From a virus (taxonomy: Duplodnaviria; Heunggongvirae; Uroviricota; Caudoviricetes), in the IMG/VR virus record IMGVR_UViG_3300031413_000001: 64,000 nt of DNA. One strand, 5' to 3'. Below are positions 1 through 64,000 of this stretch, in pieces (positions within the stretch are counted from its first letter, which is position 1; every line of letters begins with the position of its first letter). The position numbers and the translations under genes were made by a program. A model generated the notes under the pieces. It was not told where the DNA came from. It did no database searches and was given only the letters and a program-made list of their open reading frames with translations.

Positions 1-11
1 ATCGCCTATGC

Positions 12-197
12 GTGAGCAGTGCCCATATCATAAAGCCCAAGAGTATCGGCCTGGCGCCCTGGTACTTTTTAAGCGATGATGCCCTGTTGGTTCTTGGATC
101 GAGTGCATATCAACTCCGGTGCAGCTTCTATGATCATTGGCACTTGACCATTGATGATCGAAGCCGAGCGGCTCTTTTCAAGTTGAAGTTTCTATGA
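12..197 (+). CDS. FKLxW-family small protein (probably 5'-truncated by window edge)
   Basis: C-term IDDRSRAALFKLKFL matches family motif. Confidence 0.7.
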   Translation: MSSAHIIKPKSIGLAPWYFLSDDALLVLGSSAYQLRCSFYDHWHLTIDDRSRAALFKLKFL

Positions 198-218
198 CAG
201 TTTTTTACCGGTCATTGC

Positions 219-470
219 GTGATGATGCCTGTTCCTAATCCAGATAGCCAGGAACACCGCGGGACATGGCTTGACGAGATCTATGCCTGGCTTGCAACCA
301 TCGAGGGTGACTATGACCTAATGCTGGTCCGAACGGGTGCCATCTTGACTAAAGAGGATGTTCTCTCTGGCAGCAAGATGGGTCTTAGGACGATTGACGA
401 GCACATCATTTGGTTCTTTGCAGAAATGCGGGACGCCCAGCTGTTTAAGATGAGGTGGGCCAGTGAATAA
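219..470 (+). CDS. FKLxW-family small protein
   Basis: IYAWL helix; C-term FFAEMRDAQLFKMRW. Confidence 0.8.
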   Translation: MMMPVPNPDSQEHRGTWLDEIYAWLATIEGDYDLMLVRTGAILTKEDVLSGSKMGLRTIDEHIIWFFAEMRDAQLFKMRWASE

Positions 471-747
471 TCCCGGCGTCTTTGATGACGAAGACGAGAA
501 CGGATGGTCTTGCGCCAACATTGCCAACCAATGCGTGTGGTCCGTCGTGGATGAAAACGGCTTTCGTATCAAATCCCTGCATCTCAGGGAAGACGTCTTG
601 AGCTGGCTCATAGAACACGTTGGCCCCAAGAACACCATGAGGGAGATTGGAATGTGGAGAAACGACATTCCACTGCTGGTTACCGACACCAACTTCTACT
701 TCAAAGATCCCAACAAGGCACTCTTGTTCAAGTTGACTTGGGGCTAG
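463..747 (+). CDS. FKLxW-family small protein
   Basis: VLSWLIE; C-term FYFKDPNKALLFKLTWG. Confidence 0.85.
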   Translation: MNNPGVFDDEDENGWSCANIANQCVWSVVDENGFRIKSLHLREDVLSWLIEHVGPKNTMREIGMWRNDIPLLVTDTNFYFKDPNKALLFKLTWG

Positions 748-765
748 AGACTGCTAGGACGTGGC
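733..765 (+). promoter_or_regulatory. sigma70-type promoter, near-leaderless
   Basis: TTGACT(733)-N14-GCTAGG(753), ATG at 766; -35 lies in the Leu-Thr codons of upstream KLTW. Confidence 0.55.
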
Positions 766-1050
766 ATGGAATTTGAGGTCACAATCAACGTACCATACAG
801 CAATGACCGGGTGTGTCGGTACATTGAATGGAAAGAGTACCTGAGGACCAACCACAGCGCCACAAAGTTTCCCGATGGATATGAAATCCGCGATGAAGTG
901 TGGGACTGGTGCGAGGAAAACCTGCAGGGCTACTGGCGACAGTGGAACAACAATTTACCCAAGGGTGATCCAGCACGTGGTCGGATCATTGGCTTCTCGG
1001 ATGCCAACGCGGCCATGCTATTCAAGCTTCGCTGGTGTGGGAGCATCTAA
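766..1050 (+). CDS. FKLxW-family small protein
   Basis: VWDWCEE; C-term IGFSDANAAMLFKLRW. Confidence 0.85.
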   Translation: MEFEVTINVPYSNDRVCRYIEWKEYLRTNHSATKFPDGYEIRDEVWDWCEENLQGYWRQWNNNLPKGDPARGRIIGFSDANAAMLFKLRWCGSI

Positions 1051-1286
1051 TGCCCAACGCCTATATTCGCATGATCCAAGCCGACTATCCCCACGAGGTT
1101 GGTCTTCCAGAGTATGACATGACGCTTGAGGCAAGGGCGGATGCCTGGCTTCACATGAACGCCGTTGATTACATGGATTACTTTCAAGAAGTTGGCGACC
1201 TCAGGGTATATTGTTTCCGGGAGGCTTCATGGGCGACCATGTTCAAGTTGAGCTTTTATGGCCTGAACTCTTCGGAGAACCCGTGA
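1050..1286 (+). CDS. FKLxW-family small protein
   Basis: ATG overlaps upstream TAA, GGGAG SD; YCFREASWATMFKLSF. Confidence 0.8.
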   Translation: MPNAYIRMIQADYPHEVGLPEYDMTLEARADAWLHMNAVDYMDYFQEVGDLRVYCFREASWATMFKLSFYGLNSSENP

Positions 1287-1564
1287 ATTACGAGGTAGCA
1301 GTCCACTTTGCCAACAACGGTGTCTTTGGTCCCAAGCGACTCAAGACCCGTCTTCTAACCGAAAAAGTAGAACGGTGGCTAGACGCCCATGGTGGTGATT
1401 GGGGGCTGGTAAATTGGTATCGTCCCTATGTAGGTCATGGGGAATTTGGTCCCGAGCCGGGCATGGAGCACGTGGGGCGGATATTTCAGTTCGGAGAGCG
1501 CCGCACTGCCCAGTTGTTTCTTTTATGTTGGAATGCTTCAGGACACGCCAAAGAAGCTTCATAG
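1283..1564 (+). CDS. FKLxW-family small protein
   Basis: GTGA overlap start; VERWLD; FQFGERRTAQLFLLCW. Confidence 0.75.
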   Translation: MNYEVAVHFANNGVFGPKRLKTRLLTEKVERWLDAHGGDWGLVNWYRPYVGHGEFGPEPGMEHVGRIFQFGERRTAQLFLLCWNASGHAKEAS

Positions 1565-1810
1565 ATACCAATTTAAGTAAAACCGCTGTGCGGCACTGCG
1601 ATTTTGAAAATATACGCAGAAACGATCCTGCTGCACTATTAGAAGATAATCCCATCCACGAATGCCATAAGAGAGCAGCACCTCTGTCAGCTGATCTACC
1701 AATATGTCTCTTTGGGATAGGTTGTGGAAGAAGTGACCACGAAAGCTGTAGGGCAGTTCCATGTAGTGGCTGAAGTAGTATTCAAGCCTGCGGTCTAGAT
1801 ACTGAAACAT
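1559..1810 (-). CDS. FKLxW-family small protein (divergent)
   Basis: VYFQNRSAAQRFYLNW. Confidence 0.65.
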   Translation of the reverse strand: MFQYLDRRLEYYFSHYMELPYSFRGHFFHNLSQRDILVDQLTEVLLSYGIRGWDYLLIVQQDRFCVYFQNRSAAQRFYLNWYL

Positions 1811-2025
1811 AGTTTGAAATATACAGCCTTACTCAAGTCTGTAAACCACACTTCATAGATTCCAGTCTCAAAACTCTCACGACCAACAATCCAGTCCTCA
1901 TATTCCTGCCATTTTTGTTCCAAGAGCCAGAGGCGAACTTGGTAATGGTGCATGGAACTCTTGACCATAGGCAACTGCACCCTGATCGATCTGGTTTGCC
2001 GGGGATATTCAAAAAGGTCATCCAC
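1795..2025 (-). CDS. FKLxW-family small protein
   Basis: VRLWLLE; VWFTDLSKAVYFKLCF. Confidence 0.8.
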   Translation of the reverse strand: MDDLFEYPRQTRSIRVQLPMVKSSMHHYQVRLWLLEQKWQEYEDWIVGRESFETGIYEVWFTDLSKAVYFKLCFSI

Positions 2026-2085
2026 AGCCTATTTAATGGGTGGAAAATCTCCTTAAATATTCTGTACCCCAAAAGGAGATCGATC

Positions 2086-2526
2086 ATGACCCAGCTTACA
2101 CCGCATTTTAGTTTGGCCGAGATGACCGTTACCGGAACGGGTATCAAGAATGTTCCCAACGCCGCGCAGTTGGCAAACTTGACTCACACTGCTCAGATGA
2201 TGGAAAAGGTCCGTGCAATTCTTGGCACACCAATCAGCGTCAATAGTGGCTTCCGTTGTGATGCAGTAAACCGTGCCGTTGGTGGCGTGGTAACTTCCGC
2301 TCACAGCTTTGGCTTTGGTGTTGACTTCGTGAGCCCTGACTTTGGAACGCCCTATGAGGTTTGTGCCGCGCTGATCAAGGGTGGTCTAAAGTTCGACCAG
2401 CTCATTCACGAAAAGCGCCGTTGGGTCCACATTGGCTTTGGTCTCAAGGGAGGCATCAGCCACCGTCAGCAGGTCTTGACTCTTCCACCAGCAGGCGGCC
2501 GTTACCTGCCTGGTCTGGTCAAGTAA
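2086..2526 (+). CDS. Peptidase M15A-type endolysin
   Basis: LTPHFSLAEM, SGFRC..VN..VGG...SAH..G..VD, WVHIG zinc-peptidase motifs; AGGAG SD and TAAATA upstream. Confidence 0.9.
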   Translation: MTQLTPHFSLAEMTVTGTGIKNVPNAAQLANLTHTAQMMEKVRAILGTPISVNSGFRCDAVNRAVGGVVTSAHSFGFGVDFVSPDFGTPYEVCAALIKGGLKFDQLIHEKRRWVHIGFGLKGGISHRQQVLTLPPAGGRYLPGLVK

Positions 2527-2952
2527 TTACTTCGTAGTTTTTTCGGGAGGCTGAAGGGACCAAGTGCCCTTCAGCTTTCTACTCTTGGCCTTGACGAGCG
2601 TTCTCGTAATACCAAACGCCACTGGCGGAACCTCTGGCTTCTTTGCGCCACCCCATGCCAGCTTGAACATCGTGACATTCTTCATATCACGAAACCAGAT
2701 CTTAGCTTGCCTTCCAACCGCGAAGTCGCTGGCTTGTCCACACTTTTCCAGCTTGTAACGGCCTCCACTTTCCTGGAGCCAATCCCTTATGGGTTTTGCC
2801 CAGCGGTATTCCTCGAAGCCACCAGTCCATCGTGCGCTCGAGACATCACCCTGATTGAGCTTTCGCTGATAGAACTCTTCCAGCCATTCTCCCTGAACAC
2901 TGATATAGGGAAGTCCCAGCCATTTGCGCCACTTGACTTCTTCAATCAGCAT
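2527..2952 (-). CDS. FKLxW-family protein with C-terminal major-capsid-like peptide
   Basis: IWFRDMKNVTMFKLAWGG then VAFGITRTLVKAKSRKLKGTWS; GGAGG SD before ATG 2952. Confidence 0.8.
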   Translation of the reverse strand: MLIEEVKWRKWLGLPYISVQGEWLEEFYQRKLNQGDVSSARWTGGFEEYRWAKPIRDWLQESGGRYKLEKCGQASDFAVGRQAKIWFRDMKNVTMFKLAWGGAKKPEVPPVAFGITRTLVKAKSRKLKGTWSLQPPEKTTK

Positions 2953-3232
2953 TCTGTCCTCCAAAGGTCAGCTTGAACAACATGGCCAGGTTGTCGTTTT
3001 CTTTGATCAAAAAGAAAGCGCGAAAGCTGCTGGGGTTGACGTATGCGTCCCAAAGCACGTCTTCCATATAGATACGAGTAGCATCAAAGGCCACATCGCC
3101 ATGTTCGTTGGTACGGGGCTTGCTTTTCCATCCGGGCTCACCCAGACGCTCTGCGAGCCATCGGCCAGCGCGATCTATGCACTCGGCGTTGACTGGCACC
3201 TCAATGGTGTGAATGGTAGCTTCTAGATCCAT
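2942..3232 (-). CDS. FKLxW-family small protein
   Basis: ENDNLAMLFKLTFGG. Confidence 0.85.
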   Translation of the reverse strand: MDLEATIHTIEVPVNAECIDRAGRWLAERLGEPGWKSKPRTNEHGDVAFDATRIYMEDVLWDAYVNPSSFRAFFLIKENDNLAMLFKLTFGGQNAD

Positions 3233-3507
3233 GTCAGCTTGTATAGCACGGCAGCTTTGGAATCATAGAGTCGAATCATAAGCCTCCAGGAATAGACTTG
3301 TTCGCCATACTGACTGAGATCCGTGGAGGCATGAACAAACCTGCCATTGTAGGAGAAGTTGTGCTGGTCTAGCCAGTCCTTCATTTCCTGATCGAATAAA
3401 CGACTGGCATCATCCTCAGCCCGCCAACTGAGATCCCGATAGAGCTTTTTATTAGGAAGCGGAAAATCCCAATAGCTAGGCCCAGGTGAGTTTGAACAAC
3501 ATTGCAT
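3223..3507 (-). CDS. FKLxW-family small protein
   Basis: MKDWLDQ; LYDSKAAVLYKLTW; start uncertain. Confidence 0.75.
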   Translation of the reverse strand: MQCCSNSPGPSYWDFPLPNKKLYRDLSWRAEDDASRLFDQEMKDWLDQHNFSYNGRFVHASTDLSQYGEQVYSWRLMIRLYDSKAAVLYKLTWI

Positions 3508-3724
3508 CGGAAACTCTCTTAAAGTGAAATTCCAAACTTGTCATCCCATAATCTTCGAACATCCAACATTCGCCATGTTCCCAGTCCACACCCCATGCGC
3601 CAATGTTTTCTTGGATCCAGTCCCAGCACTCGTCCGAGAGACTGTCGTCGAAGCCGTGTTCATCTATAATGCAGACGCGGCTCTTGGGTATCACGACCCG
3701 AACGCCGTCAAGCCTCCTCGCCAT
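3476..3724 (-). CDS. FKLxW-family small protein
   Basis: CWDWIQE; FHFKRVSDAMLFKLTW. Confidence 0.85.
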   Translation of the reverse strand: MARRLDGVRVVIPKSRVCIIDEHGFDDSLSDECWDWIQENIGAWGVDWEHGECWMFEDYGMTSLEFHFKRVSDAMLFKLTWA

Positions 3725-4073
3725 CGCCCACCTGTGGAATTGCACTCGTGATCGTCAGTGGAATATAGGGGCAGTAAAAGGCCGTGATCTCCGGCATCAC
3801 TACTATCTGGATATCGGCGTGATCGTGCCAGGCTAACTTGAACAATTGAAAGACACTGGGGTCCTCAATCCAGATAGCCCTGCCTTTATCCATCCATGCC
3901 GTTCCCCATCGACCGGGACAGGTGTTGTCCATCCATTCGGCAAGAAAAGGTAAGATGCGGGGATTGGCACGAATATGCGTGGGCACTTCAGCATCAATGG
4001 CTTCCCAGGCAAAGAACATTTCTCCATCGCTGGGAACAATATACCACTGATGATGTTTCTCGATGAGTTTCAT
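3708..4073 (-). CDS. FKLxW-family protein with C-terminal major-capsid-like peptide
   Basis: WIEDPSVFQLFKLAW then AFYCPYIPL. Confidence 0.8.
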   Translation of the reverse strand: MKLIEKHHQWYIVPSDGEMFFAWEAIDAEVPTHIRANPRILPFLAEWMDNTCPGRWGTAWMDKGRAIWIEDPSVFQLFKLAWHDHADIQIVVMPEITAFYCPYIPLTITSAIPQVGDGEEA

Positions 4074-4510
4074 CAGCCGCACGCCAACTTAAACATCACC
4101 GCGTGTTCCTTGCTGTAGAAGGTCCACGTACACTCATAGACCGCAGAGGGAACAGGTTGAAGCTGTGGTATTGGATATCCATTACTGGAGTAATGTTGGG
4201 GCGAGTAATTGTTATAGTTGATTCCTGTTTGAAGACTTCCAACCAGATGAGCGTGTTCTCGAACCTGGGTGTTGTATTCCTCAATCTTCATGATATCCCT
4301 GAGATTATCCTGATATTCAGGCTCAACGGATCTCAGATGACGAAGGCAATCATTCTCGCCCATCCACCGAAATGCCGTGAGGAGTTTTTCCTCGCCGGGG
4401 ATCATAACATCAAAGATTGTGCCATCGTCATTCTGAAATGTGAAGCGGCTACGAGTTGCTGCTTTCAACGGACCAGAGAATTTAACGTCGAAGTGTTCCA
4501 GGATACGCAT
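4073..4510 (-). CDS. FKLxW-family protein
   Basis: WTFYSKEHAVMFKLACG. Confidence 0.8.
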   Translation of the reverse strand: MRILEHFDVKFSGPLKAATRSRFTFQNDDGTIFDVMIPGEEKLLTAFRWMGENDCLRHLRSVEPEYQDNLRDIMKIEEYNTQVREHAHLVGSLQTGINYNNYSPQHYSSNGYPIPQLQPVPSAVYECTWTFYSKEHAVMFKLACG

Positions 4511-4525
4511 TAACCCATTATGGGG

Positions 4526-4759
4526 TCAGCGGCCTCCAAAAGTCAATTTGAACAAGACAGCCGTGGCATTATCGGGAAGGTTGAACATCACCTGCCATCG
4601 ACTGTGATCGCGACCCAACATCCAGGTGACTTTGTCACTGACTGGCGGTGCGTTGTCGGCAAGCCAGTCCATGATGTCTGGATTGACGTGGACCTTCACC
4701 GATCCATTGCTTGAAGAATGGGCACAGGTCTTAAAGGGCAGAACGACGTTGACGCTCAT
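4526..4759 (-). CDS. FKLxW-family small protein
   Basis: IMDWLAD; DNATAVLFKLTFGG. Confidence 0.85.
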   Translation of the reverse strand: MSVNVVLPFKTCAHSSSNGSVKVHVNPDIMDWLADNAPPVSDKVTWMLGRDHSRWQVMFNLPDNATAVLFKLTFGGR

Positions 4760-5091
4760 GACCAAGTCAGCTTGAATAACATGGCGTGTTGCTTTTCCCG
4801 GAATACCAGTATCGCTCCAAGATCTGGACTATTGCCCACTTTATAGCCAGGAGCATATTGTTCCATCCAGGGATAAAGCTCACTGGCACGCCACTTGCTA
4901 TCAAAATGATCTCGGAAAAGCTGCTGGAGGTTTTCCTGTGGGCTGTTGCGGGCTTCCTGATCTTTTCGGGTAAGACGTTCCTCAGGGGTCTCGCGACCGC
5001 GCAGAACAAAGGAATTCTCAGGAATACACTTCTCGACGATTACTTTGAGTGGATTACCGCAATCCCAGACCATTTTATAGCTAGTCTGCAA
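4756..5091 (-). CDS. FKLxW-family protein
   Basis: LVFREKQHAMLFKLTWS. Confidence 0.85.
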   Translation of the reverse strand: MQTSYKMVWDCGNPLKVIVEKCIPENSFVLRGRETPEERLTRKDQEARNSPQENLQQLFRDHFDSKWRASELYPWMEQYAPGYKVGNSPDLGAILVFREKQHAMLFKLTWS

Positions 5092-5344
5092 TCAACTTGC
5101 TCCTGATCTCCGCAGTCCGCTGGGAGATAAGGTCGATCATCTTCATGGTGACCTGTACGTCGTTGTCCACCAGCCACCGGAGATCGTCCTCGTGGCTCTT
5201 TTCCAGATGACGGTGCATTGCTTCAATGCCTTCTGGCGGAGGACCCATTCGAGCGCAGACCTGATCGGCCAGCTGATGAAAGAGCTCCGCTCGCTTGATG
5301 ATCGAGACGTAAAAGAGATTTCGCATCACACGCTGGTCGGCCAC
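5081..5344 (-). CDS. hypothetical protein
   Basis: GTG start with GGAGG SD, coupled in array; lacks family motif. Confidence 0.6.
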   Translation of the reverse strand: MADQRVMRNLFYVSIIKRAELFHQLADQVCARMGPPPEGIEAMHRHLEKSHEDDLRWLVDNDVQVTMKMIDLISQRTAEIRSKLIAD

Positions 5345-5598
5345 TACAATCCTCCCCAAGTCAGTTTGAATAACATGACCTTATCCAGATCACAACCCTC
5401 TAGAAATGATATCATCACGCTATCTGTGCTGTCGTTGAATCCCCACACGGTGTTCATGGACACCACAGTTGCCAGCGGTTCGGCTGTGACATCATAGAGC
5501 TTTCGCTCCACTCCATCATCGTCCTTGACTAGCTTCCAGGGAAACCTATCTGTGGGTATGAAGATGGTTGTGATGATCACATTATCCCGAATAGTCAT
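5344..5598 (-). CDS. FKLxW-family small protein
   Basis: ATGA overlap; DLDKVMLFKLTWGG. Confidence 0.85.
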   Translation of the reverse strand: MTIRDNVIITTIFIPTDRFPWKLVKDDDGVERKLYDVTAEPLATVVSMNTVWGFNDSTDSVMISFLEGCDLDKVMLFKLTWGGL

Positions 5599-5882
5599 CG
5601 ACCACCCCATGCAAGTTTGAACATCATCGCCTTCGCGGGGTCTTTGAACTTGAAGTGAAGGAATTTTGCCGGACCGTTCTGGCGATCACCAGTTGCCAGA
5701 TACATGGGATCAATAGAACTCTCGCTGGCCCTCAGATAAAAGGCAGCTTTCCGGCTCCATGTATAATCCGTCATATCGCTGGCCTGTTGGCCTACATTCT
5801 GCACCAGCCAGTCGTGCATGACGAGGCGGAGGCCGTAGCCATCCCAAATCTCATCATTGACCTTGATGCAGATGTGCGTCAC
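5595..5882 (-). CDS. FKLxW-family small protein
   Basis: GTGA overlap; FKFKDPAKAMMFKLAWGG. Confidence 0.85.
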   Translation of the reverse strand: MTHICIKVNDEIWDGYGLRLVMHDWLVQNVGQQASDMTDYTWSRKAAFYLRASESSIDPMYLATGDRQNGPAKFLHFKFKDPAKAMMFKLAWGGR

Positions 5883-6160
5883 CGACCACCCCAAGAAAGT
5901 TTGCAGAGCATGGCATGACTGGGTCGATAGAAGAAGATAAAGAGACCCTTGTTATCCTCATCCTTGGTGGTGGTCCAAAGAATACCCAGCGGTCCGGCCG
6001 TGTCGTGTAGCCACTTTTGAAAGTCGGCGGTTGGATTGCGATGCCGTATGTAGCTGAATCCTTTGGACGTGGAAACATTCACACTCTCAAATGCCGGACT
6101 GTCATAGGATATGAATACCCTATGGCCCTGTTCAACAAGTGGATCCGCTAGACGTTTCAT
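5879..6160 (-). CDS. FKLxW-family small protein
   Basis: FFYRPSHAMLCKLSWGG. Confidence 0.85.
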   Translation of the reverse strand: MKRLADPLVEQGHRVFISYDSPAFESVNVSTSKGFSYIRHRNPTADFQKWLHDTAGPLGILWTTTKDEDNKGLFIFFYRPSHAMLCKLSWGGR

Positions 6161-6194
6161 AGAACCGTGTTAGCACCAGAACTTCCAGTGTCAA
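6161..6194 (-). promoter_or_regulatory. sigma70-type promoter, near-leaderless
   Basis: TTGACA-N14-GCTAAC-N8-ATG; no SD. Confidence 0.65.
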
Positions 6195-6195
6195 G

Positions 6196-6486
6196 CTATT
6201 TGAATGTGAGCTTGAACATCAGAGCGTGGTTTCTATCTTCAAAGCAATAGCAGATGTATTTGTTACTGGTCACCGCATTGTGGTACCAACTCCCCTCCTC
6301 GGGGGATTCTGGATCACGAAAATAGAAGCTGTTGTACTGGTCATCACCAACGTTGTTGGCAACCAGCCACTCATCAATGTCATCACGAAGAACCTGAGTG
6401 CTCTCACACCAGATGCTGCCAGGCAATTTCAGATATACGATGTGATAGTTGTCCTCGCCATTGGACTCTTCTGACAAATTGAACAT
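6196..6486 (-). CDS. FKLxW-family small protein
   Basis: IDEWLV; YCFEDRNHALMFKLTF. Confidence 0.85.
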   Translation of the reverse strand: MFNLSEESNGEDNYHIVYLKLPGSIWCESTQVLRDDIDEWLVANNVGDDQYNSFYFRDPESPEEGSWYHNAVTSNKYICYCFEDRNHALMFKLTFK

Positions 6487-6520
6487 CGCTCCTCCTACCT
6501 TTTGGGTAGCAGGAGTGCTT

Positions 6521-6814
6521 TCAAAAGTTCAATTTATAAAACCACAACAATTTGAACAACGCTGCTTCATTGCGATTACGAAACGCAAACGTGTAAGCGG
6601 TTGTTTTCCTTGGATACGTCTGGTATTTGTTCTTCTGATCCAAGAAGAAACCATCTTCATACTGGTGTACAAACCAATCAGTGGATTGGGGACCATCATC
6701 ATATAACCAATTGATGGAGTCAATCAGACGATCATATATGGGATCCTCGTGCCAGACACCAGGCACGGTCACGTGGTAGGGGAGAGCAGCCAATCGCTGC
6801 TGGGCATTCTTCAT
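6521..6814 (-). CDS. FKLxW-family small protein
   Basis: FAFRNRNEAALFKLLW. Confidence 0.85.
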   Translation of the reverse strand: MKNAQQRLAALPYHVTVPGVWHEDPIYDRLIDSINWLYDDGPQSTDWFVHQYEDGFFLDQKNKYQTYPRKTTAYTFAFRNRNEAALFKLLWFYKLNF

Positions 6815-7029
6815 CCCCATACCAACTTGAAGGCAACGGCCTTTCGAGCATCATCAAAGATAAACCGCCAACCTAATGGATCACCACCGGGCTTATCACA
6901 GATGATCTCCAGCGAGTAATCAAAATTCTTATTCCAGCTTTGATCAGTCAGCCACTGGAATAATTCAAAATCATTACCTTCGCGGGGGTAGATATCAACG
7001 ATCTTGCAGAATGGATACTCGGTACTCAC
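6811..7029 (-). CDS. FKLxW-family small protein
   Basis: FIFDDARKAVAFKLVWG. Confidence 0.85.
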   Translation of the reverse strand: MSTEYPFCKIVDIYPREGNDFELFQWLTDQSWNKNFDYSLEIICDKPGGDPLGWRFIFDDARKAVAFKLVWG

Positions 7030-7235
7030 ATGCCACCCAGTGTGAGTTTGACGATCAGGGCCTTGTTGGCATCGTGAAACCAGAAGCTAAGATAGTCCAG
7101 CTTTCCGCCGTGCATGTCAATCTGCCAGTCACGTTCCGCTTTGAGCTTGTTTTCATGCAGCCAGTCGATCGAATTGTCGCCATAGGGATCCTTGGCCCAG
7201 CTGATCTTTACCTCGTAGATGAATTGCTTTCTCAC
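7026..7235 (-). CDS. FKLxW-family small protein
   Basis: FWFHDANKALIVKLTLGG. Confidence 0.8.
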   Translation of the reverse strand: MRKQFIYEVKISWAKDPYGDNSIDWLHENKLKAERDWQIDMHGGKLDYLSFWFHDANKALIVKLTLGGM

Positions 7236-7477
7236 ACGCCGCTCCAGGCTAACTTGAACAGCATGGCTTTCTTGGGATCCGCGAAGCCAAAGTGAGCGCA
7301 GCCATCAATGCGGAGTATCCGCCAGGAACCTTTCCAGCCCCACTTGCTGCTGTAGATCATTTCCTTTCCCACGTGGGCTAACAACCAGGCTTTTACCTCG
7401 TCGCTGGCCCGCATAACAAAGGGTTCGTCGTTCCATGCCCAGATGTGGTCATCGGATTTAACAAAGGTATGACTCAC
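7232..7477 (-). CDS. FKLxW-family small protein
   Basis: GTGA overlap start; FGFADPKKAMLFKLAW. Confidence 0.85.
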   Translation of the reverse strand: MSHTFVKSDDHIWAWNDEPFVMRASDEVKAWLLAHVGKEMIYSSKWGWKGSWRILRIDGCAHFGFADPKKAMLFKLAWSGV

Positions 7478-7806
7478 CGTCCGCCCCACGTCATCTTGAA
7501 GCGGACGGCTTCGCTGGACAATTTGAACAAAAATATCAGACATGCAGAGTTATCATCTTTCCCCACTTGGGTAAAGGAGGTCAGCGATGCCGGTTCCCTC
7601 TTGACTGCGAAGCCCTGTTTGATATGGGCCCTGCACCAAGTTTCCAGAAACAACAGAACGGATGTGGACTTTAGATCGTCCAGAGGTGTGGCCATGTCCT
7701 CCCGTTCTTGATCGAACAGGTGAAACATGGTTCCCATCGTGATTGTAACAGGTGTCCAGCTTTCCAATTGCATCTCACGGTTGACCCTAGATAAGGCTTT
7801 GAACAT
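7474..7806 (-). CDS. FKLxW-family protein
   Basis: FLFKLSSEAVRFKMTWGG. Confidence 0.85.
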   Translation of the reverse strand: MFKALSRVNREMQLESWTPVTITMGTMFHLFDQEREDMATPLDDLKSTSVLLFLETWCRAHIKQGFAVKREPASLTSFTQVGKDDNSACLIFLFKLSSEAVRFKMTWGGR

Positions 7807-8290
7807 GAGTACCTCCGAAAGTCAACTTGAACAACATGGCGATCCTGGCATCCTTGAACTCAAACCCCGTGGCGTTGAGGACTCCAGTCTCGGTTATATA
7901 GGGACCATAGCTGTAATCACCGGAGTTTGCCAAGTCATGCTCCTTGAACCATTTGGCAATGTCGGTGTTAGCTAGAGTTCCTTCACTGTAACGGATTCCT
8001 CTGACGATCACCACATGCTTGTGGGAGGGATTCCAGTCCGTGAAGTGGTTTTTGAATTTGGTACCCAGGACTTCATCGTTCCAGTGGAACAACGACCAGT
8101 GACCATCAATCGAAGCCCAGAGACGAAGGGGGCGGGTTTCTAGGGCATGGCTGTCAACGACCTCCTGGTCCCTTGTTCCCGCCCAAGCGTCATGGTCGTC
8201 CAGCCACTGGTCAAGTTGCTTTCCCAGCTTGGCCGCGAAGTTACCATAATCGATAACACAATACTGACGAGTGGAGATACAGACTAGCAT
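7787..8290 (-). CDS. FKLxW-family protein, probably two tandem domains
   Basis: internal FHWNDEVLGTKFKNHF and terminal FEFKDARIAMLFKLTFGG. Confidence 0.8.
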   Translation of the reverse strand: MLVCISTRQYCVIDYGNFAAKLGKQLDQWLDDHDAWAGTRDQEVVDSHALETRPLRLWASIDGHWSLFHWNDEVLGTKFKNHFTDWNPSHKHVVIVRGIRYSEGTLANTDIAKWFKEHDLANSGDYSYGPYITETGVLNATGFEFKDARIAMLFKLTFGGTHVQSLI

Positions 8291-8550
8291 CAGCGCCAAC
8301 CTCCAAAGGTCAGCTTGAAGTGAAGGGCGGTACCACGATCGCGAAAGGCCCAGGCCATCGTGACCTTCTTGCTGTAACCGGGCTTGCCGGTCTGGTGCTC
8401 AAAGCAAACAAAGTCCTTTTGGTAGACTAGGTTGCTTTCCTTGATCCACGCAATCATTTCCTCGCTGCGGGCCAACTGACGATCAGTGGGCAGATCAGGC
8501 AGTTCCAGCGCGGTGGGAAATTGGCGGTACTTGCTGTCGATCTGTTTCAT
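8290..8550 (-). CDS. FKLxW-family small protein
   Basis: WAFRDRGTALHFKLTFGG. Confidence 0.85.
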   Translation of the reverse strand: MKQIDSKYRQFPTALELPDLPTDRQLARSEEMIAWIKESNLVYQKDFVCFEHQTGKPGYSKKVTMAWAFRDRGTALHFKLTFGGWR

Positions 8551-8584
8551 AGAACTGGCTTAGCACCGCTCTACTCTATGTCAA
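8551..8584 (-). promoter_or_regulatory. sigma70-type promoter, near-leaderless
   Basis: TTGACA-N14-GCTAAG-N8-ATG, same layout as 6161-6194. Confidence 0.65.
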
Positions 8585-8796
8585 CCAAATCGTAGCTTGA
8601 AGTGCATGGCGAGTTGTCGATGCTCGTCGCTGAAGCCAACGCTACGCTGGCCAAAGGTGGTGAAGACCTTTCGACTCTCTAGATTGTTCTTGAGGATCTG
8701 AGCCCACAGCCAGGAAAAGGCATCCGTGTAGTCGGTAATACAACATGCCAGTTCTACACGGTGCGGCCATTGCTGTTCAAAGGTGGGCTCTACCAA
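8581..8796 (-). CDS. FKLxW-family small protein
   Basis: VGFSDEHRQLAMHFKLRFG. Confidence 0.8.
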   Translation of the reverse strand: MVEPTFEQQWPHRVELACCITDYTDAFSWLWAQILKNNLESRKVFTTFGQRSVGFSDEHRQLAMHFKLRFG

Positions 8797-9050
8797 TCCT
8801 GATCTTCCCGTCGCTTGCCCAGATAGATATTGCAGTCCAGCAGATCATAGTGGCCGTCCACGTAGATCTTGTGCTCACCGGACTTGAACTCCCGGAGCCA
8901 GGAGTCGTCGGCATCCATAACGTACACGATGGAGCCATCATAACTGACAACAACCATCTTGGTAGCGCCGGTTGCTAGAAAGCTCAGCGTTACACGGAAG
9001 ATATGCGGTTCCTGGCTGAGCATCTTTACGGGACTTTCCACGCTTCTCAC
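8790..9050 (-). CDS. hypothetical protein
   Basis: ORF coupled to array; upstream TTGACA near 9090. Confidence 0.6.
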   Translation of the reverse strand: MRSVESPVKMLSQEPHIFRVTLSFLATGATKMVVVSYDGSIVYVMDADDSWLREFKSGEHKIYVDGHYDLLDCNIYLGKRREDQDW

Positions 9051-9080
9051 CTTATGATGTGAATAACAGTTTACGATGGA

Positions 9081-9350
9081 TTATTGAGTTGTCAAGTAGA
9101 GCAAACCAAAATGTCCGGCCAGATAGGTGAGGAATCCACCCCACCCGGCAATGAACAATAGGATGGCAACAAGAATGGTCTTTTCCTTGATGCTGATGCC
9201 CTTGGAGATCACATAGCTGTACGCTAGGATCAATGCCAAGATGGTGATCGCAGCCATGATAACGCTGACGCCAGAGAGGGCGAGGCCCAGGAGACCAAAG
9301 AACATAACACTTAGAATGTGCATAGGGTTGTATCCTTTCCTAGAATACAA
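9081..9350 (-). CDS. small membrane protein (2 TM)
   Basis: two long hydrophobic segments; probable start at MHIL (AAGG upstream). Confidence 0.6.
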   Translation of the reverse strand: MYSRKGYNPMHILSVMFFGLLGLALSGVSVIMAAITILALILAYSYVISKGISIKEKTILVAILLFIAGWGGFLTYLAGHFGLLYLTTQ

Positions 9351-9515
9351 CCCTACTACAGAAGCTTCCCAAGCAGCAATATGTATATGCTCTATCTATA
9401 CTCTTTGTCAACCGCATATATGCCAGGGCGGAAACCACAAAGTACGTGGATAAGCCCTGATACCTTGTACTAAATATCAGCGAGCAGCCCGCAGGAGTTA
9501 ATAGTGAGTTAGGCT

Positions 9516-9779
9516 ATGAGCAATATCATTCACTTTCCCAACGCGGTACAGGCAAGCCGTGGGGCAATGACACTAGAACCGGCTAAGGCCACAGTCAAAG
9601 ACGGTTCATATCCAATGCTAATAGGGCCGTGGGAATACACTTGCTTCAAGTGCGATACCAAGGTTTCCTTTGATTCGCAAAACATGATTTTTAGATCGGT
9701 AGACTTTCACTGCGCCAAATGTGGTGCAATCCACAAGGTTGTCAACCCCGCGTTTTCAACCGCAATCACAAAAAAGTAG
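9516..9779 (+). CDS. zinc-ribbon protein
   Basis: CFKC...CAKC; TAAATA at 9471. Confidence 0.7.
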   Translation: MSNIIHFPNAVQASRGAMTLEPAKATVKDGSYPMLIGPWEYTCFKCDTKVSFDSQNMIFRSVDFHCAKCGAIHKVVNPAFSTAITKK

Positions 9780-9818
9780 AGTTGGTAAATATCGGAAATC
9801 CTCTCCAAGGAGATCGTT

Positions 9819-11192
9819 ATGGCTAAAAAACCAACTCCGGAAAATCCCGGAACTTATCTTCCGATCCCTGGCCAAACGACCGCAACGCCCGATGAGGCAA
9901 ACGCGGCTAAGATTGCCGCCAGGAACACATCGGCCAGTGAAACGGCTGCGACCAGCAATGAGATCGTAGTCAATCCCAACGCCAACGATGGCAAACTCTT
10001 CATCTCTTCAAAACCCAAGGGCAACGAAACAACCGTTCCCGTGATCCAAACCAACCTCCCCGTTGAGGCTGGTGGTCAGGGACCCAAGGGTGATAAGGGA
10101 GACAAGGGTGATAAGGGCGATAACGGTCCTCCTGGCGAAGTAGACTATGACAAGCTCAGGGACTTGATCCAGTCAATGCTCGACGATATGCTGAACTTTA
10201 AGAGTTTGAAGTATGTCAATGGAACTCCCACGTCGGTATTCGGCACCAAGTCCATTACGTTGCAGGTTGAACTCGTCGACAGTGTGGCAAACACCAGCAC
10301 GATCGTTACTCCCATCTGGTCGATCGCCAGCGGTGCAGCAACCATCACGGCTAGTGGTGTCCTGACTGGTGCTGATGTGCAGATTGATACGCCGGTTACG
10401 GTTGTTGCCAACTACACGGACAGCAAGAACAAAAAGTACACGGCAAGCACCAACGTTACGATCAAGGCTCTGAAGCCTGCATCGTTGGCCGTAAGTGGCC
10501 CAACGGTCCTGACTGCCGGTGCGACTACCACTTATGTGGCAACTGTTTATTACACAGACGGCACCAGCAAGGTTGTTACTGCGCTGAGTGGTACGACTTG
10601 GACGCTGAGCAATGCTTCCATTGGTGTCCTGACTGGCAACAGCTTGAAGGTTGCAGCATCAACGACCAGCAACATCACGGGTATCGTGAAGGCAACATTC
10701 GTTGAAGGCACCACAACAGTAAGCGGACAGACGAATGTTTCCCTGGCTGCACCGGTAGCAGAGGGTATCAAGCCATTCTATGGCGTTGCCGTTCACCCCG
10801 TAGCAGGCACCACCACTGAACCCGGCACTTACACCAAGTGGAGCGAGTTCGTCAATGGTCTGGCTGGACGAGGAACGAATGCCTCCAAGGTCAACACTTT
10901 CTCAACCGTACAGGGCGTTGACCAGTATGGTTGGTACGCATACCCCAAGAGCTATGGTCTGATGCCAACGGCAAAGATCAAGGGCAACGGACAGCCTGGC
11001 CCAGGTGGTTGGGATTCCGCTCTTGCTCCAAACGGTAAGACTGGTGTTGCTTGGTACGGTGATTCCAGCGGCGAAGGTCCACTGGAAGTCAGCGTTACCG
11101 TCAATGGCGTCGCAACTCCCTTCTATCTCTACCGCACGGACAACAAGGTTGCCAGCGGTACGTTTGCTGAGACTTGGGTCGTCAGCGCATAA
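9819..11192 (+). CDS. virion fibre/decoration protein with short collagen stretch and Ig-like domains
   Basis: [14 protein letters not shown]; Thr/Ser-rich Ig-like repeats; TAAATA at 9786. Confidence 0.75.
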   Translation: MAKKPTPENPGTYLPIPGQTTATPDEANAAKIAARNTSASETAATSNEIVVNPNANDGKLFISSKPKGNETTVPVIQTNLPVEAGGQGPKGDKGDKGDKGDNGPPGEVDYDKLRDLIQSMLDDMLNFKSLKYVNGTPTSVFGTKSITLQVELVDSVANTSTIVTPIWSIASGAATITASGVLTGADVQIDTPVTVVANYTDSKNKKYTASTNVTIKALKPASLAVSGPTVLTAGATTTYVATVYYTDGTSKVVTALSGTTWTLSNASIGVLTGNSLKVAASTTSNITGIVKATFVEGTTTVSGQTNVSLAAPVAEGIKPFYGVAVHPVAGTTTEPGTYTKWSEFVNGLAGRGTNASKVNTFSTVQGVDQYGWYAYPKSYGLMPTAKIKGNGQPGPGGWDSALAPNGKTGVAWYGDSSGEGPLEVSVTVNGVATPFYLYRTDNKVASGTFAETWVVSA

Positions 11193-11204
11193 GGGGAAAG
11201 CACC

Positions 11205-11948
11205 ATGGCACTACAGATTGCTTCTGATCTCGCTCCAGCAGGTGGTGGTACATTCTACCTGCTGGAAGATCAGTATATCAAGGGCGGACTTCAGATCCGT
11301 GAAAGCATTGTGGATCGCGACAAGATCGCTATCACCAATCTAAAGCTGGGTGCGTTGGTTCTTACCATTGACACCAAAAAGATCTGGATGGTAACTGAGC
11401 TGGTTGTTCCCAGTCGTCAGAATCCAGATGCAGTGGCAAAGGTTGAGTGGAAGGAACTTGAGCTCGGCGGAGGCGCTGGCGGAGGAACCGGTGGTACCAA
11501 GGGCCAGTTGATGCTGAACAAGCGCAACATTGCCATCTACACACTGGACAAACTTCCCGTAGATGGAAGCCACGAGTTTGAACTAGAGCTGGGTGCCATC
11601 GCGATGGCATTGAAGATTGAAACCAATCGCCCAGTTCGTGTTCGTGCATTCGCAAAGCCCGAAAAGGATGATGAGAATCCTTACGAGTTCGTAAGCACCA
11701 CTGATCATTTGGCAGATGATGGTCGACAGATGTTTGAAGACGGTACGATCCTTCGTACCCGCAACTACAGCATCCTGGCCAACTTTGAAGATCCAATTAA
11801 GAACTTTCTCTACTGGACCTTTGACAGCATTGATGCCGATGAGGGTTCGGTTGTTCTAACCGTTACATTCTTGACGATGGAAATTGCTGACACTCCTCCC
11901 AATGATGACACAGTAATCACCGAACCTCCGGCGGCCCAGACACCATAA
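11205..11948 (+). CDS. putative virion structural protein
   Basis: in late structural operon, Gly linker. Confidence 0.6.
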   Translation: MALQIASDLAPAGGGTFYLLEDQYIKGGLQIRESIVDRDKIAITNLKLGALVLTIDTKKIWMVTELVVPSRQNPDAVAKVEWKELELGGGAGGGTGGTKGQLMLNKRNIAIYTLDKLPVDGSHEFELELGAIAMALKIETNRPVRVRAFAKPEKDDENPYEFVSTTDHLADDGRQMFEDGTILRTRNYSILANFEDPIKNFLYWTFDSIDADEGSVVLTVTFLTMEIADTPPNDDTVITEPPAAQTP

Positions 11949-11998
11949 TTCGCACCACTAAATACTGAAAACCCCACTCCCCTTCACAGGAGGCCAAA

Positions 11999-13021
11999 AT
12001 GGCAGGATTCGTAATCGAGCGTCACGGCTACACAACCGCGGCAGCTTTGACAGTTTCACTAATTCAGGACATGCTGGCTAACGGCTTTGTTCAAAAGTTT
12101 CCTACTGGAGGGGCGTTTGATCCCACCAAGGTAACCAATAAGTATCGCATCACAATGGAAGCAGGTCCGGATGTTGATCCCCTGAACGCAGCTTCGGTTA
12201 CTGAAAAGCAGCCATGGCGCGTGACGCTGGATCTTACCGATACCCAGCGACTGTTCATGTATGTGGCAACACCTACCCAGCTGACCGACGATGGCAAGGT
12301 TGCAGCAGAGTTGACCTCGGCCACCGTTGCAAATGACATTCTTGGATTCATTGGTGATCCAGTTGGCACGACAGGATTGACCGCTGAAGGCATCTACACT
12401 CCAACCACTGATTCGACAACCAAGGGTTTGATCAATCGTCAGGTTCGCGTTGACACCAAGGGCTCCAGCTACCCACTCAGCTACCGCTTGGTAATCAGCC
12501 CACGTGGTATGTGGCTTGGCGTATGGGAAGATGCTATCTCGGCAGAAAGCGCAGCCTTTTACAACTGGGTGCTGGTACAACGTCCAGTGGATCGCACCAA
12601 TGGCGCTGTATTGGTTACTGGTAAGGCTCCTGTGTTCTGTGTCAACTGTGTGGGCAACAGCTACACTCAGTTTGTGGTTCGCGAGCAGGACGTTCTTCGT
12701 CCAGGTCTTCGTCGCCCAGCTGATAGCAACACGCGCGACTCGGAAGCAGTTTTGAATAGCCGCAACCAGGTAGCACTCAGTGAAGACGGCAAGTATGTGG
12801 TAACATTCCCATCGCGCCTCAATAGCTCGCGATATCGCTATCCGCATGAGCTGGACATGGTGGGCATCACAAGTGCAGACGTCGTGTCCCAGTACAGCGA
12901 TGTTCCTCTTCAGTTCTATGGTGAACCCCAGGCACGTGTTTACAAGGCCCTCCATGCAAATGGTGGAACAAACATTGGTATGAGGACTCTGATCCTACAG
13001 CAGGGCGGCGGCATCAGCTAA
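11999..13021 (+). CDS. putative virion structural protein (paralogue A)
   Basis: TAAATA 11959, GGAGG SD; strongly similar to 13044-14246. Confidence 0.7.
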   Translation: MAGFVIERHGYTTAAALTVSLIQDMLANGFVQKFPTGGAFDPTKVTNKYRITMEAGPDVDPLNAASVTEKQPWRVTLDLTDTQRLFMYVATPTQLTDDGKVAAELTSATVANDILGFIGDPVGTTGLTAEGIYTPTTDSTTKGLINRQVRVDTKGSSYPLSYRLVISPRGMWLGVWEDAISAESAAFYNWVLVQRPVDRTNGAVLVTGKAPVFCVNCVGNSYTQFVVREQDVLRPGLRRPADSNTRDSEAVLNSRNQVALSEDGKYVVTFPSRLNSSRYRYPHELDMVGITSADVVSQYSDVPLQFYGEPQARVYKALHANGGTNIGMRTLILQQGGGIS

Positions 13022-13043
13022 TTAAGATAAAAGGAGAAACTAC

Positions 13044-14246
13044 ATGACTGGTTTTGTAGTAGAACGCCACGGTTACACTAAGGCATCTGCAATGATCCTG
13101 GATGTAATCCAAGACATGATTGCCAATGGCTTCGTGCCAAAGTTTGTTACGGGCTCCGACAAGGCGGTCTTCAACAAAGCAGATCTCACCGAAGCTTATC
13201 GCGTGACCCTTGAAGCAGGTGGCGATGTTGACCCACTGAATGCTGCGGCTGTTTCCGAGAAGCAGCCATGGCGCGTTTGTTTCAACGTCCAGGATGCCCA
13301 GACCGTCATGGTCTATACAGGTACTCCTCTTCAGCTAACTGATGATGGCAAGGTTGCAACTGTCAGCTCTCTGACGGATGGTGTCGCAGCTTCTGGTCAG
13401 TCGTCCAGGTCTTATAAGGCCCTGGTGCCATACGATGTCATTGGTTCTATTGGTGATCAAGTTGGAACCGCTTGGTTGAGTAAATCATACCAAAACGTTT
13501 CTGGATCCAAGCCTGCAGAAACAATTCCAGCACTGGTAAGTGTTGACGGAAAGTATTCTGCTCCCAGCTGGACCACTGATATTAGTATCACTGGCAGTCC
13601 AAACGGTGTTGCACCTGATACGGCTATCGTTGATGAGGTAACCAAAGGTTTGGTAACTCGCGCACGTCGTGTGGTTCCCCTTCAGCAGACCAGCTATCCA
13701 ATGACCTATCGTCTGGTAATCAGTCCACGCGGTATGTGGCTGGGTATTTGGGAAGATGCAACGACTGCAGAAACTTCGGCAACTTTCAACTGGTTCCTTA
13801 TTCAGCGTCCAGTGGATCGTGCAACTGGTCTGGTCCTCACCACAGGTAAGGCTCCAGTGTTCTGTGTCAACAGTGTTGGTCCAAACATCTGGCAGTTTAC
13901 CGTTCGTGAAGCGGATATCTTGCGTCCAGGTAAGCGTCGCAGTGCAACGGTTGATGAAGAGGATAGTGAGTGCATTATCAACAACGTTGAGCAGGTCAGC
14001 TTGAGCGAAGATGGAAAGTACATCGTTACATTCCCCAGTCGCCTCAACACTTCCCGCTATCGTTATCCACATGAGCTGGACATGATTGGTCTAACTTCGG
14101 CAGACGTGGTCAGCCAGTTTACCAACGTTCCTCTTACTGTCTATGGTGAGAGCTCTGAGCGCGTTTACAAGGCGCTTCATGCAAATGGCCCATCCAACAC
14201 TGGCATGCGTATCCTCGTGCTCCAGCAGGGTGGCGGCATCAGCTAA
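13044..14246 (+). CDS. putative virion structural protein (paralogue B)
   Basis: shares GF..ERHGYT N-term and SEDGKY.VTFPSRLN.SRYRYPHELDM...LQQGGGIS C-term with paralogue A. Confidence 0.7.
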   Translation: MTGFVVERHGYTKASAMILDVIQDMIANGFVPKFVTGSDKAVFNKADLTEAYRVTLEAGGDVDPLNAAAVSEKQPWRVCFNVQDAQTVMVYTGTPLQLTDDGKVATVSSLTDGVAASGQSSRSYKALVPYDVIGSIGDQVGTAWLSKSYQNVSGSKPAETIPALVSVDGKYSAPSWTTDISITGSPNGVAPDTAIVDEVTKGLVTRARRVVPLQQTSYPMTYRLVISPRGMWLGIWEDATTAETSATFNWFLIQRPVDRATGLVLTTGKAPVFCVNSVGPNIWQFTVREADILRPGKRRSATVDEEDSECIINNVEQVSLSEDGKYIVTFPSRLNTSRYRYPHELDMIGLTSADVVSQFTNVPLTVYGESSERVYKALHANGPSNTGMRILVLQQGGGIS

Positions 14247-14249
14247 TTA

Positions 14250-14284
14250 ATAGTGGGGAGGGAAAACTCTCCCCACTACTTTTT
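14250..14284 (+). terminator. rho-independent terminator
   Basis: TAGTGGGGAG/CTCCCCACTA stem followed by T-run. Confidence 0.75.
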
Positions 14285-14297
14285 GTGGGAGACGTGA

Positions 14298-17200
14298 ATG
14301 TTTGGATCCATCTCCATTGTAAATCCCAACACAACTGCGACTTCCAGTTTTACCGCAACAGAGCCTTGCAGGGTTGGAATTGAAGACGGATACATTGTTA
14401 GGGTAAACCAACAAGCAACAGCTTCACGTCTCATCGATCTAAAGGTTGGGGACAAGATTGAAATTGATGTACTGGCCGGAGCGGCCAATGAACATCGTTT
14501 CATCCCCTGGACATACAATGGCAACCCCAGCTATTTTGCAGTCGTCAGCAATGCTGGCGCGGCTAAGCCAACCCTCCGCTCCCAGTATCGAAATCAGACT
14601 TGGATTGATATCCTGCCATCCTTCATGGATGGCTCGTATGCCTACCAAAGCAGCGCAGGAAGTGAGAAAAACCTCCCCCTAAGCGGCACATCGTCTGGCT
14701 TTCAAACAACCGACCTTGCATCCGTTCTAAATCCCAAGGGAAAGAGCATCCACTTCTTTCGTGATGATGGAGTGGAAGTCTATCGCCTCCTCACCGATGC
14801 TCCACCTATCAGTCACACCACTATGTGGAATGGTGCTTCAAACACTTGGGAAACCTATGCCCTAGACAGCGCGGGCTATCTCTACACATGGAACAGCCAG
14901 CAGGTTAGGACAAAGTCAACTGGCGCCTATACTGGTGCCAGAACAGTCTTCAGTGATGGAACCACCTTGTATGTGGGCGGAGATCTATATCTCCGAATCC
15001 TAAGTGACCTCAACACGCTCAGCCGTACCATCATCACAACGGAAAAGATCCTTCATGGTATGGTTCTGGGAAGTCTGGTCGTGGTTACCACTGCGAGTGG
15101 CAAGGCACTGAAGATCGATGGATCCACTATCACCACATTGTTTCAAGAGAACTCCATTGGTGTTCCAACGGTGTTCAAGGATCAGTTTATCTTTCCCATC
15201 ACGGAAAAGTACAAGCTCTCGGTCTATGACAGCCAGGGCTCCTTTATCCGTGACATCTCCACAGGTGACATGCTTCCCTGGTCGATTGCCACTTATCGTG
15301 GAAGCCGACTGGCAGTTTCCGGTGCCGACACTCCCATGGTCCAGGTCTTCAACGACCTAGGCATGGCTCCTTCGATTAAGACTTTTGCTAAGAACGTTTC
15401 CTACGCGGTTCCTCTGGCAACCTCACTTATTGGCAGCTTCTACATCAACGATTATCCATTGACCGTTCCTCCCAACCCGGTGGTCTCTGGTGCTGAATTC
15501 AAGACCTGGAGAGCTCCGCTGGAAGTGGATGCTGGATCCGGGGAATACACCGTCAATACTCTTGGTGAGAATCTTCCCAGCTTTGTGAGCCCCAATGGCA
15601 AAATGTTGATCAACGGAAGTCCGGATATCAACGTGGTAAGTCAGAACAGTGCGGTTCAGCTCTATCAGAAAGCCTACAATGGTCGCGTGAGTGCCTGTGT
15701 GGTTCTGGGCAACTATGCCTTTGACTTCAAGGTCGAGGCTGTACCCAGCAACACGATGGCTACCTTTATCAACACTGGCATCAAGAATAAAGCGACCACA
15801 CTGGTTTGGAACTTCAAGGTTCCCAAGAGGGTTGTCAACGCTCCCATTGCTCTGTCGGTTGGTACTCTGTTGGTGGATGGTCAGCCCTACAATGGCCGAA
15901 CACCAGTCAATGCTGGACAAGACCTGCAGATCACTATCAATGTTCCACAGGAAGCCTTGTATTACTTCAGCGTTCTAAGCATTGCAGATGCCCAGTACCC
16001 GCTTATTATGGGTAGCGCCTCACTTATCACAGCTGATACGCAGAAGTTCCAACCCTATGGTAGCACGGAAGTAACTTCCACATACGTGATCACCGAGACT
16101 GGAAACTATGACTTCCTGAACTATAGGAATGCACTCGTTACAATGGGCGAGGAAACTCTCAGCTTTCCCACTGAGCTGGTTATTGGAGATGAGATCACCG
16201 TTCGTCACATCCAGGCTAGCAGTTGGTGGCTTGATGAGCGCGATACGGTTTTGATTGGTCCCAGTGCCAACTATTACTTCAAGAGTTTTACCACTGTTGA
16301 TGACATGCCCGAGAATGTAGACTTTGGTACCGTGCATCATGGTATCCCGGACTTCTACTTTCCAGGTGATCTTGAACCAGTTATCGAAGGCTTGAGTGAA
16401 GACTACCAGATCCGCATCTACAACAAATACATGCAGTTCAGTGTCAACGATGGTCCCTATGAAACCAGACCACTGGTTGGAAATGGTGACCGAGTTCGCG
16501 CACTCTACAGGGTCAAGAACCTCTTTGAAGTCCAGACGGTTAAGACTCTCTTGGCCGACGATGTAACTGTCTATGAGTTTGGATATCTGAATATTGATCC
16601 GGCTGAAGGAGAGTGGATGCCTCCTCGTTCTTCTCTTCAGCTGGGTGGTCGAAACCAGTGGGAACTCGTCAACAGCCATCTTGAGCTTATTGAATCCAAG
16701 AAGCCGGAAGTTCAAAAGGCTCCCGACAAATACATGGAAGCCAACACGCCAGTGGTTCAGCAGGCTCCTGAAAAGTACATGAAGGCCAACACCCCTGAGC
16801 TACAGCAGGCTGGTGCGCTATCAGGCGTTGCTAGTGTTGGTTCTTGGTTCCAAGCCAGCAGTCCTCCGGGAAATGCCAGCGTTGGTATGTGGTTCCAAGC
16901 CAGCAGCCCTCCGGGAAATGCCAGCATCAGTGAGTGGCAGGGAAGTGCCGATCAGAGAACCACTGATCTTTCCAAGGGAGTAATCTTTGCTGGCACGATC
17001 GCATTCAAGAAGATAAGCACCAGCACTTTCAATCCATTCAGCAATTTTGTCCTGACACAAAAGGCTAGAGCAAAGGTTCCCAGCAAGACCACATATTTGA
17101 TTGACCAGAGGGCATTCAAGTATGAGGACCAGCGTCAGAGTATTCGTCTTGCTGACAGTGCTGATCTAACCTATGAGCCATCGTTTGGTATCACAGCAAC

Positions 17201-17906
17201 GTACACCAAGTTTACGCCAATATTCCATCATGAGAACAATGTGGCTCCTCGTCGAGCAACAGTGTTCTTTTCCTATCAGGCAACCAAGGGTGATCGCAAA
17301 GCTGATGTCTCTTGGAGGGTAATGCCAATGGGTCTTGGCCACCGTTATGCCGCTGGACACCTTCACCTCTATGGAACCGTTCTGCGGTATCACCAGAGGG
17401 ATTGGGCGGATTACACCTACAAGAATGACCAGGTCTATGCACCCGGTCACTTCCATGTGGGAAATCACACCTTCCAGACTGCTGAGATGAAGACCGTGCA
17501 TTTCGCAGGAGCGGAACTCCGAATCAAGCAGATTGCAGGCTATGTGGGCAAGCCAACGTTCCGCGCAGCGGAAATCAAGGGCAAAGCCGTAGTGGTGCCC
17601 ACACTGAAGAAGGTATCGATCGCCAGCGCAAAGCCGGCTTCGACCAGTCAGGTATCAGTAGCCAGGGCTGCATTTGGTGAGAACGCAATCAGCTGGCAGA
17701 CTTTCCTGCCCCTTCAGACCGGTGGTTTCGAGACTCCAGGAGAAGCAGAGTTCGCAGCTACGGCCTACAACAATGTCTTGCCCCTTACTGTCTATCAGCA
17801 GCCAGAGGGAACATTCAGCTATGTGTTCAAGCGCAACACTGAACTGGTATGTCAGATCAAGGGAACCAATATCTTTGCCGTCAAGTGGCTGATCGGAGGT
17901 GGCTAA
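14298..17906 (+). CDS. large putative virion structural protein
   Basis: 1202 aa, beta-rich, propeller-like stretch, in structural cluster. Confidence 0.65.
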   Translation: MFGSISIVNPNTTATSSFTATEPCRVGIEDGYIVRVNQQATASRLIDLKVGDKIEIDVLAGAANEHRFIPWTYNGNPSYFAVVSNAGAAKPTLRSQYRNQTWIDILPSFMDGSYAYQSSAGSEKNLPLSGTSSGFQTTDLASVLNPKGKSIHFFRDDGVEVYRLLTDAPPISHTTMWNGASNTWETYALDSAGYLYTWNSQQVRTKSTGAYTGARTVFSDGTTLYVGGDLYLRILSDLNTLSRTIITTEKILHGMVLGSLVVVTTASGKALKIDGSTITTLFQENSIGVPTVFKDQFIFPITEKYKLSVYDSQGSFIRDISTGDMLPWSIATYRGSRLAVSGADTPMVQVFNDLGMAPSIKTFAKNVSYAVPLATSLIGSFYINDYPLTVPPNPVVSGAEFKTWRAPLEVDAGSGEYTVNTLGENLPSFVSPNGKMLINGSPDINVVSQNSAVQLYQKAYNGRVSACVVLGNYAFDFKVEAVPSNTMATFINTGIKNKATTLVWNFKVPKRVVNAPIALSVGTLLVDGQPYNGRTPVNAGQDLQITINVPQEALYYFSVLSIADAQYPLIMGSASLITADTQKFQPYGSTEVTSTYVITETGNYDFLNYRNALVTMGEETLSFPTELVIGDEITVRHIQASSWWLDERDTVLIGPSANYYFKSFTTVDDMPENVDFGTVHHGIPDFYFPGDLEPVIEGLSEDYQIRIYNKYMQFSVNDGPYETRPLVGNGDRVRALYRVKNLFEVQTVKTLLADDVTVYEFGYLNIDPAEGEWMPPRSSLQLGGRNQWELVNSHLELIESKKPEVQKAPDKYMEANTPVVQQAPEKYMKANTPELQQAGALSGVASVGSWFQASSPPGNASVGMWFQASSPPGNASISEWQGSADQRTTDLSKGVIFAGTIAFKKISTSTFNPFSNFVLTQKARAKVPSKTTYLIDQRAFKYEDQRQSIRLADSADLTYEPSFGITATYTKFTPIFHHENNVAPRRATVFFSYQATKGDRKADVSWRVMPMGLGHRYAAGHLHLYGTVLRYHQRDWADYTYKNDQVYAPGHFHVGNHTFQTAEMKTVHFAGAELRIKQIAGYVGKPTFRAAEIKGKAVVVPTLKKVSIASAKPASTSQVSVARAAFGENAISWQTFLPLQTGGFETPGEAEFAATAYNNVLPLTVYQQPEGTFSYVFKRNTELVCQIKGTNIFAVKWLIGGG
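16717..16926 (+). repeat. two adjacent in-frame 45-bp tandem duplications
   Basis: APDKYMEANTPVVQQ/APEKYMKANTPELQQ and ASVG.WFQASSPPGN x2. Confidence 0.8.
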
Positions 17907-18583
17907 TGAGCGTTAGTTTGACCAACACTCGTTTTGTACAGACGCATGCCAACGTAATTGATTTCGAGTGCCCCATGTTGGAATCAAACATTCCTCGTGG
18001 AGCCCGCGTTACATTCATTCCAATTGACAACACGGCACCGGATTTCAGACCTGTCTATGGAATGTTCATGGACACTCTTCCCTACAATCCCGCGTGGGTT
18101 GAGGTGTGGCATGATGGCTTCCGTCTCGTCAACAGCACGTTGGATTTTGGAAAGACCTTCAGGGCTTTCCGTGTCAGCGGTCAGGTAATTTACTTTCAGG
18201 ATCCCATCCTAGAAGGAACACTGAAGGTCTATGCCGATGGTGCATTCAACTATGATCTTCCCGAGTACACCATTGATGTCAACAACATCCAGGGCGCACA
18301 AACAAAGAACACCGTAGATGGGCAGATGCTCGCAGGGTATTTTTGTGAGCCAGTGATCCTCACGGAGCCTCGTCGTGGATACGTTCGACTTTCCGATGAT
18401 CGCCACAGCTTGATCTTTATTCCTGAAACAGGTTGGGAAGGCTACGATAGCTTCAGCTACGTTATGATAAATGATCGTGGACAAGCCAGTGAGCCCAAGT
18501 GCGTTTTCATTACCGTTGGTGAGCCCAAGGGTCCAACCAAGCCTGTTACCGGCGAGGGTAGCACTGATGATCCCAAGGAGTAA
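17906..18583 (+). CDS. putative structural protein with C-terminal Ig/cadherin-like domain
   Basis: P..G.V.....LIFIPETGWEGYDSFSY motif; TAATG overlap. Confidence 0.65.
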   Translation: MSVSLTNTRFVQTHANVIDFECPMLESNIPRGARVTFIPIDNTAPDFRPVYGMFMDTLPYNPAWVEVWHDGFRLVNSTLDFGKTFRAFRVSGQVIYFQDPILEGTLKVYADGAFNYDLPEYTIDVNNIQGAQTKNTVDGQMLAGYFCEPVILTEPRRGYVRLSDDRHSLIFIPETGWEGYDSFSYVMINDRGQASEPKCVFITVGEPKGPTKPVTGEGSTDDPKE

Positions 18584-18586
18584 GCC

Positions 18587-19225
18587 ATGCTGGTAGGAAC
18601 TATTCTATATGATGGCGTGGCACGAACTGACTTGTTGCTTCGCATGACCAACAGCTTTACCAATCAGGTAAACGGAGGGCAGTCAAGCCTGTCCAACAAC
18701 GCTCGACCAACAACGGTCTCCAACTATATGCTGTTCACTGGAACTCAGGCGGTTCGCTTTTCCAACAACAATGCAGTGTGGCATCTTTCCACCCCCTATA
18801 GTGTGGAAATGGAAGTTTACATTGATGAGCCGGGTACCAGGTGGATTGCAACTTTGGGTGAAGGCTTTGGTGCGGGTTGGCCTGAGTGGACGATCAGTCA
18901 CAATGGATCCAATATACTCTTCAATAGCAGCACAACCAACAACGGCTACACAACCAGTTTGACCATGGTAAGCAATTACCAGGCAAAGCAATGGTACCGT
19001 CTGGGATTCATGTTTTACGCTCAGGGTGATAGCACGCGAGTCCGCTTGTATGTCAACAACACCCCAGTGGGCGACTATGCCATGCCGGTCCCCTACACGA
19101 CGGCAAACGGCCTTTCAATTGGTTCGGACTGGACCTATAACACCTCAACGGGTGCCAGTGCTCGAATCTTCAAGGGTCGAATCCGCAATGTGACGATTGG
19201 TAGAAGTGGCTTTTGGACGGTGTGA
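18587..19225 (+). CDS. LamG/concanavalin-A-like domain protein
   Basis: YSVEMEVY..QWYRLGF..RLYVNN..LSIG..FKGRIRNV. Confidence 0.75.
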   Translation: MLVGTILYDGVARTDLLLRMTNSFTNQVNGGQSSLSNNARPTTVSNYMLFTGTQAVRFSNNNAVWHLSTPYSVEMEVYIDEPGTRWIATLGEGFGAGWPEWTISHNGSNILFNSSTTNNGYTTSLTMVSNYQAKQWYRLGFMFYAQGDSTRVRLYVNNTPVGDYAMPVPYTTANGLSIGSDWTYNTSTGASARIFKGRIRNVTIGRSGFWTV

Positions 19226-19288
19226 TCCAATAGTGATTTCTGGACACCAGGTGCGTTAGGGTATCCATAAATCCAAATGGAGAACCCA

Positions 19289-19696
19289 ATGAGCGAAAAC
19301 TACCTGAACGAATATGGCGCCTTCGTGGATGCCGTGACCAGCGATGCCAGCAAGAACAAGGAAGCATTCCTAGCTCGTGTTGGTGACCTGTATGACCAGG
19401 GCTGCAATGTTGAGCGTCTTCTAACCGGCGCATGTGGCATGAGTGCAGAGTCGGGCGAGTTCATGGAAATCGTCAAGAAGATGCTCTTCCAGGGCAAGCC
19501 TTTTGATGAGGCCAATAAGTATCATATGATGCGCGAGCTCGGCGATGTGATGTGGTACTTTGCAAACGCCTGCACGGCACTGGGTCTGGACCCCTACGAG
19601 GTCTTGGACGAAAACGTCAAGAAGCTGGAAAGCCGCTTTCCTGGTGGCAAGTTCAGCATTGAGCGTAGTGAAAACAGAAAGTCTGGTGACATTTGA
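19289..19696 (+). CDS. mazG: MazG-like NTP pyrophosphohydrolase
   Basis: GMSAESGEFMEIVKK..RELGDVMWY..NVKKLESRF. Confidence 0.9.
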   Translation: MSENYLNEYGAFVDAVTSDASKNKEAFLARVGDLYDQGCNVERLLTGACGMSAESGEFMEIVKKMLFQGKPFDEANKYHMMRELGDVMWYFANACTALGLDPYEVLDENVKKLESRFPGGKFSIERSENRKSGDI

Positions 19697-20064
19697 TTGA
19701 CCATCCATTTCTCTCCTTTAAGGATCTAAGTGACGATGAGCTCTTGCAGAAAACGCAGGACATTCATCGTAACCTAAGCCGTGCCTCCATGTGGGGTTCC
19801 AGTCTTGACACCATCAACCAATTGGAGTGGATGTTGGAAATGATTGATGAGGAGAAAATGGAAAGGGCACAGAAGGCAAACTTCGACGCCATGGTTGCCA
19901 TGTTCCCGGACACCGTTGAGTCCGATCCCGATTTCAAGGCATCCAAGGGTGAGACTGAGGACGACAGCAAGACAACGATTGTCAAGCCAGCTTCTCGCAA
20001 GCCTCAGAATCTTCCTGCTCCCTTGTTTCACAAGGAATACACGGACAAAGACGACCAAAAATAA
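19693..20064 (+). CDS. hypothetical protein
   Basis: coupled to mazG, plausible helical protein. Confidence 0.65.
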   Translation: MIDHPFLSFKDLSDDELLQKTQDIHRNLSRASMWGSSLDTINQLEWMLEMIDEEKMERAQKANFDAMVAMFPDTVESDPDFKASKGETEDDSKTTIVKPASRKPQNLPAPLFHKEYTDKDDQK

Positions 20065-20102
20065 TGACAAGACCCCAACCTGTTCACTATGGTATAAGAG
20101 AT

Positions 20103-20255
20103 TAAACGTAGGAAACAGGTTGGGTTTTGAAGCTCAGGCACTAAATACCATGAACGACGACAGGATGTCCAATAGGGCTGCTCAAGTCTTGTGGTTGTGT
20201 TGCTGGCCAGCAATTAACCCTTCATGCCGCATCCGCGGTAGTGTTCCTACGTTCC
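20103..20255 (+). ncRNA. candidate structured RNA
   Basis: terminal AACGTAGGA(A)ACA/TGTTCCTACGTT pairing, internal CATGAA/TTCATG and ACGACGACAGGA/TCTTGTGGTTGT stems. Confidence 0.4.
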
Positions 20256-20271
20256 TTCTTTGGGGACTGTA

Positions 20272-21009
20272 ATGGACGAACACGACGACAACACCATGCC
20301 CAATCACCTGTTCATTAGCCTGCGCTATGAGTTCAAGGCTACCAGGATCATCGATCAGCGGCTTTCTCCCACCACCATCAAAATCAAAGCAGATGTGTCC
20401 ACACTGGAACACGTTGACGATCAGGGCCTTCCCGTAGAGGAAGACTCCGACGACTACGGTACCCGTATGGAAGTCGCACTTGCAAAGATGAGCTACTGGG
20501 TAGAGCGTGTTCTAAACAACTCCATCTTGCTTCACAGCGACAATGAGTGGGCACTTGATCGCTTTTCTGAAGGCGACAGTCCCAGTTGCACCAACGCACT
20601 CATCCTCTGCCCAGAGGAACCCACCGATGCCTGCTTGGCGGAACTTCTGCTCTGCAAGTTCAAGGCATTAACCAAGGGTGCATTCTCATTCCATGCCATT
20701 GACATCGAGAGCACCGATGGTCGAGGAATGGGCTTTACCTTTGTGGGTCTTCGTCCCGGCGAGAGCTTTGCCAGCGACGTGGAATGGCTCACTGAAAGCA
20801 ACTTCTTCTCGCGTCCTTGGTGGCATCGCGATGACGCATCCAGCATGGATGTGGTTCCCGACGAAGGTGATGACTTGAATAAGCCACCAGCTTGGGCGTA
20901 TAGTCTGGGCTTTATTGCGGATCAGATGGCGAATCCACAGGCACCCAGCAATGTGATTGTGCGTCCTGAATTCCGTCCCCGCGTAATTGATGGTGGTAAG
21001 GTAGACTGA
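20272..21009 (+). CDS. hypothetical protein
   Basis: long ORF, GGGGA SD. Confidence 0.7.
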   Translation: MDEHDDNTMPNHLFISLRYEFKATRIIDQRLSPTTIKIKADVSTLEHVDDQGLPVEEDSDDYGTRMEVALAKMSYWVERVLNNSILLHSDNEWALDRFSEGDSPSCTNALILCPEEPTDACLAELLLCKFKALTKGAFSFHAIDIESTDGRGMGFTFVGLRPGESFASDVEWLTESNFFSRPWWHRDDASSMDVVPDEGDDLNKPPAWAYSLGFIADQMANPQAPSNVIVRPEFRPRVIDGGKVD

Positions 21010-21542
21010 TGCAGTTCAAGGGCCGTTCAACTGACGAGTGGGGAAATGTGATCTTTGACACGGATGGTCTGATTGATCATCTGATGCGGGGAAATCACCT
21101 TACCAGTGAGATGACGGCCCACCCTGTAGAGGGCGTGGTGCGCTTTAATGCGCTCTGCAAGGAATACGACCACCCCGATGATCAGGTGGGCGAGTATCAG
21201 GAACCCACATTCCCAGTCAAGGATTGGGACGAGGCTCACCAGAGCCAGTGGTTTATTCCCGAGCCCTATGCAAGTCTGGACGTCCAGGAGTTTCTCCTAA
21301 TGAGGTGCCAGAATGAGGCACAAATTGAGAGAATACTCTACGAGTGGACTCTCTTCGAGGAAAGGAACATGATTCCCCTTCTGCGCTTTCTCGTCTATGC
21401 GGTAAATCACTTCCGTGAGAATGATATCGTGTGGGGTGTGGGACGTGGATCCAGTGTTGCCTCCTATGCACTTTTTCTAATTGGCGTGCATCGTGTTGAC
21501 AGTATGGCGTTCGATCTGGACATTCGAGAGTTCCTCAAGTAA
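21009..21542 (+). CDS. stand-alone DNA polymerase III alpha (DnaE)-like fragment
   Basis: WGVGRGSSVASYALFLIGVHRVD matches DnaE GRGS motif; only 177 aa. Confidence 0.8.
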   Translation: MQFKGRSTDEWGNVIFDTDGLIDHLMRGNHLTSEMTAHPVEGVVRFNALCKEYDHPDDQVGEYQEPTFPVKDWDEAHQSQWFIPEPYASLDVQEFLLMRCQNEAQIERILYEWTLFEERNMIPLLRFLVYAVNHFRENDIVWGVGRGSSVASYALFLIGVHRVDSMAFDLDIREFLK

Positions 21543-21599
21543 CCCGCTGGTTAACTACGCATAAATAAGAACATAGGGTCGTATAGGAGGAGCACCACA

Positions 21600-21968
21600 A
21601 TGGCTCGCAACGGTTTTAGGAACAAGGCAGTTTCCATGCGCGGTGTCGAAATTGACATGGACGCGCTGAGTGCCGCAAATGAAAGTAGCCGAGCAATCGG
21701 CAATGGGCGTATGAATGCTCGCGGCGACATCATGGGCGCCGGTGGTCAGATCGAGGTTCGTAGGGAACAGATTGCTCGTGACTACTATGCGAACAACCCT
21801 CAGGCAGCAAAGCAGGTTTCGTTGAAGCCCGCACTTCCTGATGTGTTCGAAACCCCGGAGGAAGCAATGAACCGTCTGGTCAGCAGCAGGGTCGCGGAGA
21901 CCGATGCTCCTGAGGGATTGGCTCAGCGTCCAAGGGGTCGTAAGCTAGTGGACAAGAGTGACGACTAA
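21600..21968 (+). CDS. hypothetical protein
   Basis: TAAATA 21562, GGAG SD. Confidence 0.7.
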   Translation: MARNGFRNKAVSMRGVEIDMDALSAANESSRAIGNGRMNARGDIMGAGGQIEVRREQIARDYYANNPQAAKQVSLKPALPDVFETPEEAMNRLVSSRVAETDAPEGLAQRPRGRKLVDKSDD

Positions 21969-21998
21969 GAACTTTGGTTTGTAACCGGAGACATTCAA

Positions 21999-22340
21999 AT
22001 GAGTCGCTACAATTATTCAAAGATCCGCGGTGACATTCGCCCAGTCCGAGATCACATCCTTGTGATCAACATGGAAAAGGGTGAAAAGGTTACCAAGGGT
22101 GGTATTATCACGCTTGATGACAATGGCAAGGATCGGGGTATCCGTCCTCGCTGGGCACAGGTCTGGCGCGTTGGTCATGAGCAGACTGACATCAAGGTTG
22201 GACAGTGGGTTCTAGTGGAACATGGTCGTTGGACCTATGGCGTTGAAGCTGAGATTCCCGAGAGCGCCGATGAAGTACATTATGTTCAGCGCGTAGACGT
22301 AACTGGTGTATTGGGTGTTCAGGATGACTGCCCCTTCTAA
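21999..22340 (+). CDS. groES: GroES-like co-chaperonin
   Basis: IRPVRDHILV..EKVTKGGII..VG..IKVGQWVL. Confidence 0.85.
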   Translation: MSRYNYSKIRGDIRPVRDHILVINMEKGEKVTKGGIITLDDNGKDRGIRPRWAQVWRVGHEQTDIKVGQWVLVEHGRWTYGVEAEIPESADEVHYVQRVDVTGVLGVQDDCPF

Positions 22341-22350
22341 TCCACTTAAA

Positions 22351-22533
22351 ATGGTTGTCTGGATTCAAGACAACGATCATTTTCAAAACATGAATGATTT
22401 CATAGCATTCAACAGATCCAAAGTTGTCGATTATTCTTGGTATCACGGTTTCATAGGTGAGCCATCAAGTAGTTTGACAATTGAATTTGGCAATGTATCC
22501 GACGCTTTGCTGTTTAAGTTGAAGTACGGTTGA
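22351..22533 (+). CDS. FKLxW-family small protein
   Basis: IEFGNVSDALLFKLKYG. Confidence 0.75.
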   Translation: MVVWIQDNDHFQNMNDFIAFNRSKVVDYSWYHGFIGEPSSSLTIEFGNVSDALLFKLKYG

Positions 22534-22537
22534 AGTC

Positions 22538-22900
22538 ATGCAGGCAGAGCCCATCACACTGGATGGAACCTCAAGGGGTTCCATCCAAACCTTTTTCTAT
22601 CCCGTCTGTTATGTTCAGATCTTCCGCCCCTGTAGCTGGACAGATCTCCACGCCTTTATGGAAGAAGGCGATACATTCCGACAGGAGATGAGCAAGCGAG
22701 CCCACTGGCTTGACGAGCAAAAGATCCGACACCGTATGAAATATGATCGTGTGATTGACGATCCTGACCGTCCACACTATTATAGACTTTTCATAGAGTT
22801 CTCCACTATGGATGGAGCGGAGCAGTACATTGAACGGTGGACCGAGTGGGCAGCAGAATTAAGCACCAAGTTGCTCGATATGCTTGGGAAGTTGACGTAA
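22538..22900 (+). CDS. FKLxW-family protein (degenerate)
   Basis: HWLDEQ; IEFSTMDGAEQYIERW. Confidence 0.6.
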   Translation: MQAEPITLDGTSRGSIQTFFYPVCYVQIFRPCSWTDLHAFMEEGDTFRQEMSKRAHWLDEQKIRHRMKYDRVIDDPDRPHYYRLFIEFSTMDGAEQYIERWTEWAAELSTKLLDMLGKLT

Positions 22901-23187
22901 CGTTCATTCGAACCTACGAGCGCTATCCCCAGTCCCAGGGCAAGACCACTTCCACCAGCGTGACACTCAACGACATTCGAGACAAGCTGGTCCGAATGGG
23001 CGAGCACGAGAAGTGGCAAAACCGTGGCAAGGACTGGTGCGCCGAACATACAAAAGATCGGTGGACCTTTGGAGACTTCCGTGTCAAGGAAGATGGATCC
23101 GGAGATGTCCAGCGAGTAGAGACAAAGTTCACATTCAATGACCGACACGATGCAATCATGTTTCAGCTGGTCAAGGATCGACTATGA
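22837..23187 (+). CDS. FKLxW-family protein
   Basis: KDWCAE; FTFNDRHDAIMFQL; true start probably near 22890. Confidence 0.7.
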   Translation: MDRVGSRIKHQVARYAWEVDVTFIRTYERYPQSQGKTTSTSVTLNDIRDKLVRMGEHEKWQNRGKDWCAEHTKDRWTFGDFRVKEDGSGDVQRVETKFTFNDRHDAIMFQLVKDRL

Positions 23188-23504
23188 GCAATGAGCTCCG
23201 ATCCGAGTATGAGCACGGACAGATCTGGATAACACCAAGTGGTGAATATGCGGTCTTGATGTCTTACGATTTCCATGCACGAAGTACCTTTCTATCACGC
23301 GCTGACTATCTGTCCATGAAACTCCACGAAGATCTGTATGAGTGGCTTGATGCAATGGGACCCAAAGTTCCTCACATCACGAACCTCACCTGTGATATTC
23401 ATCCCTGGAGACACCGGCCCTTTATCCCAGGGTCGGAGGGACTTCATGCCTTCTTTTTCTATCGCCGGAGGAATGCCTCGTTGTTCAAGCTTCGCTGGAC
23501 TTGA
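23184..23504 (+). CDS. FKLxW-family protein
   Basis: LYEWLD; FFFYRRRNASLFKLRW. Confidence 0.85.
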   Translation: MSNELRSEYEHGQIWITPSGEYAVLMSYDFHARSTFLSRADYLSMKLHEDLYEWLDAMGPKVPHITNLTCDIHPWRHRPFIPGSEGLHAFFFYRRRNASLFKLRWT

Positions 23505-23534
23505 CAAACTGGTAGCCAGTGCTAATATTGGAGC
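23501..23534 (+). promoter_or_regulatory. sigma70-type promoter
   Basis: TTGACA-N14-GCTAAT-N8-ATG. Confidence 0.65.
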
Positions 23535-23966
23535 ATGAAGCACTACCGCCCCATAAAGACCTTTGCCACTTGGCTTCTTGAGCGCGTTTCAATCCACTTG
23601 CCTTTTGAGGGCGGACGTGATTGGGGCGGAAAAGATCACGAGCATTGGATCGAGGAGCATCTTGAATTAGATCGCCAGGTAACCGGTGATCTTCGAGCAA
23701 ACATCTACAGTCACAGTGGAAGCGGCTTTCCCATAGCTGGACGTCCCCACCTTCACTATTTCAATTTTCCAACCGCTGAGCAAGCGGATCTTTTTCAAGC
23801 CACATGGGGTGGAGTCCGAAGCACGGAGACTATGAAGGAAACAGCCCGGAGGAATGAATCCATCTGGGGCAACTTCACAGCCGATGATATGCTGCACCTC
23901 TATGGTGACCCACTTCCCAACATAATTCAGTACCATCTTTCCTACATGCAGGATCATGGCGGTTAA
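23535..23966 (+). CDS. FKLxW-family protein with C-terminal extension
   Basis: FNFPTAEQADLFQATWGG. Confidence 0.75.
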   Translation: MKHYRPIKTFATWLLERVSIHLPFEGGRDWGGKDHEHWIEEHLELDRQVTGDLRANIYSHSGSGFPIAGRPHLHYFNFPTAEQADLFQATWGGVRSTETMKETARRNESIWGNFTADDMLHLYGDPLPNIIQYHLSYMQDHGG

Positions 23967-23984
23967 AGTAACCGCTTCAGTCAC

Positions 23985-24374
23985 ATGCACCAACAGTGGG
24001 CGCATCTTGATTGGGTTCCGGGTGCGTTTCTTCACAGGGATCGCCAGTGCCAAGATGACGAGATAGAAGTGATCTGCTGGTTCGCAGATACTCTACAGCA
24101 TCAGGTTACCCCAGATGATGAGCATGGGTGGCAGCGTCGTTGGCATCAGTACGCCAGCAACGTCTATGAGTTCGACGATCCCTATGTTGCCAAAATGTTC
24201 ATGCTACGTTTTGGCTGCGATCCTATTCCCGAGAAGTACCGCTTTCGTGGAGACGAGATTGCGCGGAAGCTGGTACCCCATGTTTCGGGCATTCGTCACG
24301 CAACGGGCAAAGGGTACATTTGGGAGAGGACGGCCAGCATACCCGATTACCAAAGTCCACTAATAAGGGGTTGA
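23985..24374 (+). CDS. FKLxW-family protein with C-terminal extension
   Basis: YEFDDPYVAKMFMLRFG. Confidence 0.7.
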   Translation: MHQQWAHLDWVPGAFLHRDRQCQDDEIEVICWFADTLQHQVTPDDEHGWQRRWHQYASNVYEFDDPYVAKMFMLRFGCDPIPEKYRFRGDEIARKLVPHVSGIRHATGKGYIWERTASIPDYQSPLIRG

Positions 24375-24918
24375 ACCACTTCCAGTATTTGCGTGGAAGT
24401 TTTTCCCTCAGGACCTCTTCGGTTTCATTGGCGTCCTTGGTGTCCACGTAACCCCAGATATTCATGATACGATGAACGTGAGTGTCAACGGTCATGGTCG
24501 TTTGACCAAAGCCTGAATCCAAGGTCAGATTGGCGGTCTTTCGTCCCACGCCGGGAAGGCTCAAGAGGTCGTCCATGTTGTTGGGAACCTTGCCCCCAAA
24601 ACGATCGATAATCTGCTGGCTGGTTTGTTGCACGAACTGAACCCGTCGACTGGTGTGTCCAAGGGGCCGTAGAAGCCCAGAGAGCTCCTCTACGGGCATC
24701 TGGGCGATCTGCTGGGGCGTTGATGCTATTTCAAAGAGACTGTTCTCTACGCGCTCCACAGTTGCTCCACGAGCACGAAGACTGAGCAGTGTTCCTATCA
24801 GGGCACGAAAGGGTTCCTGTCGGTGGAAGCCCGTGTAAGCGTGACCAGTTTCCTTCTTCATGTACGCCTTCAGCGTATCAAGAGCCGCGGGCGCATCAAG
24901 CGTTTCGTTGGTAGACAT
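24223..24918 (-). CDS. nth: endonuclease III (HhH-GPD glycosylase)
   Basis: LLSLPGVGRKTAN, VDTHVHR, FeS motif C-x6-C-x2-C-x5-C. Confidence 0.93.
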   Translation of the reverse strand: MSTNETLDAPAALDTLKAYMKKETGHAYTGFHRQEPFRALIGTLLSLRARGATVERVENSLFEIASTPQQIAQMPVEELSGLLRPLGHTSRRVQFVQQTSQQIIDRFGGKVPNNMDDLLSLPGVGRKTANLTLDSGFGQTTMTVDTHVHRIMNIWGYVDTKDANETEEVLREKLPRKYWKWFNPLLVDFGNRVCWPSSPKCTLCPLRDECPKHGVPASAQSRLHESGTSRE

Positions 24919-25014
24919 AATCTAACTTAGCAAACGGTTACCGAGACGCAAGAGTAAATTGACTCTGGACACCAGAACACCGTAATGTGTGGCATACCTG
25001 ATAGGAGTTTTCCA

Positions 25015-25953
25015 GTGTCCACACCAGACCTTTGGGTCGAGAAGTACCGCCCCAACACGCTCGAGGGATACGTCTTCAAGAACGACCATATTCGAGCACA
25101 GATTGAAAGCTGGATTCAAAATCCAGAGGGCAAGAACATTCCCTTCCCACACCTGCTTCTAAGTGGCAGCCCTGGCGTTGGTAAGACAACTCTGGCAAAA
25201 CTTCTGCTCAACGAACTGGGCGTCAACAAGTATGATATCTTGGAGCTCAATGGATCCAGGGATAACGGTGTTGACTATGTTCGGGACACGATCGTCAACT
25301 TCTGTTCCACTTATCCAAATGGCGATTACAAGGTTGTTCTACTGGATGAGGGCGACTACCTGACCCATCAGGCACAGGCTATTCTACGTAATGAAATGGA
25401 GCGTTTCAATGAAAGCGTTCGTTTCATCATCACTTGCAACCTGCCGCACAAGATCATGGCCGCGCTGCATAGCAGGATGCAGGGAATCCACTTTGATTCG
25501 CTGGACATGGAAAGCTTCTACGGTAGGGTTCTTGAGATCCTAACGCTGGAGAACGTCACGTTTGATATTGATGATCTGGAACTGTACGTCAGGAACTCCT
25601 TTCCCGATCTTCGAAAGTGCATCAATCTTCTAGATCAGCATACGCAGAACAGCGTACTGACGCCCCTGAAGGAATCCAGTGCTACTTCACTCAATTACAT
25701 GGAAGATGTCGTTGAGCTGTTCAAGGCACGGAACTTCACGCAGGCACGAAAGCTGATCGTCAGCAGCGCAGACATCAATGATTACGAGGACATCTTCCGT
25801 TTCCTCTACAAGAATCTTCAACTGTTTGGTGACACTGAGGAAGTGCAGAGCGCGGCCATTGTGGTGATCGCACGTGGTCTCCGCAGTCATGCGATTTGTG
25901 CCGACGCGGAGATCAACCTAGCAGCAACATTGGTAGAATTGAGTCAGCTATGA
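25015..25953 (+). CDS. clamp loader subunit (gp44/RFC-like)
   Basis: LWVEKYRP, GSPGVGKTT, LLDEGD, SRMQ. Confidence 0.93.
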   Translation: MSTPDLWVEKYRPNTLEGYVFKNDHIRAQIESWIQNPEGKNIPFPHLLLSGSPGVGKTTLAKLLLNELGVNKYDILELNGSRDNGVDYVRDTIVNFCSTYPNGDYKVVLLDEGDYLTHQAQAILRNEMERFNESVRFIITCNLPHKIMAALHSRMQGIHFDSLDMESFYGRVLEILTLENVTFDIDDLELYVRNSFPDLRKCINLLDQHTQNSVLTPLKESSATSLNYMEDVVELFKARNFTQARKLIVSSADINDYEDIFRFLYKNLQLFGDTEEVQSAAIVVIARGLRSHAICADAEINLAATLVELSQL

Positions 25954-26447
25954 GCGATCTACAAACGGCTATTGATGCCATGAACGGCACCACCAAATGG
26001 GACATTCGCTATCTAGAGATGGCACGTCTGGTTGCCAGCTGGAGCAAGGACCCCAGCACGCAAACTGGTGCGGTGGTTGTTCGTCCCGACAACAGCGTTG
26101 CCAGCGTGGGCTATAATGGATTTCCACGTGGAATCCAGGATACTCCTGATCGCTATGAGGATCGTGAAGTCAAGTACAGCTACATCGTCCATTGTGAGAT
26201 GAATGCCGTCTTGAGTGCCCACACAACCGTGCGCGGTGACACACTCTACACTTGGCCATTCTTTTCCTGTGATCGGTGCGCCATGCACATGATTCAGGCT
26301 GGAATCACCAGGGTAGTGGCACCAAGTTGTCCACCGGACAAGCAGGATCGTTGGGCTGCAATTCTCGAAGACAGCAAGGCTCGCTTTCGTGAAGCCGGCG
26401 TGGAAGTCGTTGAAATTCCCTACGAGATCTTTGAGGAAAACAAATGA
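25950..26447 (+). CDS. dCMP deaminase
   Basis: SKDPSTQTGA, GYNGFPRG, HCEMNA, CDRC. Confidence 0.92.
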   Translation: MSDLQTAIDAMNGTTKWDIRYLEMARLVASWSKDPSTQTGAVVVRPDNSVASVGYNGFPRGIQDTPDRYEDREVKYSYIVHCEMNAVLSAHTTVRGDTLYTWPFFSCDRCAMHMIQAGITRVVAPSCPPDKQDRWAAILEDSKARFREAGVEVVEIPYEIFEENK

Positions 26448-26836
26448 GCAAATACTTGAGCGGCCGACCCTTTATGGTCATTTCCTACAGCTACGTTCTA
26501 GCTGCGGGACAAAAGAGCAACACGCCAGGCTTTGGCGCCACTGCAGAGTGGGATCCAATCGAGAACATGGTCATCGTTGATCGTGTTACCAACAAGCAGA
26601 CGCAGAATGCAGAGTTGATCCTCGATCTCTTTGAGAGCAAGGTTCTCAAGAGCAGGAACGTGGACAGTGATGAGGAAAAGTCCAAGCTGTTCAACATGTT
26701 CGTCTCCAAGTATTTTGAAGACGTCAAGGCCGCGCTGGTAAAGTGGATTGCCGCCGACAGCGCAAATCTATCCAAGGTTCAGAACTTTGTGGATGCCCAC
26801 AATGCACGAAAGGTAGAAGAAGATGACGGAAATTGA
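26444..26836 (+). CDS. hypothetical protein
   Basis: coupled ORF. Confidence 0.7.
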   Translation: MSKYLSGRPFMVISYSYVLAAGQKSNTPGFGATAEWDPIENMVIVDRVTNKQTQNAELILDLFESKVLKSRNVDSDEEKSKLFNMFVSKYFEDVKAALVKWIAADSANLSKVQNFVDAHNARKVEEDDGN

Positions 26837-27134
26837 TCCAGAGACAATGATGAAGGTAGAAGTCCTCAAGATGGAATTGGTTTCCATCTTGTTGGAATTC
26901 ATGTCGGATATGAATAACGAGGAGACTCGTGCCAAAGTCGTAGAAGACTTCACCGACTACCTGGAGGCCAGCGAAGCATACGACTACACGGTTGTCTGCG
27001 ACGAAAGCAACAATACTCCTGATCGTGTCAGCGATCTAGAGCTGTGGGTGGATGTTGCTGTGAACTTTGCTGAGGATGAAGATTACATCTACATTCCTCT
27101 TCGCCTGAGCCCGAGGTTTGTTGATGAAGAGTAA
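26823..27134 (+). CDS. stand-alone tail-sheath C-terminal-domain-like protein
   Basis: YDYTVVCDESNNTPDRV...ELWVDVAV....YIYIPLRL resembles gp18 C-terminus. Confidence 0.75.
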   Translation: MTEIDPETMMKVEVLKMELVSILLEFMSDMNNEETRAKVVEDFTDYLEASEAYDYTVVCDESNNTPDRVSDLELWVDVAVNFAEDEDYIYIPLRLSPRFVDEE

Positions 27135-27717
27135 GGTCATCCTAACGGATTGTGATGAAGTCCTGTTCGATTGGGCAGGACCTTTTGAAACTTGGGTCCG
27201 TGCCAACTATCCTCAGCATTGTGAGGCTCCTGGTCTTCTAAAGGACTATTGGGACGTGGAGCGTTGGCTCTCCTGCCCCTATGAGGAATCTCGTGAGCTG
27301 ATCAGGATCTTCAACAGCAACCCTGACTACTGGCCGTTCTTCAAGCCACTTCCCCGAGTGGTTGACAATGTTCAGAAGCTTCACAGCGAAGGCTACCGCT
27401 TTGTGGCTATCACGGCCTGTGACACTGATCAGGCCACCTACAATGGTCGCTGGCAGAACCTCAATGAGGTCTTTGGCGTGGGAGTGTTTGACACTCTGCA
27501 TTGTGTGGGATTGGCCGAAAGCAAAAAGGAGCACCTGGCTCGCTATGTTCCAACCTATTGGGTAGAGGACAAGATGAAGCATGCCAGCGCAGGAGTGGAT
27601 GTGGGCCACACCAGCTTCTTGATCAACTACAAGCATAATGAAATGCACGAGGATCCAAGAGTTCAGCGCGTTGATAGCTGGGATGACATCTATGATCGGA
27701 TCCACCAGGATCCATAA
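27124..27717 (+). CDS. HAD-family 5'(3')-deoxyribonucleotidase-like
   Basis: ILTDCDEVLFDW, WVEDK. Confidence 0.85.
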   Translation: MKSKVILTDCDEVLFDWAGPFETWVRANYPQHCEAPGLLKDYWDVERWLSCPYEESRELIRIFNSNPDYWPFFKPLPRVVDNVQKLHSEGYRFVAITACDTDQATYNGRWQNLNEVFGVGVFDTLHCVGLAESKKEHLARYVPTYWVEDKMKHASAGVDVGHTSFLINYKHNEMHEDPRVQRVDSWDDIYDRIHQDP

Positions 27718-27831
27718 CCGCCTACTTATCTGTTTTCCAGCAGGCAATTAAACACACTGTTTAGCCACTCTCCAAGACTTAAATACTTGTGAGCAGCCCC
27801 ACAACACCAACCCTCATTTTGGAGGTCGAAA

Positions 27832-28632
27832 GTGGCTAAACAGAATCGTGCAAAGGGTGCAAACCGCCCCAATCCTCGTGCAGACCGTAACATCGGCCCA
27901 ACCCCTGGCGCCCGTGGCGGTCGCTATCAGCAGGATCGCACCTCGAATGTTATTGAGCTAAACTTCCCTCAGAAGCCAAAGAAGCAGCGCGTGGACATCG
28001 TTCCTCGCAATCTTGCACAGGAAAACTTGGTTTCTAGCCTAGAGAACCCCAACAAGCATGTGGTTTTCGCCGTTGGTCCAGCTGGTACTGGTAAGACGCT
28101 TCTGGCCACCATGCACGCTATCAAGTGCTTTAAGGCTGGTCTGGTTGAGAAGATTGTTATCACCCGCCCCAACGTTGCAGTCGACGACAAGGACATTGGT
28201 TACTTGCCAGGCGACATCTTGAAGAAGATGACCCCATGGATGATGCCAGTTCTGGACGTCTTTGGTGAATACTTCACGCAGCCCGAGATTCAGGCAATGC
28301 TGGAAGAGAACATCATTGAAATGGTGCCAATCGCATTCATCCGTGGTCGCACGTTTAAGAACGCCTACATTCTGGTAGATGAGGCACAGGGCACAACTCC
28401 TAATTCGCTTCTCTCGATTCTCACACGTATTGGTGAGGGTTCCAAGATGGTTGTAACGGGCGATCTCGCTCAGAGCGATCGTGGATCCGACAACGGACTT
28501 GCCGACTTTTTGGGTCGCTTTCAGTCCAGCCCCTGCATTGACGTAATCAAGTTCCAGCGCGGAGACGTTGAGCGTCACCCTGTTGTCAAGGAACTCCTGG
28601 GTATCTACACGGGATTCAACGGCAACATCTAA
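27832..28632 (+). CDS. phoH: PhoH-family ATPase
   Basis: GPAGTGKT, RGRTF, DEAQ, LTRIG. Confidence 0.95.
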   Translation: MAKQNRAKGANRPNPRADRNIGPTPGARGGRYQQDRTSNVIELNFPQKPKKQRVDIVPRNLAQENLVSSLENPNKHVVFAVGPAGTGKTLLATMHAIKCFKAGLVEKIVITRPNVAVDDKDIGYLPGDILKKMTPWMMPVLDVFGEYFTQPEIQAMLEENIIEMVPIAFIRGRTFKNAYILVDEAQGTTPNSLLSILTRIGEGSKMVVTGDLAQSDRGSDNGLADFLGRFQSSPCIDVIKFQRGDVERHPVVKELLGIYTGFNGNI

Positions 28633-28651
28633 GAATACCACAAGCTAAAAG

Positions 28652-28692
28652 GAATAGGTCCCAGGGGTTGCTCTCTAGGGGCCTATTCTTTT
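28652..28692 (+). terminator. rho-independent terminator
   Basis: GAATAGGTCCC/GGGCCTATTC stem plus T-run. Confidence 0.65.
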
Positions 28693-28729
28693 GGTTGACA
28701 ACCAGCTCTGTCCTCGTACAAAAGAACAT

Positions 28730-29263
28730 ATGAGCAACACAGCAATCTTCACGCCATCGGGCGTTCAACATAAGCGACTGAAGAAACTTGCCGCTGGCGG
28801 TGAGGATGTTACAGTCAGTCCCGAGGCCCTGGGCCCGCTCTATCAGGACGGCGACGACCTGAAGACGCTGGCGTGGGACTATTACAATATGGAGAACGCC
28901 GGTCGGCGCAACTTCATCCACTTCATGGAGTTGGATGAGCCGGCTCTCGAGGGCGAGTTCCACATCGTACGGAAGAAGCTGACGCCGCTGGGCCAGCAGG
29001 CTCTCGCCGCACTGGAAATTGGTTGGTTCTGGAACTCCGAGACCAACGAGGAAGCCGTCCAGGCAACCTTCGATTTCTACCGCGATCTGATGAACAAGGG
29101 CAAGTTCTCCGTTCAGCACGCCGACTGGATCGTGGGCAACGCCGACGAACGCTTTCGTGAGCTACGGAATGAGGTCGTGTACTTCAAGCTCAAGGCCAAG
29201 AGGATCGGCGACTTTTTCGTCGAGGACAAGGACGCAAGTTTGAGCGCGGGGATGATGCGGTAA
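28730..29263 (+). CDS. hypothetical protein
   Basis: TTGACA promoter at 28695, leaderless-type ATG. Confidence 0.7.
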   Translation: MSNTAIFTPSGVQHKRLKKLAAGGEDVTVSPEALGPLYQDGDDLKTLAWDYYNMENAGRRNFIHFMELDEPALEGEFHIVRKKLTPLGQQALAALEIGWFWNSETNEEAVQATFDFYRDLMNKGKFSVQHADWIVGNADERFRELRNEVVYFKLKAKRIGDFFVEDKDASLSAGMMR

Positions 29264-29976
29264 TGGAGCGAGAGCCCTTTTTAAGCAACGACGTCTTGGC
29301 AGAAGTGGCAGGACGTCTACGCTTTGGGGGCCAGCCCCTGGAGCAGAAGATCGGAGAAATGTCCCAGCCGGAGCCAGCACCCTGGTCCTGGCCCACTCAC
29401 CCCATGGACCGGACGGCCGCAATGTTTGGCCTCCGGGGGTTTGAGTTCAACACTCTCCAGCAAGAAGCCATTCGAGAGCTTCCCAACAACGTGATGCTTC
29501 AGGATGCTTACCGGAAGTTTCTGATGATCGCCAAGCTGACTTGCGCGGAGGGTCTTCAGAAGGTTCGTGATCACGAGCAAAAGCAAGCTGAAGACAAGAT
29601 GAAGCGCGACCGCGTCTATCAGGGCAAAAAGAAAGCCTATGATGAGCGGGTCAAGAGCCTGAGCAAGAGCTGGACGGCTGTTCGGGACACCATCCGGACG
29701 CGCTGGACTCGGATCGGTAAAAGCGTGGCAACCATGCTGGAGCGAAATGGCTCGCTGAAGAACATGACCGATCGTGATCGGGAGTTCATCGAGGAAATGG
29801 TGCGTCGCGGAGTCGCGGCAGTGGACCGCTCGGATGGCGCGGTCATCTACTTTAATTGGGATAAGTTTGCGGACTTCTCAATCGAGGATATCAACGAGGT
29901 TGTCCTGATGCTAGATCAGCATTCCAGTGGTGGCTTCATCCGTAAGCCAGTGAAGACTCCGTTTAACGATCTTTAA
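29263..29976 (+). CDS. hypothetical protein
   Basis: TAATG overlap. Confidence 0.7.
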   Translation: MEREPFLSNDVLAEVAGRLRFGGQPLEQKIGEMSQPEPAPWSWPTHPMDRTAAMFGLRGFEFNTLQQEAIRELPNNVMLQDAYRKFLMIAKLTCAEGLQKVRDHEQKQAEDKMKRDRVYQGKKKAYDERVKSLSKSWTAVRDTIRTRWTRIGKSVATMLERNGSLKNMTDRDREFIEEMVRRGVAAVDRSDGAVIYFNWDKFADFSIEDINEVVLMLDQHSSGGFIRKPVKTPFNDL

Positions 29977-30097
29977 CTGGAGCCTTCACGAGAAGTCGGC
30001 TTTCGATTGCCCTAACGTCGAGTGGTCTTTTGGTGCTTTCACCAAGAGACTTCTTGGCGTCTGCGGTCTTTGTATCCAATAGTTCCCAAAGTCGCAT
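29963..30097 (-). CDS. small late protein (44 aa, MRLWELL...), not in ORF track
   Basis: TATAAATA at 30131-30138 on minus strand, GGAG SD. Confidence 0.5.
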   Translation of the reverse strand: MRLWELLDTKTADAKKSLGESTKRPLDVRAIESRLLVKAPVKDR

Positions 30098-30171
30098 GTC
30101 AGTTCTCCACTGCTGGGTCATACCATTGGGTATTTATACCAAACGGTAAATACCAGAACTAGGAGGATTTC

Positions 30172-30732
30172 ATGCCAGAAGCTAATCCACAACTATTCAA
30201 GCGACTGAGTGATTCGGAAAGTCTCACTGACGTCATGATCCAGATGGAGGACTTTATGGACTCTCTGGACCTCTACGTTTTTAAGAATTGGTTTGAGGGC
30301 GAGATCGTCCAGGGCCCAGAGATCCGCCGCTACTGGGTCTCGATGACACTCAAGTATGAGTACGAGGAGATGCCTGATCCAGCGGGAGCAGAGCGTCTTA
30401 TTCGTCATGGTGCAAAGGTTGAATACCGAAAGGCCAAGAACGAGCAACCAGCGGAAGCCAAAGGTCCCGAGGACTTCACGGTCACTAACAAGCCCAAGAT
30501 GATCCAAAAGGACATCTGGCTCGTTGATGTTCAGATTCCCCGCCGCTTTATCGAGGAACTCGACGACAGCGATCTGGAAATGCACGTGGACGATGAACTC
30601 GTTGACGTTGAGGATGTCTCGGATGCCCGTGACGAAGACATTGATCAGGAAGCTGCATTTACCAAGGAGGGCGACGCAGAGCTCACCGATGGCGAAGATG
30701 AAGAGTCCGATGAAGACACCGGAGGTCTATAA
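30172..30732 (+). CDS. hypothetical protein, acidic tail
   Basis: TAAATA 30147, GGAGG SD. Confidence 0.75.
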   Translation: MPEANPQLFKRLSDSESLTDVMIQMEDFMDSLDLYVFKNWFEGEIVQGPEIRRYWVSMTLKYEYEEMPDPAGAERLIRHGAKVEYRKAKNEQPAEAKGPEDFTVTNKPKMIQKDIWLVDVQIPRRFIEELDDSDLEMHVDDELVDVEDVSDARDEDIDQEAAFTKEGDAELTDGEDEESDEDTGGL

Positions 30733-31475
30733 TGGCTAATCTGTTCGAAGGACTCAAAGAGGGTGATCTTGAGGAGCTCGTGCTTTCCAAGATCTCCATT
30801 GATGAATATGAAAGCAAACTGGACGATGACAGCATCGTGGTTGCATTCTACGTTCAAGATCGCGAACCAGCGGGTGACCTGAATCGCTTTATCCAAAAGG
30901 GCCCCACCGCCCTGCTGGATACCGACGTCAGCCCGGCACCAAACGAAGATGGCTTTTATATGGTCTTTGTTGAGCTTCTTCGCGATGAGGAGTTTCCCAA
31001 GAAGGTCGTTGACATAACGGACAGCCTGCAGGGACTCACCGGTATTGAAAGCTGGACCGTGTTGGTCTATGGAAGCGAAGAAGAGCAGGAAGTAACCGAG
31101 GAATATCTCGCGACTGCGGTTCGCCTTCACAGCAAGGAAGACCACGAAGAAGAATCCGAAGACTCAGTTGATGAGAGCCTGACGGAGTTCTTCCGGAACA
31201 GCGATCTGGAGAATCTGGTCGTTGAGGGAAAGCGTGTTAGCTTCCAGGGACCAGTGGCAACTTTTGAGATGAACCTTGTGGACCTGGGAGCATTTGATTT
31301 GCTTCAGGAACGCAATGCGGTGCTCTCTCAGGGGCTAAGGCTTGATGAAGCAGCACAACACAATGTCAGCCGCTTGAAAGCTCTACTAGGCGATCTATGG
31401 GTGGTGGAGCATCTACAAAACCACGTCCTGCTCAGCAATGTGTTGAGCGAAGACGTGGCCTTGTTCCGACTGTAA
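30732..31475 (+). CDS. hypothetical acidic protein
   Basis: TAATG overlap, GGAGG SD. Confidence 0.75.
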   Translation: MANLFEGLKEGDLEELVLSKISIDEYESKLDDDSIVVAFYVQDREPAGDLNRFIQKGPTALLDTDVSPAPNEDGFYMVFVELLRDEEFPKKVVDITDSLQGLTGIESWTVLVYGSEEEQEVTEEYLATAVRLHSKEDHEEESEDSVDESLTEFFRNSDLENLVVEGKRVSFQGPVATFEMNLVDLGAFDLLQERNAVLSQGLRLDEAAQHNVSRLKALLGDLWVVEHLQNHVLLSNVLSEDVALFRL

Positions 31476-31883
31476 TTAGAAAGTGGGCTTCATCGAGGAT
31501 TCGCTGACTTCCTTGAAGGTGCCCGGCTCCAGGATGTAATAGGCGTTGTAGCTGGGCTCCTCACAGTCTTTGTGAAAGACCAGCTTGCCGGAGACCATTG
31601 CGTCCGAGATTGCCTGGAACATCTTGTCCCCATAGCAACCCCAGATGGACGTCATCTGCGAGTAGCCCTCGTTCCCACAGCCATCGCCCTCGCGAGCATA
31701 GATCGTGAGTTCGCCATTGGGACCAACCTGCAAGGGTCCCTTCCAGTCCGGCTGGTACTGGCACTCATCGTGGTAGAGCTCACCGATCTCGGTTTCGTCC
31801 ATCAGCTTGGTGTTGAGCTGATCCAGATCCTTGATCGCGAGATCATCGACCTGATAGATCTCAAGATTAGTCCACAGTCCCAT
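31476..31883 (-). CDS. hypothetical protein
   Basis: AAGGAG SD. Confidence 0.7.
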   Translation of the reverse strand: MGLWTNLEIYQVDDLAIKDLDQLNTKLMDETEIGELYHDECQYQPDWKGPLQVGPNGELTIYAREGDGCGNEGYSQMTSIWGCYGDKMFQAISDAMVSGKLVFHKDCEEPSYNAYYILEPGTFKEVSESSMKPTF

Positions 31884-32172
31884 CTTCTTCTCCTTTATGA
31901 AATCTCAACTTGAACAGCATTGCTTTGTCGCGGGTCTCAAATTGGAACCCGCGCTTGTCCCCGCCCATGCTGAATGATTGCCAGTGAATCTTGGGCTCAC
32001 CCACACTTGTTTCCAACCAATCGTAGGCTTCCTGCGTGATAAAGCGGTGCCTTGCGTGGTGAAGGTATGAGGGAAGATTCTCATCCGTGGGATCAAAAGG
32101 ATCAAAGAGCTCGTCGGTTTCCTCTTTCGTCAAATAGACGACGTGGTCTCCATCTATCTCTTTGTACTCCAT
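31867..32172 (-). CDS. FKLxW-family protein
   Basis: AYDWLE; FQFETRDKAMLFKLRF. Confidence 0.85.
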   Translation of the reverse strand: MEYKEIDGDHVVYLTKEETDELFDPFDPTDENLPSYLHHARHRFITQEAYDWLETSVGEPKIHWQSFSMGGDKRGFQFETRDKAMLFKLRFHKGEEDGTVD

Positions 32173-32206
32173 GCCAGGGTCCTAGCAGAGCTTGGAAAGA
32201 AGTCAA
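32173..32206 (-). promoter_or_regulatory. sigma70-type promoter, near-leaderless
   Basis: TTGACT-N14-GCTAGG-N8-ATG. Confidence 0.65.
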
Positions 32207-32241
32207 GGAAAAGGGCCAGTGTTTCCACTGACCCCAAGTCC

Positions 32242-32481
32242 TTAGTTGCTGTCGGAACGATCGTTGTCGTTCTCGTGATCGATGATCAGGTACGTGACAC
32301 CAGCGATGATGCCTGCACCGATCAGGACGGGAACGACCTGGCTCTTGCGCTTCTCGCTCTTGACGACCGGGGTGGTCGCATACGAACGGGTTGCATTCTG
32401 CACCGAGAGGCTCGAAGCAGGGTTGGCCATTGCGACCGTTGGCATGGTGAGCATTGCGGCTGCGATCAGAATCTTCTTCAT
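32242..32481 (-). CDS. small exported/membrane protein
   Basis: signal peptide MKKILIAAAML..AMA, C-terminal TM and acidic DNDRSDSN tail; AGGAG SD. Confidence 0.75.
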   Translation of the reverse strand: MKKILIAAAMLTMPTVAMANPASSLSVQNATRSYATTPVVKSEKRKSQVVPVLIGAGIIAGVTYLIIDHENDNDRSDSN

Positions 32482-32539
32482 CTTGTATCTCCTTTGTTTG
32501 CCATGCTGCTTTGCAGCATAGAAACCAGTCTGTCAACAG

Positions 32540-32570
32540 AAAAGGCAGAGTAGAAATACTCTGCCTTTTT
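32540..32570. terminator. bidirectional rho-independent terminator
   Basis: AAAAGGCAGAGTA/TACTCTGCCTTTT. Confidence 0.7.
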
Positions 32571-32574
32571 GTAG

Positions 32575-32648
32575 TCGGGAATGTAGGATTCGAACCTACG
32601 ACCCCCTGCTCCCAAAGCAGGTGCGCTACCAGGCTGCGCTAATCCCCG
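32575..32648 (-). tRNA. tRNA-Pro(TGG)
   Basis: cloverleaf, GTTCGAATC T-loop, anticodon loop TTTGGGA; followed by CTA not CCA. Confidence 0.93.
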
Positions 32649-32694
32649 TTGCAGCTCTATTTATACGCAGAGCCAGTGCGTTTTTCAATAACTT

Positions 32695-33501
32695 TTATGT
32701 CCACAGACTGCGACGAACCTTGATCAAACGTATCAGCATTTCTTCGTCTTCTTCCTCGTAGAAAGCCTCAAGTTTGCTACGCGCTTCTGCGAGCTCCTTG
32801 TTGTGTGGTCGATTGAAGATTGCCGCAAAGCTTTGATCTTCACTGAGGTCCTGAGGCTCGTTGAACAGTGGATGCTCGTATGGGTCAGCCCGCGTTGGAC
32901 GGACTTGAGTCCACCAGAGATAGAGAAGCTTTTTCTCTTTAGCGGATGCCGTCTGAGTACCCGAGGTTTCAGCAATTTCCCAGTCAAGATGCTTGAGACC
33001 AGAGCTAGGATTACGGATGCGCTTTCTCTTATAGCGCCGAAACTTTTTGCCAAAGTTTCCAAGAAAGCTGGAGATGTCATCGGTTTCGGGTTCATCCTCG
33101 GACGTTGCATCGTTCATAGCCGCCAGCTCAATCTCCACAAAGTCCTTGAGGATCTGAAAGTTGGCATGCAGGAGGATGTAATCGGGGTCGTGATAGTCCT
33201 TGCTGATTTCCATCTTCAGGACGTCGTAGCGATCCCAAGTGCGGAAACGGATCCAGTTGCGGACATTCTTTTTGCGCTGGGTGAAGTTGTGACTCCACCA
33301 GATGGGAACAGTATCCCAGATGAAGAAGCGCCAAGGAAAGCTGCTCTTCAGTCGGTCATCACGAACGCCCCACTGTCCAATGGGAAGGCTACGGGGTCCG
33401 TGGGGAGGTAGGATAAACCGCCGAGCGATCTTCTCGATGAAGGTACGATCTGCGGGATTACGATGGTGCGTAATTTTGGGAAGTTTGAATTTCATCATCA
33501 T
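32695..33501 (-). CDS. hypothetical protein
   Basis: 268-aa ORF between tRNAs. Confidence 0.7.
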   Translation of the reverse strand: MMMKFKLPKITHHRNPADRTFIEKIARRFILPPHGPRSLPIGQWGVRDDRLKSSFPWRFFIWDTVPIWWSHNFTQRKKNVRNWIRFRTWDRYDVLKMEISKDYHDPDYILLHANFQILKDFVEIELAAMNDATSEDEPETDDISSFLGNFGKKFRRYKRKRIRNPSSGLKHLDWEIAETSGTQTASAKEKKLLYLWWTQVRPTRADPYEHPLFNEPQDLSEDQSFAAIFNRPHNKELAEARSKLEAFYEEEDEEMLIRLIKVRRSLWT

Positions 33502-33541
33502 GTCCTAGATCGATCTATAACATGACATTCTCCTCAAGCGT

Positions 33542-33618
33542 TGGTGCCCCGGAAGGGATTCGAACCCCTGACCGTCGGTTTAGGAAACCGCTACTCTATC
33601 CGGCTGAGCTACCGGGGC
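33542..33618 (-). tRNA. tRNA-Arg(CCT)
   Basis: cloverleaf, loop TTCCTAA, encoded CCA. Confidence 0.92.
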
Positions 33619-33623
33619 ATTTG

Positions 33624-33705
33624 TGCGCCTGGAGGGACTCGAACCCCCACACCTTGCGATACCAGGACCTAAACCTGGCGCGTCTACCAATTCCACCACA
33701 AGCGC
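33624..33705 (-). tRNA. tRNA-Leu(TAG)
   Basis: long variable arm, loop TTTAGGT; followed by CAA not CCA. Confidence 0.92.
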
Positions 33706-33741
33706 GTTGTTCTCTACTTATAAGAGAGAACTATACCGTTG

Positions 33742-34107
33742 TCAACATTGCGGGCACAAAGATCGCTCAAGAAACTGCTGATTGTTTACCATATAGGCAA
33801 CCATGGAATCAGTGGCCTCGGGAAAGTCGAACAGCGAATGCCAGGCATAGCTTCCCTGACCCATGGGCTCATCAGAGACCCACACGTGAAATATCTGATG
33901 GACTGGATCCTCGATATAATCCAACACCCACTCGTTGTCCTGTACATCTTGCCCCAAGGCAGTGCCGCAATCATCCATTGCCAGATAAACGATTGGTTTC
34001 TCATAATCGTTTGGCATATTGCTGGGAAAGCCCCACGAGTTGTTCTCTTGCCGGAGTAGAAAGCGTCCGGTTGTTCTGCTCTGGATAATCATCACGTTAT
34101 GTTTCAT
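33742..34107 (-). CDS. degenerate NUDIX-like protein
   Basis: GRFLLRQ..WGFP..YAWHSL layout without an intact Nudix box. Confidence 0.5.
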   Translation of the reverse strand: MKHNVMIIQSRTTGRFLLRQENNSWGFPSNMPNDYEKPIVYLAMDDCGTALGQDVQDNEWVLDYIEDPVHQIFHVWVSDEPMGQGSYAWHSLFDFPEATDSMVAYMVNNQQFLERSLCPQC

Positions 34108-34206
34108 ACCACTCCTCTAGCAGGGTGGAAATCCTGGGATCAATTGAATACTGACAATTCAGAGCATTTTCCCGTATAAAGAGAGAAGACCAAATAGGGA
34201 GTTCAT

Positions 34207-34854
34207 ATGAGTAAAAAATCTGGTATGGAGAAGGGCGTGGCGGAAATCAAAGTTGAGTCCACTCCCGAGTCCACTACAGTTATGGCCACGGTTCCAGTCA
34301 ACCCAGTTCCAACCTTGCGCGACAAGGGAATGTACTTTCTCAGCGGTGGCTTCAACAGTGAAAGCGCCAGCAAGATTGTCACGTGGATCCTCGAGGCCAA
34401 CTTTGCTCCCAAGAATGATTTCGATCATCTGACGCTGATCATCAACAGCCCTGGTGGTGAAGTCAACAGCGCCTTTGCGATCATCGACGCAATGGAGGGA
34501 AGCGCCATCCCCGTTCATACCGTTGGTCTGGGGATGATTGGTAGCTGCGGCTTCCTAACGTTCATTGCTGGTGCCAAGGGTCACAGGATCTTGACGCCCA
34601 ACACTTCCATTCTAAGCCACCAGTGGTCTTGGGGTGATGCAGGCAAGGCACATGAGCTCTTTGCAACGGTTCGTGAATACGAGCTCACGCAGACGCGCAT
34701 GATGAACCACTACATCAAGCACACCGGACTTACCAAGGCGCAGATTGAGCAGAAGCTCTTGCCGCCACATGATATCTGGTTGAGTGCTCAGGAAGCCAAG
34801 GACCTTGGCGTCTGCGACGACATCAAGATCATGGGACAGGGAAACGCCAAGTAA
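34207..34854 (+). CDS. clpP: Clp protease proteolytic subunit
   Basis: INSPGGEV, catalytic S (IGSCG), H (SHQW), D (HDIWLSAQEA). Confidence 0.93.
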   Translation: MSKKSGMEKGVAEIKVESTPESTTVMATVPVNPVPTLRDKGMYFLSGGFNSESASKIVTWILEANFAPKNDFDHLTLIINSPGGEVNSAFAIIDAMEGSAIPVHTVGLGMIGSCGFLTFIAGAKGHRILTPNTSILSHQWSWGDAGKAHELFATVREYELTQTRMMNHYIKHTGLTKAQIEQKLLPPHDIWLSAQEAKDLGVCDDIKIMGQGNAK

Positions 34855-35258
34855 TGGAATACGTTGCAGGACTTCTCTTCAGCGACGAGGGTGACCGCGT
34901 TGCACTGATCTTGAAGAACCGGCCCGCATGGCAGGCTGGTTCCTACAATGCCATCGGTGGAAAGATTGAGCCCGGTGAGACTTCCTTCATGGCTATGAAG
35001 AGGGAGTTCATCGAGGAAGCAGGCGTGGACATTGACTGGGATCTGAGGATTACCCTTCAGGGTCCAGACTACAAGGTTCACTTCTTCTCCTGCTACAATA
35101 GCGAGGCGATGACGTACCTTCGTACCTGTACGGACGAGATTGTGGAAGTGGTTGAAACCTACAACCTTCCCGAGAACGTGATCCCCAACCTTTGGTGGAT
35201 TGTGCCCATGATGAATGACGAAAGCATCGAGGGACAGACCATTAAGGTCTCAGAGTAA
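34854..35258 (+). CDS. NUDIX hydrolase
   Basis: GGKIEPGETSFMAMKREFIEEAG. Confidence 0.9.
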   Translation: MEYVAGLLFSDEGDRVALILKNRPAWQAGSYNAIGGKIEPGETSFMAMKREFIEEAGVDIDWDLRITLQGPDYKVHFFSCYNSEAMTYLRTCTDEIVEVVETYNLPENVIPNLWWIVPMMNDESIEGQTIKVSE

Positions 35259-35288
35259 ATAGTCTGAGATTCCTTAATGATGAGAGAT

Positions 35289-35507
35289 ATGAGTAAAGAA
35301 GACACACTGAAGATGAAGGGTCTAGTAACCGAGATCCTTCCAAACGCTCTATTTCGTATCAGGCTCGAGAATGACGCAATGATTATTGGTCATATCTCGG
35401 GCAAGATGCGTAAGAACAACATCAAAGTTCTTGTCGGCGATGCCGTGGATTTGGAGATGACTCCATATGACCTGACCAAAGGTCGGATCACGTTCCGCTA
35501 CAAGTAA
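35289..35507 (+). CDS. infA: translation initiation factor IF-1
   Basis: [36 protein letters not shown], 72 aa. Confidence 0.96.
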
Positions 35508-35768
35508 TCAGCCCCACGTTAGCTTGAACAGCAAGGCAGTGTTGGGATCCTTGAAAAAGAAGTCCGCATTGCCATAACTGGGATAGCAGTAATATACCCA
35601 ATCACTGTAGTATCGCTCGTCCGTGAGAACATGCGACTCCAGCCAATCCCTTACCTCTGGTAACAAAGCTGGCTGATTGGGCCAGTCCAATGATACCACG
35701 TTGTTCAGCGGTACCTCATGGACCGGATACATCCAGGGACCATTGCGACGTATCTGAACCGCATTCAT
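35508..35768 (-). CDS. FKLxW-family small protein
   Basis: VRDWLE; FFFKDPNTALLFKLTWG. Confidence 0.85.
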   Translation of the reverse strand: MNAVQIRRNGPWMYPVHEVPLNNVVSLDWPNQPALLPEVRDWLESHVLTDERYYSDWVYYCYPSYGNADFFFKDPNTALLFKLTWG

Positions 35769-36139
35769 AGCCAGGTAAGTTTGAACAACATGGCCTGATC
35801 CTTCCGCCGGAAGTAGATCCAGTTCCAGTGCTCTTTGTACTTTCCACTTGCGTTTTGTGGCATCAGGACAAAGTCGTCATCTGACAGATTGGCCTTGATC
35901 CAATCCATCATGGCCAGTTCCTGCGAGTCATCAACGGATCGGCCAATAAAGGCAACTGGCATGCCATGTGGGTGATCTTTGATCTCTTCCTCAAAGTTCA
36001 TTTCGCTCTGACGAAGAAGTAGCTCACGCATCTGGAGGAAGAGCGAAGCACCATCAGCCCCCGGTTTGGAAAACTGGTCCTGAACCGCCTGGATCTTCTT
36101 GAGGATTTCCTCGTCGAAGTTTTCGTAGACGTTGCTCAT
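35765..36139 (-). CDS. FKLxW-family protein with N-terminal extension
   Basis: IYFRRKDQAMLFKLTW; ATGA overlap. Confidence 0.85.
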   Translation of the reverse strand: MSNVYENFDEEILKKIQAVQDQFSKPGADGASLFLQMRELLLRQSEMNFEEEIKDHPHGMPVAFIGRSVDDSQELAMMDWIKANLSDDDFVLMPQNASGKYKEHWNWIYFRRKDQAMLFKLTWL

Positions 36140-36432
36140 CGTCCACCCCACGTGAGCTTGATGTACGTGGCAGATCCCAGATCGTTCAAGAACAGAATGG
36201 GTTCCATAGACTGAAGGCGACGTTGTGGGCCTGATGGCATGGTAACAAAGGTCTTCTTGGTATGACGATGGTCGATCGCTTGGATCAAGACCTCGTAATC
36301 CACGTTTTCCTTTTTGCCCGACGAGATCAGCCAGGCTTCCACTTCTTCAAGGACCTCGGTGTTCTTCATGCGAATATGATGTGACCACGGCCCATGCTTT
36401 GCCAGCATGTAGAAGAGTGGCTTCAATGCCAT
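36136..36432 (-). CDS. FKLxW-family protein
   Basis: LFLNDLGSATYIKLTWGG. Confidence 0.8.
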   Translation of the reverse strand: MALKPLFYMLAKHGPWSHHIRMKNTEVLEEVEAWLISSGKKENVDYEVLIQAIDHRHTKKTFVTMPSGPQRRLQSMEPILFLNDLGSATYIKLTWGGR

Positions 36433-36677
36433 GCGAGCTTGAACTTCATCGCATCGTTGTGATCATGGAAGGCAATCCTCAGACCACCATACTCCTTGTG
36501 CTCATAGAGGTACCAATGGCTCTTGACCATGTCCTGGAGCCAGCTCTTTACTTCTGGCACAACGGTAAAGTGGGTTCCATTCCGCTTGATGCTGGTCTTC
36601 CGAACGATCAGGTCCGACCGGACTTCTTCACTGTGGGGACGAACTTTCACTGGAACCTCTTTGTCTAATTGCCACAC
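36423..36677 (-). CDS. FKLxW-family protein
   Basis: IAFHDHNDAMKFKLAW. Confidence 0.85.
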   Translation of the reverse strand: MWQLDKEVPVKVRPHSEEVRSDLIVRKTSIKRNGTHFTVVPEVKSWLQDMVKSHWYLYEHKEYGGLRIAFHDHNDAMKFKLAWH

Positions 36678-36711
36678 TTTTATTACATGAATAGAACAAC
36701 GTCAACCGCTG

Positions 36712-37104
36712 TTAGATTCTCAGACCCCAAACGTGACTCTTAAACTGGCCAGCCAGCTCACGGGTCTCAAACTGCACAAACCAAGCCTTGCCATCCCACA
36801 GTCCCTTTTTGTAGCTGGGAGAGTGTTCGGCGCCTGGAACGGGCACTAGGACGGGAACAACCTCGGGGGCAAAGTGTTCCAGCCAGACACGCTCCGCATA
36901 CCGTATATCAATCTTACTGAACAGCATGTTGCCATGCTCCTTCCAATAGTTGATTGATCGCTTGTACTTGGAAGTCCGACGCCTCTTGATTCGCCGTGCC
37001 TTGGCACTTACGGGGCCTCCCCGTCCACTCAAACTTCTAAGAAATGCCCTGCCGGACATTCTCCGTGCCTTCGTACTCTTGGTGCGACTTTTTCTTTTTG
37101 CCAT
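36712..37104 (-). CDS. FKLxW-family protein with highly basic N-terminus
   Basis: K/R-rich first 50 aa; VQFETRELAGQFKSHVWG. Confidence 0.7.
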   Translation of the reverse strand: MAKRKSRTKSTKARRMSGRAFLRSLSGRGGPVSAKARRIKRRRTSKYKRSINYWKEHGNMLFSKIDIRYAERVWLEHFAPEVVPVLVPVPGAEHSPSYKKGLWDGKAWFVQFETRELAGQFKSHVWGLRI

Positions 37105-37593
37105 TTAGCCCCACGCAAGTTTGAACATCAGCGCAATGGATTCCTTCTTGAACAAGAAGACCTCACGCTCCCGCTTGTCAATCTCCACAATGCAGACTTG
37201 GTACTTAAAGTTCTGCTCACGAAGCCATGCAAGGATTGTGCGACGATGAGCAGTTCGTAGCTCAAGTGTTTCTTGATCCATACGGGGCAGGACCCATCGC
37301 TTTGCAGGAAGGTTGTCCACATTGGGAGCGCGAGTGACTTTGATCTCCCCGCCCTTTTGATGGAACTTGGGATCGTACTTGCTTTCCCAAGCCTTCCTCT
37401 GTGTGTAGTAACTCTGAGGCTTCATGACTTCCTCACCTGGCTCAATGAAGTCATACCAAAATGGCATTGGAAACAGGATCTTGGGGTAGATAACATTACT
37501 GAAGGGTTGGAATATGGACTGGCTGATAGTGGTCTTGCCCATCTGCCGGCCAGCAATAATTGGATAGTGTCGTCCAGACATAGGATCTCGCAA
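37105..37593 (-). CDS. FKLxW-family protein with N-terminal terminase Walker-A-like peptide
   Basis: IIAGRQMGKTT; FLFKKESIALMFKLAWG. Confidence 0.8.
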   Translation of the reverse strand: MRDPMSGRHYPIIAGRQMGKTTISQSIFQPFSNVIYPKILFPMPFWYDFIEPGEEVMKPQSYYTQRKAWESKYDPKFHQKGGEIKVTRAPNVDNLPAKRWVLPRMDQETLELRTAHRRTILAWLREQNFKYQVCIVEIDKREREVFLFKKESIALMFKLAWG

Positions 37594-37659
37594 GCTATCG
37601 TGTCGATCTTTTCCTGCGATAACTCAATATAGTACCATGTACTCTGGAGTGCAAGAGTT

Positions 37660-37684
37660 GAGGGTGGCCGTTAAGCCACCCCCT
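37660..37684. terminator. hairpin terminator
   Basis: GGGTGGC/GCCACCC stem directly after NTase stop. Confidence 0.5.
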
Positions 37685-38574
37685 TAGGCATTCCAAACTG
37701 GATCGAGAGCCACATCATCGACCGAGTAATCGTTCTTGCCAGCACTCCTCGAGAATGCTTCCAAGAAACGCTCACGTGCCTCGTCGAAACGATCCGGCAT
37801 CACGGCCCTGACTTTGTTGACCAGCTTCTCAAAGGTGTTGACCTCCGAGTGATCCACTGGCGTACCAAACAAGAGTTCCAAGACAGCACTGGGTTCCGTT
37901 ACGTGGTTCAAGCGAGAGAACCTGGGAGCACCAGGAACGCTTGTCTCGAACTCGTCTGCGGTCACCACGTTCATGCCCTGACCATCCCGCTTCAGCATCT
38001 TCCACTGACGGTACAAGCCCTTTTCCAAGTCAAAGCGGAAGCCCACTCTTGCGACACGGACTCCATCCTGCAGGAGTTCAAAGTCCTTGTGCATCTTGGC
38101 CAACACACCCAACATCGTGGACAACATGACACCCTTGTAGGGGCTGTTGTCCTTGCCGGGCGAAAAGTGGCTGAACTTCAACCATTCAGGATTACCGGCC
38201 ACGAAGTCAACCTGCACAAAACCCTTCTGAGGATCGCCAGCAACTGGGAAGGCAGTCTGAAACTGACCACCCTTGAGGGTCTTGGTCTGAACATGACCCG
38301 GAGGCAAGACTTCCCAAGCACGCTCGGCGAAAGCCCTCAAGCTGAACACCGGAAGATCGGCCTCACCGTGGAACCGGGCTGCCTTGTTGTTCAAGGCAAA
38401 GTCCAGATCGCCGCTGTCGGCCTGTTTTCCCGCGCTGCCCATCATGTTATCCATGGCGTACGCCATATCAAACCCAGGCATGTTCATTACGGATACAACA
38501 TGATTTACAGTGGAGACAACATCCTCCCTTCGGACTCGCACCATCTGCAAGCCCGGAAACGCATTTCCGCCCAT
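37684..38574 (-). CDS. Pol-beta-superfamily nucleotidyltransferase
   Basis: MGSAGKQADSGDLDF and QVDF acidic triad. Confidence 0.75.
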   Translation of the reverse strand: MGGNAFPGLQMVRVRREDVVSTVNHVVSVMNMPGFDMAYAMDNMMGSAGKQADSGDLDFALNNKAARFHGEADLPVFSLRAFAERAWEVLPPGHVQTKTLKGGQFQTAFPVAGDPQKGFVQVDFVAGNPEWLKFSHFSPGKDNSPYKGVMLSTMLGVLAKMHKDFELLQDGVRVARVGFRFDLEKGLYRQWKMLKRDGQGMNVVTADEFETSVPGAPRFSRLNHVTEPSAVLELLFGTPVDHSEVNTFEKLVNKVRAVMPDRFDEARERFLEAFSRSAGKNDYSVDDVALDPVWNA

Positions 38575-38700
38575 GGAAAACCACCCTGAAAGGAGTAAAA
38601 CCTCGCAGGGTGGCCAAATGTCACGTCATCAAAGATGGTGCGCTAGTTAGGACCCTGCCGATCTCAAATAAGGCACCAATATATCATGACGTTTCCTTTG
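38575..38700 (-). promoter_or_regulatory. structured 5' leader of NTase gene
   Basis: CCACCCTG/CAGGGTGG hairpin over SD; ACGTCAT/ATGACGT and TGGTGC/GCACCA stems; 7-codon uORF. Confidence 0.45.
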
Positions 38701-38738
38701 CTTCGAACCACAACTCTATAGTGGTTGGGTTCCACTTG

Positions 38739-38984
38739 TCAACCTATTGGATTGCTCTCGTTCTTTAGCTTCATCTTGTCTCGAATCAGCTGACGAACTT
38801 CCTCGTCGTCGGTCAAGATATCAACAACGTCGGGGTGGAGTGCTGCTGAACCGCCACCCATTCCACTGAGCATCCGCTGGGAAACAAAGCACGTCATGAC
38901 CGCAGCGGTCATGATCTGGCCAGGCTCTGCTGGGAATATGGGCCGGAGCCCATAAGCGATGATCTTCTTAGCCATAGTTGACAT
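38739..38984 (-). CDS. hypothetical protein
   Basis: GGGGA SD, coupled. Confidence 0.6.
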   Translation of the reverse strand: MSTMAKKIIAYGLRPIFPAEPGQIMTAAVMTCFVSQRMLSGMGGGSAALHPDVVDILTDDEEVRQLIRDKMKLKNESNPIG

Positions 38985-39525
38985 TTCCCCCTGCCTTCAC
39001 CGAACCATAGACGTCATCGCAGCTTACGCTGCCGCCGGCTTCCACGTTTCCGCCAACCTCATCACAAGAGACGGAACCGCTTGCCTTGACATCACCGCCC
39101 ACGTCACCACAGGAAACGGATCCCTGAGCTGTCACGCTCTCCGTGACATTGCCCGTGATGGTGATCGACTGGTCGCTGGAGACGTTCTTCACATCGCCCT
39201 GGACCTTGATCTCTAGAACGGTGGACATGTCCACGCCCGACTGATCGGTAACGTCCTTTCCATCAACGATGATGCGTCCACCAACCATCGAGATGTTGTT
39301 GCCGTGAAACGTCCGGCCATTGACTTGCATTGTTCCCATGCCACTTCCCCTGTTGTTGAATCGCCCGACCACGTCACCGCCGGTCATGTCGCCATTGACG
39401 ACCCTCGAATTCCTGTGCCCACTTTTGGCAGCTTTCTGGTAAGCGGCAATCACGATACAGATGCTCGTTCCTGCCATCATACCTAGAACAAAGATGATCG
39501 CTTGAAACCAAAACGGAATCATCAA
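38968..39525 (-). CDS. beta-helix (bactofilin-like) repeat protein with N-terminal TM
   Basis: GSVSC(G/D)(D/E)V(G/Y)G.V.A repeats. Confidence 0.7.
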   Translation of the reverse strand: MMIPFWFQAIIFVLGMMAGTSICIVIAAYQKAAKSGHRNSRVVNGDMTGGDVVGRFNNRGSGMGTMQVNGRTFHGNNISMVGGRIIVDGKDVTDQSGVDMSTVLEIKVQGDVKNVSSDQSITITGNVTESVTAQGSVSCGDVGGDVKASGSVSCDEVGGNVEAGGSVSCDDVYGSVKAGGNVNYG

Positions 39526-39614
39526 CTATCTCCCATTGGCGCAAAGGCCAGTATCAACAAGGCAATCACCCCAACGGCCATCATGGCTATGAAGATGATA
39601 ACGCCGCTGTTCAC
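39522..39614 (-). CDS. 30-aa membrane peptide, not in ORF track
   Basis: MNSGVIIFIAMMAVGVIALLILAFAPMGDS, overlapping both neighbours. Confidence 0.5.
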   Translation of the reverse strand: MNSGVIIFIAMMAVGVIALLILAFAPMGDS

Positions 39615-40075
39615 AGCCCCAGAGCCTTCAACTGCTCAATGGTGTCCTCGGCGCTGGTATGCAGGATCGCAACACCGCCGGCTTCAGTCCACCGATTGGT
39701 GTTCTTTTCCATGTCGTCGATCAGGATATCCCCTGGCGCCTTCATGTGCTTGGGCTTGTAACGCGACAAGCAGGTGATGATTGGAACGTGGAGACCAAGC
39801 TCACGATTCTTCCAGATGGTCTTGCCATCGGCGGCCTGCTGCATTCCACTGGATGGACAGCCGCTCAGGATCGTAGGCTCATACTTGGAAATGTAGGCCC
39901 ACAGCTGAAGTGCACCTGGCATGGCGGGAAGCTGCTCCCAGTGGGCCATGTTGTCCTTGATGATCTTCCACATCACGAACTCGGGCACCTCATTGTGCTT
40001 TTTGCCGTATTGCATCTCGAACCCTCGTTCGAAATCAACCAGCACTCCATCAAAGTCACAGAATATGTGTGGCAT
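39611..40075 (-). CDS. HAD-family 5'(3')-nucleotidase-like
   Basis: IFCDFDGVLVDF, ILIDD. Confidence 0.88.
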   Translation of the reverse strand: MPHIFCDFDGVLVDFERGFEMQYGKKHNEVPEFVMWKIIKDNMAHWEQLPAMPGALQLWAYISKYEPTILSGCPSSGMQQAADGKTIWKNRELGLHVPIITCLSRYKPKHMKAPGDILIDDMEKNTNRWTEAGGVAILHTSAEDTIEQLKALGL

Positions 40076-40137
40076 CTTGTCTCCTCTTCATCGATCTTTC
40101 TGATTCCCTCTGAATCATTCTGATCCCATATATAATA

Positions 40138-40219
40138 GCTACTCCGGACAGGGCTTACTTGGTACATGCAGATTGCATGTTTTCGGATAGCCCCTTCCAG
40201 CGGGCTGAACCGGAATAGC
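40138..40219 (-). ncRNA. candidate structured RNA element
   Basis: GCUAUUCCGG/CCGGAGUAGC closing stem, GGGCU/AGCCC, ACAUGCA/UGCAUGU. Confidence 0.4.
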
Positions 40220-40265
40220 ATGGAAATCCACATATCTCAATTAAGAACTGCCCAGAGGCGCGCCT

Positions 40266-40742
40266 TCAGTCCTTATCTTCCGCTAAGGACTTAGGCAATC
40301 CAAAAGTGGGTGGCGCGGGCTGGGATGCGGCGTATTTGGCCCGCATGGTGTAGATGCTGCTATGTGGACCCTGCATGGGCGAAATCCCGAGAATATCCTG
40401 AGCAATCACGCGAGGCATCACGCGTCGAATAATGGGCAAGATAACCTTGCCAAAGACCGTCTTCTCATATGGCATACAGGGAACCCACACGAGCTTGAAC
40501 CACGTGGCGTGCTTGGCATGCTGAAAGCTGATCAGGGTATCGTATGGGTACTCATTGAACCCCGGATAGCGTTCCTTGTAGTCGAGGCGCATTAGTGAGC
40601 TATCGTTGAGATTTGCCTTTATCAGAAGAGCCTCGAGCTCTTCCATGCGCTCAGGCATCAGATGGAATTGAAAGCCCAGCCTGAAGTGGCGCCTCTTCAT
40701 CCGACTTGATTTCCAACGAGGCTTGCTTGAATTGGTTTTCAC
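40266..40742 (-). CDS. FKLxW-family protein fused to Gol-like major-capsid peptide
   Basis: ISFQHAKHATWFKLVW then VILPIIRRVMPRVIAQDILGISPMQGP. Confidence 0.85.
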   Translation of the reverse strand: MKTNSSKPRWKSSRMKRRHFRLGFQFHLMPERMEELEALLIKANLNDSSLMRLDYKERYPGFNEYPYDTLISFQHAKHATWFKLVWVPCMPYEKTVFGKVILPIIRRVMPRVIAQDILGISPMQGPHSSIYTMRAKYAASQPAPPTFGLPKSLAEDKD

Positions 40743-41331
40743 GTCGTATCTCCGAATCGAGCATCATTACATATTGGGACCAGGAGGAGACCTCCATGTT
40801 CTCAACCCACTGGTCATACCAGGCCAGAGGATCACCAGTGGATTCATAATCCAGCATGATGATCTCCTTGCAGGGATTAAGACTCCGGCCTTTGATCTGG
40901 TGCATTGTGGGAAAGATGCCAGGAGTGGTCTGGCTTATCAGAGGCAGAGTCCACGTTGGAGCGTTGGCCGACATTGCGCCACGCCGTTGGGAGCCGGTCA
41001 TGACTTTGCCAAAATGACTGTTGAGGGTGAGCTTTCCCATCCAAGTACGCATCTTTTCTGCGTAGTCTATCTTGGCGTCTTCGTTCCAGCTCAGCTTGAA
41101 ACGGATGGCATCTTGTTTGCTGGTAAAGCGAACAATGGTCTCTGGGTTCTCATAGAAGGAATATAGTGGAGGCTTGTGGAGACGCCACTTTCGGCCCTTG
41201 ACCCCAAACGCTTCCCCCAGGAAGTCCTGTAGCTCAGTTTCCCGCGTTCGCTCTACGAACAAGGAGATCTGATGACCAAACCAGTTTTCACCACGCTGTT
41301 CGGGTGTGCGATCTTTGAATGAATATTCCAT
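40651..41331 (-). CDS. FKLxW-family protein with tail carrying PolB- and RNR-like motifs
   Basis: VRFTSKQDAIRFKLSW then KLTLNSHFGK and NPCKEI. Confidence 0.75.
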   Translation of the reverse strand: MEYSFKDRTPEQRGENWFGHQISLFVERTRETELQDFLGEAFGVKGRKWRLHKPPLYSFYENPETIVRFTSKQDAIRFKLSWNEDAKIDYAEKMRTWMGKLTLNSHFGKVMTGSQRRGAMSANAPTWTLPLISQTTPGIFPTMHQIKGRSLNPCKEIIMLDYESTGDPLAWYDQWVENMEVSSWSQYVMMLDSEIRRENQFKQASLEIKSDEEAPLQAGLSIPSDA

Positions 41332-41372
41332 GTGGGTTTGTTGCGCTCACCCACATGGAAAGTTCAATATTC

Positions 41373-41678
41373 TTAGGGAACAAAAGCCAGCTTGAACATC
41401 AGTGCTTTGTTCTTGTCCTGAAAGCGCACGATGGTAACTGGGGTCAGTCTCCACTTTCCTGCCCAGGGATTTTGGGGTTCGTCCTTGGGCCACTCGTCCC
41501 GACGAGAGGTGGAACTAACTCGGTAGTCCACATGCTTTTGGTCTGAGCTTTCGGCCATGAACTCAATCACACGTTGTTTCATATTGTGGTGCCAGTTGGC
41601 ACAATCAATATGGATCTCATGTTCAAAGAACGACCCACCGTTGTGCTTTTCAGGCTTGGTCGCTTGAACGTATTTCAT
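41373..41678 (-). CDS. FKLxW-family protein
   Basis: VRFQDKNKALMFKLAF. Confidence 0.85.
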   Translation of the reverse strand: MKYVQATKPEKHNGGSFFEHEIHIDCANWHHNMKQRVIEFMAESSDQKHVDYRVSSTSRRDEWPKDEPQNPWAGKWRLTPVTIVRFQDKNKALMFKLAFVP

Positions 41679-42010
41679 TCCGAGAGATCATCCTTGGCTT
41701 TTTGCTTCTTATCCCACTTCTTGAGCTTTCTGTCAATGTCTGCGTTCAACTGCGCGACCTTGTCCTCAAGAGTGACATTCTCCTCGTCGGGCATCTCATG
41801 GCAGTAGAGATCCATCGCGACGATGATGCAGTCGGTTAGTTCCTCGCGAACATCCTCCCACGTCTTGTTCTTGCCGTTCTTTTCGCTGGAGATGCTTAGG
41901 TAGGCCTGACTTGCCTCACCATACTCCTCACCCAGCTTGAGCAATCGGCGTGGAAAGATCTCCATGCTCCTCTTACGGTTGGCGTGCCAGATCTTTTCAA
42001 AAACGCTCAT
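41675..42010 (-). CDS. MazG-like pyrophosphatase (second)
   Basis: KLGEEYGEASQA..REELTDCII. Confidence 0.8.
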   Translation of the reverse strand: MSVFEKIWHANRKRSMEIFPRRLLKLGEEYGEASQAYLSISSEKNGKNKTWEDVREELTDCIIVAMDLYCHEMPDEENVTLEDKVAQLNADIDRKLKKWDKKQKAKDDLSE

Positions 42011-42098
42011 TATGTTCTCCTCATTGCTACCGATAATTATATGGAGGGCGGTACGTCAATTTTTGACAGACGCCCAAAATGCTTTATAGAGTGGGCTT

Positions 42099-42995
42099 AT
42101 GAAAGACTTCTACGCGATCCTAGGTGTTGAAAAGACAGCAGACGACACGGCACTGAAGAGTGCCTATCGAAAGCTGGCAAAAGAATACCACCCCGACACC
42201 AACAAGAGCCCAGGAGCGGAAGCCCGGTTCAAGGAGGTTAGTGAGGCCTATGAGACGCTGAAGGATCCGCAGAAGCGCGCCCAGCATGATATGATGATGC
42301 GATCGGGTCGTCCTGGTCCAGGTCCCAGTCCAACCGGTGGCAGCGGCGGTGCTTACTCGTGGGCCAACAATCCACACTTCCGCGGTGGACAGCGTGGGCC
42401 GGACATTGACATCGAGGAGATCTTGCGGGACTTGAAGAGATCGCGGGGATCGAGCCCCTTTGCCGAGGACGCCAAGAACCGCGACATCGTACTATCATAT
42501 AGCATCACGCTGGAAGAGGCCTTTACAGGCAAGGACGCAGACATCTCATACAATCTGCCGGGCAAGAACCAGCAGAAGATGCAGTTTAAGATTCCACCCG
42601 GCATCCAAGATGGCATCAAGCTTCGCTTTCAGGGCAAGGGCGATGACCAGATGAAGCACGTGGCTCCCGGCGATCTGTATGTCAAGGTCACCATCGTTCC
42701 ACATCATTCCTTTATCCGAATGGGCAACAATCTTCTGACCAGCATCTCAATCGATTATTTTGATGCCCTACTGGGAACCGAGAAGGAAGTGCCCACCATC
42801 GACGGAAAGCGGATCAAGATGAAGGTGCCCGCAGGCATCCTCCCCGGTCAAAGTCTCCGTGCTGGTGGAAAGGGAATGCCCATCAACCCCGACAAGAGGG
42901 GCGATATGATGGTCGAGGTAACCTTTGAGAGCGTAAAGCTGACGTTGGATCAAAAAGATCTGATTGAGCAAGCAAGAAGCAAAAAGAGCCCTTGA
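42099..42995 (+). CDS. dnaJ: DnaJ-class chaperone (CbpA-like, no zinc finger)
   Basis: J domain with HPD, C-terminal GDLYV domain. Confidence 0.92.
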   Translation: MKDFYAILGVEKTADDTALKSAYRKLAKEYHPDTNKSPGAEARFKEVSEAYETLKDPQKRAQHDMMMRSGRPGPGPSPTGGSGGAYSWANNPHFRGGQRGPDIDIEEILRDLKRSRGSSPFAEDAKNRDIVLSYSITLEEAFTGKDADISYNLPGKNQQKMQFKIPPGIQDGIKLRFQGKGDDQMKHVAPGDLYVKVTIVPHHSFIRMGNNLLTSISIDYFDALLGTEKEVPTIDGKRIKMKVPAGILPGQSLRAGGKGMPINPDKRGDMMVEVTFESVKLTLDQKDLIEQARSKKSP

Positions 42996-43079
42996 CTTCT
43001 CTCCTCTAAGCATTATTTAGAAGAGGACTGAACAAAAAGCGGTTCTCTTCCAGATCGACTACTGTGTGAAGGAGAACGC

Positions 43080-45437
43080 ATGTCCTTGGATAATTTCGAT
43101 CCAACAAAGGCTCAGGAAGTCTTTGAACGTGCTTCGCAGATTGCGGAGCGACACGACCACGAATACGTGACACTTGAGCATCTTCTTGCCAGTGTCATGC
43201 AGGATCCCAAGGTTCTGGAAACCCTTCAGGAAATTGGCGCCAACACTTCTGACCTTTCGGCGGACTTGTTGGCTCACTTCAAGACGGATCTTCTGGGCAA
43301 AGGCAACGGACGTGCGCCTCGCCAGACGCAGCCACTGGCTCGCGTTGTCAACAGGGTGGTCGCTCAGTGCTTTTTCAGTGGTCGAATGGACATTCGCCCC
43401 ATTGACATCCTGATCTCCATCTTGAACGAAAAGGATGAGAACAGTCACGCTTGCTATTTTCTGGCAAAGCAGGGCGTTGAACTTCTGGACGTAAAGCTGG
43501 CAGTCAGCCACGACAGCGATCTCGATGATGACGAGCCCACGGTCAAGGAAGTCGACGAAAACGGCAACGAGATTCCCGAGGAAGAGGGCAAGGTCCGCAA
43601 GACCAAGGCCGAGCGTCTTCTCGAGAAGTTCTGCGTGAACTTGAACGAGGCTGCACTGGCCGGCAAAATCGACCCACTGATTGGTCGCGAGTCGGAAGTT
43701 GCCACGCTGGTGTTGACGACTGCTCGTCGCACGAAGAACAACGTGGTGCTGGTCGGTGAGCCGGGCGTTGGTAAGACCGCAGTAGTCGAGGGTCTGGCCA
43801 AGATGATTGCAGAGGAGCAGGTTCCCGACGCGATCAAGGGCAGCATCGTTTACTCGCTGGAAATCGGCGCACTGATGGCAGGCACCAAGTTCCGTGGTGA
43901 CATGGAAGAGCGCGTCAAGCAGATCATCGATGCAGTGGAAAAGGTTGGCGAAGAGAAGGGTATCCTGCCCATCTTGTTCATCGACGAAATCCACACCATC
44001 ATGGGCGCAGGCGCTGGTTCATCGGGTGCCCTGGACGTTGCCAACTTGCTCAAGCCCGCGCTGGCCAAGGGAAAGCTTCGCTGCATCGGCGGAACAACCT
44101 ACGAGGAATATCGTAAGCACTTTGAAAAGGACCGGGCTCTGCTCCGTCGTTTCCAGAAGCTGGATGTTCTGGAGCCCAGCATCGAGGACGCCAAGCGGAT
44201 CTTGATTGGTCTCAGCAAGGTCTATCAGGACTACCACGGCGTTACCTACGATGTGGACGCCCTGGAAGCCGCAGTGGACTTGACTGCCCGCTACGTCACG
44301 GACCGGATGCTTCCTGACAAGGCCATCGACGTCATCGACGCCGCTGGTGCTCGACAGAAGATTGCCCCCGAGGCAGACCGGAAGCTGATCATCGACACGC
44401 TTCTCATCGAACAGGAAGTCTCGAGGATTGCAAAGATCCCCGCACGGACGGTTCATGAGGATGAGACCGACAAGCTGGCTCACCTGAAGAGTGATCTGCT
44501 GAAGGCAGTGTTTGGTCAGGACACCGCAGTGGAGACCGTTGACAATGCGGTCATCCTGAGCCGTGCTGGTCTCCGTGACCCCAACAGGCCACAGGGCAAC
44601 TACTTGTTCGCTGGTCCAACGGGTGTTGGCAAGACGGAACTTGCCAAGCAATTGGCGTCCACGCTGAGCATTCCTCTCCATCGCTTTGATATGAGCGAGT
44701 ACTTGGAAAGCCACAGCATCAGCAAGTTCATCGGTTCGCCTCCGGGCTACGTGGGCTTTGGCGACGGTCAGGCTGGTTCGGGTCTTCTGGCAAACGCCAT
44801 CGAGGGAAGCCCACACAGCATTCTCTTGTTGGACGAAATGGAGAAGGCGCATCCAGACATCTTCAACATTTTCCTGCAGATCATGGACAACGGTGAGTTC
44901 ACGACCAGCGCAGGCAAGAAGATCAACTGTCGCAACCTGATCCTGATCATGACCACCAATGCTGGTGCCAAAGAACTTCAGAAGAACAGCTTGGGCTTTG
45001 GGGGCAACAGTGTGGCGGGCAATGATGACAAGGTCATCGAGAGCACGTTCACTCCGGAGTTCCGCAACCGCCTGGACGCCATCGTCAAGTTCAATGCGCT
45101 GAAGAGCGAGAACATGATCTTGATCGTGGACAAGTTCATCGGTCAGCTGAACGCAATGGCCAAGCTGAAGAACGTTCAGATCATGCTCAGCGACAAGGCC
45201 CGCGAGTACCTGGCAGTCAAGGGATACGATCCCAAGATGGGTGCGCGTCCTCTGAATCGACTGATTCAGAATGAGCTGTCCCAGCCACTGAGCCGCGCAA
45301 TGCTGTTCGGTGATCTGAAGAACGGTGGTACTGCGATGGTCGACGCCGACGAGGGCGCACTGATCGTCCAGACGTTCCCCACCCCTCCGGCAACCCCGGA
45401 AGTCGTAGCTGAGTTTGCTGCCGACACCGCTGCCTAA
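43080..45437 (+). CDS. clpA: ATP-dependent Clp protease ATP-binding subunit
   Basis: two AAA+ modules (GEPGVGKT, GPTGVGKT), no ClpB coiled coil, SLGF ClpP-docking loop. Confidence 0.93.
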   Translation: MSLDNFDPTKAQEVFERASQIAERHDHEYVTLEHLLASVMQDPKVLETLQEIGANTSDLSADLLAHFKTDLLGKGNGRAPRQTQPLARVVNRVVAQCFFSGRMDIRPIDILISILNEKDENSHACYFLAKQGVELLDVKLAVSHDSDLDDDEPTVKEVDENGNEIPEEEGKVRKTKAERLLEKFCVNLNEAALAGKIDPLIGRESEVATLVLTTARRTKNNVVLVGEPGVGKTAVVEGLAKMIAEEQVPDAIKGSIVYSLEIGALMAGTKFRGDMEERVKQIIDAVEKVGEEKGILPILFIDEIHTIMGAGAGSSGALDVANLLKPALAKGKLRCIGGTTYEEYRKHFEKDRALLRRFQKLDVLEPSIEDAKRILIGLSKVYQDYHGVTYDVDALEAAVDLTARYVTDRMLPDKAIDVIDAAGARQKIAPEADRKLIIDTLLIEQEVSRIAKIPARTVHEDETDKLAHLKSDLLKAVFGQDTAVETVDNAVILSRAGLRDPNRPQGNYLFAGPTGVGKTELAKQLASTLSIPLHRFDMSEYLESHSISKFIGSPPGYVGFGDGQAGSGLLANAIEGSPHSILLLDEMEKAHPDIFNIFLQIMDNGEFTTSAGKKINCRNLILIMTTNAGAKELQKNSLGFGGNSVAGNDDKVIESTFTPEFRNRLDAIVKFNALKSENMILIVDKFIGQLNAMAKLKNVQIMLSDKAREYLAVKGYDPKMGARPLNRLIQNELSQPLSRAMLFGDLKNGGTAMVDADEGALIVQTFPTPPATPEVVAEFAADTAA

Positions 45438-45444
45438 CTGAAGA

Positions 45445-45478
45445 GCACCAGAGTACAAATAATATGTACTCTGGTGCA
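45445..45478 (+). terminator. hairpin terminator
   Basis: GCACCAGAGTACA/TGTACTCTGGTGC. Confidence 0.6.
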
Positions 45479-45606
45479 CCTTTGGTGTTGACTTCCCCCT
45501 ACATTATGTTAAATCAGTCATAGCAGATACTTCTGCTGTTCAGCTTTGAACGACCAAGATCGAAATGACGTTCCTGCGATCGGACCGTTACTAGGAGTCG
45601 TTTCGA

Positions 45607-45966
45607 ATGGACAGCAAGCTCGCAGAAGCTCTAATTGCACGTAATCTACTTCCCGCGGGAACAGAAGTTCGCGCCAAGCATCTAGCTATGGGGTTGGGCT
45701 CTGTGAACAACGTTATGGTAAGCAGCGATTTTTCGATCGCTGGGCACAAGATCAAGGAAGATGGCAGCATTGTATTCCGGCTGGCAGATCTTCGCAGTGG
45801 TGCTCCCAGCAACGTTGATGCCGAGGCTATCGAGGACATTGACGGAATGGATCCGGTCCGCTATGCAGCGGTTTGGGATATCACTAGCGATGGTGGTAAG
45901 GCAGTGGTCGGCAAGCGTCGTGGTCGCAAGCCCAAGGACCGCAGCATTAAGATTGAGGCCGAATAA
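45607..45966 (+). CDS. hypothetical protein, basic C-terminus
   Basis: AGGAG SD; KRRGRKPK. Confidence 0.75.
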   Translation: MDSKLAEALIARNLLPAGTEVRAKHLAMGLGSVNNVMVSSDFSIAGHKIKEDGSIVFRLADLRSGAPSNVDAEAIEDIDGMDPVRYAAVWDITSDGGKAVVGKRRGRKPKDRSIKIEAE

Positions 45967-46074
45967 GATGGACGTGTTTATCAAGGCCATTGCCATTCTA
46001 GTAACAGTGGGCGCTCTAGCCATATTTGGACTGGCACTTGTGACCTTGATAGCAGCTTTGAGGTTGGCACTCGG

Positions 46075-46302
46075 ATGAGCAATGTAGTGGAATTCCAATC
46101 CCCAACTCAGCTACGCAAGATGCTGGCTGACAGGGACGAGGAGGTTGCCCGGCTAAAGGCAGAGGTCGTAGCCGTAACTGGAACCAAGGAAATGCTCAAG
46201 CTACAGATCTTGGATCTACAGGATCAGATGCAGGGCATGGTCGATCAGATGGGGCAAATCCAACGCAATCTTAGCAGCTTGATGAGCAAGTTGGACTCCT
46301 AA
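46075..46302 (+). CDS. coiled-coil hypothetical protein
   Basis: heptad pattern. Confidence 0.65.
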   Translation: MSNVVEFQSPTQLRKMLADRDEEVARLKAEVVAVTGTKEMLKLQILDLQDQMQGMVDQMGQIQRNLSSLMSKLDS

Positions 46303-46338
46303 CTGGTAAATAACATACCAGTTAATAGGAGGCCCAAC

Positions 46339-46518
46339 ATGGCTCAGATTCACGAAGAAGTTGTCGCTATCAAGGTCAGCAAGTTGCTCAAGGATGGCGA
46401 GCAGCAAGAGATCGTCCTCAACGAGGATATGAAGACTGCTCTGGCACAGATCGTCGAACAGTTCTTGAACGAAGTAGACGCCAAGTTGTTAATTGAGGTT
46501 CTCGATCTGGGGGAGTAA
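46339..46518 (+). CDS. 59-aa hypothetical protein, not in ORF track
   Basis: TAAATA 46307, AGGAGG SD, MAQIHEEVVAIKVSKLLKD. Confidence 0.75.
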   Translation: MAQIHEEVVAIKVSKLLKDGEQQEIVLNEDMKTALAQIVEQFLNEVDAKLLIEVLDLGE

Positions 46519-46525
46519 ATCTCCC

Positions 46526-46909
46526 CTATTCCCTCCAGTTAATCTGCTTTTCAACTTCCCCAATCCACTCCAAGATCCTTTCGCGATCGTAGGTTTCCTT
46601 GCTCCAGTCCATGGCAGTACGGATGCCCTTTAACACACTGAAGGCCTCGCGGTCTTTCATGAGCTCTACGCTTAGGCCAATGCACAAAAGCAGGGTCTCG
46701 GCGTGGAGCTCTTCCCATTTACGGGCTGCAAGATGGATGCTGGCACCAAAGACAGCTTTTGTGGCGATCGTATAGAACCCCTCAACTGTCATAGGGTACC
46801 CATGTATAAAGACGAATGTCTTACTATCATGCTGGGCGACTACGGGGCGTCCTGATAGTTTGCTGGTGATAGCGTGGCTTCGAACAAACTTCTGCAACTC
46901 TTCGCTCAT
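46526..46909 (-). CDS. hypothetical protein
   Basis: ATGA overlap. Confidence 0.65.
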   Translation of the reverse strand: MSEELQKFVRSHAITSKLSGRPVVAQHDSKTFVFIHGYPMTVEGFYTIATKAVFGASIHLAARKWEELHAETLLLCIGLSVELMKDREAFSVLKGIRTAMDWSKETYDRERILEWIGEVEKQINWRE

Positions 46910-47727
46910 GCTGGCAACTCCAATCCCAATTTTGCTGCGGCCTTCTGAAGCGCCTTGCTGTCAAAGACCTTGGTGTCCATGATCTCTTCAACCTTGGCAT
47001 CATGATCGTAGTTGGCCGTTGGTCGCTCATTGTCAAAGATTGCATGGGCTCCAACGATATCCAGACCTGACTCCGTGATGGTTGTGAACAACCCGGGTTC
47101 AGGCAGGAAGCCGTGGTTGATGTACTTTACCATTCGTCCCACGACCGTCAGCTTGCTGACACGTCCCACTTGCGCGAGACGAAGGACACCAGCGTTGATG
47201 TCCTCAAGTGCAGTCTGGGTATAGGCAATCCGCTTTCCATCGGTTGCTACCTGGCAGACCGAAAAGTCAAAGTCGCCAAACAGTTCACCCAAATCCTTGT
47301 AGAACTTTCGCTTGATGATCTGCACCTTCAAGCCGTTGACCATAAAGGTTCGTGCTTTTCCACTGGAGTGAACCAGTTCATAGCTGGATAGAACCTTGTC
47401 AAACTTCAACCAGTCCCCTGCATCGGTAAAGAAGAGATCAACATCGCCATCATCAATGGCCTTTCCCTGAAGGATGCGACGAACCGCTCCTCCTGCGAGA
47501 AAGGGACCAAACTTCAAACTCAGCGGGGGCATGAGTTCCATGAGTTCTCTGAGCTGCTCCGTTCCCGGACCCTCTTCCATTTCCCTGTACTGATGAGGTG
47601 CGGGCGGCATGGTGTAAACCTGCGGTCCCTCCTCTGCATCAGCAAAGATACTGGGCATAGTAGAGGCAGTCCAGCTGGCTCCTGCGGATCGCGCTTTGAT
47701 GCGCTGGATGATGTTTGCTGCGTTCAT
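46906..47727 (-). CDS. CCA/poly(A)-polymerase-like nucleotidyltransferase head domain
   Basis: FLAGGAVR..DGDVDLFF..FDFSVCQ. Confidence 0.75.
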   Translation of the reverse strand: MNAANIIQRIKARSAGASWTASTMPSIFADAEEGPQVYTMPPAPHQYREMEEGPGTEQLRELMELMPPLSLKFGPFLAGGAVRRILQGKAIDDGDVDLFFTDAGDWLKFDKVLSSYELVHSSGKARTFMVNGLKVQIIKRKFYKDLGELFGDFDFSVCQVATDGKRIAYTQTALEDINAGVLRLAQVGRVSKLTVVGRMVKYINHGFLPEPGLFTTITESGLDIVGAHAIFDNERPTANYDHDAKVEEIMDTKVFDSKALQKAAAKLGLELPA

Positions 47728-47799
47728 AGTTCTGGATTATGTGGTCTGCTTTCTGTTTGTCACTATTGATTAAATAGGTTGAGCAAATAGGAGCACTCA

Positions 47800-48228
47800 A
47801 TGACCAACACAGTTCTGATGATGGGCAACAGCCAGGAACACGCCAACCTAGCTGGCGATCCAGTAAAAGCTGATGGCTGGTATGGCCATACTGATGGTCT
47901 CCACACAGTGGTTGTTCAGGTGGTCAACTTCACTGGTCGCATCTACATTGAAGCATCCTTGGAACTGGACCCAGGAGCAACTGATTGGTTTCCAATTGAG
48001 TTGACCAAGGGGCAGAGCTGGATTGAATTCCCTCTGATCTCTCAGAAGCCCACAGGTGATTATGAGAGCGGTGGAGACACCAAGACGGTTGGCTTCACAT
48101 TCAAGATCAACGCGCTGTGGCTTCGTGCTCGATTGGATCGAGATTACCTGAACACGCTTCTCTATGACAATGACTCCCAGGCCCTGGCCGATCTGGGCAA
48201 CGTCAAGAAGATCACATTGGCCCGCTAA
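47800..48228 (+). CDS. putative virion structural protein
   Basis: TAAATA 47771, AGGAG SD. Confidence 0.65.
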   Translation: MTNTVLMMGNSQEHANLAGDPVKADGWYGHTDGLHTVVVQVVNFTGRIYIEASLELDPGATDWFPIELTKGQSWIEFPLISQKPTGDYESGGDTKTVGFTFKINALWLRARLDRDYLNTLLYDNDSQALADLGNVKKITLAR

Positions 48229-48287
48229 CCCAGGGCTTCCAATATGGGCTAAATATCAAGAACCCCCATAACTGAGGATGACCAAAC

Positions 48288-51200
48288 ATGGCAGACAAGT
48301 CAGGACCCACTCCCAACAAGCCTGGAACTTACCTACCAGTTCCTGGTCAGCCTACGAGCAAGGATCCAACCAACAACGACGCGGCCAATGAGTCGAAGAT
48401 CGGAAATCAGAACGCCACAACCAGCGAACCTGGCGCAACTTCCAATGACATTAGGGTCGAGCAGACTGCCAATGATGGAAAGCGTTATTTTGCCGCTGGA
48501 AAGCTGTCCGATGAGACTCCCGTACTTGGTAGCGGTGGTGTAGCCACTGTCGTTGGTCCTCCTGGACCCAAGGGTGATACTGGTCCCAAGGGTGACAAGG
48601 GTGACCAAGGATTCACTGGCGTCACTGGTGCAGATGGCCCTGCTGGTCCACGAGGACCCAAGGGTGAGAATGGCTCCACCGGTGCAACTGGTCCTGCTGG
48701 CGCCAAGGGCGACAAAGGTGAAAAGGGCGATAAGGGAGACAAGGGCGATACTGGTGCCCAGGGTCCCGCAGGTGCGTCGGGCAACGGCGCGGCTGTAATT
48801 GTCGCTGAACGAAACTACGATGAAAACGGCGGATACGTTGACACCCCAGCGATCAATCCAACAGCTCGCATTGCCTTCACTGGCGCGGGCGTTGAGGTCC
48901 TGACTGAGGACGCGCATGTTTCCACGGCAGTGGTTCACATTCCAGGATTGGAAGTTCGCCAGGCAACCATTGATCCCACAAGCCAGCCACCAGGTCTGGT
49001 CTATGACGATGCGCTGGAAACCTCGTCGCTTACCTTTGTGGGTGGTGCGTTGGTTCAGGCCAACCCCGATGATGAATACGACACGGTGGTTTTTGTCAGC
49101 ACCAAAGTTACTGGTCCTGCTGGAGGCTCGCTTCCCAACTTTCCAATGAATGTTTCCAACGCTGGCTACAATGAGGTCAACGCTTGGAACTTTAACTTTG
49201 GTCCAGGCTTCATGGTTGCTCCTGGTCAGAATCCAGGCGACGTCTTCATTGATCTTGATGGCGCCGGCGGTGACGGTGGCGGCTCACAGCCAGTTCTGAT
49301 CAAGCCCGGTGAAGTTGGCGGACAGCGTTTTCCAATTGGTGAATTGACCATTGGTGATGGTCTGGATATTGGCTTCCCATATGGCTATCAGGATCAGAAT
49401 GGCGACTATCAGCAGGGTCCTCTGGTTCTTCAAAGCGAAGGAACAGAACTCTGGGGATGGAACCCTGGCATCAACGGCGGTCAGGGTGGCTTCATTGACT
49501 ACGGCTATCAGAGGCAGATGCGCTTTCAGGCTGGTGATGGCATCCAGCTGGACTATCAGGACAGCAATGAAGATGGTCAGTATGGTCAAAAGAAGATCGT
49601 CATCAGTGCAACTGGTGGCGGTGGCGGTGCCGGTTCGGTTGGCCCTACTGGTCCACAAGGTCCTGCTGGTCCCACTGGTCCACAAGGCGAGAAAGGCGAT
49701 ACTGGACCTGCAGGTCTAGACAGGCAGCCTGCTACGGTTGTTGGCCCGAACGGCCAAGACCCAATTACAGGTGTTAATCGTTTTAGCTTTGGCACTGGAT
49801 TCAATGTTTCCAGCAGCGCAGTAACCGGCGAAGCTGTCATCAACTTCACGGGTGGATCAAGTGGTGGCACGGCTGCACCACTCCGAATTTGGACTCGCAA
49901 CGGTGATATTCAGGTTGCTAATGATGTCACACAAATTGGACTTGATGGCCTCGTTTTGAAGCCTACAAGCGGACAGAACTATCCAACTCTTACTTGGCCA
50001 GGTCTATACGTTAATGTCTATAGTCCTAGTCTTGGCGGATATATTCCCAGTCAGAGTACTCAGACGTCGATTTATTTCAAGGCTGGTACTGGTATTTCGC
50101 TTGAAGCGACAACAGCTTATACCAACCAACGAGTGGTTACTATCAATTCAACGGTAACTGGTACTCAGGGTGCCACAGGCGCTACTGGTGCTACTGGTGC
50201 TACAGGTGCCATCGGCCCTCAGGGTCCTGCTGGTCCTACTGGTGCCGCAGGCCCCAAGGGTGATACTGGCCCAGCTGGCACCAATGGCACCAATGGCAGT
50301 TATGTGTCTTCCGCAGACGTTGTAAGTGATTCCTTGGTCCTCACAATGAGCGACAACACCAAGGTCAATGTCAGCGGTACTGTTCGTGGTTCCAAGGGCG
50401 ATACTGGTGAACAAGGCCCTGCAGGAACTGCCGGTGCAACTGGTGCCGTTGGCCCAGCTGGTCGAAATGTTGTTGGTGCTGCGGTAACCAACTCTCACTT
50501 GATCCTTGCAATGAGCGACAGCACCAACATTGATGCCGGTAATATCACTGGCCCCAAGGGTGATACTGGTGCAAAGGGCGACACAGGATCGCAGGGACCA
50601 ACTGGCGCAACTGGACCCAAGGGTGATACTGGCGCAAGCGGTCGTGGTATCGTTTCGGCAGTTATCAACGCTGAAGGAAACTTGGTTGTTGATTACTCCG
50701 ATAGCACGTCATCTATCGCTGGTAAGGCTCGCGGTGACAAGGGTGATACTGGTGCAAAGGGTGATACCGGTGCAAGTGGTCCAGCAGGTCGAAGCGTAAC
50801 TTCGGCAAGCATCAACCAGACCACGGGTGACTTGACACTGGCTCTGAGCGATGGAACGTCGGTCAATGCTGGCAACTCCAAGGGAACCGCAGGACGTGGT
50901 GTAACCAACGCCGCTATTGATGGCAATGGCAAGCTGATCGTTACCTACACGGATGGTGCCACTGTTGATGCAGGTCAGGCACGCGGACTAAAGGGTGATA
51001 CAGGATCCACAGGTGCCACTGGCCCAGCTGGTGAGACCGGTCCCGCAGGCGTTGCTGGTCCACAGGGAGTCAAGGGTGACAAGGGTGATACTGGCACGGC
51101 TGGTACGAACGGAAACATCACGGCAGTTCAAAGCAGTGGTGCAACGACTAAAGCTAATCCAACGTTCATCAACTTCACCGGCACTGGCGTAACGGTCAAT

Positions 51201-51590
51201 GCAAGTGGTACTGGTGTTGATGTTAATATCGCTGCTGGGTCAGGTGGTTCAGGTGGTTCGGGTGGAGGAAACGCCAACGTACTCAGCTTCGTAGCTAACT
51301 TTGATAGCAGCGGTGCGCTGTCAACAGTAGAGGGTGCATCTGCTGGTATGACTGTGACCAAAACTGGTACCAACTCAGTTGATGTCACTTATACGGCTCC
51401 TCTGGGATATCCAGGTATCGTTGGATGTTTTGGTACCAACGGATCCACCGGGGTTACTACGTGGAAGGTATCCCCTGGTTTTACAGTTACAGTTGCGGCC
51501 GCTGGCAGCTTCTCAATGACAAACGTTGCAGCAACACAATCAGGCGCAACGCCAAACGGTAAGGCACGTATCAGCTTCACTATGGTATAA
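48288..51590 (+). CDS. collagen-repeat fibre protein
   Basis: multiple (G-X-Y)n tracts separated by GR.V.SA.I...G.L....SD modules; TAAATA 48250. Confidence 0.85.
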
Positions 51591-51600
51591 GGAGACGTAG

Positions 51601-52680
51601 ATGGCCATTGCTCCGACATTCCTACCTAAGGCAACCTTCGCAGTGTATGAAGAAACTGCCCTCTGGGATGAAGATGATAACTCAGGCGACCCTTATTTGG
51701 GGGTCGCCTACCAGTGGAGGGTGACTTTTGATGTCACTCCCCAACAGCACTCCAGTCATATTACTCTGACTGCCAACTATTATACAGGCTCAGATGTTCG
51801 AATCGGCGACTGGTACTCAAGTGGAATCAATGGTAAAGCTGTTCTAGTCCGCGAGATCGAATCACAGAACGACTTTTCCGTTACAGCAATCGTGGAAGAT
51901 TACGAGCGTTGGAATTTGTTCTCTGATCCCAATCTGCAGGGTTATGGTATGGTGGATTATGGGGCAGGATTCTTTTTCCGATTGAATGCTGATGGCTTCC
52001 CTATTCTGGGACCAATCGAAGAATTCTACCTCTCCTCCAAATCAATTGAAGATCTCGAAGCACGTTTCATGGCTCGAAATGGCGCTCGAGACTTTGTTCT
52101 AGTCCGTCAGGTAAACCATGGATTCTTTCCCGGCGATGTGATTTATGCTGACTCAGTAGCCGATACCGGATATAAGAAAGTGGATAGAAACAACATTCAG
52201 AAAGCACTTGGCATCGTCACAGAAATCAACGTGCCTGGACTCTATTACTTCAGCTATCGCCCTCTTGGACGCCTGATCAACAATGTGAATCCACCCCTGT
52301 GGGGACAACATGGTGACACATACTATCTGGACCCCAATGAACCAGGTGCGCTGACCATTGATAAGCCAGCCCTGAATGCTATTCCAGTTTACTTTCAGCT
52401 AGACCTTCCTACCCGCGCCATTCAGCTTGAGCGCGGTATTGAAGTTGCCCAGAAGTCTCAGAGTGAAACCAATAAATACGACGTAGAGAATGTGGCTTCC
52501 GGTCAGACCACGTTCACATTACCAAGTGATGCCAAAGAGGTTCTCTACATGGCGATCAATGGTATTGAAAACGAGAACTTTACTTTTGACACCGGGTCAA
52601 AGGTATTGGTATTCGACCCCGTAGAAACCGGTTACGGTGTCGATGTAGATGATGAAGTATTCTTCATGTACAAATCCTAA
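51601..52680 (+). CDS. putative virion structural protein
   Basis: AAGGAG SD; C-term GYGVD.DD domain also ends 52706-54811. Confidence 0.65.
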   Translation: MAIAPTFLPKATFAVYEETALWDEDDNSGDPYLGVAYQWRVTFDVTPQQHSSHITLTANYYTGSDVRIGDWYSSGINGKAVLVREIESQNDFSVTAIVEDYERWNLFSDPNLQGYGMVDYGAGFFFRLNADGFPILGPIEEFYLSSKSIEDLEARFMARNGARDFVLVRQVNHGFFPGDVIYADSVADTGYKKVDRNNIQKALGIVTEINVPGLYYFSYRPLGRLINNVNPPLWGQHGDTYYLDPNEPGALTIDKPALNAIPVYFQLDLPTRAIQLERGIEVAQKSQSETNKYDVENVASGQTTFTLPSDAKEVLYMAINGIENENFTFDTGSKVLVFDPVETGYGVDVDDEVFFMYKS

Positions 52681-52705
52681 GTTGATCAACGAGGAGAAGA
52701 TATAA

Positions 52706-54811
52706 ATGGCACAGCTACGCGCAAAGCAGATGAAACTCGTCGCCCAAGACGATCTGCTGATTGGTGGCGCTGGCGGCAATGGTGCTGTTCTCAGCAAGGG
52801 TACGGCTGGTCAGGTCCTCAAGGTCCTAGCTGGTGGAGCTCTTGGTTATGAGAAGGTCATTGCTGCTGACACCACATTCGCAGACGCTTCCTTTACTGCT
52901 ACCAACGTCGCTGCGGCGCTGATTGAAGCAAAGAAGGCAGCAACCGACGAGGCAACTCGTGCAACTGCCAAGGAAGGCGCACTACAGACCGAGTTGGACG
53001 CAACTCAGACTGGCGCAGGACTTGGTGCAGACGGCACGTATGTTGCCGACGCAACCACCGAATACCTGAAGACTGCAACTTCGCTCAAGGGCGCAGACAA
53101 GATGCTGGACACGGCAATCAAGTCGGTCAAGGATCAGGTTGATGCACTGGGTTCGGGTTCGATCACCAGCTTGCAGGCAGAAGTTGATGCCCTTGAGGCC
53201 GCTGTGGGTACCAACCCAGACGGCACCTACAAGCCAAGCACCAACGCTGTTATCTCGGCAGCAACTTCGGTTCTGAACGCCGACGAACTGTTGGCCGCAG
53301 CTATCACGTCCGAGGCAGCAACTGCCCGTGCCGCTGAAGGTGCAAACGCAACGGCAATTGGTGCTGAAACAACTCGCGCAACTGGCGTTGAGGGTGTTCT
53401 CCGTACTGATGTTGATGCAGCACAGGCAGATGCCGATGCAGCAAACGCCGCAGTGGCAGCAGAAACCACTCGTGCAACTGGTGCTGAGGGAACGCTTCGC
53501 ACTGACCTGGCATCGGAAGTTACCCGTGCAACTGGTCGTGAAGATGCAATCGAAGACGCTGTGGATGCAGAAGTTCTTCGTGCAACGGCCGCAGAAGGCG
53601 ATCTTGCCCAGGACATCGCAGACGAGGCAACTCGCGCAACGGCTGTCGAGGGTGGAATCCAGAGCGAGCTAGACGCAACGCAGGCTGGTGCAGGTCTTGG
53701 TGCAACTGGTGCTTACGTGGCAGAAACCACGTCTAACTACATCAACGGTGCAACCACGCTCAAGGGCGCGGACATGCTCCTCGATGCAGCGATCAAGGCA
53801 CTCGACAATGCAACTGATACCCGTCTTGACGACCTGGAAGCAAAGACCGGCACTTCGACCGATCTGATCCAGGCTGAGATTGACGCAATCGAAACCGCTG
53901 TTGGCCTGAACGCTGATGGCACGTTTGCTCCAATCACTGGTTCCAACTACCTCAACGATGCGGCTACCTTCCGTGCAGCTGACTTGGTCCTGGACACACA
54001 GGTAAAGGCAGTCAACGACCGCGTTACGGCACTTGGTGCGGCATTCAACTATGTTGGTACCGTTGCTGGTGGTGAGAACACTGGTGCAGCTTATGACCTC
54101 AACACTCTACCAGACGGCGGACGTGATGCTGGTGACTACTATAAGGTTGCAACTGCTGGTTACTTCAAGGTTGGCGCTGGTGCTCCATTCTACGTTAACG
54201 TCAACGATGGTCTGGTCTGGAACAAGACTGGTTCGGTTGATGTCATCGACAACACCAATGCAAACGTTCTGGCTGGCACCAACATCGCAGTGACCGGTTC
54301 GGCCGACACTGGCTTCACTGTTGCACTCGCTGGCATCGTGCCAACGACCAACGGTGGTACTGGTAAGGCAGCTCTCGAGAGCGTGACTGCTGGCAGCGCG
54401 GAAATCGTGCTTTCGGCTGGTGCAGCAAACTCGGTAGTGAACGCGTTCACGGTTTCGTTGGATTCGACCAAGGTTGATTTCCAGACGCTGAAGAACGTTA
54501 ATGCTCCAGGCGCAGCACAGGTTGGCAAGTTCCTCAAGTGGACTGCAACTGGTCTTGCATACGTTTCGGCAGCAGAAGTTGGTTCGACCGTTCGCGCGGA
54601 AGAGGACTTCGCTCCTGCAACGGCAGCAAACGCTTCGGTTACTCTGGCACACACCCCAACGGGCGACGTGGCAGTTTACATCAACGGCGTCAAGCTCAAG
54701 AAGGCTGGTTACACGATTGCTGGTACGACTGTTTCGATGGTTGACTCGGCAAACGGCTACGGCGTTGATCTGGGCGACACTGTTAGCGTCAGCTACCAGT
54801 ACGCTGCTTAA
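52706..54811 (+). CDS. fibre protein with Ala-rich coiled-coil repeats
   Basis: E.TRAT..EG repeats and LDATQ.GAGL..DGTY repeats. Confidence 0.75.
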   Translation: MAQLRAKQMKLVAQDDLLIGGAGGNGAVLSKGTAGQVLKVLAGGALGYEKVIAADTTFADASFTATNVAAALIEAKKAATDEATRATAKEGALQTELDATQTGAGLGADGTYVADATTEYLKTATSLKGADKMLDTAIKSVKDQVDALGSGSITSLQAEVDALEAAVGTNPDGTYKPSTNAVISAATSVLNADELLAAAITSEAATARAAEGANATAIGAETTRATGVEGVLRTDVDAAQADADAANAAVAAETTRATGAEGTLRTDLASEVTRATGREDAIEDAVDAEVLRATAAEGDLAQDIADEATRATAVEGGIQSELDATQAGAGLGATGAYVAETTSNYINGATTLKGADMLLDAAIKALDNATDTRLDDLEAKTGTSTDLIQAEIDAIETAVGLNADGTFAPITGSNYLNDAATFRAADLVLDTQVKAVNDRVTALGAAFNYVGTVAGGENTGAAYDLNTLPDGGRDAGDYYKVATAGYFKVGAGAPFYVNVNDGLVWNKTGSVDVIDNTNANVLAGTNIAVTGSADTGFTVALAGIVPTTNGGTGKAALESVTAGSAEIVLSAGAANSVVNAFTVSLDSTKVDFQTLKNVNAPGAAQVGKFLKWTATGLAYVSAAEVGSTVRAEEDFAPATAANASVTLAHTPTGDVAVYINGVKLKKAGYTIAGTTVSMVDSANGYGVDLGDTVSVSYQYAA

Positions 54812-54903
54812 TATACGTGAGGTGAAAACCTCATAGATAGCGGTAAATAGGGCGTGGGAGGCAGATGCTTTCCACGCTCTATCCTTGAGTGGGAGATCGA
54901 ACT

Positions 54904-55449
54904 ATGGCAAAAACAAAGGACGACAACCTCGGTCACATCGACCAGACTGAGAGTTGGCTGAACAGGTCTTGGCGACCAGCAGCCGCGGTGGTGTACTTGA
55001 TCATCTGTATGTTTGACTTTGTTCTTGCACCAGCCTTCATGGGCTTTAAGAGCAGCAACATTGCGATGATGTCACAGAGTCTCAAGGGACTGGATCCAGC
55101 CGTCGCGATTGCAATCATTCAAAATAGGACTCCTTGGATTCCACTTACCATGCAGGGAAGTGGTTTGTTTCACGTGGCGTTTGGTGCCATCCTTGGTGTC
55201 GCGGCATGGACCCGTGGTAACGCTGCAATTGAGCAGATCAAGCAGACTGGTGAGAGTGATCGTTCACCCAACACTCCAATGATGGTTCCCACATATTATA
55301 TTCCAGGATCCATGGGCGCACAGCCCATGCCTGGTGTTCCCCAGCAGCCAATGCCACAGATGCCTCCCATGCAGGTAAACGTGAACGCAACGGCCGCACA
55401 GGACTCTGCTTCCGTTGATAATCCAGACGCGGAGCCAGATAAGTATTAA
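54904..55449 (+). CDS. putative holin (3TM-holin-like)
   Basis: WRPAAAVVYLIICMFDF..GLFHVAFGAILGVAAWTRG; TAAATA 54844. Confidence 0.65.
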   Translation: MAKTKDDNLGHIDQTESWLNRSWRPAAAVVYLIICMFDFVLAPAFMGFKSSNIAMMSQSLKGLDPAVAIAIIQNRTPWIPLTMQGSGLFHVAFGAILGVAAWTRGNAAIEQIKQTGESDRSPNTPMMVPTYYIPGSMGAQPMPGVPQQPMPQMPPMQVNVNATAAQDSASVDNPDAEPDKY

Positions 55450-55450
55450 T

Positions 55451-56056
55451 ATGACGGAAATTCCTCTTTACATACGACTGAAGACGAGTTCGCCTCTTCC
55501 CAAAGAGGAGGCGATCGCGTGGTATCATACTGTTAAGAACCTCGCTCCCAGCGGCGTGCTGGCGAGCGTGCAGACTACTAATCCTCAGGGCGACCCCGAT
55601 GTGGTCTTTATGGTCCATAAAGAAACCAAAGGTGGAGTCCACTATTATGAAATTCCTCTGACCCGTGATCTCACCGAGAGTGAAACGGAAGTGATTGAAG
55701 AAGCATATCCCGAGGGCGAGATTGAAACAAGTTCTGAAGAAGTAAAAGCCGCGCGTCAAGGACCAGCTGACGCTGTTGTAATGGACGAGGACGATTACAA
55801 CTCCCTTTGTGAAACGCTGGCTAAGCACCAACACCAACGCTGGTTTGAGGAGCGATCCCTTGCCGGTTGGTCATTTGGTCTAACGCTTAACGAGAGGAAT
55901 AAGGTACATCCGCTGATGCGCCCCTGGGAACAACTACCTCAACAATATCGCAAGATTGACTACGAGCTGCCGCATCTCTTTATGAACATGCTGGCAGAGC
56001 AGGGTTTTGCCGTAGTAAGCCGCAAGGATCTTACCAAGTGGTTGAACAAGGGCTGA
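55451..56056 (+). CDS. RyR-domain protein
   Basis: LAKHQHQRW..GWSFG..HPLMRPWEQLP..RKID. Confidence 0.8.
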   Translation: MTEIPLYIRLKTSSPLPKEEAIAWYHTVKNLAPSGVLASVQTTNPQGDPDVVFMVHKETKGGVHYYEIPLTRDLTESETEVIEEAYPEGEIETSSEEVKAARQGPADAVVMDEDDYNSLCETLAKHQHQRWFEERSLAGWSFGLTLNERNKVHPLMRPWEQLPQQYRKIDYELPHLFMNMLAEQGFAVVSRKDLTKWLNKG

Positions 56057-56061
56057 GGGCG

Positions 56062-56463
56062 ATGTCAGGATCACTTGATATCGTCCTCCTCTTGATGGAC
56101 CCCAAACAGGATCACCGCGCTGTGATTCGAGACGCCTGGAACTCCGACAATGAGGAATTCTTCATTGGTCTGGACATGGCCATCAACCCCTCGCTGGAGT
56201 TTGGACTCGCGAAGGTTCCGGGTTTGCCCGATGACGACTTGGAGCCAGGCACACTTTCCTTTTCAGCTTTTTACAATTTGGCCATGACGCTTGCCAACCA
56301 GCATCCAACCAATGGTGCTGATCTGGTTGAAGAGGCCGCGCTAACGGCTAACGCGCAGGAATGGAATCTCTGGTATCGCAGGATCCTACTAAAGAGCCTT
56401 CACAAACATCTCCCCATGGAAGTCATCCAGTCTGAGCTAATCCGCTTGACAACAGAGCAATAG
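56062..56463 (+). CDS. stand-alone N-terminal domain resembling phage ATP-dependent DNA ligase
   Basis: EFGLAKVP..EWNLWYRRILLKSL; no KxDG. Confidence 0.55.
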   Translation: MSGSLDIVLLLMDPKQDHRAVIRDAWNSDNEEFFIGLDMAINPSLEFGLAKVPGLPDDDLEPGTLSFSAFYNLAMTLANQHPTNGADLVEEAALTANAQEWNLWYRRILLKSLHKHLPMEVIQSELIRLTTEQ

Positions 56464-56504
56464 GTGCTAAGTCTGTTGTTATAGATCGGACATGAGGAGC
56501 ACAG

Positions 56505-58514
56505 ATGAAGCGGGAACAGGCCAACAACGTGGAGCAGGGAACGGTAGATCAGTTCGTTGCATCCGACGTCGCTCTCGAGATTCTCTCGGGCGATCGTGAG
56601 GCAACCGAACAGGACCTCGTATATGTTCTGACCGAGGCATCCGATCTCTTCCACAACAGCGAGGATGGCAACAGCTTCATCACTGATCAGCAGTATGATG
56701 AACTGGAAAAGATGCTGAAGGTCCTGGCCCCCAGCAATCGGTTCCTCACCACGGTGGGTTCGGATGTTCGCGGTGGCAAGGTCGACCTTCCCCATCCCAT
56801 GGGCTCACTCGATCAGTGCTATGAAGGCGAGACCATCGAGTGGGTCACGAAGAACGGCTGGCTCGATGAACTGTTCGTTGTTTCGGACAAACAGGACGGA
56901 ACGTCGGCCCTCAACGTTCACACCAAGAACAAGCTGCAGATTTCCTACTCCCGTGGTAATGGCTACCAGGGCGCGGACATCACGCGTCATATGACGCGCA
57001 TCAAAGCGGTCCCCACCAAGGCCAAGCTGAACGCAACGGTTCGTCTTGAGGTCATCATGGCCGACGACGTGTTCGCTGCAATGCGGACTCAGGCCGAGGC
57101 AGAGGGTGGTCGCGTATATAAGAACGCCCGCAATTACGTTGCAGGTCGTATGAACGCCAGCGAGTCGCCGGACAGCTTCTACGACAACGTCAGTGTTATC
57201 GCTACTTCGGTGGTCGAGCCCAAGATGGGCAAGCTGGAGCAGATCAAGCTTCTCGAGGAAGCTGGCTATCGGTGTTCCCCATACGTTGCGGTTCGTGGTC
57301 GTGAACTCACGGACGCATATCTGACGGAGCGGCTCAATCGACGCCGCGCAGAAAGCCCAACGGCTCTCGATGGTCTGGTCATCGATCTCGATGATGCAAC
57401 GATCCGCGCCAACTTGCGACGCAATTCCAGCAGCCTCAATCCCATGTACTCGCGGAAGTTCAAGGTCGGCGGCGAAGACAACGTGGCGATCGCCGAGGTC
57501 GTGAAGGTTCACTGGAACCCCAGCAAGAGCGGCTACTTGAAGCCTCGCGTGGAGATCAAGCCGGTCGACCTCGTGGGTGTGACGATCACTTACGCGACGG
57601 GCTTCAACGCCAAGTTCATCAAGGAACGGTCGATCGGGCCGGGCGCCAAGATCCAGATCACTCGCAGCGGCGATGTCATCCCCTTCATCCAGAAGGTCGT
57701 GGAGCCGGCAGCAACCTGGCAGGAGCCCAGCGAGGCCGAGTTCGGCGAGCTCTGCTGGACCGAGGGCGACGTCGATCTCTTCCTGAAGGATCCCACGCAG
57801 AATCGACAGGTTCAGCTGGAAATCATCAACAGCTTCTTTGGCTCGCAGGGCCTGGACGTTCCCCATCTTCGTGAGGGCAGCATCGAGAAGCTCTATGATG
57901 CAGGGCTGAAGACGCCGGCTTCCATCATCCTGGCCGACGAGGCAACGCTCAAGGCAGGGGCCGGTGACAGCGCAGGCACCAAGATCTACAACGGGCTCAA
58001 GCTCAAGCTGGGCAACGTGGAACTGGGTATCCTCGCAGGCTCCAGCAACCTGATGGGCCGCGGCATCGGTCGCCGAAAGATGACCAAGCTGATCGAGGCA
58101 ATGGGCAGCGACCCCGTGTTGGTGGCCTTCCCGGGTGTTCAGCTGGCCAAGGAAATCTCCGCCCTCGATGGCTTCGGCGATATCATCGCCCGCACGATCG
58201 TGGAAAACCTCGACACCTTCCGGGCGTTCCTGAAGGAAATCGACGGCCACTACACGCTGGTACAGCCCAAGGAAAAGGTCACCGGTGGTGATCTCGATGG
58301 CGTAACGGTCGTGTTCACGGGTATCCGGGACAAGGATCTGGAGGCCAAGATTGAGGCACGTTCGGGTCGGATCGGCTCCTCGGTCAACAAGGACACCACG
58401 TACTTGGTGGCCAAGGATCCCGACGGCAAGAGCAGCAAGCTGGTAAAGGCCGCTGATCTTATCGGACAGGAGAACATCATCTCCATCGCGAAGGCAAAGG
58501 AACTCTGGGGATAA
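56505..58514 (+). CDS. ligA: NAD-dependent DNA ligase
   Basis: ITDQQYD, MGSL, KQDG, SRGNG..G.DIT, NARN, RSGDVIP, BRCT; no zinc-finger cysteines. Confidence 0.93.
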   Translation: MKREQANNVEQGTVDQFVASDVALEILSGDREATEQDLVYVLTEASDLFHNSEDGNSFITDQQYDELEKMLKVLAPSNRFLTTVGSDVRGGKVDLPHPMGSLDQCYEGETIEWVTKNGWLDELFVVSDKQDGTSALNVHTKNKLQISYSRGNGYQGADITRHMTRIKAVPTKAKLNATVRLEVIMADDVFAAMRTQAEAEGGRVYKNARNYVAGRMNASESPDSFYDNVSVIATSVVEPKMGKLEQIKLLEEAGYRCSPYVAVRGRELTDAYLTERLNRRRAESPTALDGLVIDLDDATIRANLRRNSSSLNPMYSRKFKVGGEDNVAIAEVVKVHWNPSKSGYLKPRVEIKPVDLVGVTITYATGFNAKFIKERSIGPGAKIQITRSGDVIPFIQKVVEPAATWQEPSEAEFGELCWTEGDVDLFLKDPTQNRQVQLEIINSFFGSQGLDVPHLREGSIEKLYDAGLKTPASIILADEATLKAGAGDSAGTKIYNGLKLKLGNVELGILAGSSNLMGRGIGRRKMTKLIEAMGSDPVLVAFPGVQLAKEISALDGFGDIIARTIVENLDTFRAFLKEIDGHYTLVQPKEKVTGGDLDGVTVVFTGIRDKDLEAKIEARSGRIGSSVNKDTTYLVAKDPDGKSSKLVKAADLIGQENIISIAKAKELWG

Positions 58515-58693
58515 TGCCCGACAGCGCAGTCAAGTGGATCTTTATCGCAATGATGTCACCAATGGCCTTCATGGCCATTGGTACAGCAGTGGAAGGTTAT
58601 TCCAAAAACATGGCGAAGCGTGACATAATTGTTGCTTGTTATCAGGCAGGCAATAAGGATTGTGACAGGCTTTGGAACAAGGAGATCAAGTGA
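58514..58693 (+). CDS. 59-aa membrane protein, not in ORF track
   Basis: overlaps both neighbours, N-terminal TM. Confidence 0.55.
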   Translation: MPDSAVKWIFIAMMSPMAFMAIGTAVEGYSKNMAKRDIIVACYQAGNKDCDRLWNKEIK

Positions 58694-59097
58694 TGAGCAC
58701 CGGCGGTTTTAATCCCATTGCAGGCATTGGCCTGACCCCGCAGTTCCAGGACCCCGGCGAAAAGCGTTTCAGTTCCGCGGACTGCCTTCAGGCTCTGATG
58801 GACCGAATCAAGGACGAGCCCGAGTTGGTTCGAAACCAGTTCAACATCGTCTCCAAGGAAGAGTCCGGCGAGATGCACATGAAGTTCTGGCCGGCGATCT
58901 TCGACGCTGACAACTGGACCCGCAAGTCCACTCATCGCCCCACGCACAACGCGGAGGGTGAATCGCTCGGCGGCACCAATCGCGAAGTGCGGGAATACGA
59001 GAATGACTTCTGGCTCGACGAGCGGAAGTTTCTCGAGGGCACGGTGACCACCGAGTTCGGCGAAGTCATCGACGTCACGGTGGTTGCTCGCTGGTGA
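58693..59097 (+). CDS. hypothetical protein
   Basis: AAGGAG SD, TGATG overlap. Confidence 0.7.
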   Translation: MSTGGFNPIAGIGLTPQFQDPGEKRFSSADCLQALMDRIKDEPELVRNQFNIVSKEESGEMHMKFWPAIFDADNWTRKSTHRPTHNAEGESLGGTNREVREYENDFWLDERKFLEGTVTTEFGEVIDVTVVARW

Positions 59098-59318
59098 GCA
59101 AAGCCGAGAAGTACGACCGAACGCACAAACTTCTCCAAGCCGGCCTTGAGGAGAAGTATTTTGGCGGTCAGGAAGTCACGGACCGGCTCCGGCACAAGCT
59201 GGACGTGATGTGGAAGCTCTCGGTGGAATCCACGATGGATTGGTCTGAATCCGTCAACGATGAAATCCAGGGAATCAAAGACTATTATGCAATCTTAGTT
59301 GACCTCGTGGTCACCTAA
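59094..59318 (+). CDS. hypothetical protein
   Basis: GTGA overlap. Confidence 0.6.
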   Translation: MSKAEKYDRTHKLLQAGLEEKYFGGQEVTDRLRHKLDVMWKLSVESTMDWSESVNDEIQGIKDYYAILVDLVVT

Positions 59319-59350
59319 GTTGTTGAAATGCGCGGGGTCGCGCACTAAGT

Positions 59351-60391
59351 ATGAGTATGAGTGATGCACCCCGCGTAGGATTCTGTTGCAAGTTTGAGAC
59401 CTCCGACAAGGTCCTTGCAAAGACCATGAACCAAGCGTCCACGACGCTTACCGCCCTCCGAAAGATGGCACCCAAAGAGGCATACGATAAGATCCATGGC
59501 CTCGTAACCCACAACGTCGCAACCCTTTACCGGCAGCTGGAATGGATCAGCCTCCAGCCCAAAGAGATGCGACTGTTTCGTATTGGCTCGGACTTTCTCC
59601 CCGCCTTTACGGTAACTGATCTGGAATGGATCTATCAGGACGCAGACATGAAGCGTCTGATCGAGGACGGCCTCCGGGACGTGCGAAAGACCGCTGATGC
59701 TTCGGGCATTCGTCTCTGCACCCACCCCGGTCAGTTCACGATCCTTTGCAGCCAGAAGCCCACGGTGGTCGACAATGCAATCATCGACTTGAACTACCAC
59801 GCCTACTTGGCAGAGCGTATGAGCTATGGCGACACCTACCATAGCAGCGGCTTTGCCATCAACATCCACGCCAACAACAATCTCGATCCTGGTCTGGTAC
59901 AGCTCAAGGACGTGATCGCCAATCGTCTGAGCCCCACACTTCGGAATCTTCTGACCATTGAGAATGATGAGTTCGGTTGCTCCGTGGACGAGATCATCGC
60001 AGCCAAGCTGTATGATCACGTGGCGTTGGTTCTTGATATCCATCACCACTGGGTTGAGAGCAACGGCGAGTACATTCTACCAACCGATCCACGTATCGAC
60101 TTTTACAAGGCAAGCTGGCACGGCATTCGTCCGCTCAGCCACTTTTCAACTTCCAGCGAGGAGTTGCTAAATGGTGCTTGCTCTGTGACGCGACCAGACT
60201 TTATAGCACTTGGTACGGCTGGTCACAAACCCAGCAAGCTACGGGCGCATTCTTATGGTTGCTGGAACGAAAGCAGCAATGAGTGGGCTCTAAGCCACTT
60301 GGTTTGGACTGACATTGAAGTCGAGGCGAAGGGAAAGCAAATTGCGTCACGGCAACTTTATGAACAAGCCAAAAGGACCGGTGTGGTATAA
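59351..60391 (+). CDS. uvsE: UV damage endonuclease
   Basis: LFRIGSD, HPGQF, IENDE, LDIHHHW, RAHS, EAKGK. Confidence 0.92.
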   Translation: MSMSDAPRVGFCCKFETSDKVLAKTMNQASTTLTALRKMAPKEAYDKIHGLVTHNVATLYRQLEWISLQPKEMRLFRIGSDFLPAFTVTDLEWIYQDADMKRLIEDGLRDVRKTADASGIRLCTHPGQFTILCSQKPTVVDNAIIDLNYHAYLAERMSYGDTYHSSGFAINIHANNNLDPGLVQLKDVIANRLSPTLRNLLTIENDEFGCSVDEIIAAKLYDHVALVLDIHHHWVESNGEYILPTDPRIDFYKASWHGIRPLSHFSTSSEELLNGACSVTRPDFIALGTAGHKPSKLRAHSYGCWNESSNEWALSHLVWTDIEVEAKGKQIASRQLYEQAKRTGVV

Positions 60392-60803
60392 GGAGCCGGT
60401 AAAGTGGCTATTTGAATCGCAGGAAGGCTACCTCCTGCTATTCATCCTAGTAGCCACTGCCCCGCTTTGCTGGGCCCTCTGGGAAGGCTTCCGTGACGCT
60501 TCGTTGGGGCGGGCAACCGTATTCCGAGGCAGCATCGGCATCGTAGGAGTCGCGGGCGCAATGTGGCTTCAGATGGGCAATCCACTTAACTGGTGGCAGC
60601 CCTTCTTTGGTCAGCAGATGACCGTCAACAAGGACAAGATCGCCCGGCGAGAACAGTCGGGTGAAACTGCCGGTGCAGTTCAGCAAGAGATCCGAGACTG
60701 GGTCAAGGAGATGGCCAAGAGCCGCTTCTATGAACTGAATCCCTACACGTACAAGTTCCTGAAAAAGGCTGATGCAGCGATGTTCAAGTTGGCCTGGGGC
60801 TGA
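60360..60803 (+). CDS. FKLxW-family protein with two N-terminal TM helices
   Basis: IRDWVKE; YKFLKKADAAMFKLAWG. Confidence 0.8.
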   Translation: MNKPKGPVWYKEPVKWLFESQEGYLLLFILVATAPLCWALWEGFRDASLGRATVFRGSIGIVGVAGAMWLQMGNPLNWWQPFFGQQMTVNKDKIARREQSGETAGAVQQEIRDWVKEMAKSRFYELNPYTYKFLKKADAAMFKLAWG

Positions 60804-61054
60804 TGGACGACGCGCTGTCCTACCTGCTGAACTCCCGGACGGTCTTCTGGGAGGACATTGGGTTGCCCACCAGATCACAAATGGATACTCCGCTGACTTG
60901 CCATCTTCGGAATATGTGGGATACCGACGTCAGTCCCTGGTTGCAGGAGTTCATCGTTCACGACTATCATGAGCACGGTGCAGGTGTTTGGTTTGCTGAT
61001 CGAATGGATGCCATCCACTTTATGCTTGTGTGGAACCGACGGCTAAATCCATAG
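60803..61054 (+). CDS. FKLxW-family protein
   Basis: VSPWLQE; VWFADRMDAIHFMLVW. Confidence 0.75.
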   Translation: MDDALSYLLNSRTVFWEDIGLPTRSQMDTPLTCHLRNMWDTDVSPWLQEFIVHDYHEHGAGVWFADRMDAIHFMLVWNRRLNP

Positions 61055-61091
61055 CAGGGTAAATACTGGGAAGCCCACTGGAGGTAACCCA

Positions 61092-61850
61092 ATGCCCAAC
61101 ACTATTTTTGAAGCCCTCGTAACCGAGGCACAGTTTCGCGTTGCCAAGCACGCTATTCTGGGAAACACAATCAATGAAGCGATCGAGGAAGTCTCGCGTG
61201 AAATGGAACTCGAAGAGTCCGAGATCCGCGAACTATCGGAGCGCGTGAAGAAGCCACTCCCGGTCCAGGAAGACGATGAGTCGGAGCCCGAGTACCCTGT
61301 TGCAGGGGAGAACGGTGATGATATCATTGAAGCTTCCCCGTCGTCCAGCGACACAATCTACTTCAATAGTGCCGATGAGCTCGAGACTGCCGTTGGCGTC
61401 CTGATGTACAAGGGCATTCCCTGGGTAACCAAGGGTGAAGACAACATCGTGTTCCAGGATAGCAGCTTCGTGGCCAAGGCCCATGATGCACTCAAGCGCC
61501 GCTGGGACTTTGTCAATCAGGATGAGCGCACGGTTGCCATCTTGGAGTTTGACAACTTGGACGACTACCAAAAGGTTCTGGATTTTATCGCCAGCAAGAA
61601 CATGAGCGTTCTAAAGGGAACCAACGATGAGCTAATGGGTGACCTGGATCAGGAACTCAGTGAGGCAGAAGCAGCCCACAAGCGCGCAGCCAAGGATGCC
61701 AAGGAAAGCGGACGTCCTGCTCCTGAGGCTCCCAGCCAGAGCATGAGCTATCGTGCCCTCCACAAGGACAAGCTCACTGATGTCTCGTCCCTTGATGCAG
61801 CCTATGATCGCACGTCGCGTTGTCTTCGAGTTGTCAAGCGTTGGAAATAA
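61092..61850 (+). CDS. hypothetical acidic late protein
   Basis: TAAATA 61060, GGAGG SD. Confidence 0.7.
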   Translation: MPNTIFEALVTEAQFRVAKHAILGNTINEAIEEVSREMELEESEIRELSERVKKPLPVQEDDESEPEYPVAGENGDDIIEASPSSSDTIYFNSADELETAVGVLMYKGIPWVTKGEDNIVFQDSSFVAKAHDALKRRWDFVNQDERTVAILEFDNLDDYQKVLDFIASKNMSVLKGTNDELMGDLDQELSEAEAAHKRAAKDAKESGRPAPEAPSQSMSYRALHKDKLTDVSSLDAAYDRTSRCLRVVKRWK

Positions 61851-61907
61851 TGACAAACGGGTACCAGGTTGTCCATAGTGGGTTAAGATATCCACTAGGA
61901 GAATGCA

Positions 61908-62165
61908 ATGACTACCCCAAATCTCAGCCAGGAAGACACCAAGAAGCTCAAGCGTGTCGTTGACGAGGGCCTGAAGATCATGCAAGAGGTCAGCGACCTC
62001 AAGGCTGGTTTCAAGGACGTCGTCAAGGCAGTTTCGGAAGAGCTTCAGCTGAAGCCCGCGCTGGTCAACCGTGCAATCACGGCAGCGTTCAAGGCCTCGC
62101 TGGAAGAGGACAAGGCAGCAATGGACGAGGTCGAGGAAATCCTCGCAGCCGTCGGTCGCGCCTAA
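61908..62165 (+). CDS. T4 DsbA/GapR-like dsDNA-binding protein
   Basis: 85-aa helical protein with LK..FKDVVKAVSEELQLKP pattern. Confidence 0.6.
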   Translation: MTTPNLSQEDTKKLKRVVDEGLKIMQEVSDLKAGFKDVVKAVSEELQLKPALVNRAITAAFKASLEEDKAAMDEVEEILAAVGRA

Positions 62166-62172
62166 CCAGACT

Positions 62173-62198
62173 AGGGGAGAGGAAACTCTCCCCTTTTC
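62173..62198 (+). terminator. rho-independent terminator
   Basis: GGGGAGAG/CTCTCCCC plus T-run. Confidence 0.75.
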
Positions 62199-62288
62199 TA
62201 TGTCAGAGTGTCCTGAATATTGGCTCCATGATTGTTCTGGTGCTACGGTAAATATGCACCCTACAGTAAGAACATAAGGAGAATCTGT

Positions 62289-64000
62289 ATGTCCTATGTC
62301 GACGCAATGTATGACAAAGAAAAGGACGAGATTCTCATCGTAGAGCGCATTGGTGGTCAGCGGGTCTATAATACGATCCCAGCCAACTATGTGTTCTATT
62401 ATGAAGATCCTCGCGGAGGTCGCTACAAGGATATGTGGGGTCGCCCCGTATCCAAGAGCAGCTTTACCTCCAACAAAGCATTCCAGCGTGAGCTGAAGAT
62501 GCAGGGAAGCCGCAAGATTTATGAAAGCGATGTCAACCCAATTTTCCGCTGCCTAGAGGAAAACTACAAGGGAATTGAGTCGCCGGTACTGAACATTGGC
62601 TTCTTCGATATTGAAACGGACTTTGATCCGGCTCGTGGCTTTGCGGATCCTTGGGATCCATTCAGTGCCATCACGGCAATTTCCGTTCATCGAACTTCCG
62701 ACAACACCCTCTACACGATGGCGCTCAAGCCCAACCTGCCTGTCAATGACAAGGATCACCTGACTTGGGAGGCCGCGGATGCAATCTGTCGTTCACTTCC
62801 CAACACGATCCTTTGCAATGACGAAGTGCAGATGCTGAACATGTTCCTCGACTTGATTGAGGACTGTGATGTTCTCTCGGGCTGGAACAGCAAGGGATAC
62901 GATATCCCCTATGTTATCAATCGCATCGAGCGTTTGATGGGCAAAGACCACAGCAAGAGGATGTGTCTCTGGAACCAGCGTCCTCGTCGCCGAAAGTACA
63001 TTGAGTTCAAGAAGGAAAAGGAAACATACGAGCTAGTTGGCCGTATCCACCTGGACTACTTGGAACTCTATAAGAAGCACAATCCCAGCGAGCTTCACAG
63101 CTACCGACTGGATTATGTTGGTGAAATCGAGACTGGTGAAAACAAGGTTGCCTACAGTGGAACCTTGGACAACCTGTACAAGCGGGACTTTCACAAGTTC
63201 CTGGAGTACAATCGCCAGGACACCGCACTGCTGAACAAGATTGACCAGAAGAAGCGATTCATCGAACTGGCCAATCAGATTGCTCACACGAATACCGTTC
63301 TGCTTCCAACGACCATGGGCTCCGTGGCGCTGATTGAGCAGAGCATTATCAATGAAGCGCATGAGCGTGGAATGTGTGTCAGCAATCGTAAGCGTCCAGA
63401 CTTTGAAGTCGATATGGACGAGGACGATTGGGACGAGGACGAAGATGGTCCAAGGCCAGCAGGCTTTGGTGAAAAGCGACCAGTTGTGGGTGCCTATGTG
63501 GCAAAGCCAAAGATTGGCATCCATGAGGAGATTGCTTGCTGCGACATCAACAGTCTGTATCCATCGGCACTTCGCGCACTCAACATGGGTCCCGAGACGC
63601 TGATTGGTCAGATTCGTCTGGACCGAACCAACGCGCTGATTGACAGTCGTTTGGCTCAGGGTATTCCTGGTCCGGAATGTTGGGAAGGCTTGTTCTGTAC
63701 TCTTGAGTACACGATGGTCAATGAAAAGTCCAAGGAAGCAATGACTGTGGACTTTGAAGATGGTCACAGCATCCAGGTAACTGGTGAGCAGCTTTATGAG
63801 TACATCTTCCTTCAGGGCAATCCCTACTGCATCACGGCAAATGGTACGATCTTCCGTACTGACGTGGAAGCCATTATTCCAGGCTTGCTTGGTAAGTGGT
63901 ACAGCCAGCGTAAGGAAATGCAGTTCAAAGAAACTGTCTACTCGGAAGCACTGGCACAGAGCAAGGGCTTTAAGGTACAGTGGGAAAAGTTCACCCCCGA
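62289..64000 (+). CDS. family B DNA polymerase (3'-truncated; absent from ORF track)
   Basis: MSYVDA start with AAGGAG SD; ExoI FFDIETD, ExoII GWNSKGYD, motif A DINSLYPS. Confidence 0.93.
   Translation, partial: MSYVDAMYDKEKDEILIVERIGGQRVYNTIPANYVFYYEDPRGGRYKDMWGRPVSKSSFTSNKAFQRELKMQGSRKIYESDVNPIFRCLEENYKGIESPVLNIGFFDIETDFDPARGFADPWDPFSAITAISVHRTSDNTLYTMALKPNLPVNDKDHLTWEAADAICRSLPNTILCNDEVQMLNMFLDLIEDCDVLSGWNSKGYDIPYVINRIERLMGKDHSKRMCLWNQRPRRRKYIEFKKEKETYELVGRIHLDYLELYKKHNPSELHSYRLDYVGEIETGENKVAYSGTLDNLYKRDFHKFLEYNRQDTALLNKIDQKKRFIELANQIAHTNTVLLPTTMGSVALIEQSIINEAHERGMCVSNRKRPDFEVDMDEDDWDEDEDGPRPAGFGEKRPVVGAYVAKPKIGIHEEIACCDINSLYPSALRALNMGPETLIGQIRLDRTNALIDSRLAQGIPGPECWEGLFCTLEYTMVNEKSKEAMTVDFEDGHSIQVTGEQLYEYIFLQGNPYCITANGTIFRTDVEAIIPGLLGKWYSQRKEMQFKETVYSEALAQSKGFKVQWEKFTP

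Follow-up and report, generated by a model that had tools for sequence, protein, structure and literature searches.

Around 100 small, diverged paralogues per genome in Phosso-like jumbo phages: an old family on one predicted scaffold, possibly of protein binders

Size and layout of the family

What do the many small, diverged paralogues crowded into the first 8.8 kb of this window (the whole 64,000-nucleotide stretch of DNA analysed) do for the phage that encodes them? The jumbo phage to which the window belongs is ~464 kb in size and lies closest to Sinorhizobium phage Phosso. A preliminary description counted 28 copies in 8.8 kb and about 46 in the window, with five satellite clusters; the 28 copies and all five clusters are borne out by HMM, and the total becomes 44. 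Specifically, an HMM built from other phages only (297 members from more distant phages, chosen and aligned by means of profiles derived from the window) detects 44 members at E<0.01, of which 28 lie in 1-8796, with 1 match among 524 reversed ORFs as control, and an HMM iterated within the window detects 43 members, 28 of these in 12-8796, every member having a leave-one-out E between 1e-13 and 0.014. The ORFs at 22538-22900 (E 0.73) and 36712-37104 (no match) are unsupported as members by the HMM and probably account for the difference between 46 and 44. The motifs ascribed to nearly every ORF do exist but were drawn too strictly, the full F-x-[DN]-x3-A-x2-FKL-x-[WF]-G being present in 6 of the 44 members and W[LC]xE in 12, while the shorter A-x2-FKL-x-[WF] marks 27 of them and none of the 246 non-member ORFs.

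The main array consists of two convergent arms, on the + strand at 1-1564 and on the - strand at 1559-8796. Two genes of other kinds break it up, one for an M15 peptidase and an unrelated ORF at 5081-5359. The array continues past the left window edge, with 11 further members in L001, and in the near-identical relative G002 it comprises 53 members within 16.3 kb. Members with two domains are common. In the following lists members are assigned by HMM and promoters are predicted by pattern match, of sigma70 type throughout.

Main array and its predicted promoters
1-197, +, member truncated at the left edge of the window; orthologue of 96 aa (also by orthology)
219-470, +, member (E 4e-7)
463-747, +, member; its K-L-T codons hold the -35 box of the next promoter
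733-757, +, predicted promoter TTGAC-N14-TGCTAG, probably leaderless, upstream of 766; also in G002, L028 and L029
766-1050, +, member (E 1e-18)
1035-1286, +, member
1211-1564, +, member, last of the + arm
1559-1810, -, divergent member (E 0.0012), last of the - arm
1795-2025, -, member; late-type TAAATA ahead at 2030-2035
2086-2526, +, non-member: peptidase M15, probable endolysin (PF08291, E 3e-17); late TAAATA at 2054
2527-2964, -, member with C-terminal extension
2942-3232, -, member
3223-3507, -, member
3476-3745, -, member, modelled representative (AlphaFold): beta-alpha-beta-beta-alpha, pLDDT 83
3708-4082, -, member with C-terminal extension
4073-4510, -, member carrying a long insertion
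4517-4546, -, predicted promoter, probably leaderless, upstream of 4510; -35 box in the K-L-T codons of 4526-4765
4526-4765, -, member
4756-5091, -, member
5081-5359, -, non-member: conserved hypothetical gene
5344-5610, -, member
5595-5894, -, member; orthologues 58-63% identical in G003, G006 and G007
5879-6160, -, member
6170-6194, -, predicted promoter, probably leaderless, upstream of 6160
6196-6486, -, member
6521-6820, -, member
6811-7029, -, member; a 463,863-bp contig encodes an identical protein
7026-7235, -, member
7232-7543, -, member; probable start ~7477
7474-7806, -, member
7787-8299, -, long member, 170 aa
8290-8550, -, member
8560-8584, -, predicted promoter, probably leaderless, upstream of 8550; its -35 box overlaps the 8581-8796 stop codon
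8581-8796, -, member, first of the - arm
9068-9095, -, predicted promoter heading the - arm, upstream of the non-member 8790-9050

Satellite members
22306-22533, +, member
22837-23187, +, member
23184-23504, +, member
23501-23525, +, predicted promoter upstream of 23535
23535-23966, +, member, first half of a two-domain gene, which forms a single 279-aa ORF in G002 and is divided here by an in-frame TAA (HMM, G002 comparison)
23985-24374, +, member, second half of the split gene (HMM, G002 comparison)
31867-32172, -, member; predicted promoter at 32182-32206
35508-35768, -, member
35765-36151, -, member
36136-36432, -, member; orthologue 58% identical in the 481-kb phage L002
36423-36677, -, member
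37105-37593, -, member, domain in C-terminal position
40266-40742, -, member fused to a 45-aa fragment resembling the start of major capsid protein Gp23 (PF07068, E 2e-11)
40651-41331, -, member, domain N-terminal in a 226-aa protein
41373-41678, -, member
60315-60803, +, member; two hydrophobic, probably membrane-spanning segments ahead of the domain (anchor from sequence only)
60803-61054, +, member

Distribution among phages

The HMM count extended to relatives gives 106-107 matches in G002 and 54-84 copies in the others, so that Phosso-like genomes hold 54-107 copies (~60 in Phosso itself), a copy number specific to this lineage. Elsewhere members are few (5 in Atu_ph07, 3 in PA5oct, 2 in G013), and the profile search detected none in ten other jumbo phages, RaK2, 121Q, XbC2 and SCTP-2 being among the member-free genomes, zero counts that hold at the sensitivity of the profile used. 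The nearest predicted structures in BFVD are proteins of uncultured freshwater phages, Atu_ph07 and BcepSauron (e.g. A0A6J5KTI1, A0A2L0UZY0; top rows with probability 0.9-1.0 and TM 0.5-0.6), which, judging from the models, probably belong to the same family; all are unannotated and thus widen its range and add no function. Public data contain at least 1,836 family clusters at 50% identity. The family ORFs of G002 total 38 kb in length, an overestimate as ORFs were taken from the first start codon. A blastn search of 1-8000 against named phages returned no match, and the literature searched contained no description of the family or of Phosso. Assignment of a host from the phage ClpA failed, as this protein is ~47% identical to various proteobacteria.

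One small domain makes up ~100 genes per genome in jumbo phages, whose genes are mostly unexplained small ORFs, and naming the family would annotate a large piece of phage dark matter in one go. Phosso, which is cultured on Sinorhizobium meliloti, makes the role of the extra jumbo-phage DNA directly testable.

Predicted fold

AlphaFold models of two distant members share the same beta-alpha-beta-beta-alpha order, and the family scaffold is predicted to be a ~60-residue domain resembling ACT, KH and RRM domains. No meaningful match was obtained in Pfam, PHROGs, NCBIfam, PADLOC or PDB sequences, scattered single weak matches being dismissed, and an ESM Atlas feature search returned only unnamed viral clusters. 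The structural likeness to ACT (best row the TyrA ACT domain 5uyy, Z 6.1, rmsd 3.0, 67 aligned), type I KH (1j4w, Z 5.2) and RRM (6exx, Z 5.0) lies in the strand-helix-strand-strand-helix order and the overall shape, with scores within the range of a common arrangement, and no profile match links the family to any of the three. Unlike in ACT and RRM, the fourth strand after the second helix is absent and both models end in a helix, although the C-terminal extension of some longer members might supply that strand; unlike in KH, there is no conserved GxxG column, and a single conserved helix lies between strands 1 and 2 in both models. No function follows from the fold. Its resemblance to the nucleic-acid binders KH and RRM equals that to ACT, a point against the protein-binder reading given below.

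The conserved columns are hydrophobic except for a Lys (88%) and an Asp (52%), and the family contains no conserved set of catalytic residues. The last helix is hydrophobic at 6 of 8 positions and carries a near-invariant Lys and Leu. The domain pI is below 6 in 43 of 101 domains and above 8 in 33, with a median net charge of -1. A homodimer prediction scored 0.00, which speaks neither way.

Sequence evolution

The constant end and hypervariable body proposed in the preliminary description hold in part: the C-terminal helix is constant and the surfaces diverge, but the orthologues are conserved and the variation lies between ancient paralogues. All 44 window members have one-to-one orthologues in G002, with a dN/dS of 0.17 against 0.15 in 28 control genes, and three further relatives give 0.16-0.19. 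Split by position, dN/dS is 0.19 outside the motif and 0.09 inside, and across four comparisons (pairwise, no site model) it is 0.16-0.19 outside, so the variable part is not near or above 1. Paralogues within a genome are at most 44% identical (median of the best ~30%), young duplicates are absent from all nine genomes or loci examined, and the only repeats are degenerate ones of 29-41 nt located at the motif. With low dN/dS and no recent near-identical duplicates, a diversifying repertoire is not supported by the sequences; rather, conservation of every copy at the level of ordinary genes suggests an extensive set of binders with specialised roles.

Over longer distances, 10-21 of the 53 genes of the G002 main array keep syntenic orthologues (25-63% identity) in phages with ~80% clamp-loader identity, while the outer arm turns over between genera; orthologues were assigned by reciprocal best hits rather than by a tree, since ~60 residues at 30% identity would be too few for a resolved one. 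The synonymous divergence of family genes is patchy (dS 0 to 1.8). Additional allele swapping in family genes was considered and rejected (9 of 44 against 18 of 123 control 90-codon windows, p=0.35).

Promoters and the conserved 3' end

Sites of the form TTGAC-N14-TGCTA occur 6 times in the window against 1.4 expected, 5 of them directly upstream of members, and similar sites are found in four more relatives; only a minority of members have such a promoter directly upstream, and a generic E. coli promoter scan revealed no enrichment. Several arrays are predicted to begin at host-sigma70-type promoters and to be translationally coupled. Late TAAATA sites lie ahead of structural genes and, among the window members, ahead of just 1. 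Members with a GG tail are start-coupled to the next gene more often than the others, both in G002 (17/19 vs 25/56, p=0.001) and in five other phages (49/65 vs 59/103, p=0.02), in a test picked second, after a plain Gly-tail test came out non-significant; the signal is not seen in Phosso, where GG tails are rare. The Gly-Gly after the Trp is better explained as a ribosome-binding site at the DNA level. A portion of the conserved 3' end seems to have a second use for the gene that follows, providing its ribosome-binding site, its start overlap and, in some cases, its -35 box.

Possible functions

The reading we favour, at a probability of about 0.45, is that the family consists of protein binders that are made early, are neither virion components nor enzymes and serve host takeover or counter-defence. 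An old multigene family on one ~60-residue scaffold would have grown to ~100 copies in Phosso-like jumbo phages, and its products would appear in the early or middle phase of infection, remain outside the virion and bind proteins without enzymatic activity, the variable surface of each paralogue being directed at its own fixed target, such as host regulators, defence proteins or metabolic enzymes. The Trp helix and the A-x-x-F-K-L-x-W helix would form the core, and because the last helix is hydrophobic on all sides and the ferredoxin-like fold lacks its fourth strand, a conserved patch may remain available to a partner. As the following gene would often have its ribosome-binding site, start overlap or -35 box within the conserved 3' end, the copies may act as self-joining cassettes, gained and lost by recombination without breaking expression. 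The early timing is read from promoter patterns, and a dN/dS well below 1, with no sign of an ongoing arms race, weakens the counter-defence version. Of the diversified binder repertoire proposed before, the shared fold and the divergent surfaces stand, the binder role is the best guess, and hypervariability is not supported. As for the virion, the Atu_ph07 members gp38, gp255 and gp258 (numbers assigned from gene order) are missing from its proteome (PMC6102473, Table S5), and none of the 3 PA5oct members has an ESI-MS/MS mark. Mass spectrometry easily overlooks small proteins, which limits the reading of both absences.

A constant last helix could instead mean that every member uses it to dock on a single common partner that is not Clp, for example the transcription machinery of host or phage, a phage scaffold or another member, and that different members deliver different clients; the helix is more hydrophobic than a one-faced core needs, as judged from helical periodicity, the motif codons are the most constrained and two-domain members abound, but core packing explains the conserved hydrophobic residues equally and 2 to 107 copies imply no fixed stoichiometry, which leaves this proposal doubtful. 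Its more elaborate form, in which one shared machine takes the last helix, the variable surfaces catch different host proteins and the 3' ends supply the promoter and ribosome-binding signals of neighbours, making self-assembling cassettes of ~100 binders in ~450-kb phages, is somewhat less probable still. The partner named in the preliminary description, the phage's own ClpAP protease or DnaJ with the members as substrate adaptors, gained no positive support and is very unlikely. Every complete genome with members encodes ClpA, and ClpS adaptors (PF02617) are likewise small alpha/beta proteins from phages that also have ClpA; yet the clade-wide ClpA is present in RaK2, 121Q, XbC2 and SCTP-2 without a detectable member, a single ClpA accompanies 0 to 107 copies (2 in G013, 107 in G002), the phages encode their own single ClpS gene, and 0 of 127 members match PF02617. 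The ClpS fold is not among the structural matches listed for the models, which speaks neither way. ClpA, ClpP and DnaJ do lie in the window near satellite clusters, a proximity that is unremarkable because members are scattered across the genome. As for DnaJ, a model is matched (TM 0.69) by an ESM Atlas cluster made up of 52 DnaJ-domain proteins, whereas the phage has one DnaJ of the usual length and, in a weak test, a search for longer fused homologues found none.

That the members are regulators which recognise specific RNA or DNA sequences by means of a KH/RRM-like scaffold, each for different transcripts, is unlikely as well: KH and RRM domains occupy many rows of the structural search, the conserved Lys and sheet aromatics are present, and an analogy exists with the ~35-copy zinc-ribbon family of Bacillus phage G, proposed as DNA-binding (PMC7824862), but none of the matches is strong (Foldseek E>0.6, Z no higher than 6.1), the GxxG loop and a second helix between strands 1 and 2 are lacking, and the median net charge of -1, with 43 of 101 domains acidic, argues against a uniform role. 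Least probable of all is that the copies are mostly functionless filler or selfish cassettes, recombining at the shared 3' end and kept open for coupled translation or genome length. Cassette-like ends, a copy number of 0 to 107, the turnover of the outer arm and the gene split by a stop in the window are in line with it; however, it is largely refuted by dN/dS, with constraint along the whole protein equal to that of ordinary genes, by orthologues that keep their order across genera and by the absence of young duplicates.

Two comparisons can be drawn with known multigene families. Those of poxviruses and ASFV, proposed to deal with the host, likewise consist of small, diverged paralogues that stand in tandem and number in the dozens. 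The zinc-ribbon family of phage G was itself called unprecedented (Iyer et al. 2021, PMC7824862), in a review in which a keyword search found no mention of the present family; the two are alike in having many copies of one small domain of unassigned function in a jumbo-phage lineage, and differ in that the family here is unrelated, lacks metal ligands, is spread over a whole clade and has expanded to ~3 times the copies.

Copy number, layout and distribution of the family

ORFs of 70-170 residues with a related end motif make up almost all of the first 8.8 kb. A profile seeded with 16 of these ORFs and iterated to convergence retrieves 43 ORFs in the window, 28 of them within 12-8796 and each recovered leave-one-out, and a profile for which more distant phages alone supplied the 297 members retrieves 44 at E<0.01, likewise with 28 in 1-8796, and 1 of 524 reversed ORFs. 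The 28 copies of the preliminary description are thus reproduced by both profiles and its satellite clusters are real, whereas its total of about 46 falls to 44, probably because the borderline ORFs 22538-22900 and 36712-37104 find no support in these searches. The motifs it proposed are too strict as written, since W[LC]xE occurs in 12 and the full end motif in 6 of the 44 members; the relaxed form A-x-x-FKL-x-[WF] is found in 27 of them and in none of the 246 other ORFs.

The main array consists of two convergent arms that join at 1559-1564, and it extends past the left window edge, with 11 further members in the related locus L001. In G002, a near-identical IMG/VR relative (417 kb, 90% complete, with half of the window's sampled 31-mers in common), it comprises 53 members in 16.3 kb. 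Two non-members lie inside the window's array, ORF 5081-5359 and an M15 peptidase gene, listed here with the other features.

Features of the window
2086-2526, + strand: M15 peptidase (probable endolysin), inside the array, behind a presumed late promoter
9819-11192 and 48288-51590: collagen-like Gly-X-Y repeat proteins, probably fibres, behind presumed late promoters
24223-24918, - strand: HhH-GPD glycosylase (DNA repair)
32574-33705, - strand: three tRNA genes (Pro TGG, Arg CCT, Leu TAG)
34207-35507 and 42099-45437: phage-encoded ClpP, NUDIX hydrolase, translation factor IF-1, DnaJ and ClpA
37684-38574 and 46906-47727, both - strand: two conserved proteins of 270-300 aa, with a nucleotidyltransferase-like D-x-D seen by eye
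40266-40742, - strand: family member with a 45-residue segment resembling the beginning of the major capsid protein Gp23 (PF07068, E 2e-11)
56505-58514, + strand: NAD-dependent ligase (DNA repair)
59351-60391, + strand: UV endonuclease UvdE (DNA repair)

The position of the peptidase gene is kept in relatives (loci L024-L029), and in the window a divergent TAAATA pair stands beside it, at 2035 and 2054. In relatives, unrelated genes without a Pfam match are inserted in the array (L029 1151-2380, 409 aa; L024 17064-17519, 151 aa), so the array accepts foreign cargo.

Copy numbers, approximate because search thresholds vary among genomes, are 106-107 in G002, 80, 78, 84 and 54 in complete relatives, 56-63 in Sinorhizobium phage Phosso, 5 in Atu_ph07, 3 in PA5oct and 2 in a 338-kb relative, and a profile search detects no member in RaK2, 121Q, XbC2, SCTP-2, XacN1, Xoo-sp13, RAS14, Lu11, Yoloswag or NCTB. 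The family profile matches 1,836 clusters at 50% identity, none of the libraries searched (Pfam, PHROGs, NCBIfam, PADLOC) names the family, and literature searches found no paper on it. Multigene expansion in jumbo phages is already known from the about 35 zinc ribbons of phage G (PMC7824862); the present case differs in its unnamed domain, its roughly threefold larger size and its clade-wide spread.

Predicted fold and variants

An AlphaFold model from a 127-sequence alignment is strand-helix-strand-strand-helix (pLDDT 83), and an overall weak model (62) of a distant member with two domains shows the identical order in the second of them, so both distant members modelled share a predicted fold. 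This fold is ordinary: matches among solved structures are generic (ACT, KH, RRM and others, Z 4-6) and those among predicted structures are phage proteins without annotation. Among the G002 paralogues, the conserved columns are a Trp in the first helix (96%), an aromatic residue in strand 2, a Phe in strand 3 and the A-M-L-F-K-L-x-W of the last helix, the only polar ones are a Lys (88%) and an Asp (52%), and they contain no catalytic-looking residue set. Member charge ranges from -12 to +8, and the domain also occurs in two-domain proteins and at the C-terminus of larger ones. The member at 60315 probably carries a membrane anchor, and the Gp23-fragment fusion, kept in a 481-kb relative (L002 5502-6047), is possibly a capsid-protein mimic or decoy. 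A two-domain member that G002 encodes as one uninterrupted 279-aa ORF is divided in the window by an in-frame TAA at 23964-23966; several neighbouring bases differ too, hence more than one point change.

Evolution and selection

Paralogues within a genome never exceed 44% identity (median best about 30%), whereas each of the 44 members in the window is matched one-to-one by an orthologue in G002. Their dN/dS against G002 is 0.17 (0.09 in the motif, 0.19 in the rest) against 0.15 in control genes, and 0.16-0.19 in three further relatives; the hypervariable body of the preliminary description therefore reflects divergence between paralogues, the most important point on which that description needs amending. 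Gene content of the array is nearly constant across five close relatives, and phages at about 80% clamp-loader identity retain, in a comparable order, orthologues of 10-21 of the 53 genes in the main array; most of these belong to the arm covered by the window, while the outer arm turns over. Low paralogue identity, constrained orthologues and syntenic retention together indicate an old, specialised family with slow gain and loss and no currently diversifying repertoire. Synonymous divergence is patchy, no more strongly than in control genes.

Expression signals

Promoter, coupling and ribosome-binding signals are sequence pattern matches. TAAATA sites, which we take to be late promoters by analogy with T4, lie 20-45 nt upstream of structural genes and upstream of only one window member. 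The pattern TTGAC-N14-TGCTA occurs 6 times against 1.4 expected, 5 of them 8-9 nt before a member ATG, which implies putative leaderless messages transcribed with the principal sigma factor of the host. Members of four further relatives also have similar sites in front of them. The -35 box falls within Lys-Leu-Thr codons of the upstream member at sites 733 and 4546, and overlaps the upstream stop codon at 8584 and 23501. The motif Leu is encoded by TTG in 28 of 85 cases, against 163 of 933 for other family leucines (p=0.001), an excess to which shared ancestry could contribute. Start-coupling to the next gene is seen for 17 of 19 W-G-G-ending members of G002 versus 25 of 56 others, and for 49 of 65 versus 59 of 103 outside G002, in related and hence non-independent genomes; the Gly codons of this end may supply the next gene's ribosome-binding site. 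Because the -35 boxes, the TTG bias and this putative site fall there, part of the constant end is predicted to be a DNA-level signal. The end also forms degenerate repeats of 29-41 nt, a plausible recombination substrate. Start codons lie 6-9 nt after the -10 region in the genes at 42099 (dnaJ), 766, 4510, 6160, 8550 and 32172, which appear leaderless, an observation of note given the phage-encoded IF-1.

Possible functions

The Atu_ph07 members gp38, gp255 and gp258, those numberable from gene order, are not in its virion proteome (PMC6102473), and the three PA5oct members carry no mass-spectrometry mark in the PA5oct record, which hints that members are non-structural. Homology, copy numbers and selection, which are observed, and the predicted fold and signals are best read, at a probability of roughly 45%, as early, non-enzymatic binders kept out of the virion; we infer that every paralogue would bind a separate target, for taking over the host or countering its defences, and that the gene end of the scaffold would allow copies to chain into operons.

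Recognition of one shared partner other than Clp by all members is unlikely, and a role as nucleic-acid binders slightly more so. The earlier idea of Clp/DnaJ adaptors is improbable: ClpA is present in every complete genome with members, and the family model has one match in the Atlas to a cluster of proteins with a DnaJ domain, but ClpA is also present in RaK2, 121Q, XbC2 and SCTP-2, where no members were detected, and ClpA, ClpS and DnaJ are single-copy whereas the family ranges from 0 to 107. Elsewhere in its genome, G002 encodes ClpS as well as another Clp ATPase, a shorter one. That members are mere filler is the least credible of these alternatives.

Source phage and other genes

The window encodes a tail sheath, a clamp loader, ClpA, an NAD-dependent ligase and tRNA, and the product of 6811-7029 is identical to a protein on a 463,863-bp contig. 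By ligase and ClpA, the nearest named genome is Phosso (469 kb), whose gene order around PhoH, ClpP and IF-1 is that of the window, and Atu_ph07 is among the next-nearest. An alphaproteobacterial host is likely, because of these relatives and because 4 of the 5 promoter-like sites preceding members have no T at -7, an alphaproteobacterial promoter trait (PMC7703639). A Pfam search with the two D-x-D proteins gave no match. The genes at 48288 and 51601 contain segments strongly diverged from G002.

Follow-up and report, generated by a model that had tools for sequence, protein, structure and literature searches.

Segments of core phage proteins carried as tags by a multicopy miniprotein family of a T4-like jumbo phage, and their putative role as decoys

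A multicopy miniprotein family and its tagged members

The window analysed here, a stretch of 64,000 nucleotides, derives from a T4-like jumbo phage of about 464 kb with Sinorhizobium phage Phosso as a cultured relative. It holds about 40 members of the FKLxW miniprotein family, which reaches 58–272 copies in related genomes and whose genes are spread all over the genome (Table 1). The core genes that we call the phage's own are those of a relative's record (416,714 bp, 94–97% identical in DNA), used as a proxy.

According to the earlier note, at least five members of the family carry a short extra peptide outside the shared domain, and this is borne out. All five carrier ORFs (c1 to c5) are present on the minus strand and match the family HMM built from the window (E 5e-13, 3e-3, 2e-11, 4e-12 and 2e-13, values that are not independent because the cores of the five are among its seeds). 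The peptides lie where they had been placed, with adjusted bounds for the c1 tag (previously 2554–2622) and the c4 tag (previously 40329–40454). Displayed peptides are not, as had been supposed, a feature of one scaffold: tags are also found on carriers other than FKLxW proteins, with one tag standing alone in Aeromonas phages. Only about 5% of the family is tailed.

We regard the scaffold as a small, much-duplicated alpha/beta domain that acts as a carrier. Its best comparison with known folds (SUI1, KH, ACT, DCoH-like) gave Z 4.3 (rmsd 3.4, 76 aligned), none reaching Z 5, and a Foldseek viral search with the scaffold returned no match below E 0.1. Tagged carriers are scattered across the scaffold tree, a tree of low resolution in which 6 of 81 branches have support. 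The order of the upstream untagged gene, c5 and c4 is conserved in four related genomes (L109, L267, L270 and G003).

Table 1 Family arrays, carriers and tags in the window.
Feature	Position	Strand	Basis
Main tandem array, about 26 FKLxW family genes, mostly untagged	219–8796	plus 219–1564, minus 1795–8796	family HMM
c1, 141 aa: FKLxW scaffold (2653–2805) and C-terminal gp23 segment	2527–2952	minus	profile matches, family HMM
c1 tag: gp23 AKSRxLK segment	2557–2622	minus	Pfam Gp23, phrog_138
c2, 121 aa: scaffold and C-terminal gp23 segment	3708–4073	minus	16 related proteins
c2 tag: gp23 C-terminal YxPYxPL segment	3741–3791 (peptide 3756–3782)	minus	shuffle test, conservation
Array of four untagged FKLxW family genes	35508–36677	minus	family HMM
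c3, 158 aa: variable N-terminus and scaffold (37108–37266)	37105–37581	minus	family HMM, orthologues
c3 tag: terminase-type Walker A look-alike (RQxGKT), weak, lineage-restricted	37528–37560	minus	terminase match
c4, 144 aa: scaffold (40485–40670) and C-terminal Gol-region copy	40266–40700	minus	profiles, family HMM
c4 tag: gp23 N-terminal conserved segment, homologue of T4 Gol region	40332–40445	minus	Pfam
c5, 226 aa: scaffold (41086–41265) and tail with enzyme-motif string	40651–41331	minus	11 homologues
c5 tail: LDYE element	40840–40863	minus	conserved in 12 of 12 c5 orthologues
c5 tail: RNR thiyl-loop look-alike (NPCxE)	40861–40878	minus	orthologues, PHROG
c5 tail: degenerate segment	40906–40959	minus	orthologue comparison
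c5 tail: PolB motif B look-alike (KxxxNSxYG; F replaces Y here)	41005–41034	minus	orthologues, profile comparison
Untagged FKLxW family gene upstream of c5 and c4	41373–41678	minus	family HMM, gene order

Capsid-protein segments under purifying selection

Carriers c1, c2 and c4 hold three different segments of the major capsid protein gp23, as had been proposed. The c4 tag matches Pfam Gp23 (E 1.8e-11) and phrog_138 (E 1.6e-11) and is homologous to the T4 Gol region (gp23 residues 94–122); it shares 24 of 40 residues (62% of nucleotides) with the relative's capsid protein, and over 39 positions it has 23 identities to the capsid of its own clade versus 14 to T2 gp23. The c1 tag, whose parent region (capsid residues ~170–190) lies just ahead of the spine helix, matches the same two profiles (E 0.004 and 0.005), and 15 of its 17 matches in phage records are capsid genes; two matches in Rhizobium do not share the reading frame of the annotated gene and were taken as chance. 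The profile searches of the extensions proposed earlier are thus significant for c4 and c1, but not for the PolB and RNR motifs taken singly. The c2 tag (capsid residues ~348–365) outscores all 300 of its shuffles against the relative's capsid protein (p<0.004), and it has 458 weak matches in phage records, mostly cyanophage, whose listed matches are capsid genes. In the predicted model of c2 (pLDDT 85) the tail is devoid of secondary structure.

None of the three is itself a gp23-type major capsid protein (PF07068), which would be an HK97-fold protein of some 400 aa encoded among other head genes: the carriers have 121–144 aa and match over 17–40 residues only; the full capsid gene is located elsewhere in the relative's genome.

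When 627 flanks were screened without bias against the profiles of 106 core genes, all six short matches at or above the 10-bit cut-off were to gp23, compared with one match for the reversed flanks. A sample of untagged small genes twice as large gave four matches, none to gp23, and two in its reversed control. This screen is blind to the terminase, PolB and RNR tags, which are too short. The survey of relatives for recurring fusions, called for earlier, revealed that each of the three gp23 segments stands before the scaffold in some phages and after it in others, which points to repeated capture, and that the spine helix of the capsid protein serves as a tag too, making it the fourth such segment.

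The amino acids of the gp23 tags are under purifying selection. Synonymous sites are saturated, while tag pN is equal to or below that of the scaffold: c4 shows pN 0.28–0.32 in the tag versus 0.41–0.49 in the scaffold (pS 0.68–0.79), the c2 tag pN 0.11–0.32 with pS 0.63–0.72, and the c1 tag, kept in the L268 orthologue, pN 0.30 with pS 0.80. Motif residues persist in orthologues that are only 22–53% identical overall, and column conservation is 0.72–0.76 in tags versus 0.33–0.37 in linkers. For c2 the values are 0.76 (tag), 0.56 (scaffold) and 0.33 (linker), the first somewhat inflated because its relatives were gathered with a tag-containing profile; those of c3, c4 and c5 were gathered with whole-protein queries. 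Neutral debris and a role at the DNA level are thereby disfavoured.

Enzyme motifs in the tails of c5 and c3

The c5 tail contains a string of motifs whose likely parents are a family B DNA polymerase (PolB) and a ribonucleotide reductase (RNR), with support that comes from conservation across orthologues. The PolB motif B noted earlier holds up: it is kept in 11 of 12 orthologues, and PolB is the best of 106 core profiles for this segment (hhalign E 0.002). At the degenerate segment, orthologues P0013 and P0014 have PolB motif A (DINSxY), and in five others an SGKT Walker A follows this position. The RNR loop fared less evenly: NPCxE is likewise kept in 11 of 12 orthologues and finds RNR matches in PHROG (E 0.002 and 0.019, one member each), but the clade's own RNR has NLC in place of NPC and the two do not match. 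In profile–profile tests neither the RNR segment nor the motif A segment scored above its reversed control, and the c5 profile found nothing when searched against PDB sequences. The LDYE element may be exonuclease-I-like.

Neither enzyme is present as such. A PolB would have motifs A, B and C in this order within folded palm and fingers; motif B precedes motif A in c5, no motif C was seen, and tail residues 107–165 have predicted pLDDT below 50; of the RNR, which places its thiyl loop inside a ten-stranded barrel in more than 500 aa, there is a six-residue loop only.

For c3, the case for a terminase parent is weak. The Walker A motif is literally there, with 8 of 15 residues identical to the relative's terminase (p ~0.04, uncorrected), but it stands alone, not within an ATPase domain, and only 3 of 13 orthologues retain it. 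It shares an 18-nt in-frame exact match with the relative's terminase; such matches of 15–18 nt proved to be common background, so that the 18-mer is no more than suggestive of recent DNA copying from the phage's own genes.

Possible roles of the tags

A minority of scaffold copies has captured pieces of 10–45 residues from core genes, in frame and on separate occasions, as is shown for gp23 and likely for PolB and an RNR, whereas the case for terminase is weak. These pieces hang off the scaffold as flexible arms, as the structure predictions suggest. The tags retain residues invariant in their parents yet can neither assemble nor catalyse, so that some partner presumably reads them. That partner would most likely be a surveillance protein of the host that senses linear motifs conserved in phage proteins, and a tagged miniprotein may occupy or divert it without productive activation. 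The best explanation, which we hold tentatively, is therefore that the tags are putative decoys or mimics for host motif-reading proteins. A broader claim, possible though more doubtful, is a modular anti-immunity display in T4-like phages, above all the jumbo clade, in which captured capsid, polymerase, ATPase and RNR motifs would neutralise motif-reading sensors.

Besides the screen, the placement of the gp23 segments at both ends of the scaffold, the scatter of carriers on the tree and the selection reported above, the decoy reading is favoured by the motifs from catalytic sites (PolB A and B, Walker A, NPCxE), which c5 conserves without any surrounding domain. Capsid protein, DNA polymerase, RecA-type ATPase and terminase belong to the established triggers of immunity, and short capsid motifs are read by Lit and CapRel (bioRxiv 10.64898/2026.01.04.697583). 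We know of no sensor of the RNR motif. However, Avs7, 8 and 10 enclose the capsid A-domain in its folded state and other Avs bind folds as a whole (bioRxiv 10.64898/2026.01.04.697583), so that arms of 10–40 residues would be poor mimics; and free Gol plus EF-Tu activates Lit rather than blocking it (PMC3014915), so that a Gol copy could trigger defence. Simple titration is thus not the obvious outcome. The instability of the terminase tag also counts against the decoy reading, as does the roughly 95% of the family that is untagged and unaccounted for.

The tags could instead be address labels for the phage's own machinery, capsid arms docking on capsid subunits or the prohead (as assembly regulator, chaperone aid or head cargo) and enzyme arms targeting the replisome. 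The use of the spine helix is in line with this, as are the Gol tags, which score best against their own jumbo clade (~125–155 versus 58–123 for other gp23s, G006 being a near tie), and many C-terminal gp23 tags, which do likewise. We nevertheless consider it rather unlikely: the PolB, Walker A and RNR motifs form buried catalytic sites rather than surfaces for docking, the clade's RNR differs at the loop, and tag sets vary among relatives whose capsid segments are almost invariant.

An improbable alternative is that the arms hijack host housekeeping factors, reusing the EF-Tu, chaperone or protease contacts of their parents to steer translation, folding or degradation in the infected cell. 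T4 Gol binds to EF-Tu, whose GTPase it inhibits, and this has been proposed as a general property of gp23 (PMC3014915); c4 and c5 adjoin dnaJ and clpA-like genes in several genomes; this neighbourhood is weak evidence, given how widely family genes are dispersed. The idea accounts for the Gol tag only, and no contact of this type is known to us for the other tagged segments. When the c4 tag was modelled in complex with Sinorhizobium EF-Tu, the prediction returned no answer (score 0.00) and is uninformative in either direction.

Interference with co-infecting T4-like phages through dominant-negative capsid or enzyme fragments, also raised in the earlier note, fits poorly and seems more improbable still. 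The c1 tag is closer to gp23 of T2, Campylobacter and Rhizobium phages than to its own clade (9–10 versus 6 identities in 21), in c4-group tags a T4-like Asp takes the place of the Glu of the own capsid, and the NPC loop is not native to the clade. The c1 differences are small, however, many C-terminal tags match the own clade best, and since Gol tags overall favour the own clade, they would poison their owner first. Least probable is a non-adaptive or nucleic-acid-level origin, with motifs as recombination or homing hot spots and fragments frequently supplied and persisting as harmless or merely stabilising tails: introns and inteins do favour such conserved motifs and the c3 piece looks recent and transient, but the saturated synonymous sites, the persistence of motif residues and the higher conservation of tags than of linkers described above speak against it.

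Viral proteins that imitate something bound by a host protein are familiar from T7 Ocr, a DNA mimic, and vaccinia K3L, an eIF2-alpha mimic; whereas these imitate DNA or host molecules, the tags are modular and repeated copies of motifs from core proteins of phages. The decoy reading is closest to the exclusion of T4 by gp23 Gol, e14 Lit and EF-Tu (PMC3014915). The c4 tag is homologous to Gol, with the RRxxP and DIxGxxPM pattern kept, although T4 Gol triggers from inside the capsid protein whereas the copy is separate, on a non-capsid miniprotein, and one of several tags. The proteins sensed by Avs STAND sensors (capsid, polymerase, ATPase, terminase) overlap the tag parents, but Avs read folded cores and the tags are short and predicted unstructured; we found no inhibitor of the tagged-miniprotein type in the Avs paper (bioRxiv 10.64898/2026.01.04.697583).

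If the broader claim holds, the tags would catalogue what bacterial immunity recognises, including undiscovered sensors. The tags bear on the exact features by which bacteria sense phages, and on the ways in which phages conceal essential proteins that they are unable to mutate. That free copies of invariant motifs are under selection suggests partners able to read these motifs, and the copies are usable as pull-down baits. Even without an immune role, the repeated capture of core-gene pieces by a family of ~60–270 copies per genome is a route to new genes of which we found no description, nor did we find core-motif tags on miniproteins described in the literature covered, which is incomplete and includes Iyer 2021 by keyword.

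The one RNA run, of low cover (word share 0.07, contigs only), gave no cover over c4 or c5. Captured tags also cause small genes to be mislabelled as capsid proteins in databases. Two PHROGs catalogued without function hold the same capsid motifs outside the capsid protein: PHROG 13936 (43 aa, Aeromonas T4-like phages), which has no FKLxW scaffold, and apparently PHROG 12830 (128 aa), labelled major head protein. Cultured phages that bear tags, namely Sinorhizobium phage Phosso and Aeromonas phages 25 and AhFM11, make the idea testable now.

The FKLxW scaffold and its capsid tags

With an HMM built from the window's members, we find about 40 FKLxW proteins in the window, 110 in the proxy genome and 58-272 in five further relatives. 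Their median length is 97 aa; the motif lies three residues or fewer from the protein end in 75% of the family, and about 5% extend into a tail of at least 20 aa. One 561-kb relative (G014) holds roughly 270 copies, about 30% of its called genes. The scaffold has no PHROG family. Structure prediction gives it a small alpha/beta fold (pLDDT 85), for which even the best structural match, at Z 4.3, is not a clear one; in both models made, the tags are predicted with low confidence and mostly without secondary structure.

As proxy for the phage's own core genes we used a 416,714-bp viral record, 94-97% identical across the window; the exact c5 protein is present on a 463,863-bp contig. The proxy's capsid protein is of the gp23 type (T4-type major capsid protein); its identity to the capsid protein of Sinorhizobium phage Phosso, a cultured phage of 469 kb, is 86%.

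Carriers and other features; strand is minus for c1-c5.
Feature	Location	Remark
c1	window 2527..2952	gp23 AKSR segment
c2	window 3708..4073	gp23 C-terminal YxPYxPL
c3	window 37105..37581	terminase-type Walker A look-alike
c4	window 40266..40700	gp23 Gol region
c5	window 40651..41331	PolB/RNR-like motif string
Sheath-like gene	window 26823-27134	103 aa, 55 bits to the probable tail sheath protein of the clade (its C-terminal domain); free-standing structural-domain copy
Small gene	window 56038-56463	match confined to the N-terminal portion of a core profile with 456 positions (probably DNA ligase); adjoins a 669-aa gene
Flanking genes	window 34207-35507, 42099-45437	
AhFM11 gene	L262:1456-1587	
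Phosso gene 276	L279:4200-4856	PV764938.1
Weak gp23 frames	G007:299664-300239; G008:337097-337366	profile positions 219-317
G014 family member	G014:79487-79921 (L211)	C-terminal Walker A, then YFDTES element; resembles a RecA-type or terminase ATPase piece

The earlier note had likened three extensions to separate gp23 segments, and this resemblance holds: c4 and c1 match Pfam Gp23 (E 1.8e-11 and 0.004), and the c2 tag scores above all 300 shuffles against the proxy capsid. Chance, which the note had argued against, is likewise disfavoured: when 627 flanks of family members were screened without bias against 106 core-gene profiles from six genomes, six short hits reached at least 10 bits, every one of them to gp23. 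Reversed flanks gave one hit; other small genes, in a sample twice as large, gave four, none to gp23, and two in their reversed control.

The survey of relatives proposed there recovered the same segments, differently arranged, in several genomes. Gol sits at the C-terminus of c4 and its orthologues but at the N-terminus of the related protein P0004; AKSR, C-terminal in c1, is found N-terminally in a G009 gene; and YxPYxPL follows the scaffold in c2 but precedes it in Phosso gp170. One G007 gene combines the spine helix with a decayed AKSR-type segment, and the tail of several c2 relatives reaches the capsid FxTRY motif. Gol also occurs on carriers without a family-HMM match (G006, G007, G010, Phosso gp276). 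In Aeromonas phage AhFM11 the capsid C-terminal motif occurs by itself, in a gene of 43 aa (PHROG 13936) behind a dCTPase gene, with homologues in 42 Aeromonas/Stenotrophomonas phage records (motif confirmed in one), and the ESM Atlas holds clusters (57-113 members) of 63-123-aa viral proteins with Gp23 matches. The varied arrangements, the other carriers and the 11 changes that the 14 carriers need on a weakly supported scaffold tree jointly indicate repeated capture.

In Phosso gene 276, the Gol-like segment is encoded in-frame upstream of the annotated start, and the true start is probably about 200 bp earlier; its C-terminus is similar to neighbours 277-278, a second paralogue family. The longer weak gp23 matches in G007 and G008 lie in open frames of 190-270 aa. 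These may encode free proteins resembling the A-domain, to which Avs7, 8 and 10 bind.

Selection and donors

Purifying selection on the peptides, also raised in the note, is evident against distant orthologues (pS 0.63-0.80, pN 0.11-0.32), with pN equal to or below the scaffold's; in c4 it is 0.28-0.32 in the tag and 0.41-0.49 in the scaffold. The c4 tag and the proxy capsid gene share 24/40 amino acids and 62% of DNA positions, with the same codon at 9 of 22 shared residues. The tags are old and maintained as protein rather than as DNA or RNA. Gol tags score best against their own jumbo clade, C-terminal tags have mixed donors, many closest to that clade, and the c1 tag is somewhat closer to gp23 of T2, Campylobacter and Rhizobium phages.

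Enzyme motifs in c5 and c3

As a single sequence, c5 has no family match in Pfam/PHROG-type profile searches. In the set of c5 plus eleven homologues, 11 of 12 proteins retain KxxxNSx(Y/F)G (10 by pattern, the truncated P0010 by alignment) and 11 of 12 have an NPCxE-type loop; PolB motif A, matching the proxy's own, occurs in two or three and SGKT in five. Reversed tails lack the motifs; a set of 400,000 reversed residues contains 0 and 1 matches to the two main patterns. The top three PHROG matches, one member each, are RNR (0.002), DNA polymerase (0.005) and NrdA (0.019). The proposed PolB/RNR identity stands in part: both motifs are conserved and PolB ranks first among 106 profiles for the motif B segment, but neither the RNR segment nor the motif A segment outscores reversed controls. 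Motif B precedes A, opposite to the enzyme's order, so the tail looks assembled piecewise. Since the clade's own RNR has NLC in the thiyl loop where c5 has NPC, the c5 loop is foreign or ancestral. No long ORF with an RNR thiyl loop was found in the proxy (G002; L005-L024, L027; record about 90% complete), although four relatives encode NrdA.

The claimed terminase Walker A tag of c3 had to be downgraded: it occurs in only 3 of 13 orthologues, with a region conservation of 0.27, and some others have a Q-motif-like stretch at the site. A capture is plausible, any function putative.

What the tags may do

The tagged miniproteins are a real feature, and the homology, recurrence and purifying selection of their tags are established. 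In the literature searched, whose coverage is incomplete, we found no description of core-protein motifs grafted on miniproteins. New here are the demonstration of three gp23 segments before as well as after the scaffold, measurements of selection in each of the five carriers, validation across orthologues of a string of several enzyme motifs, the lower rating of the terminase tag, and cultured model phages with tags.

A partner protein would read the invariant residues. We tentatively favour the hypothetical function of bait for host sensors, at somewhat below even chances, because there is overlap between the tags' parent proteins and the established immune triggers, and because short capsid motifs are what Lit and CapRel recognise (bioRxiv 10.64898/2026.01.04.697583). 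Two findings weigh against this function: Avs sensors wrap around folded domains (bioRxiv 10.64898/2026.01.04.697583), and Lit is activated by Gol (PMC3014915). Address tags for the phage's own assembly are an unlikely but serious alternative, hijack of EF-Tu or chaperones is doubtful, and interference with other phages is rather improbable; a non-adaptive supply of fragments is very unlikely.

The tagged carriers are flanked by ClpP-like, Nudix, IF-1, DnaJ and ClpA-like genes, as judged from their sequences; the gene order is kept in relatives and partly in Phosso.
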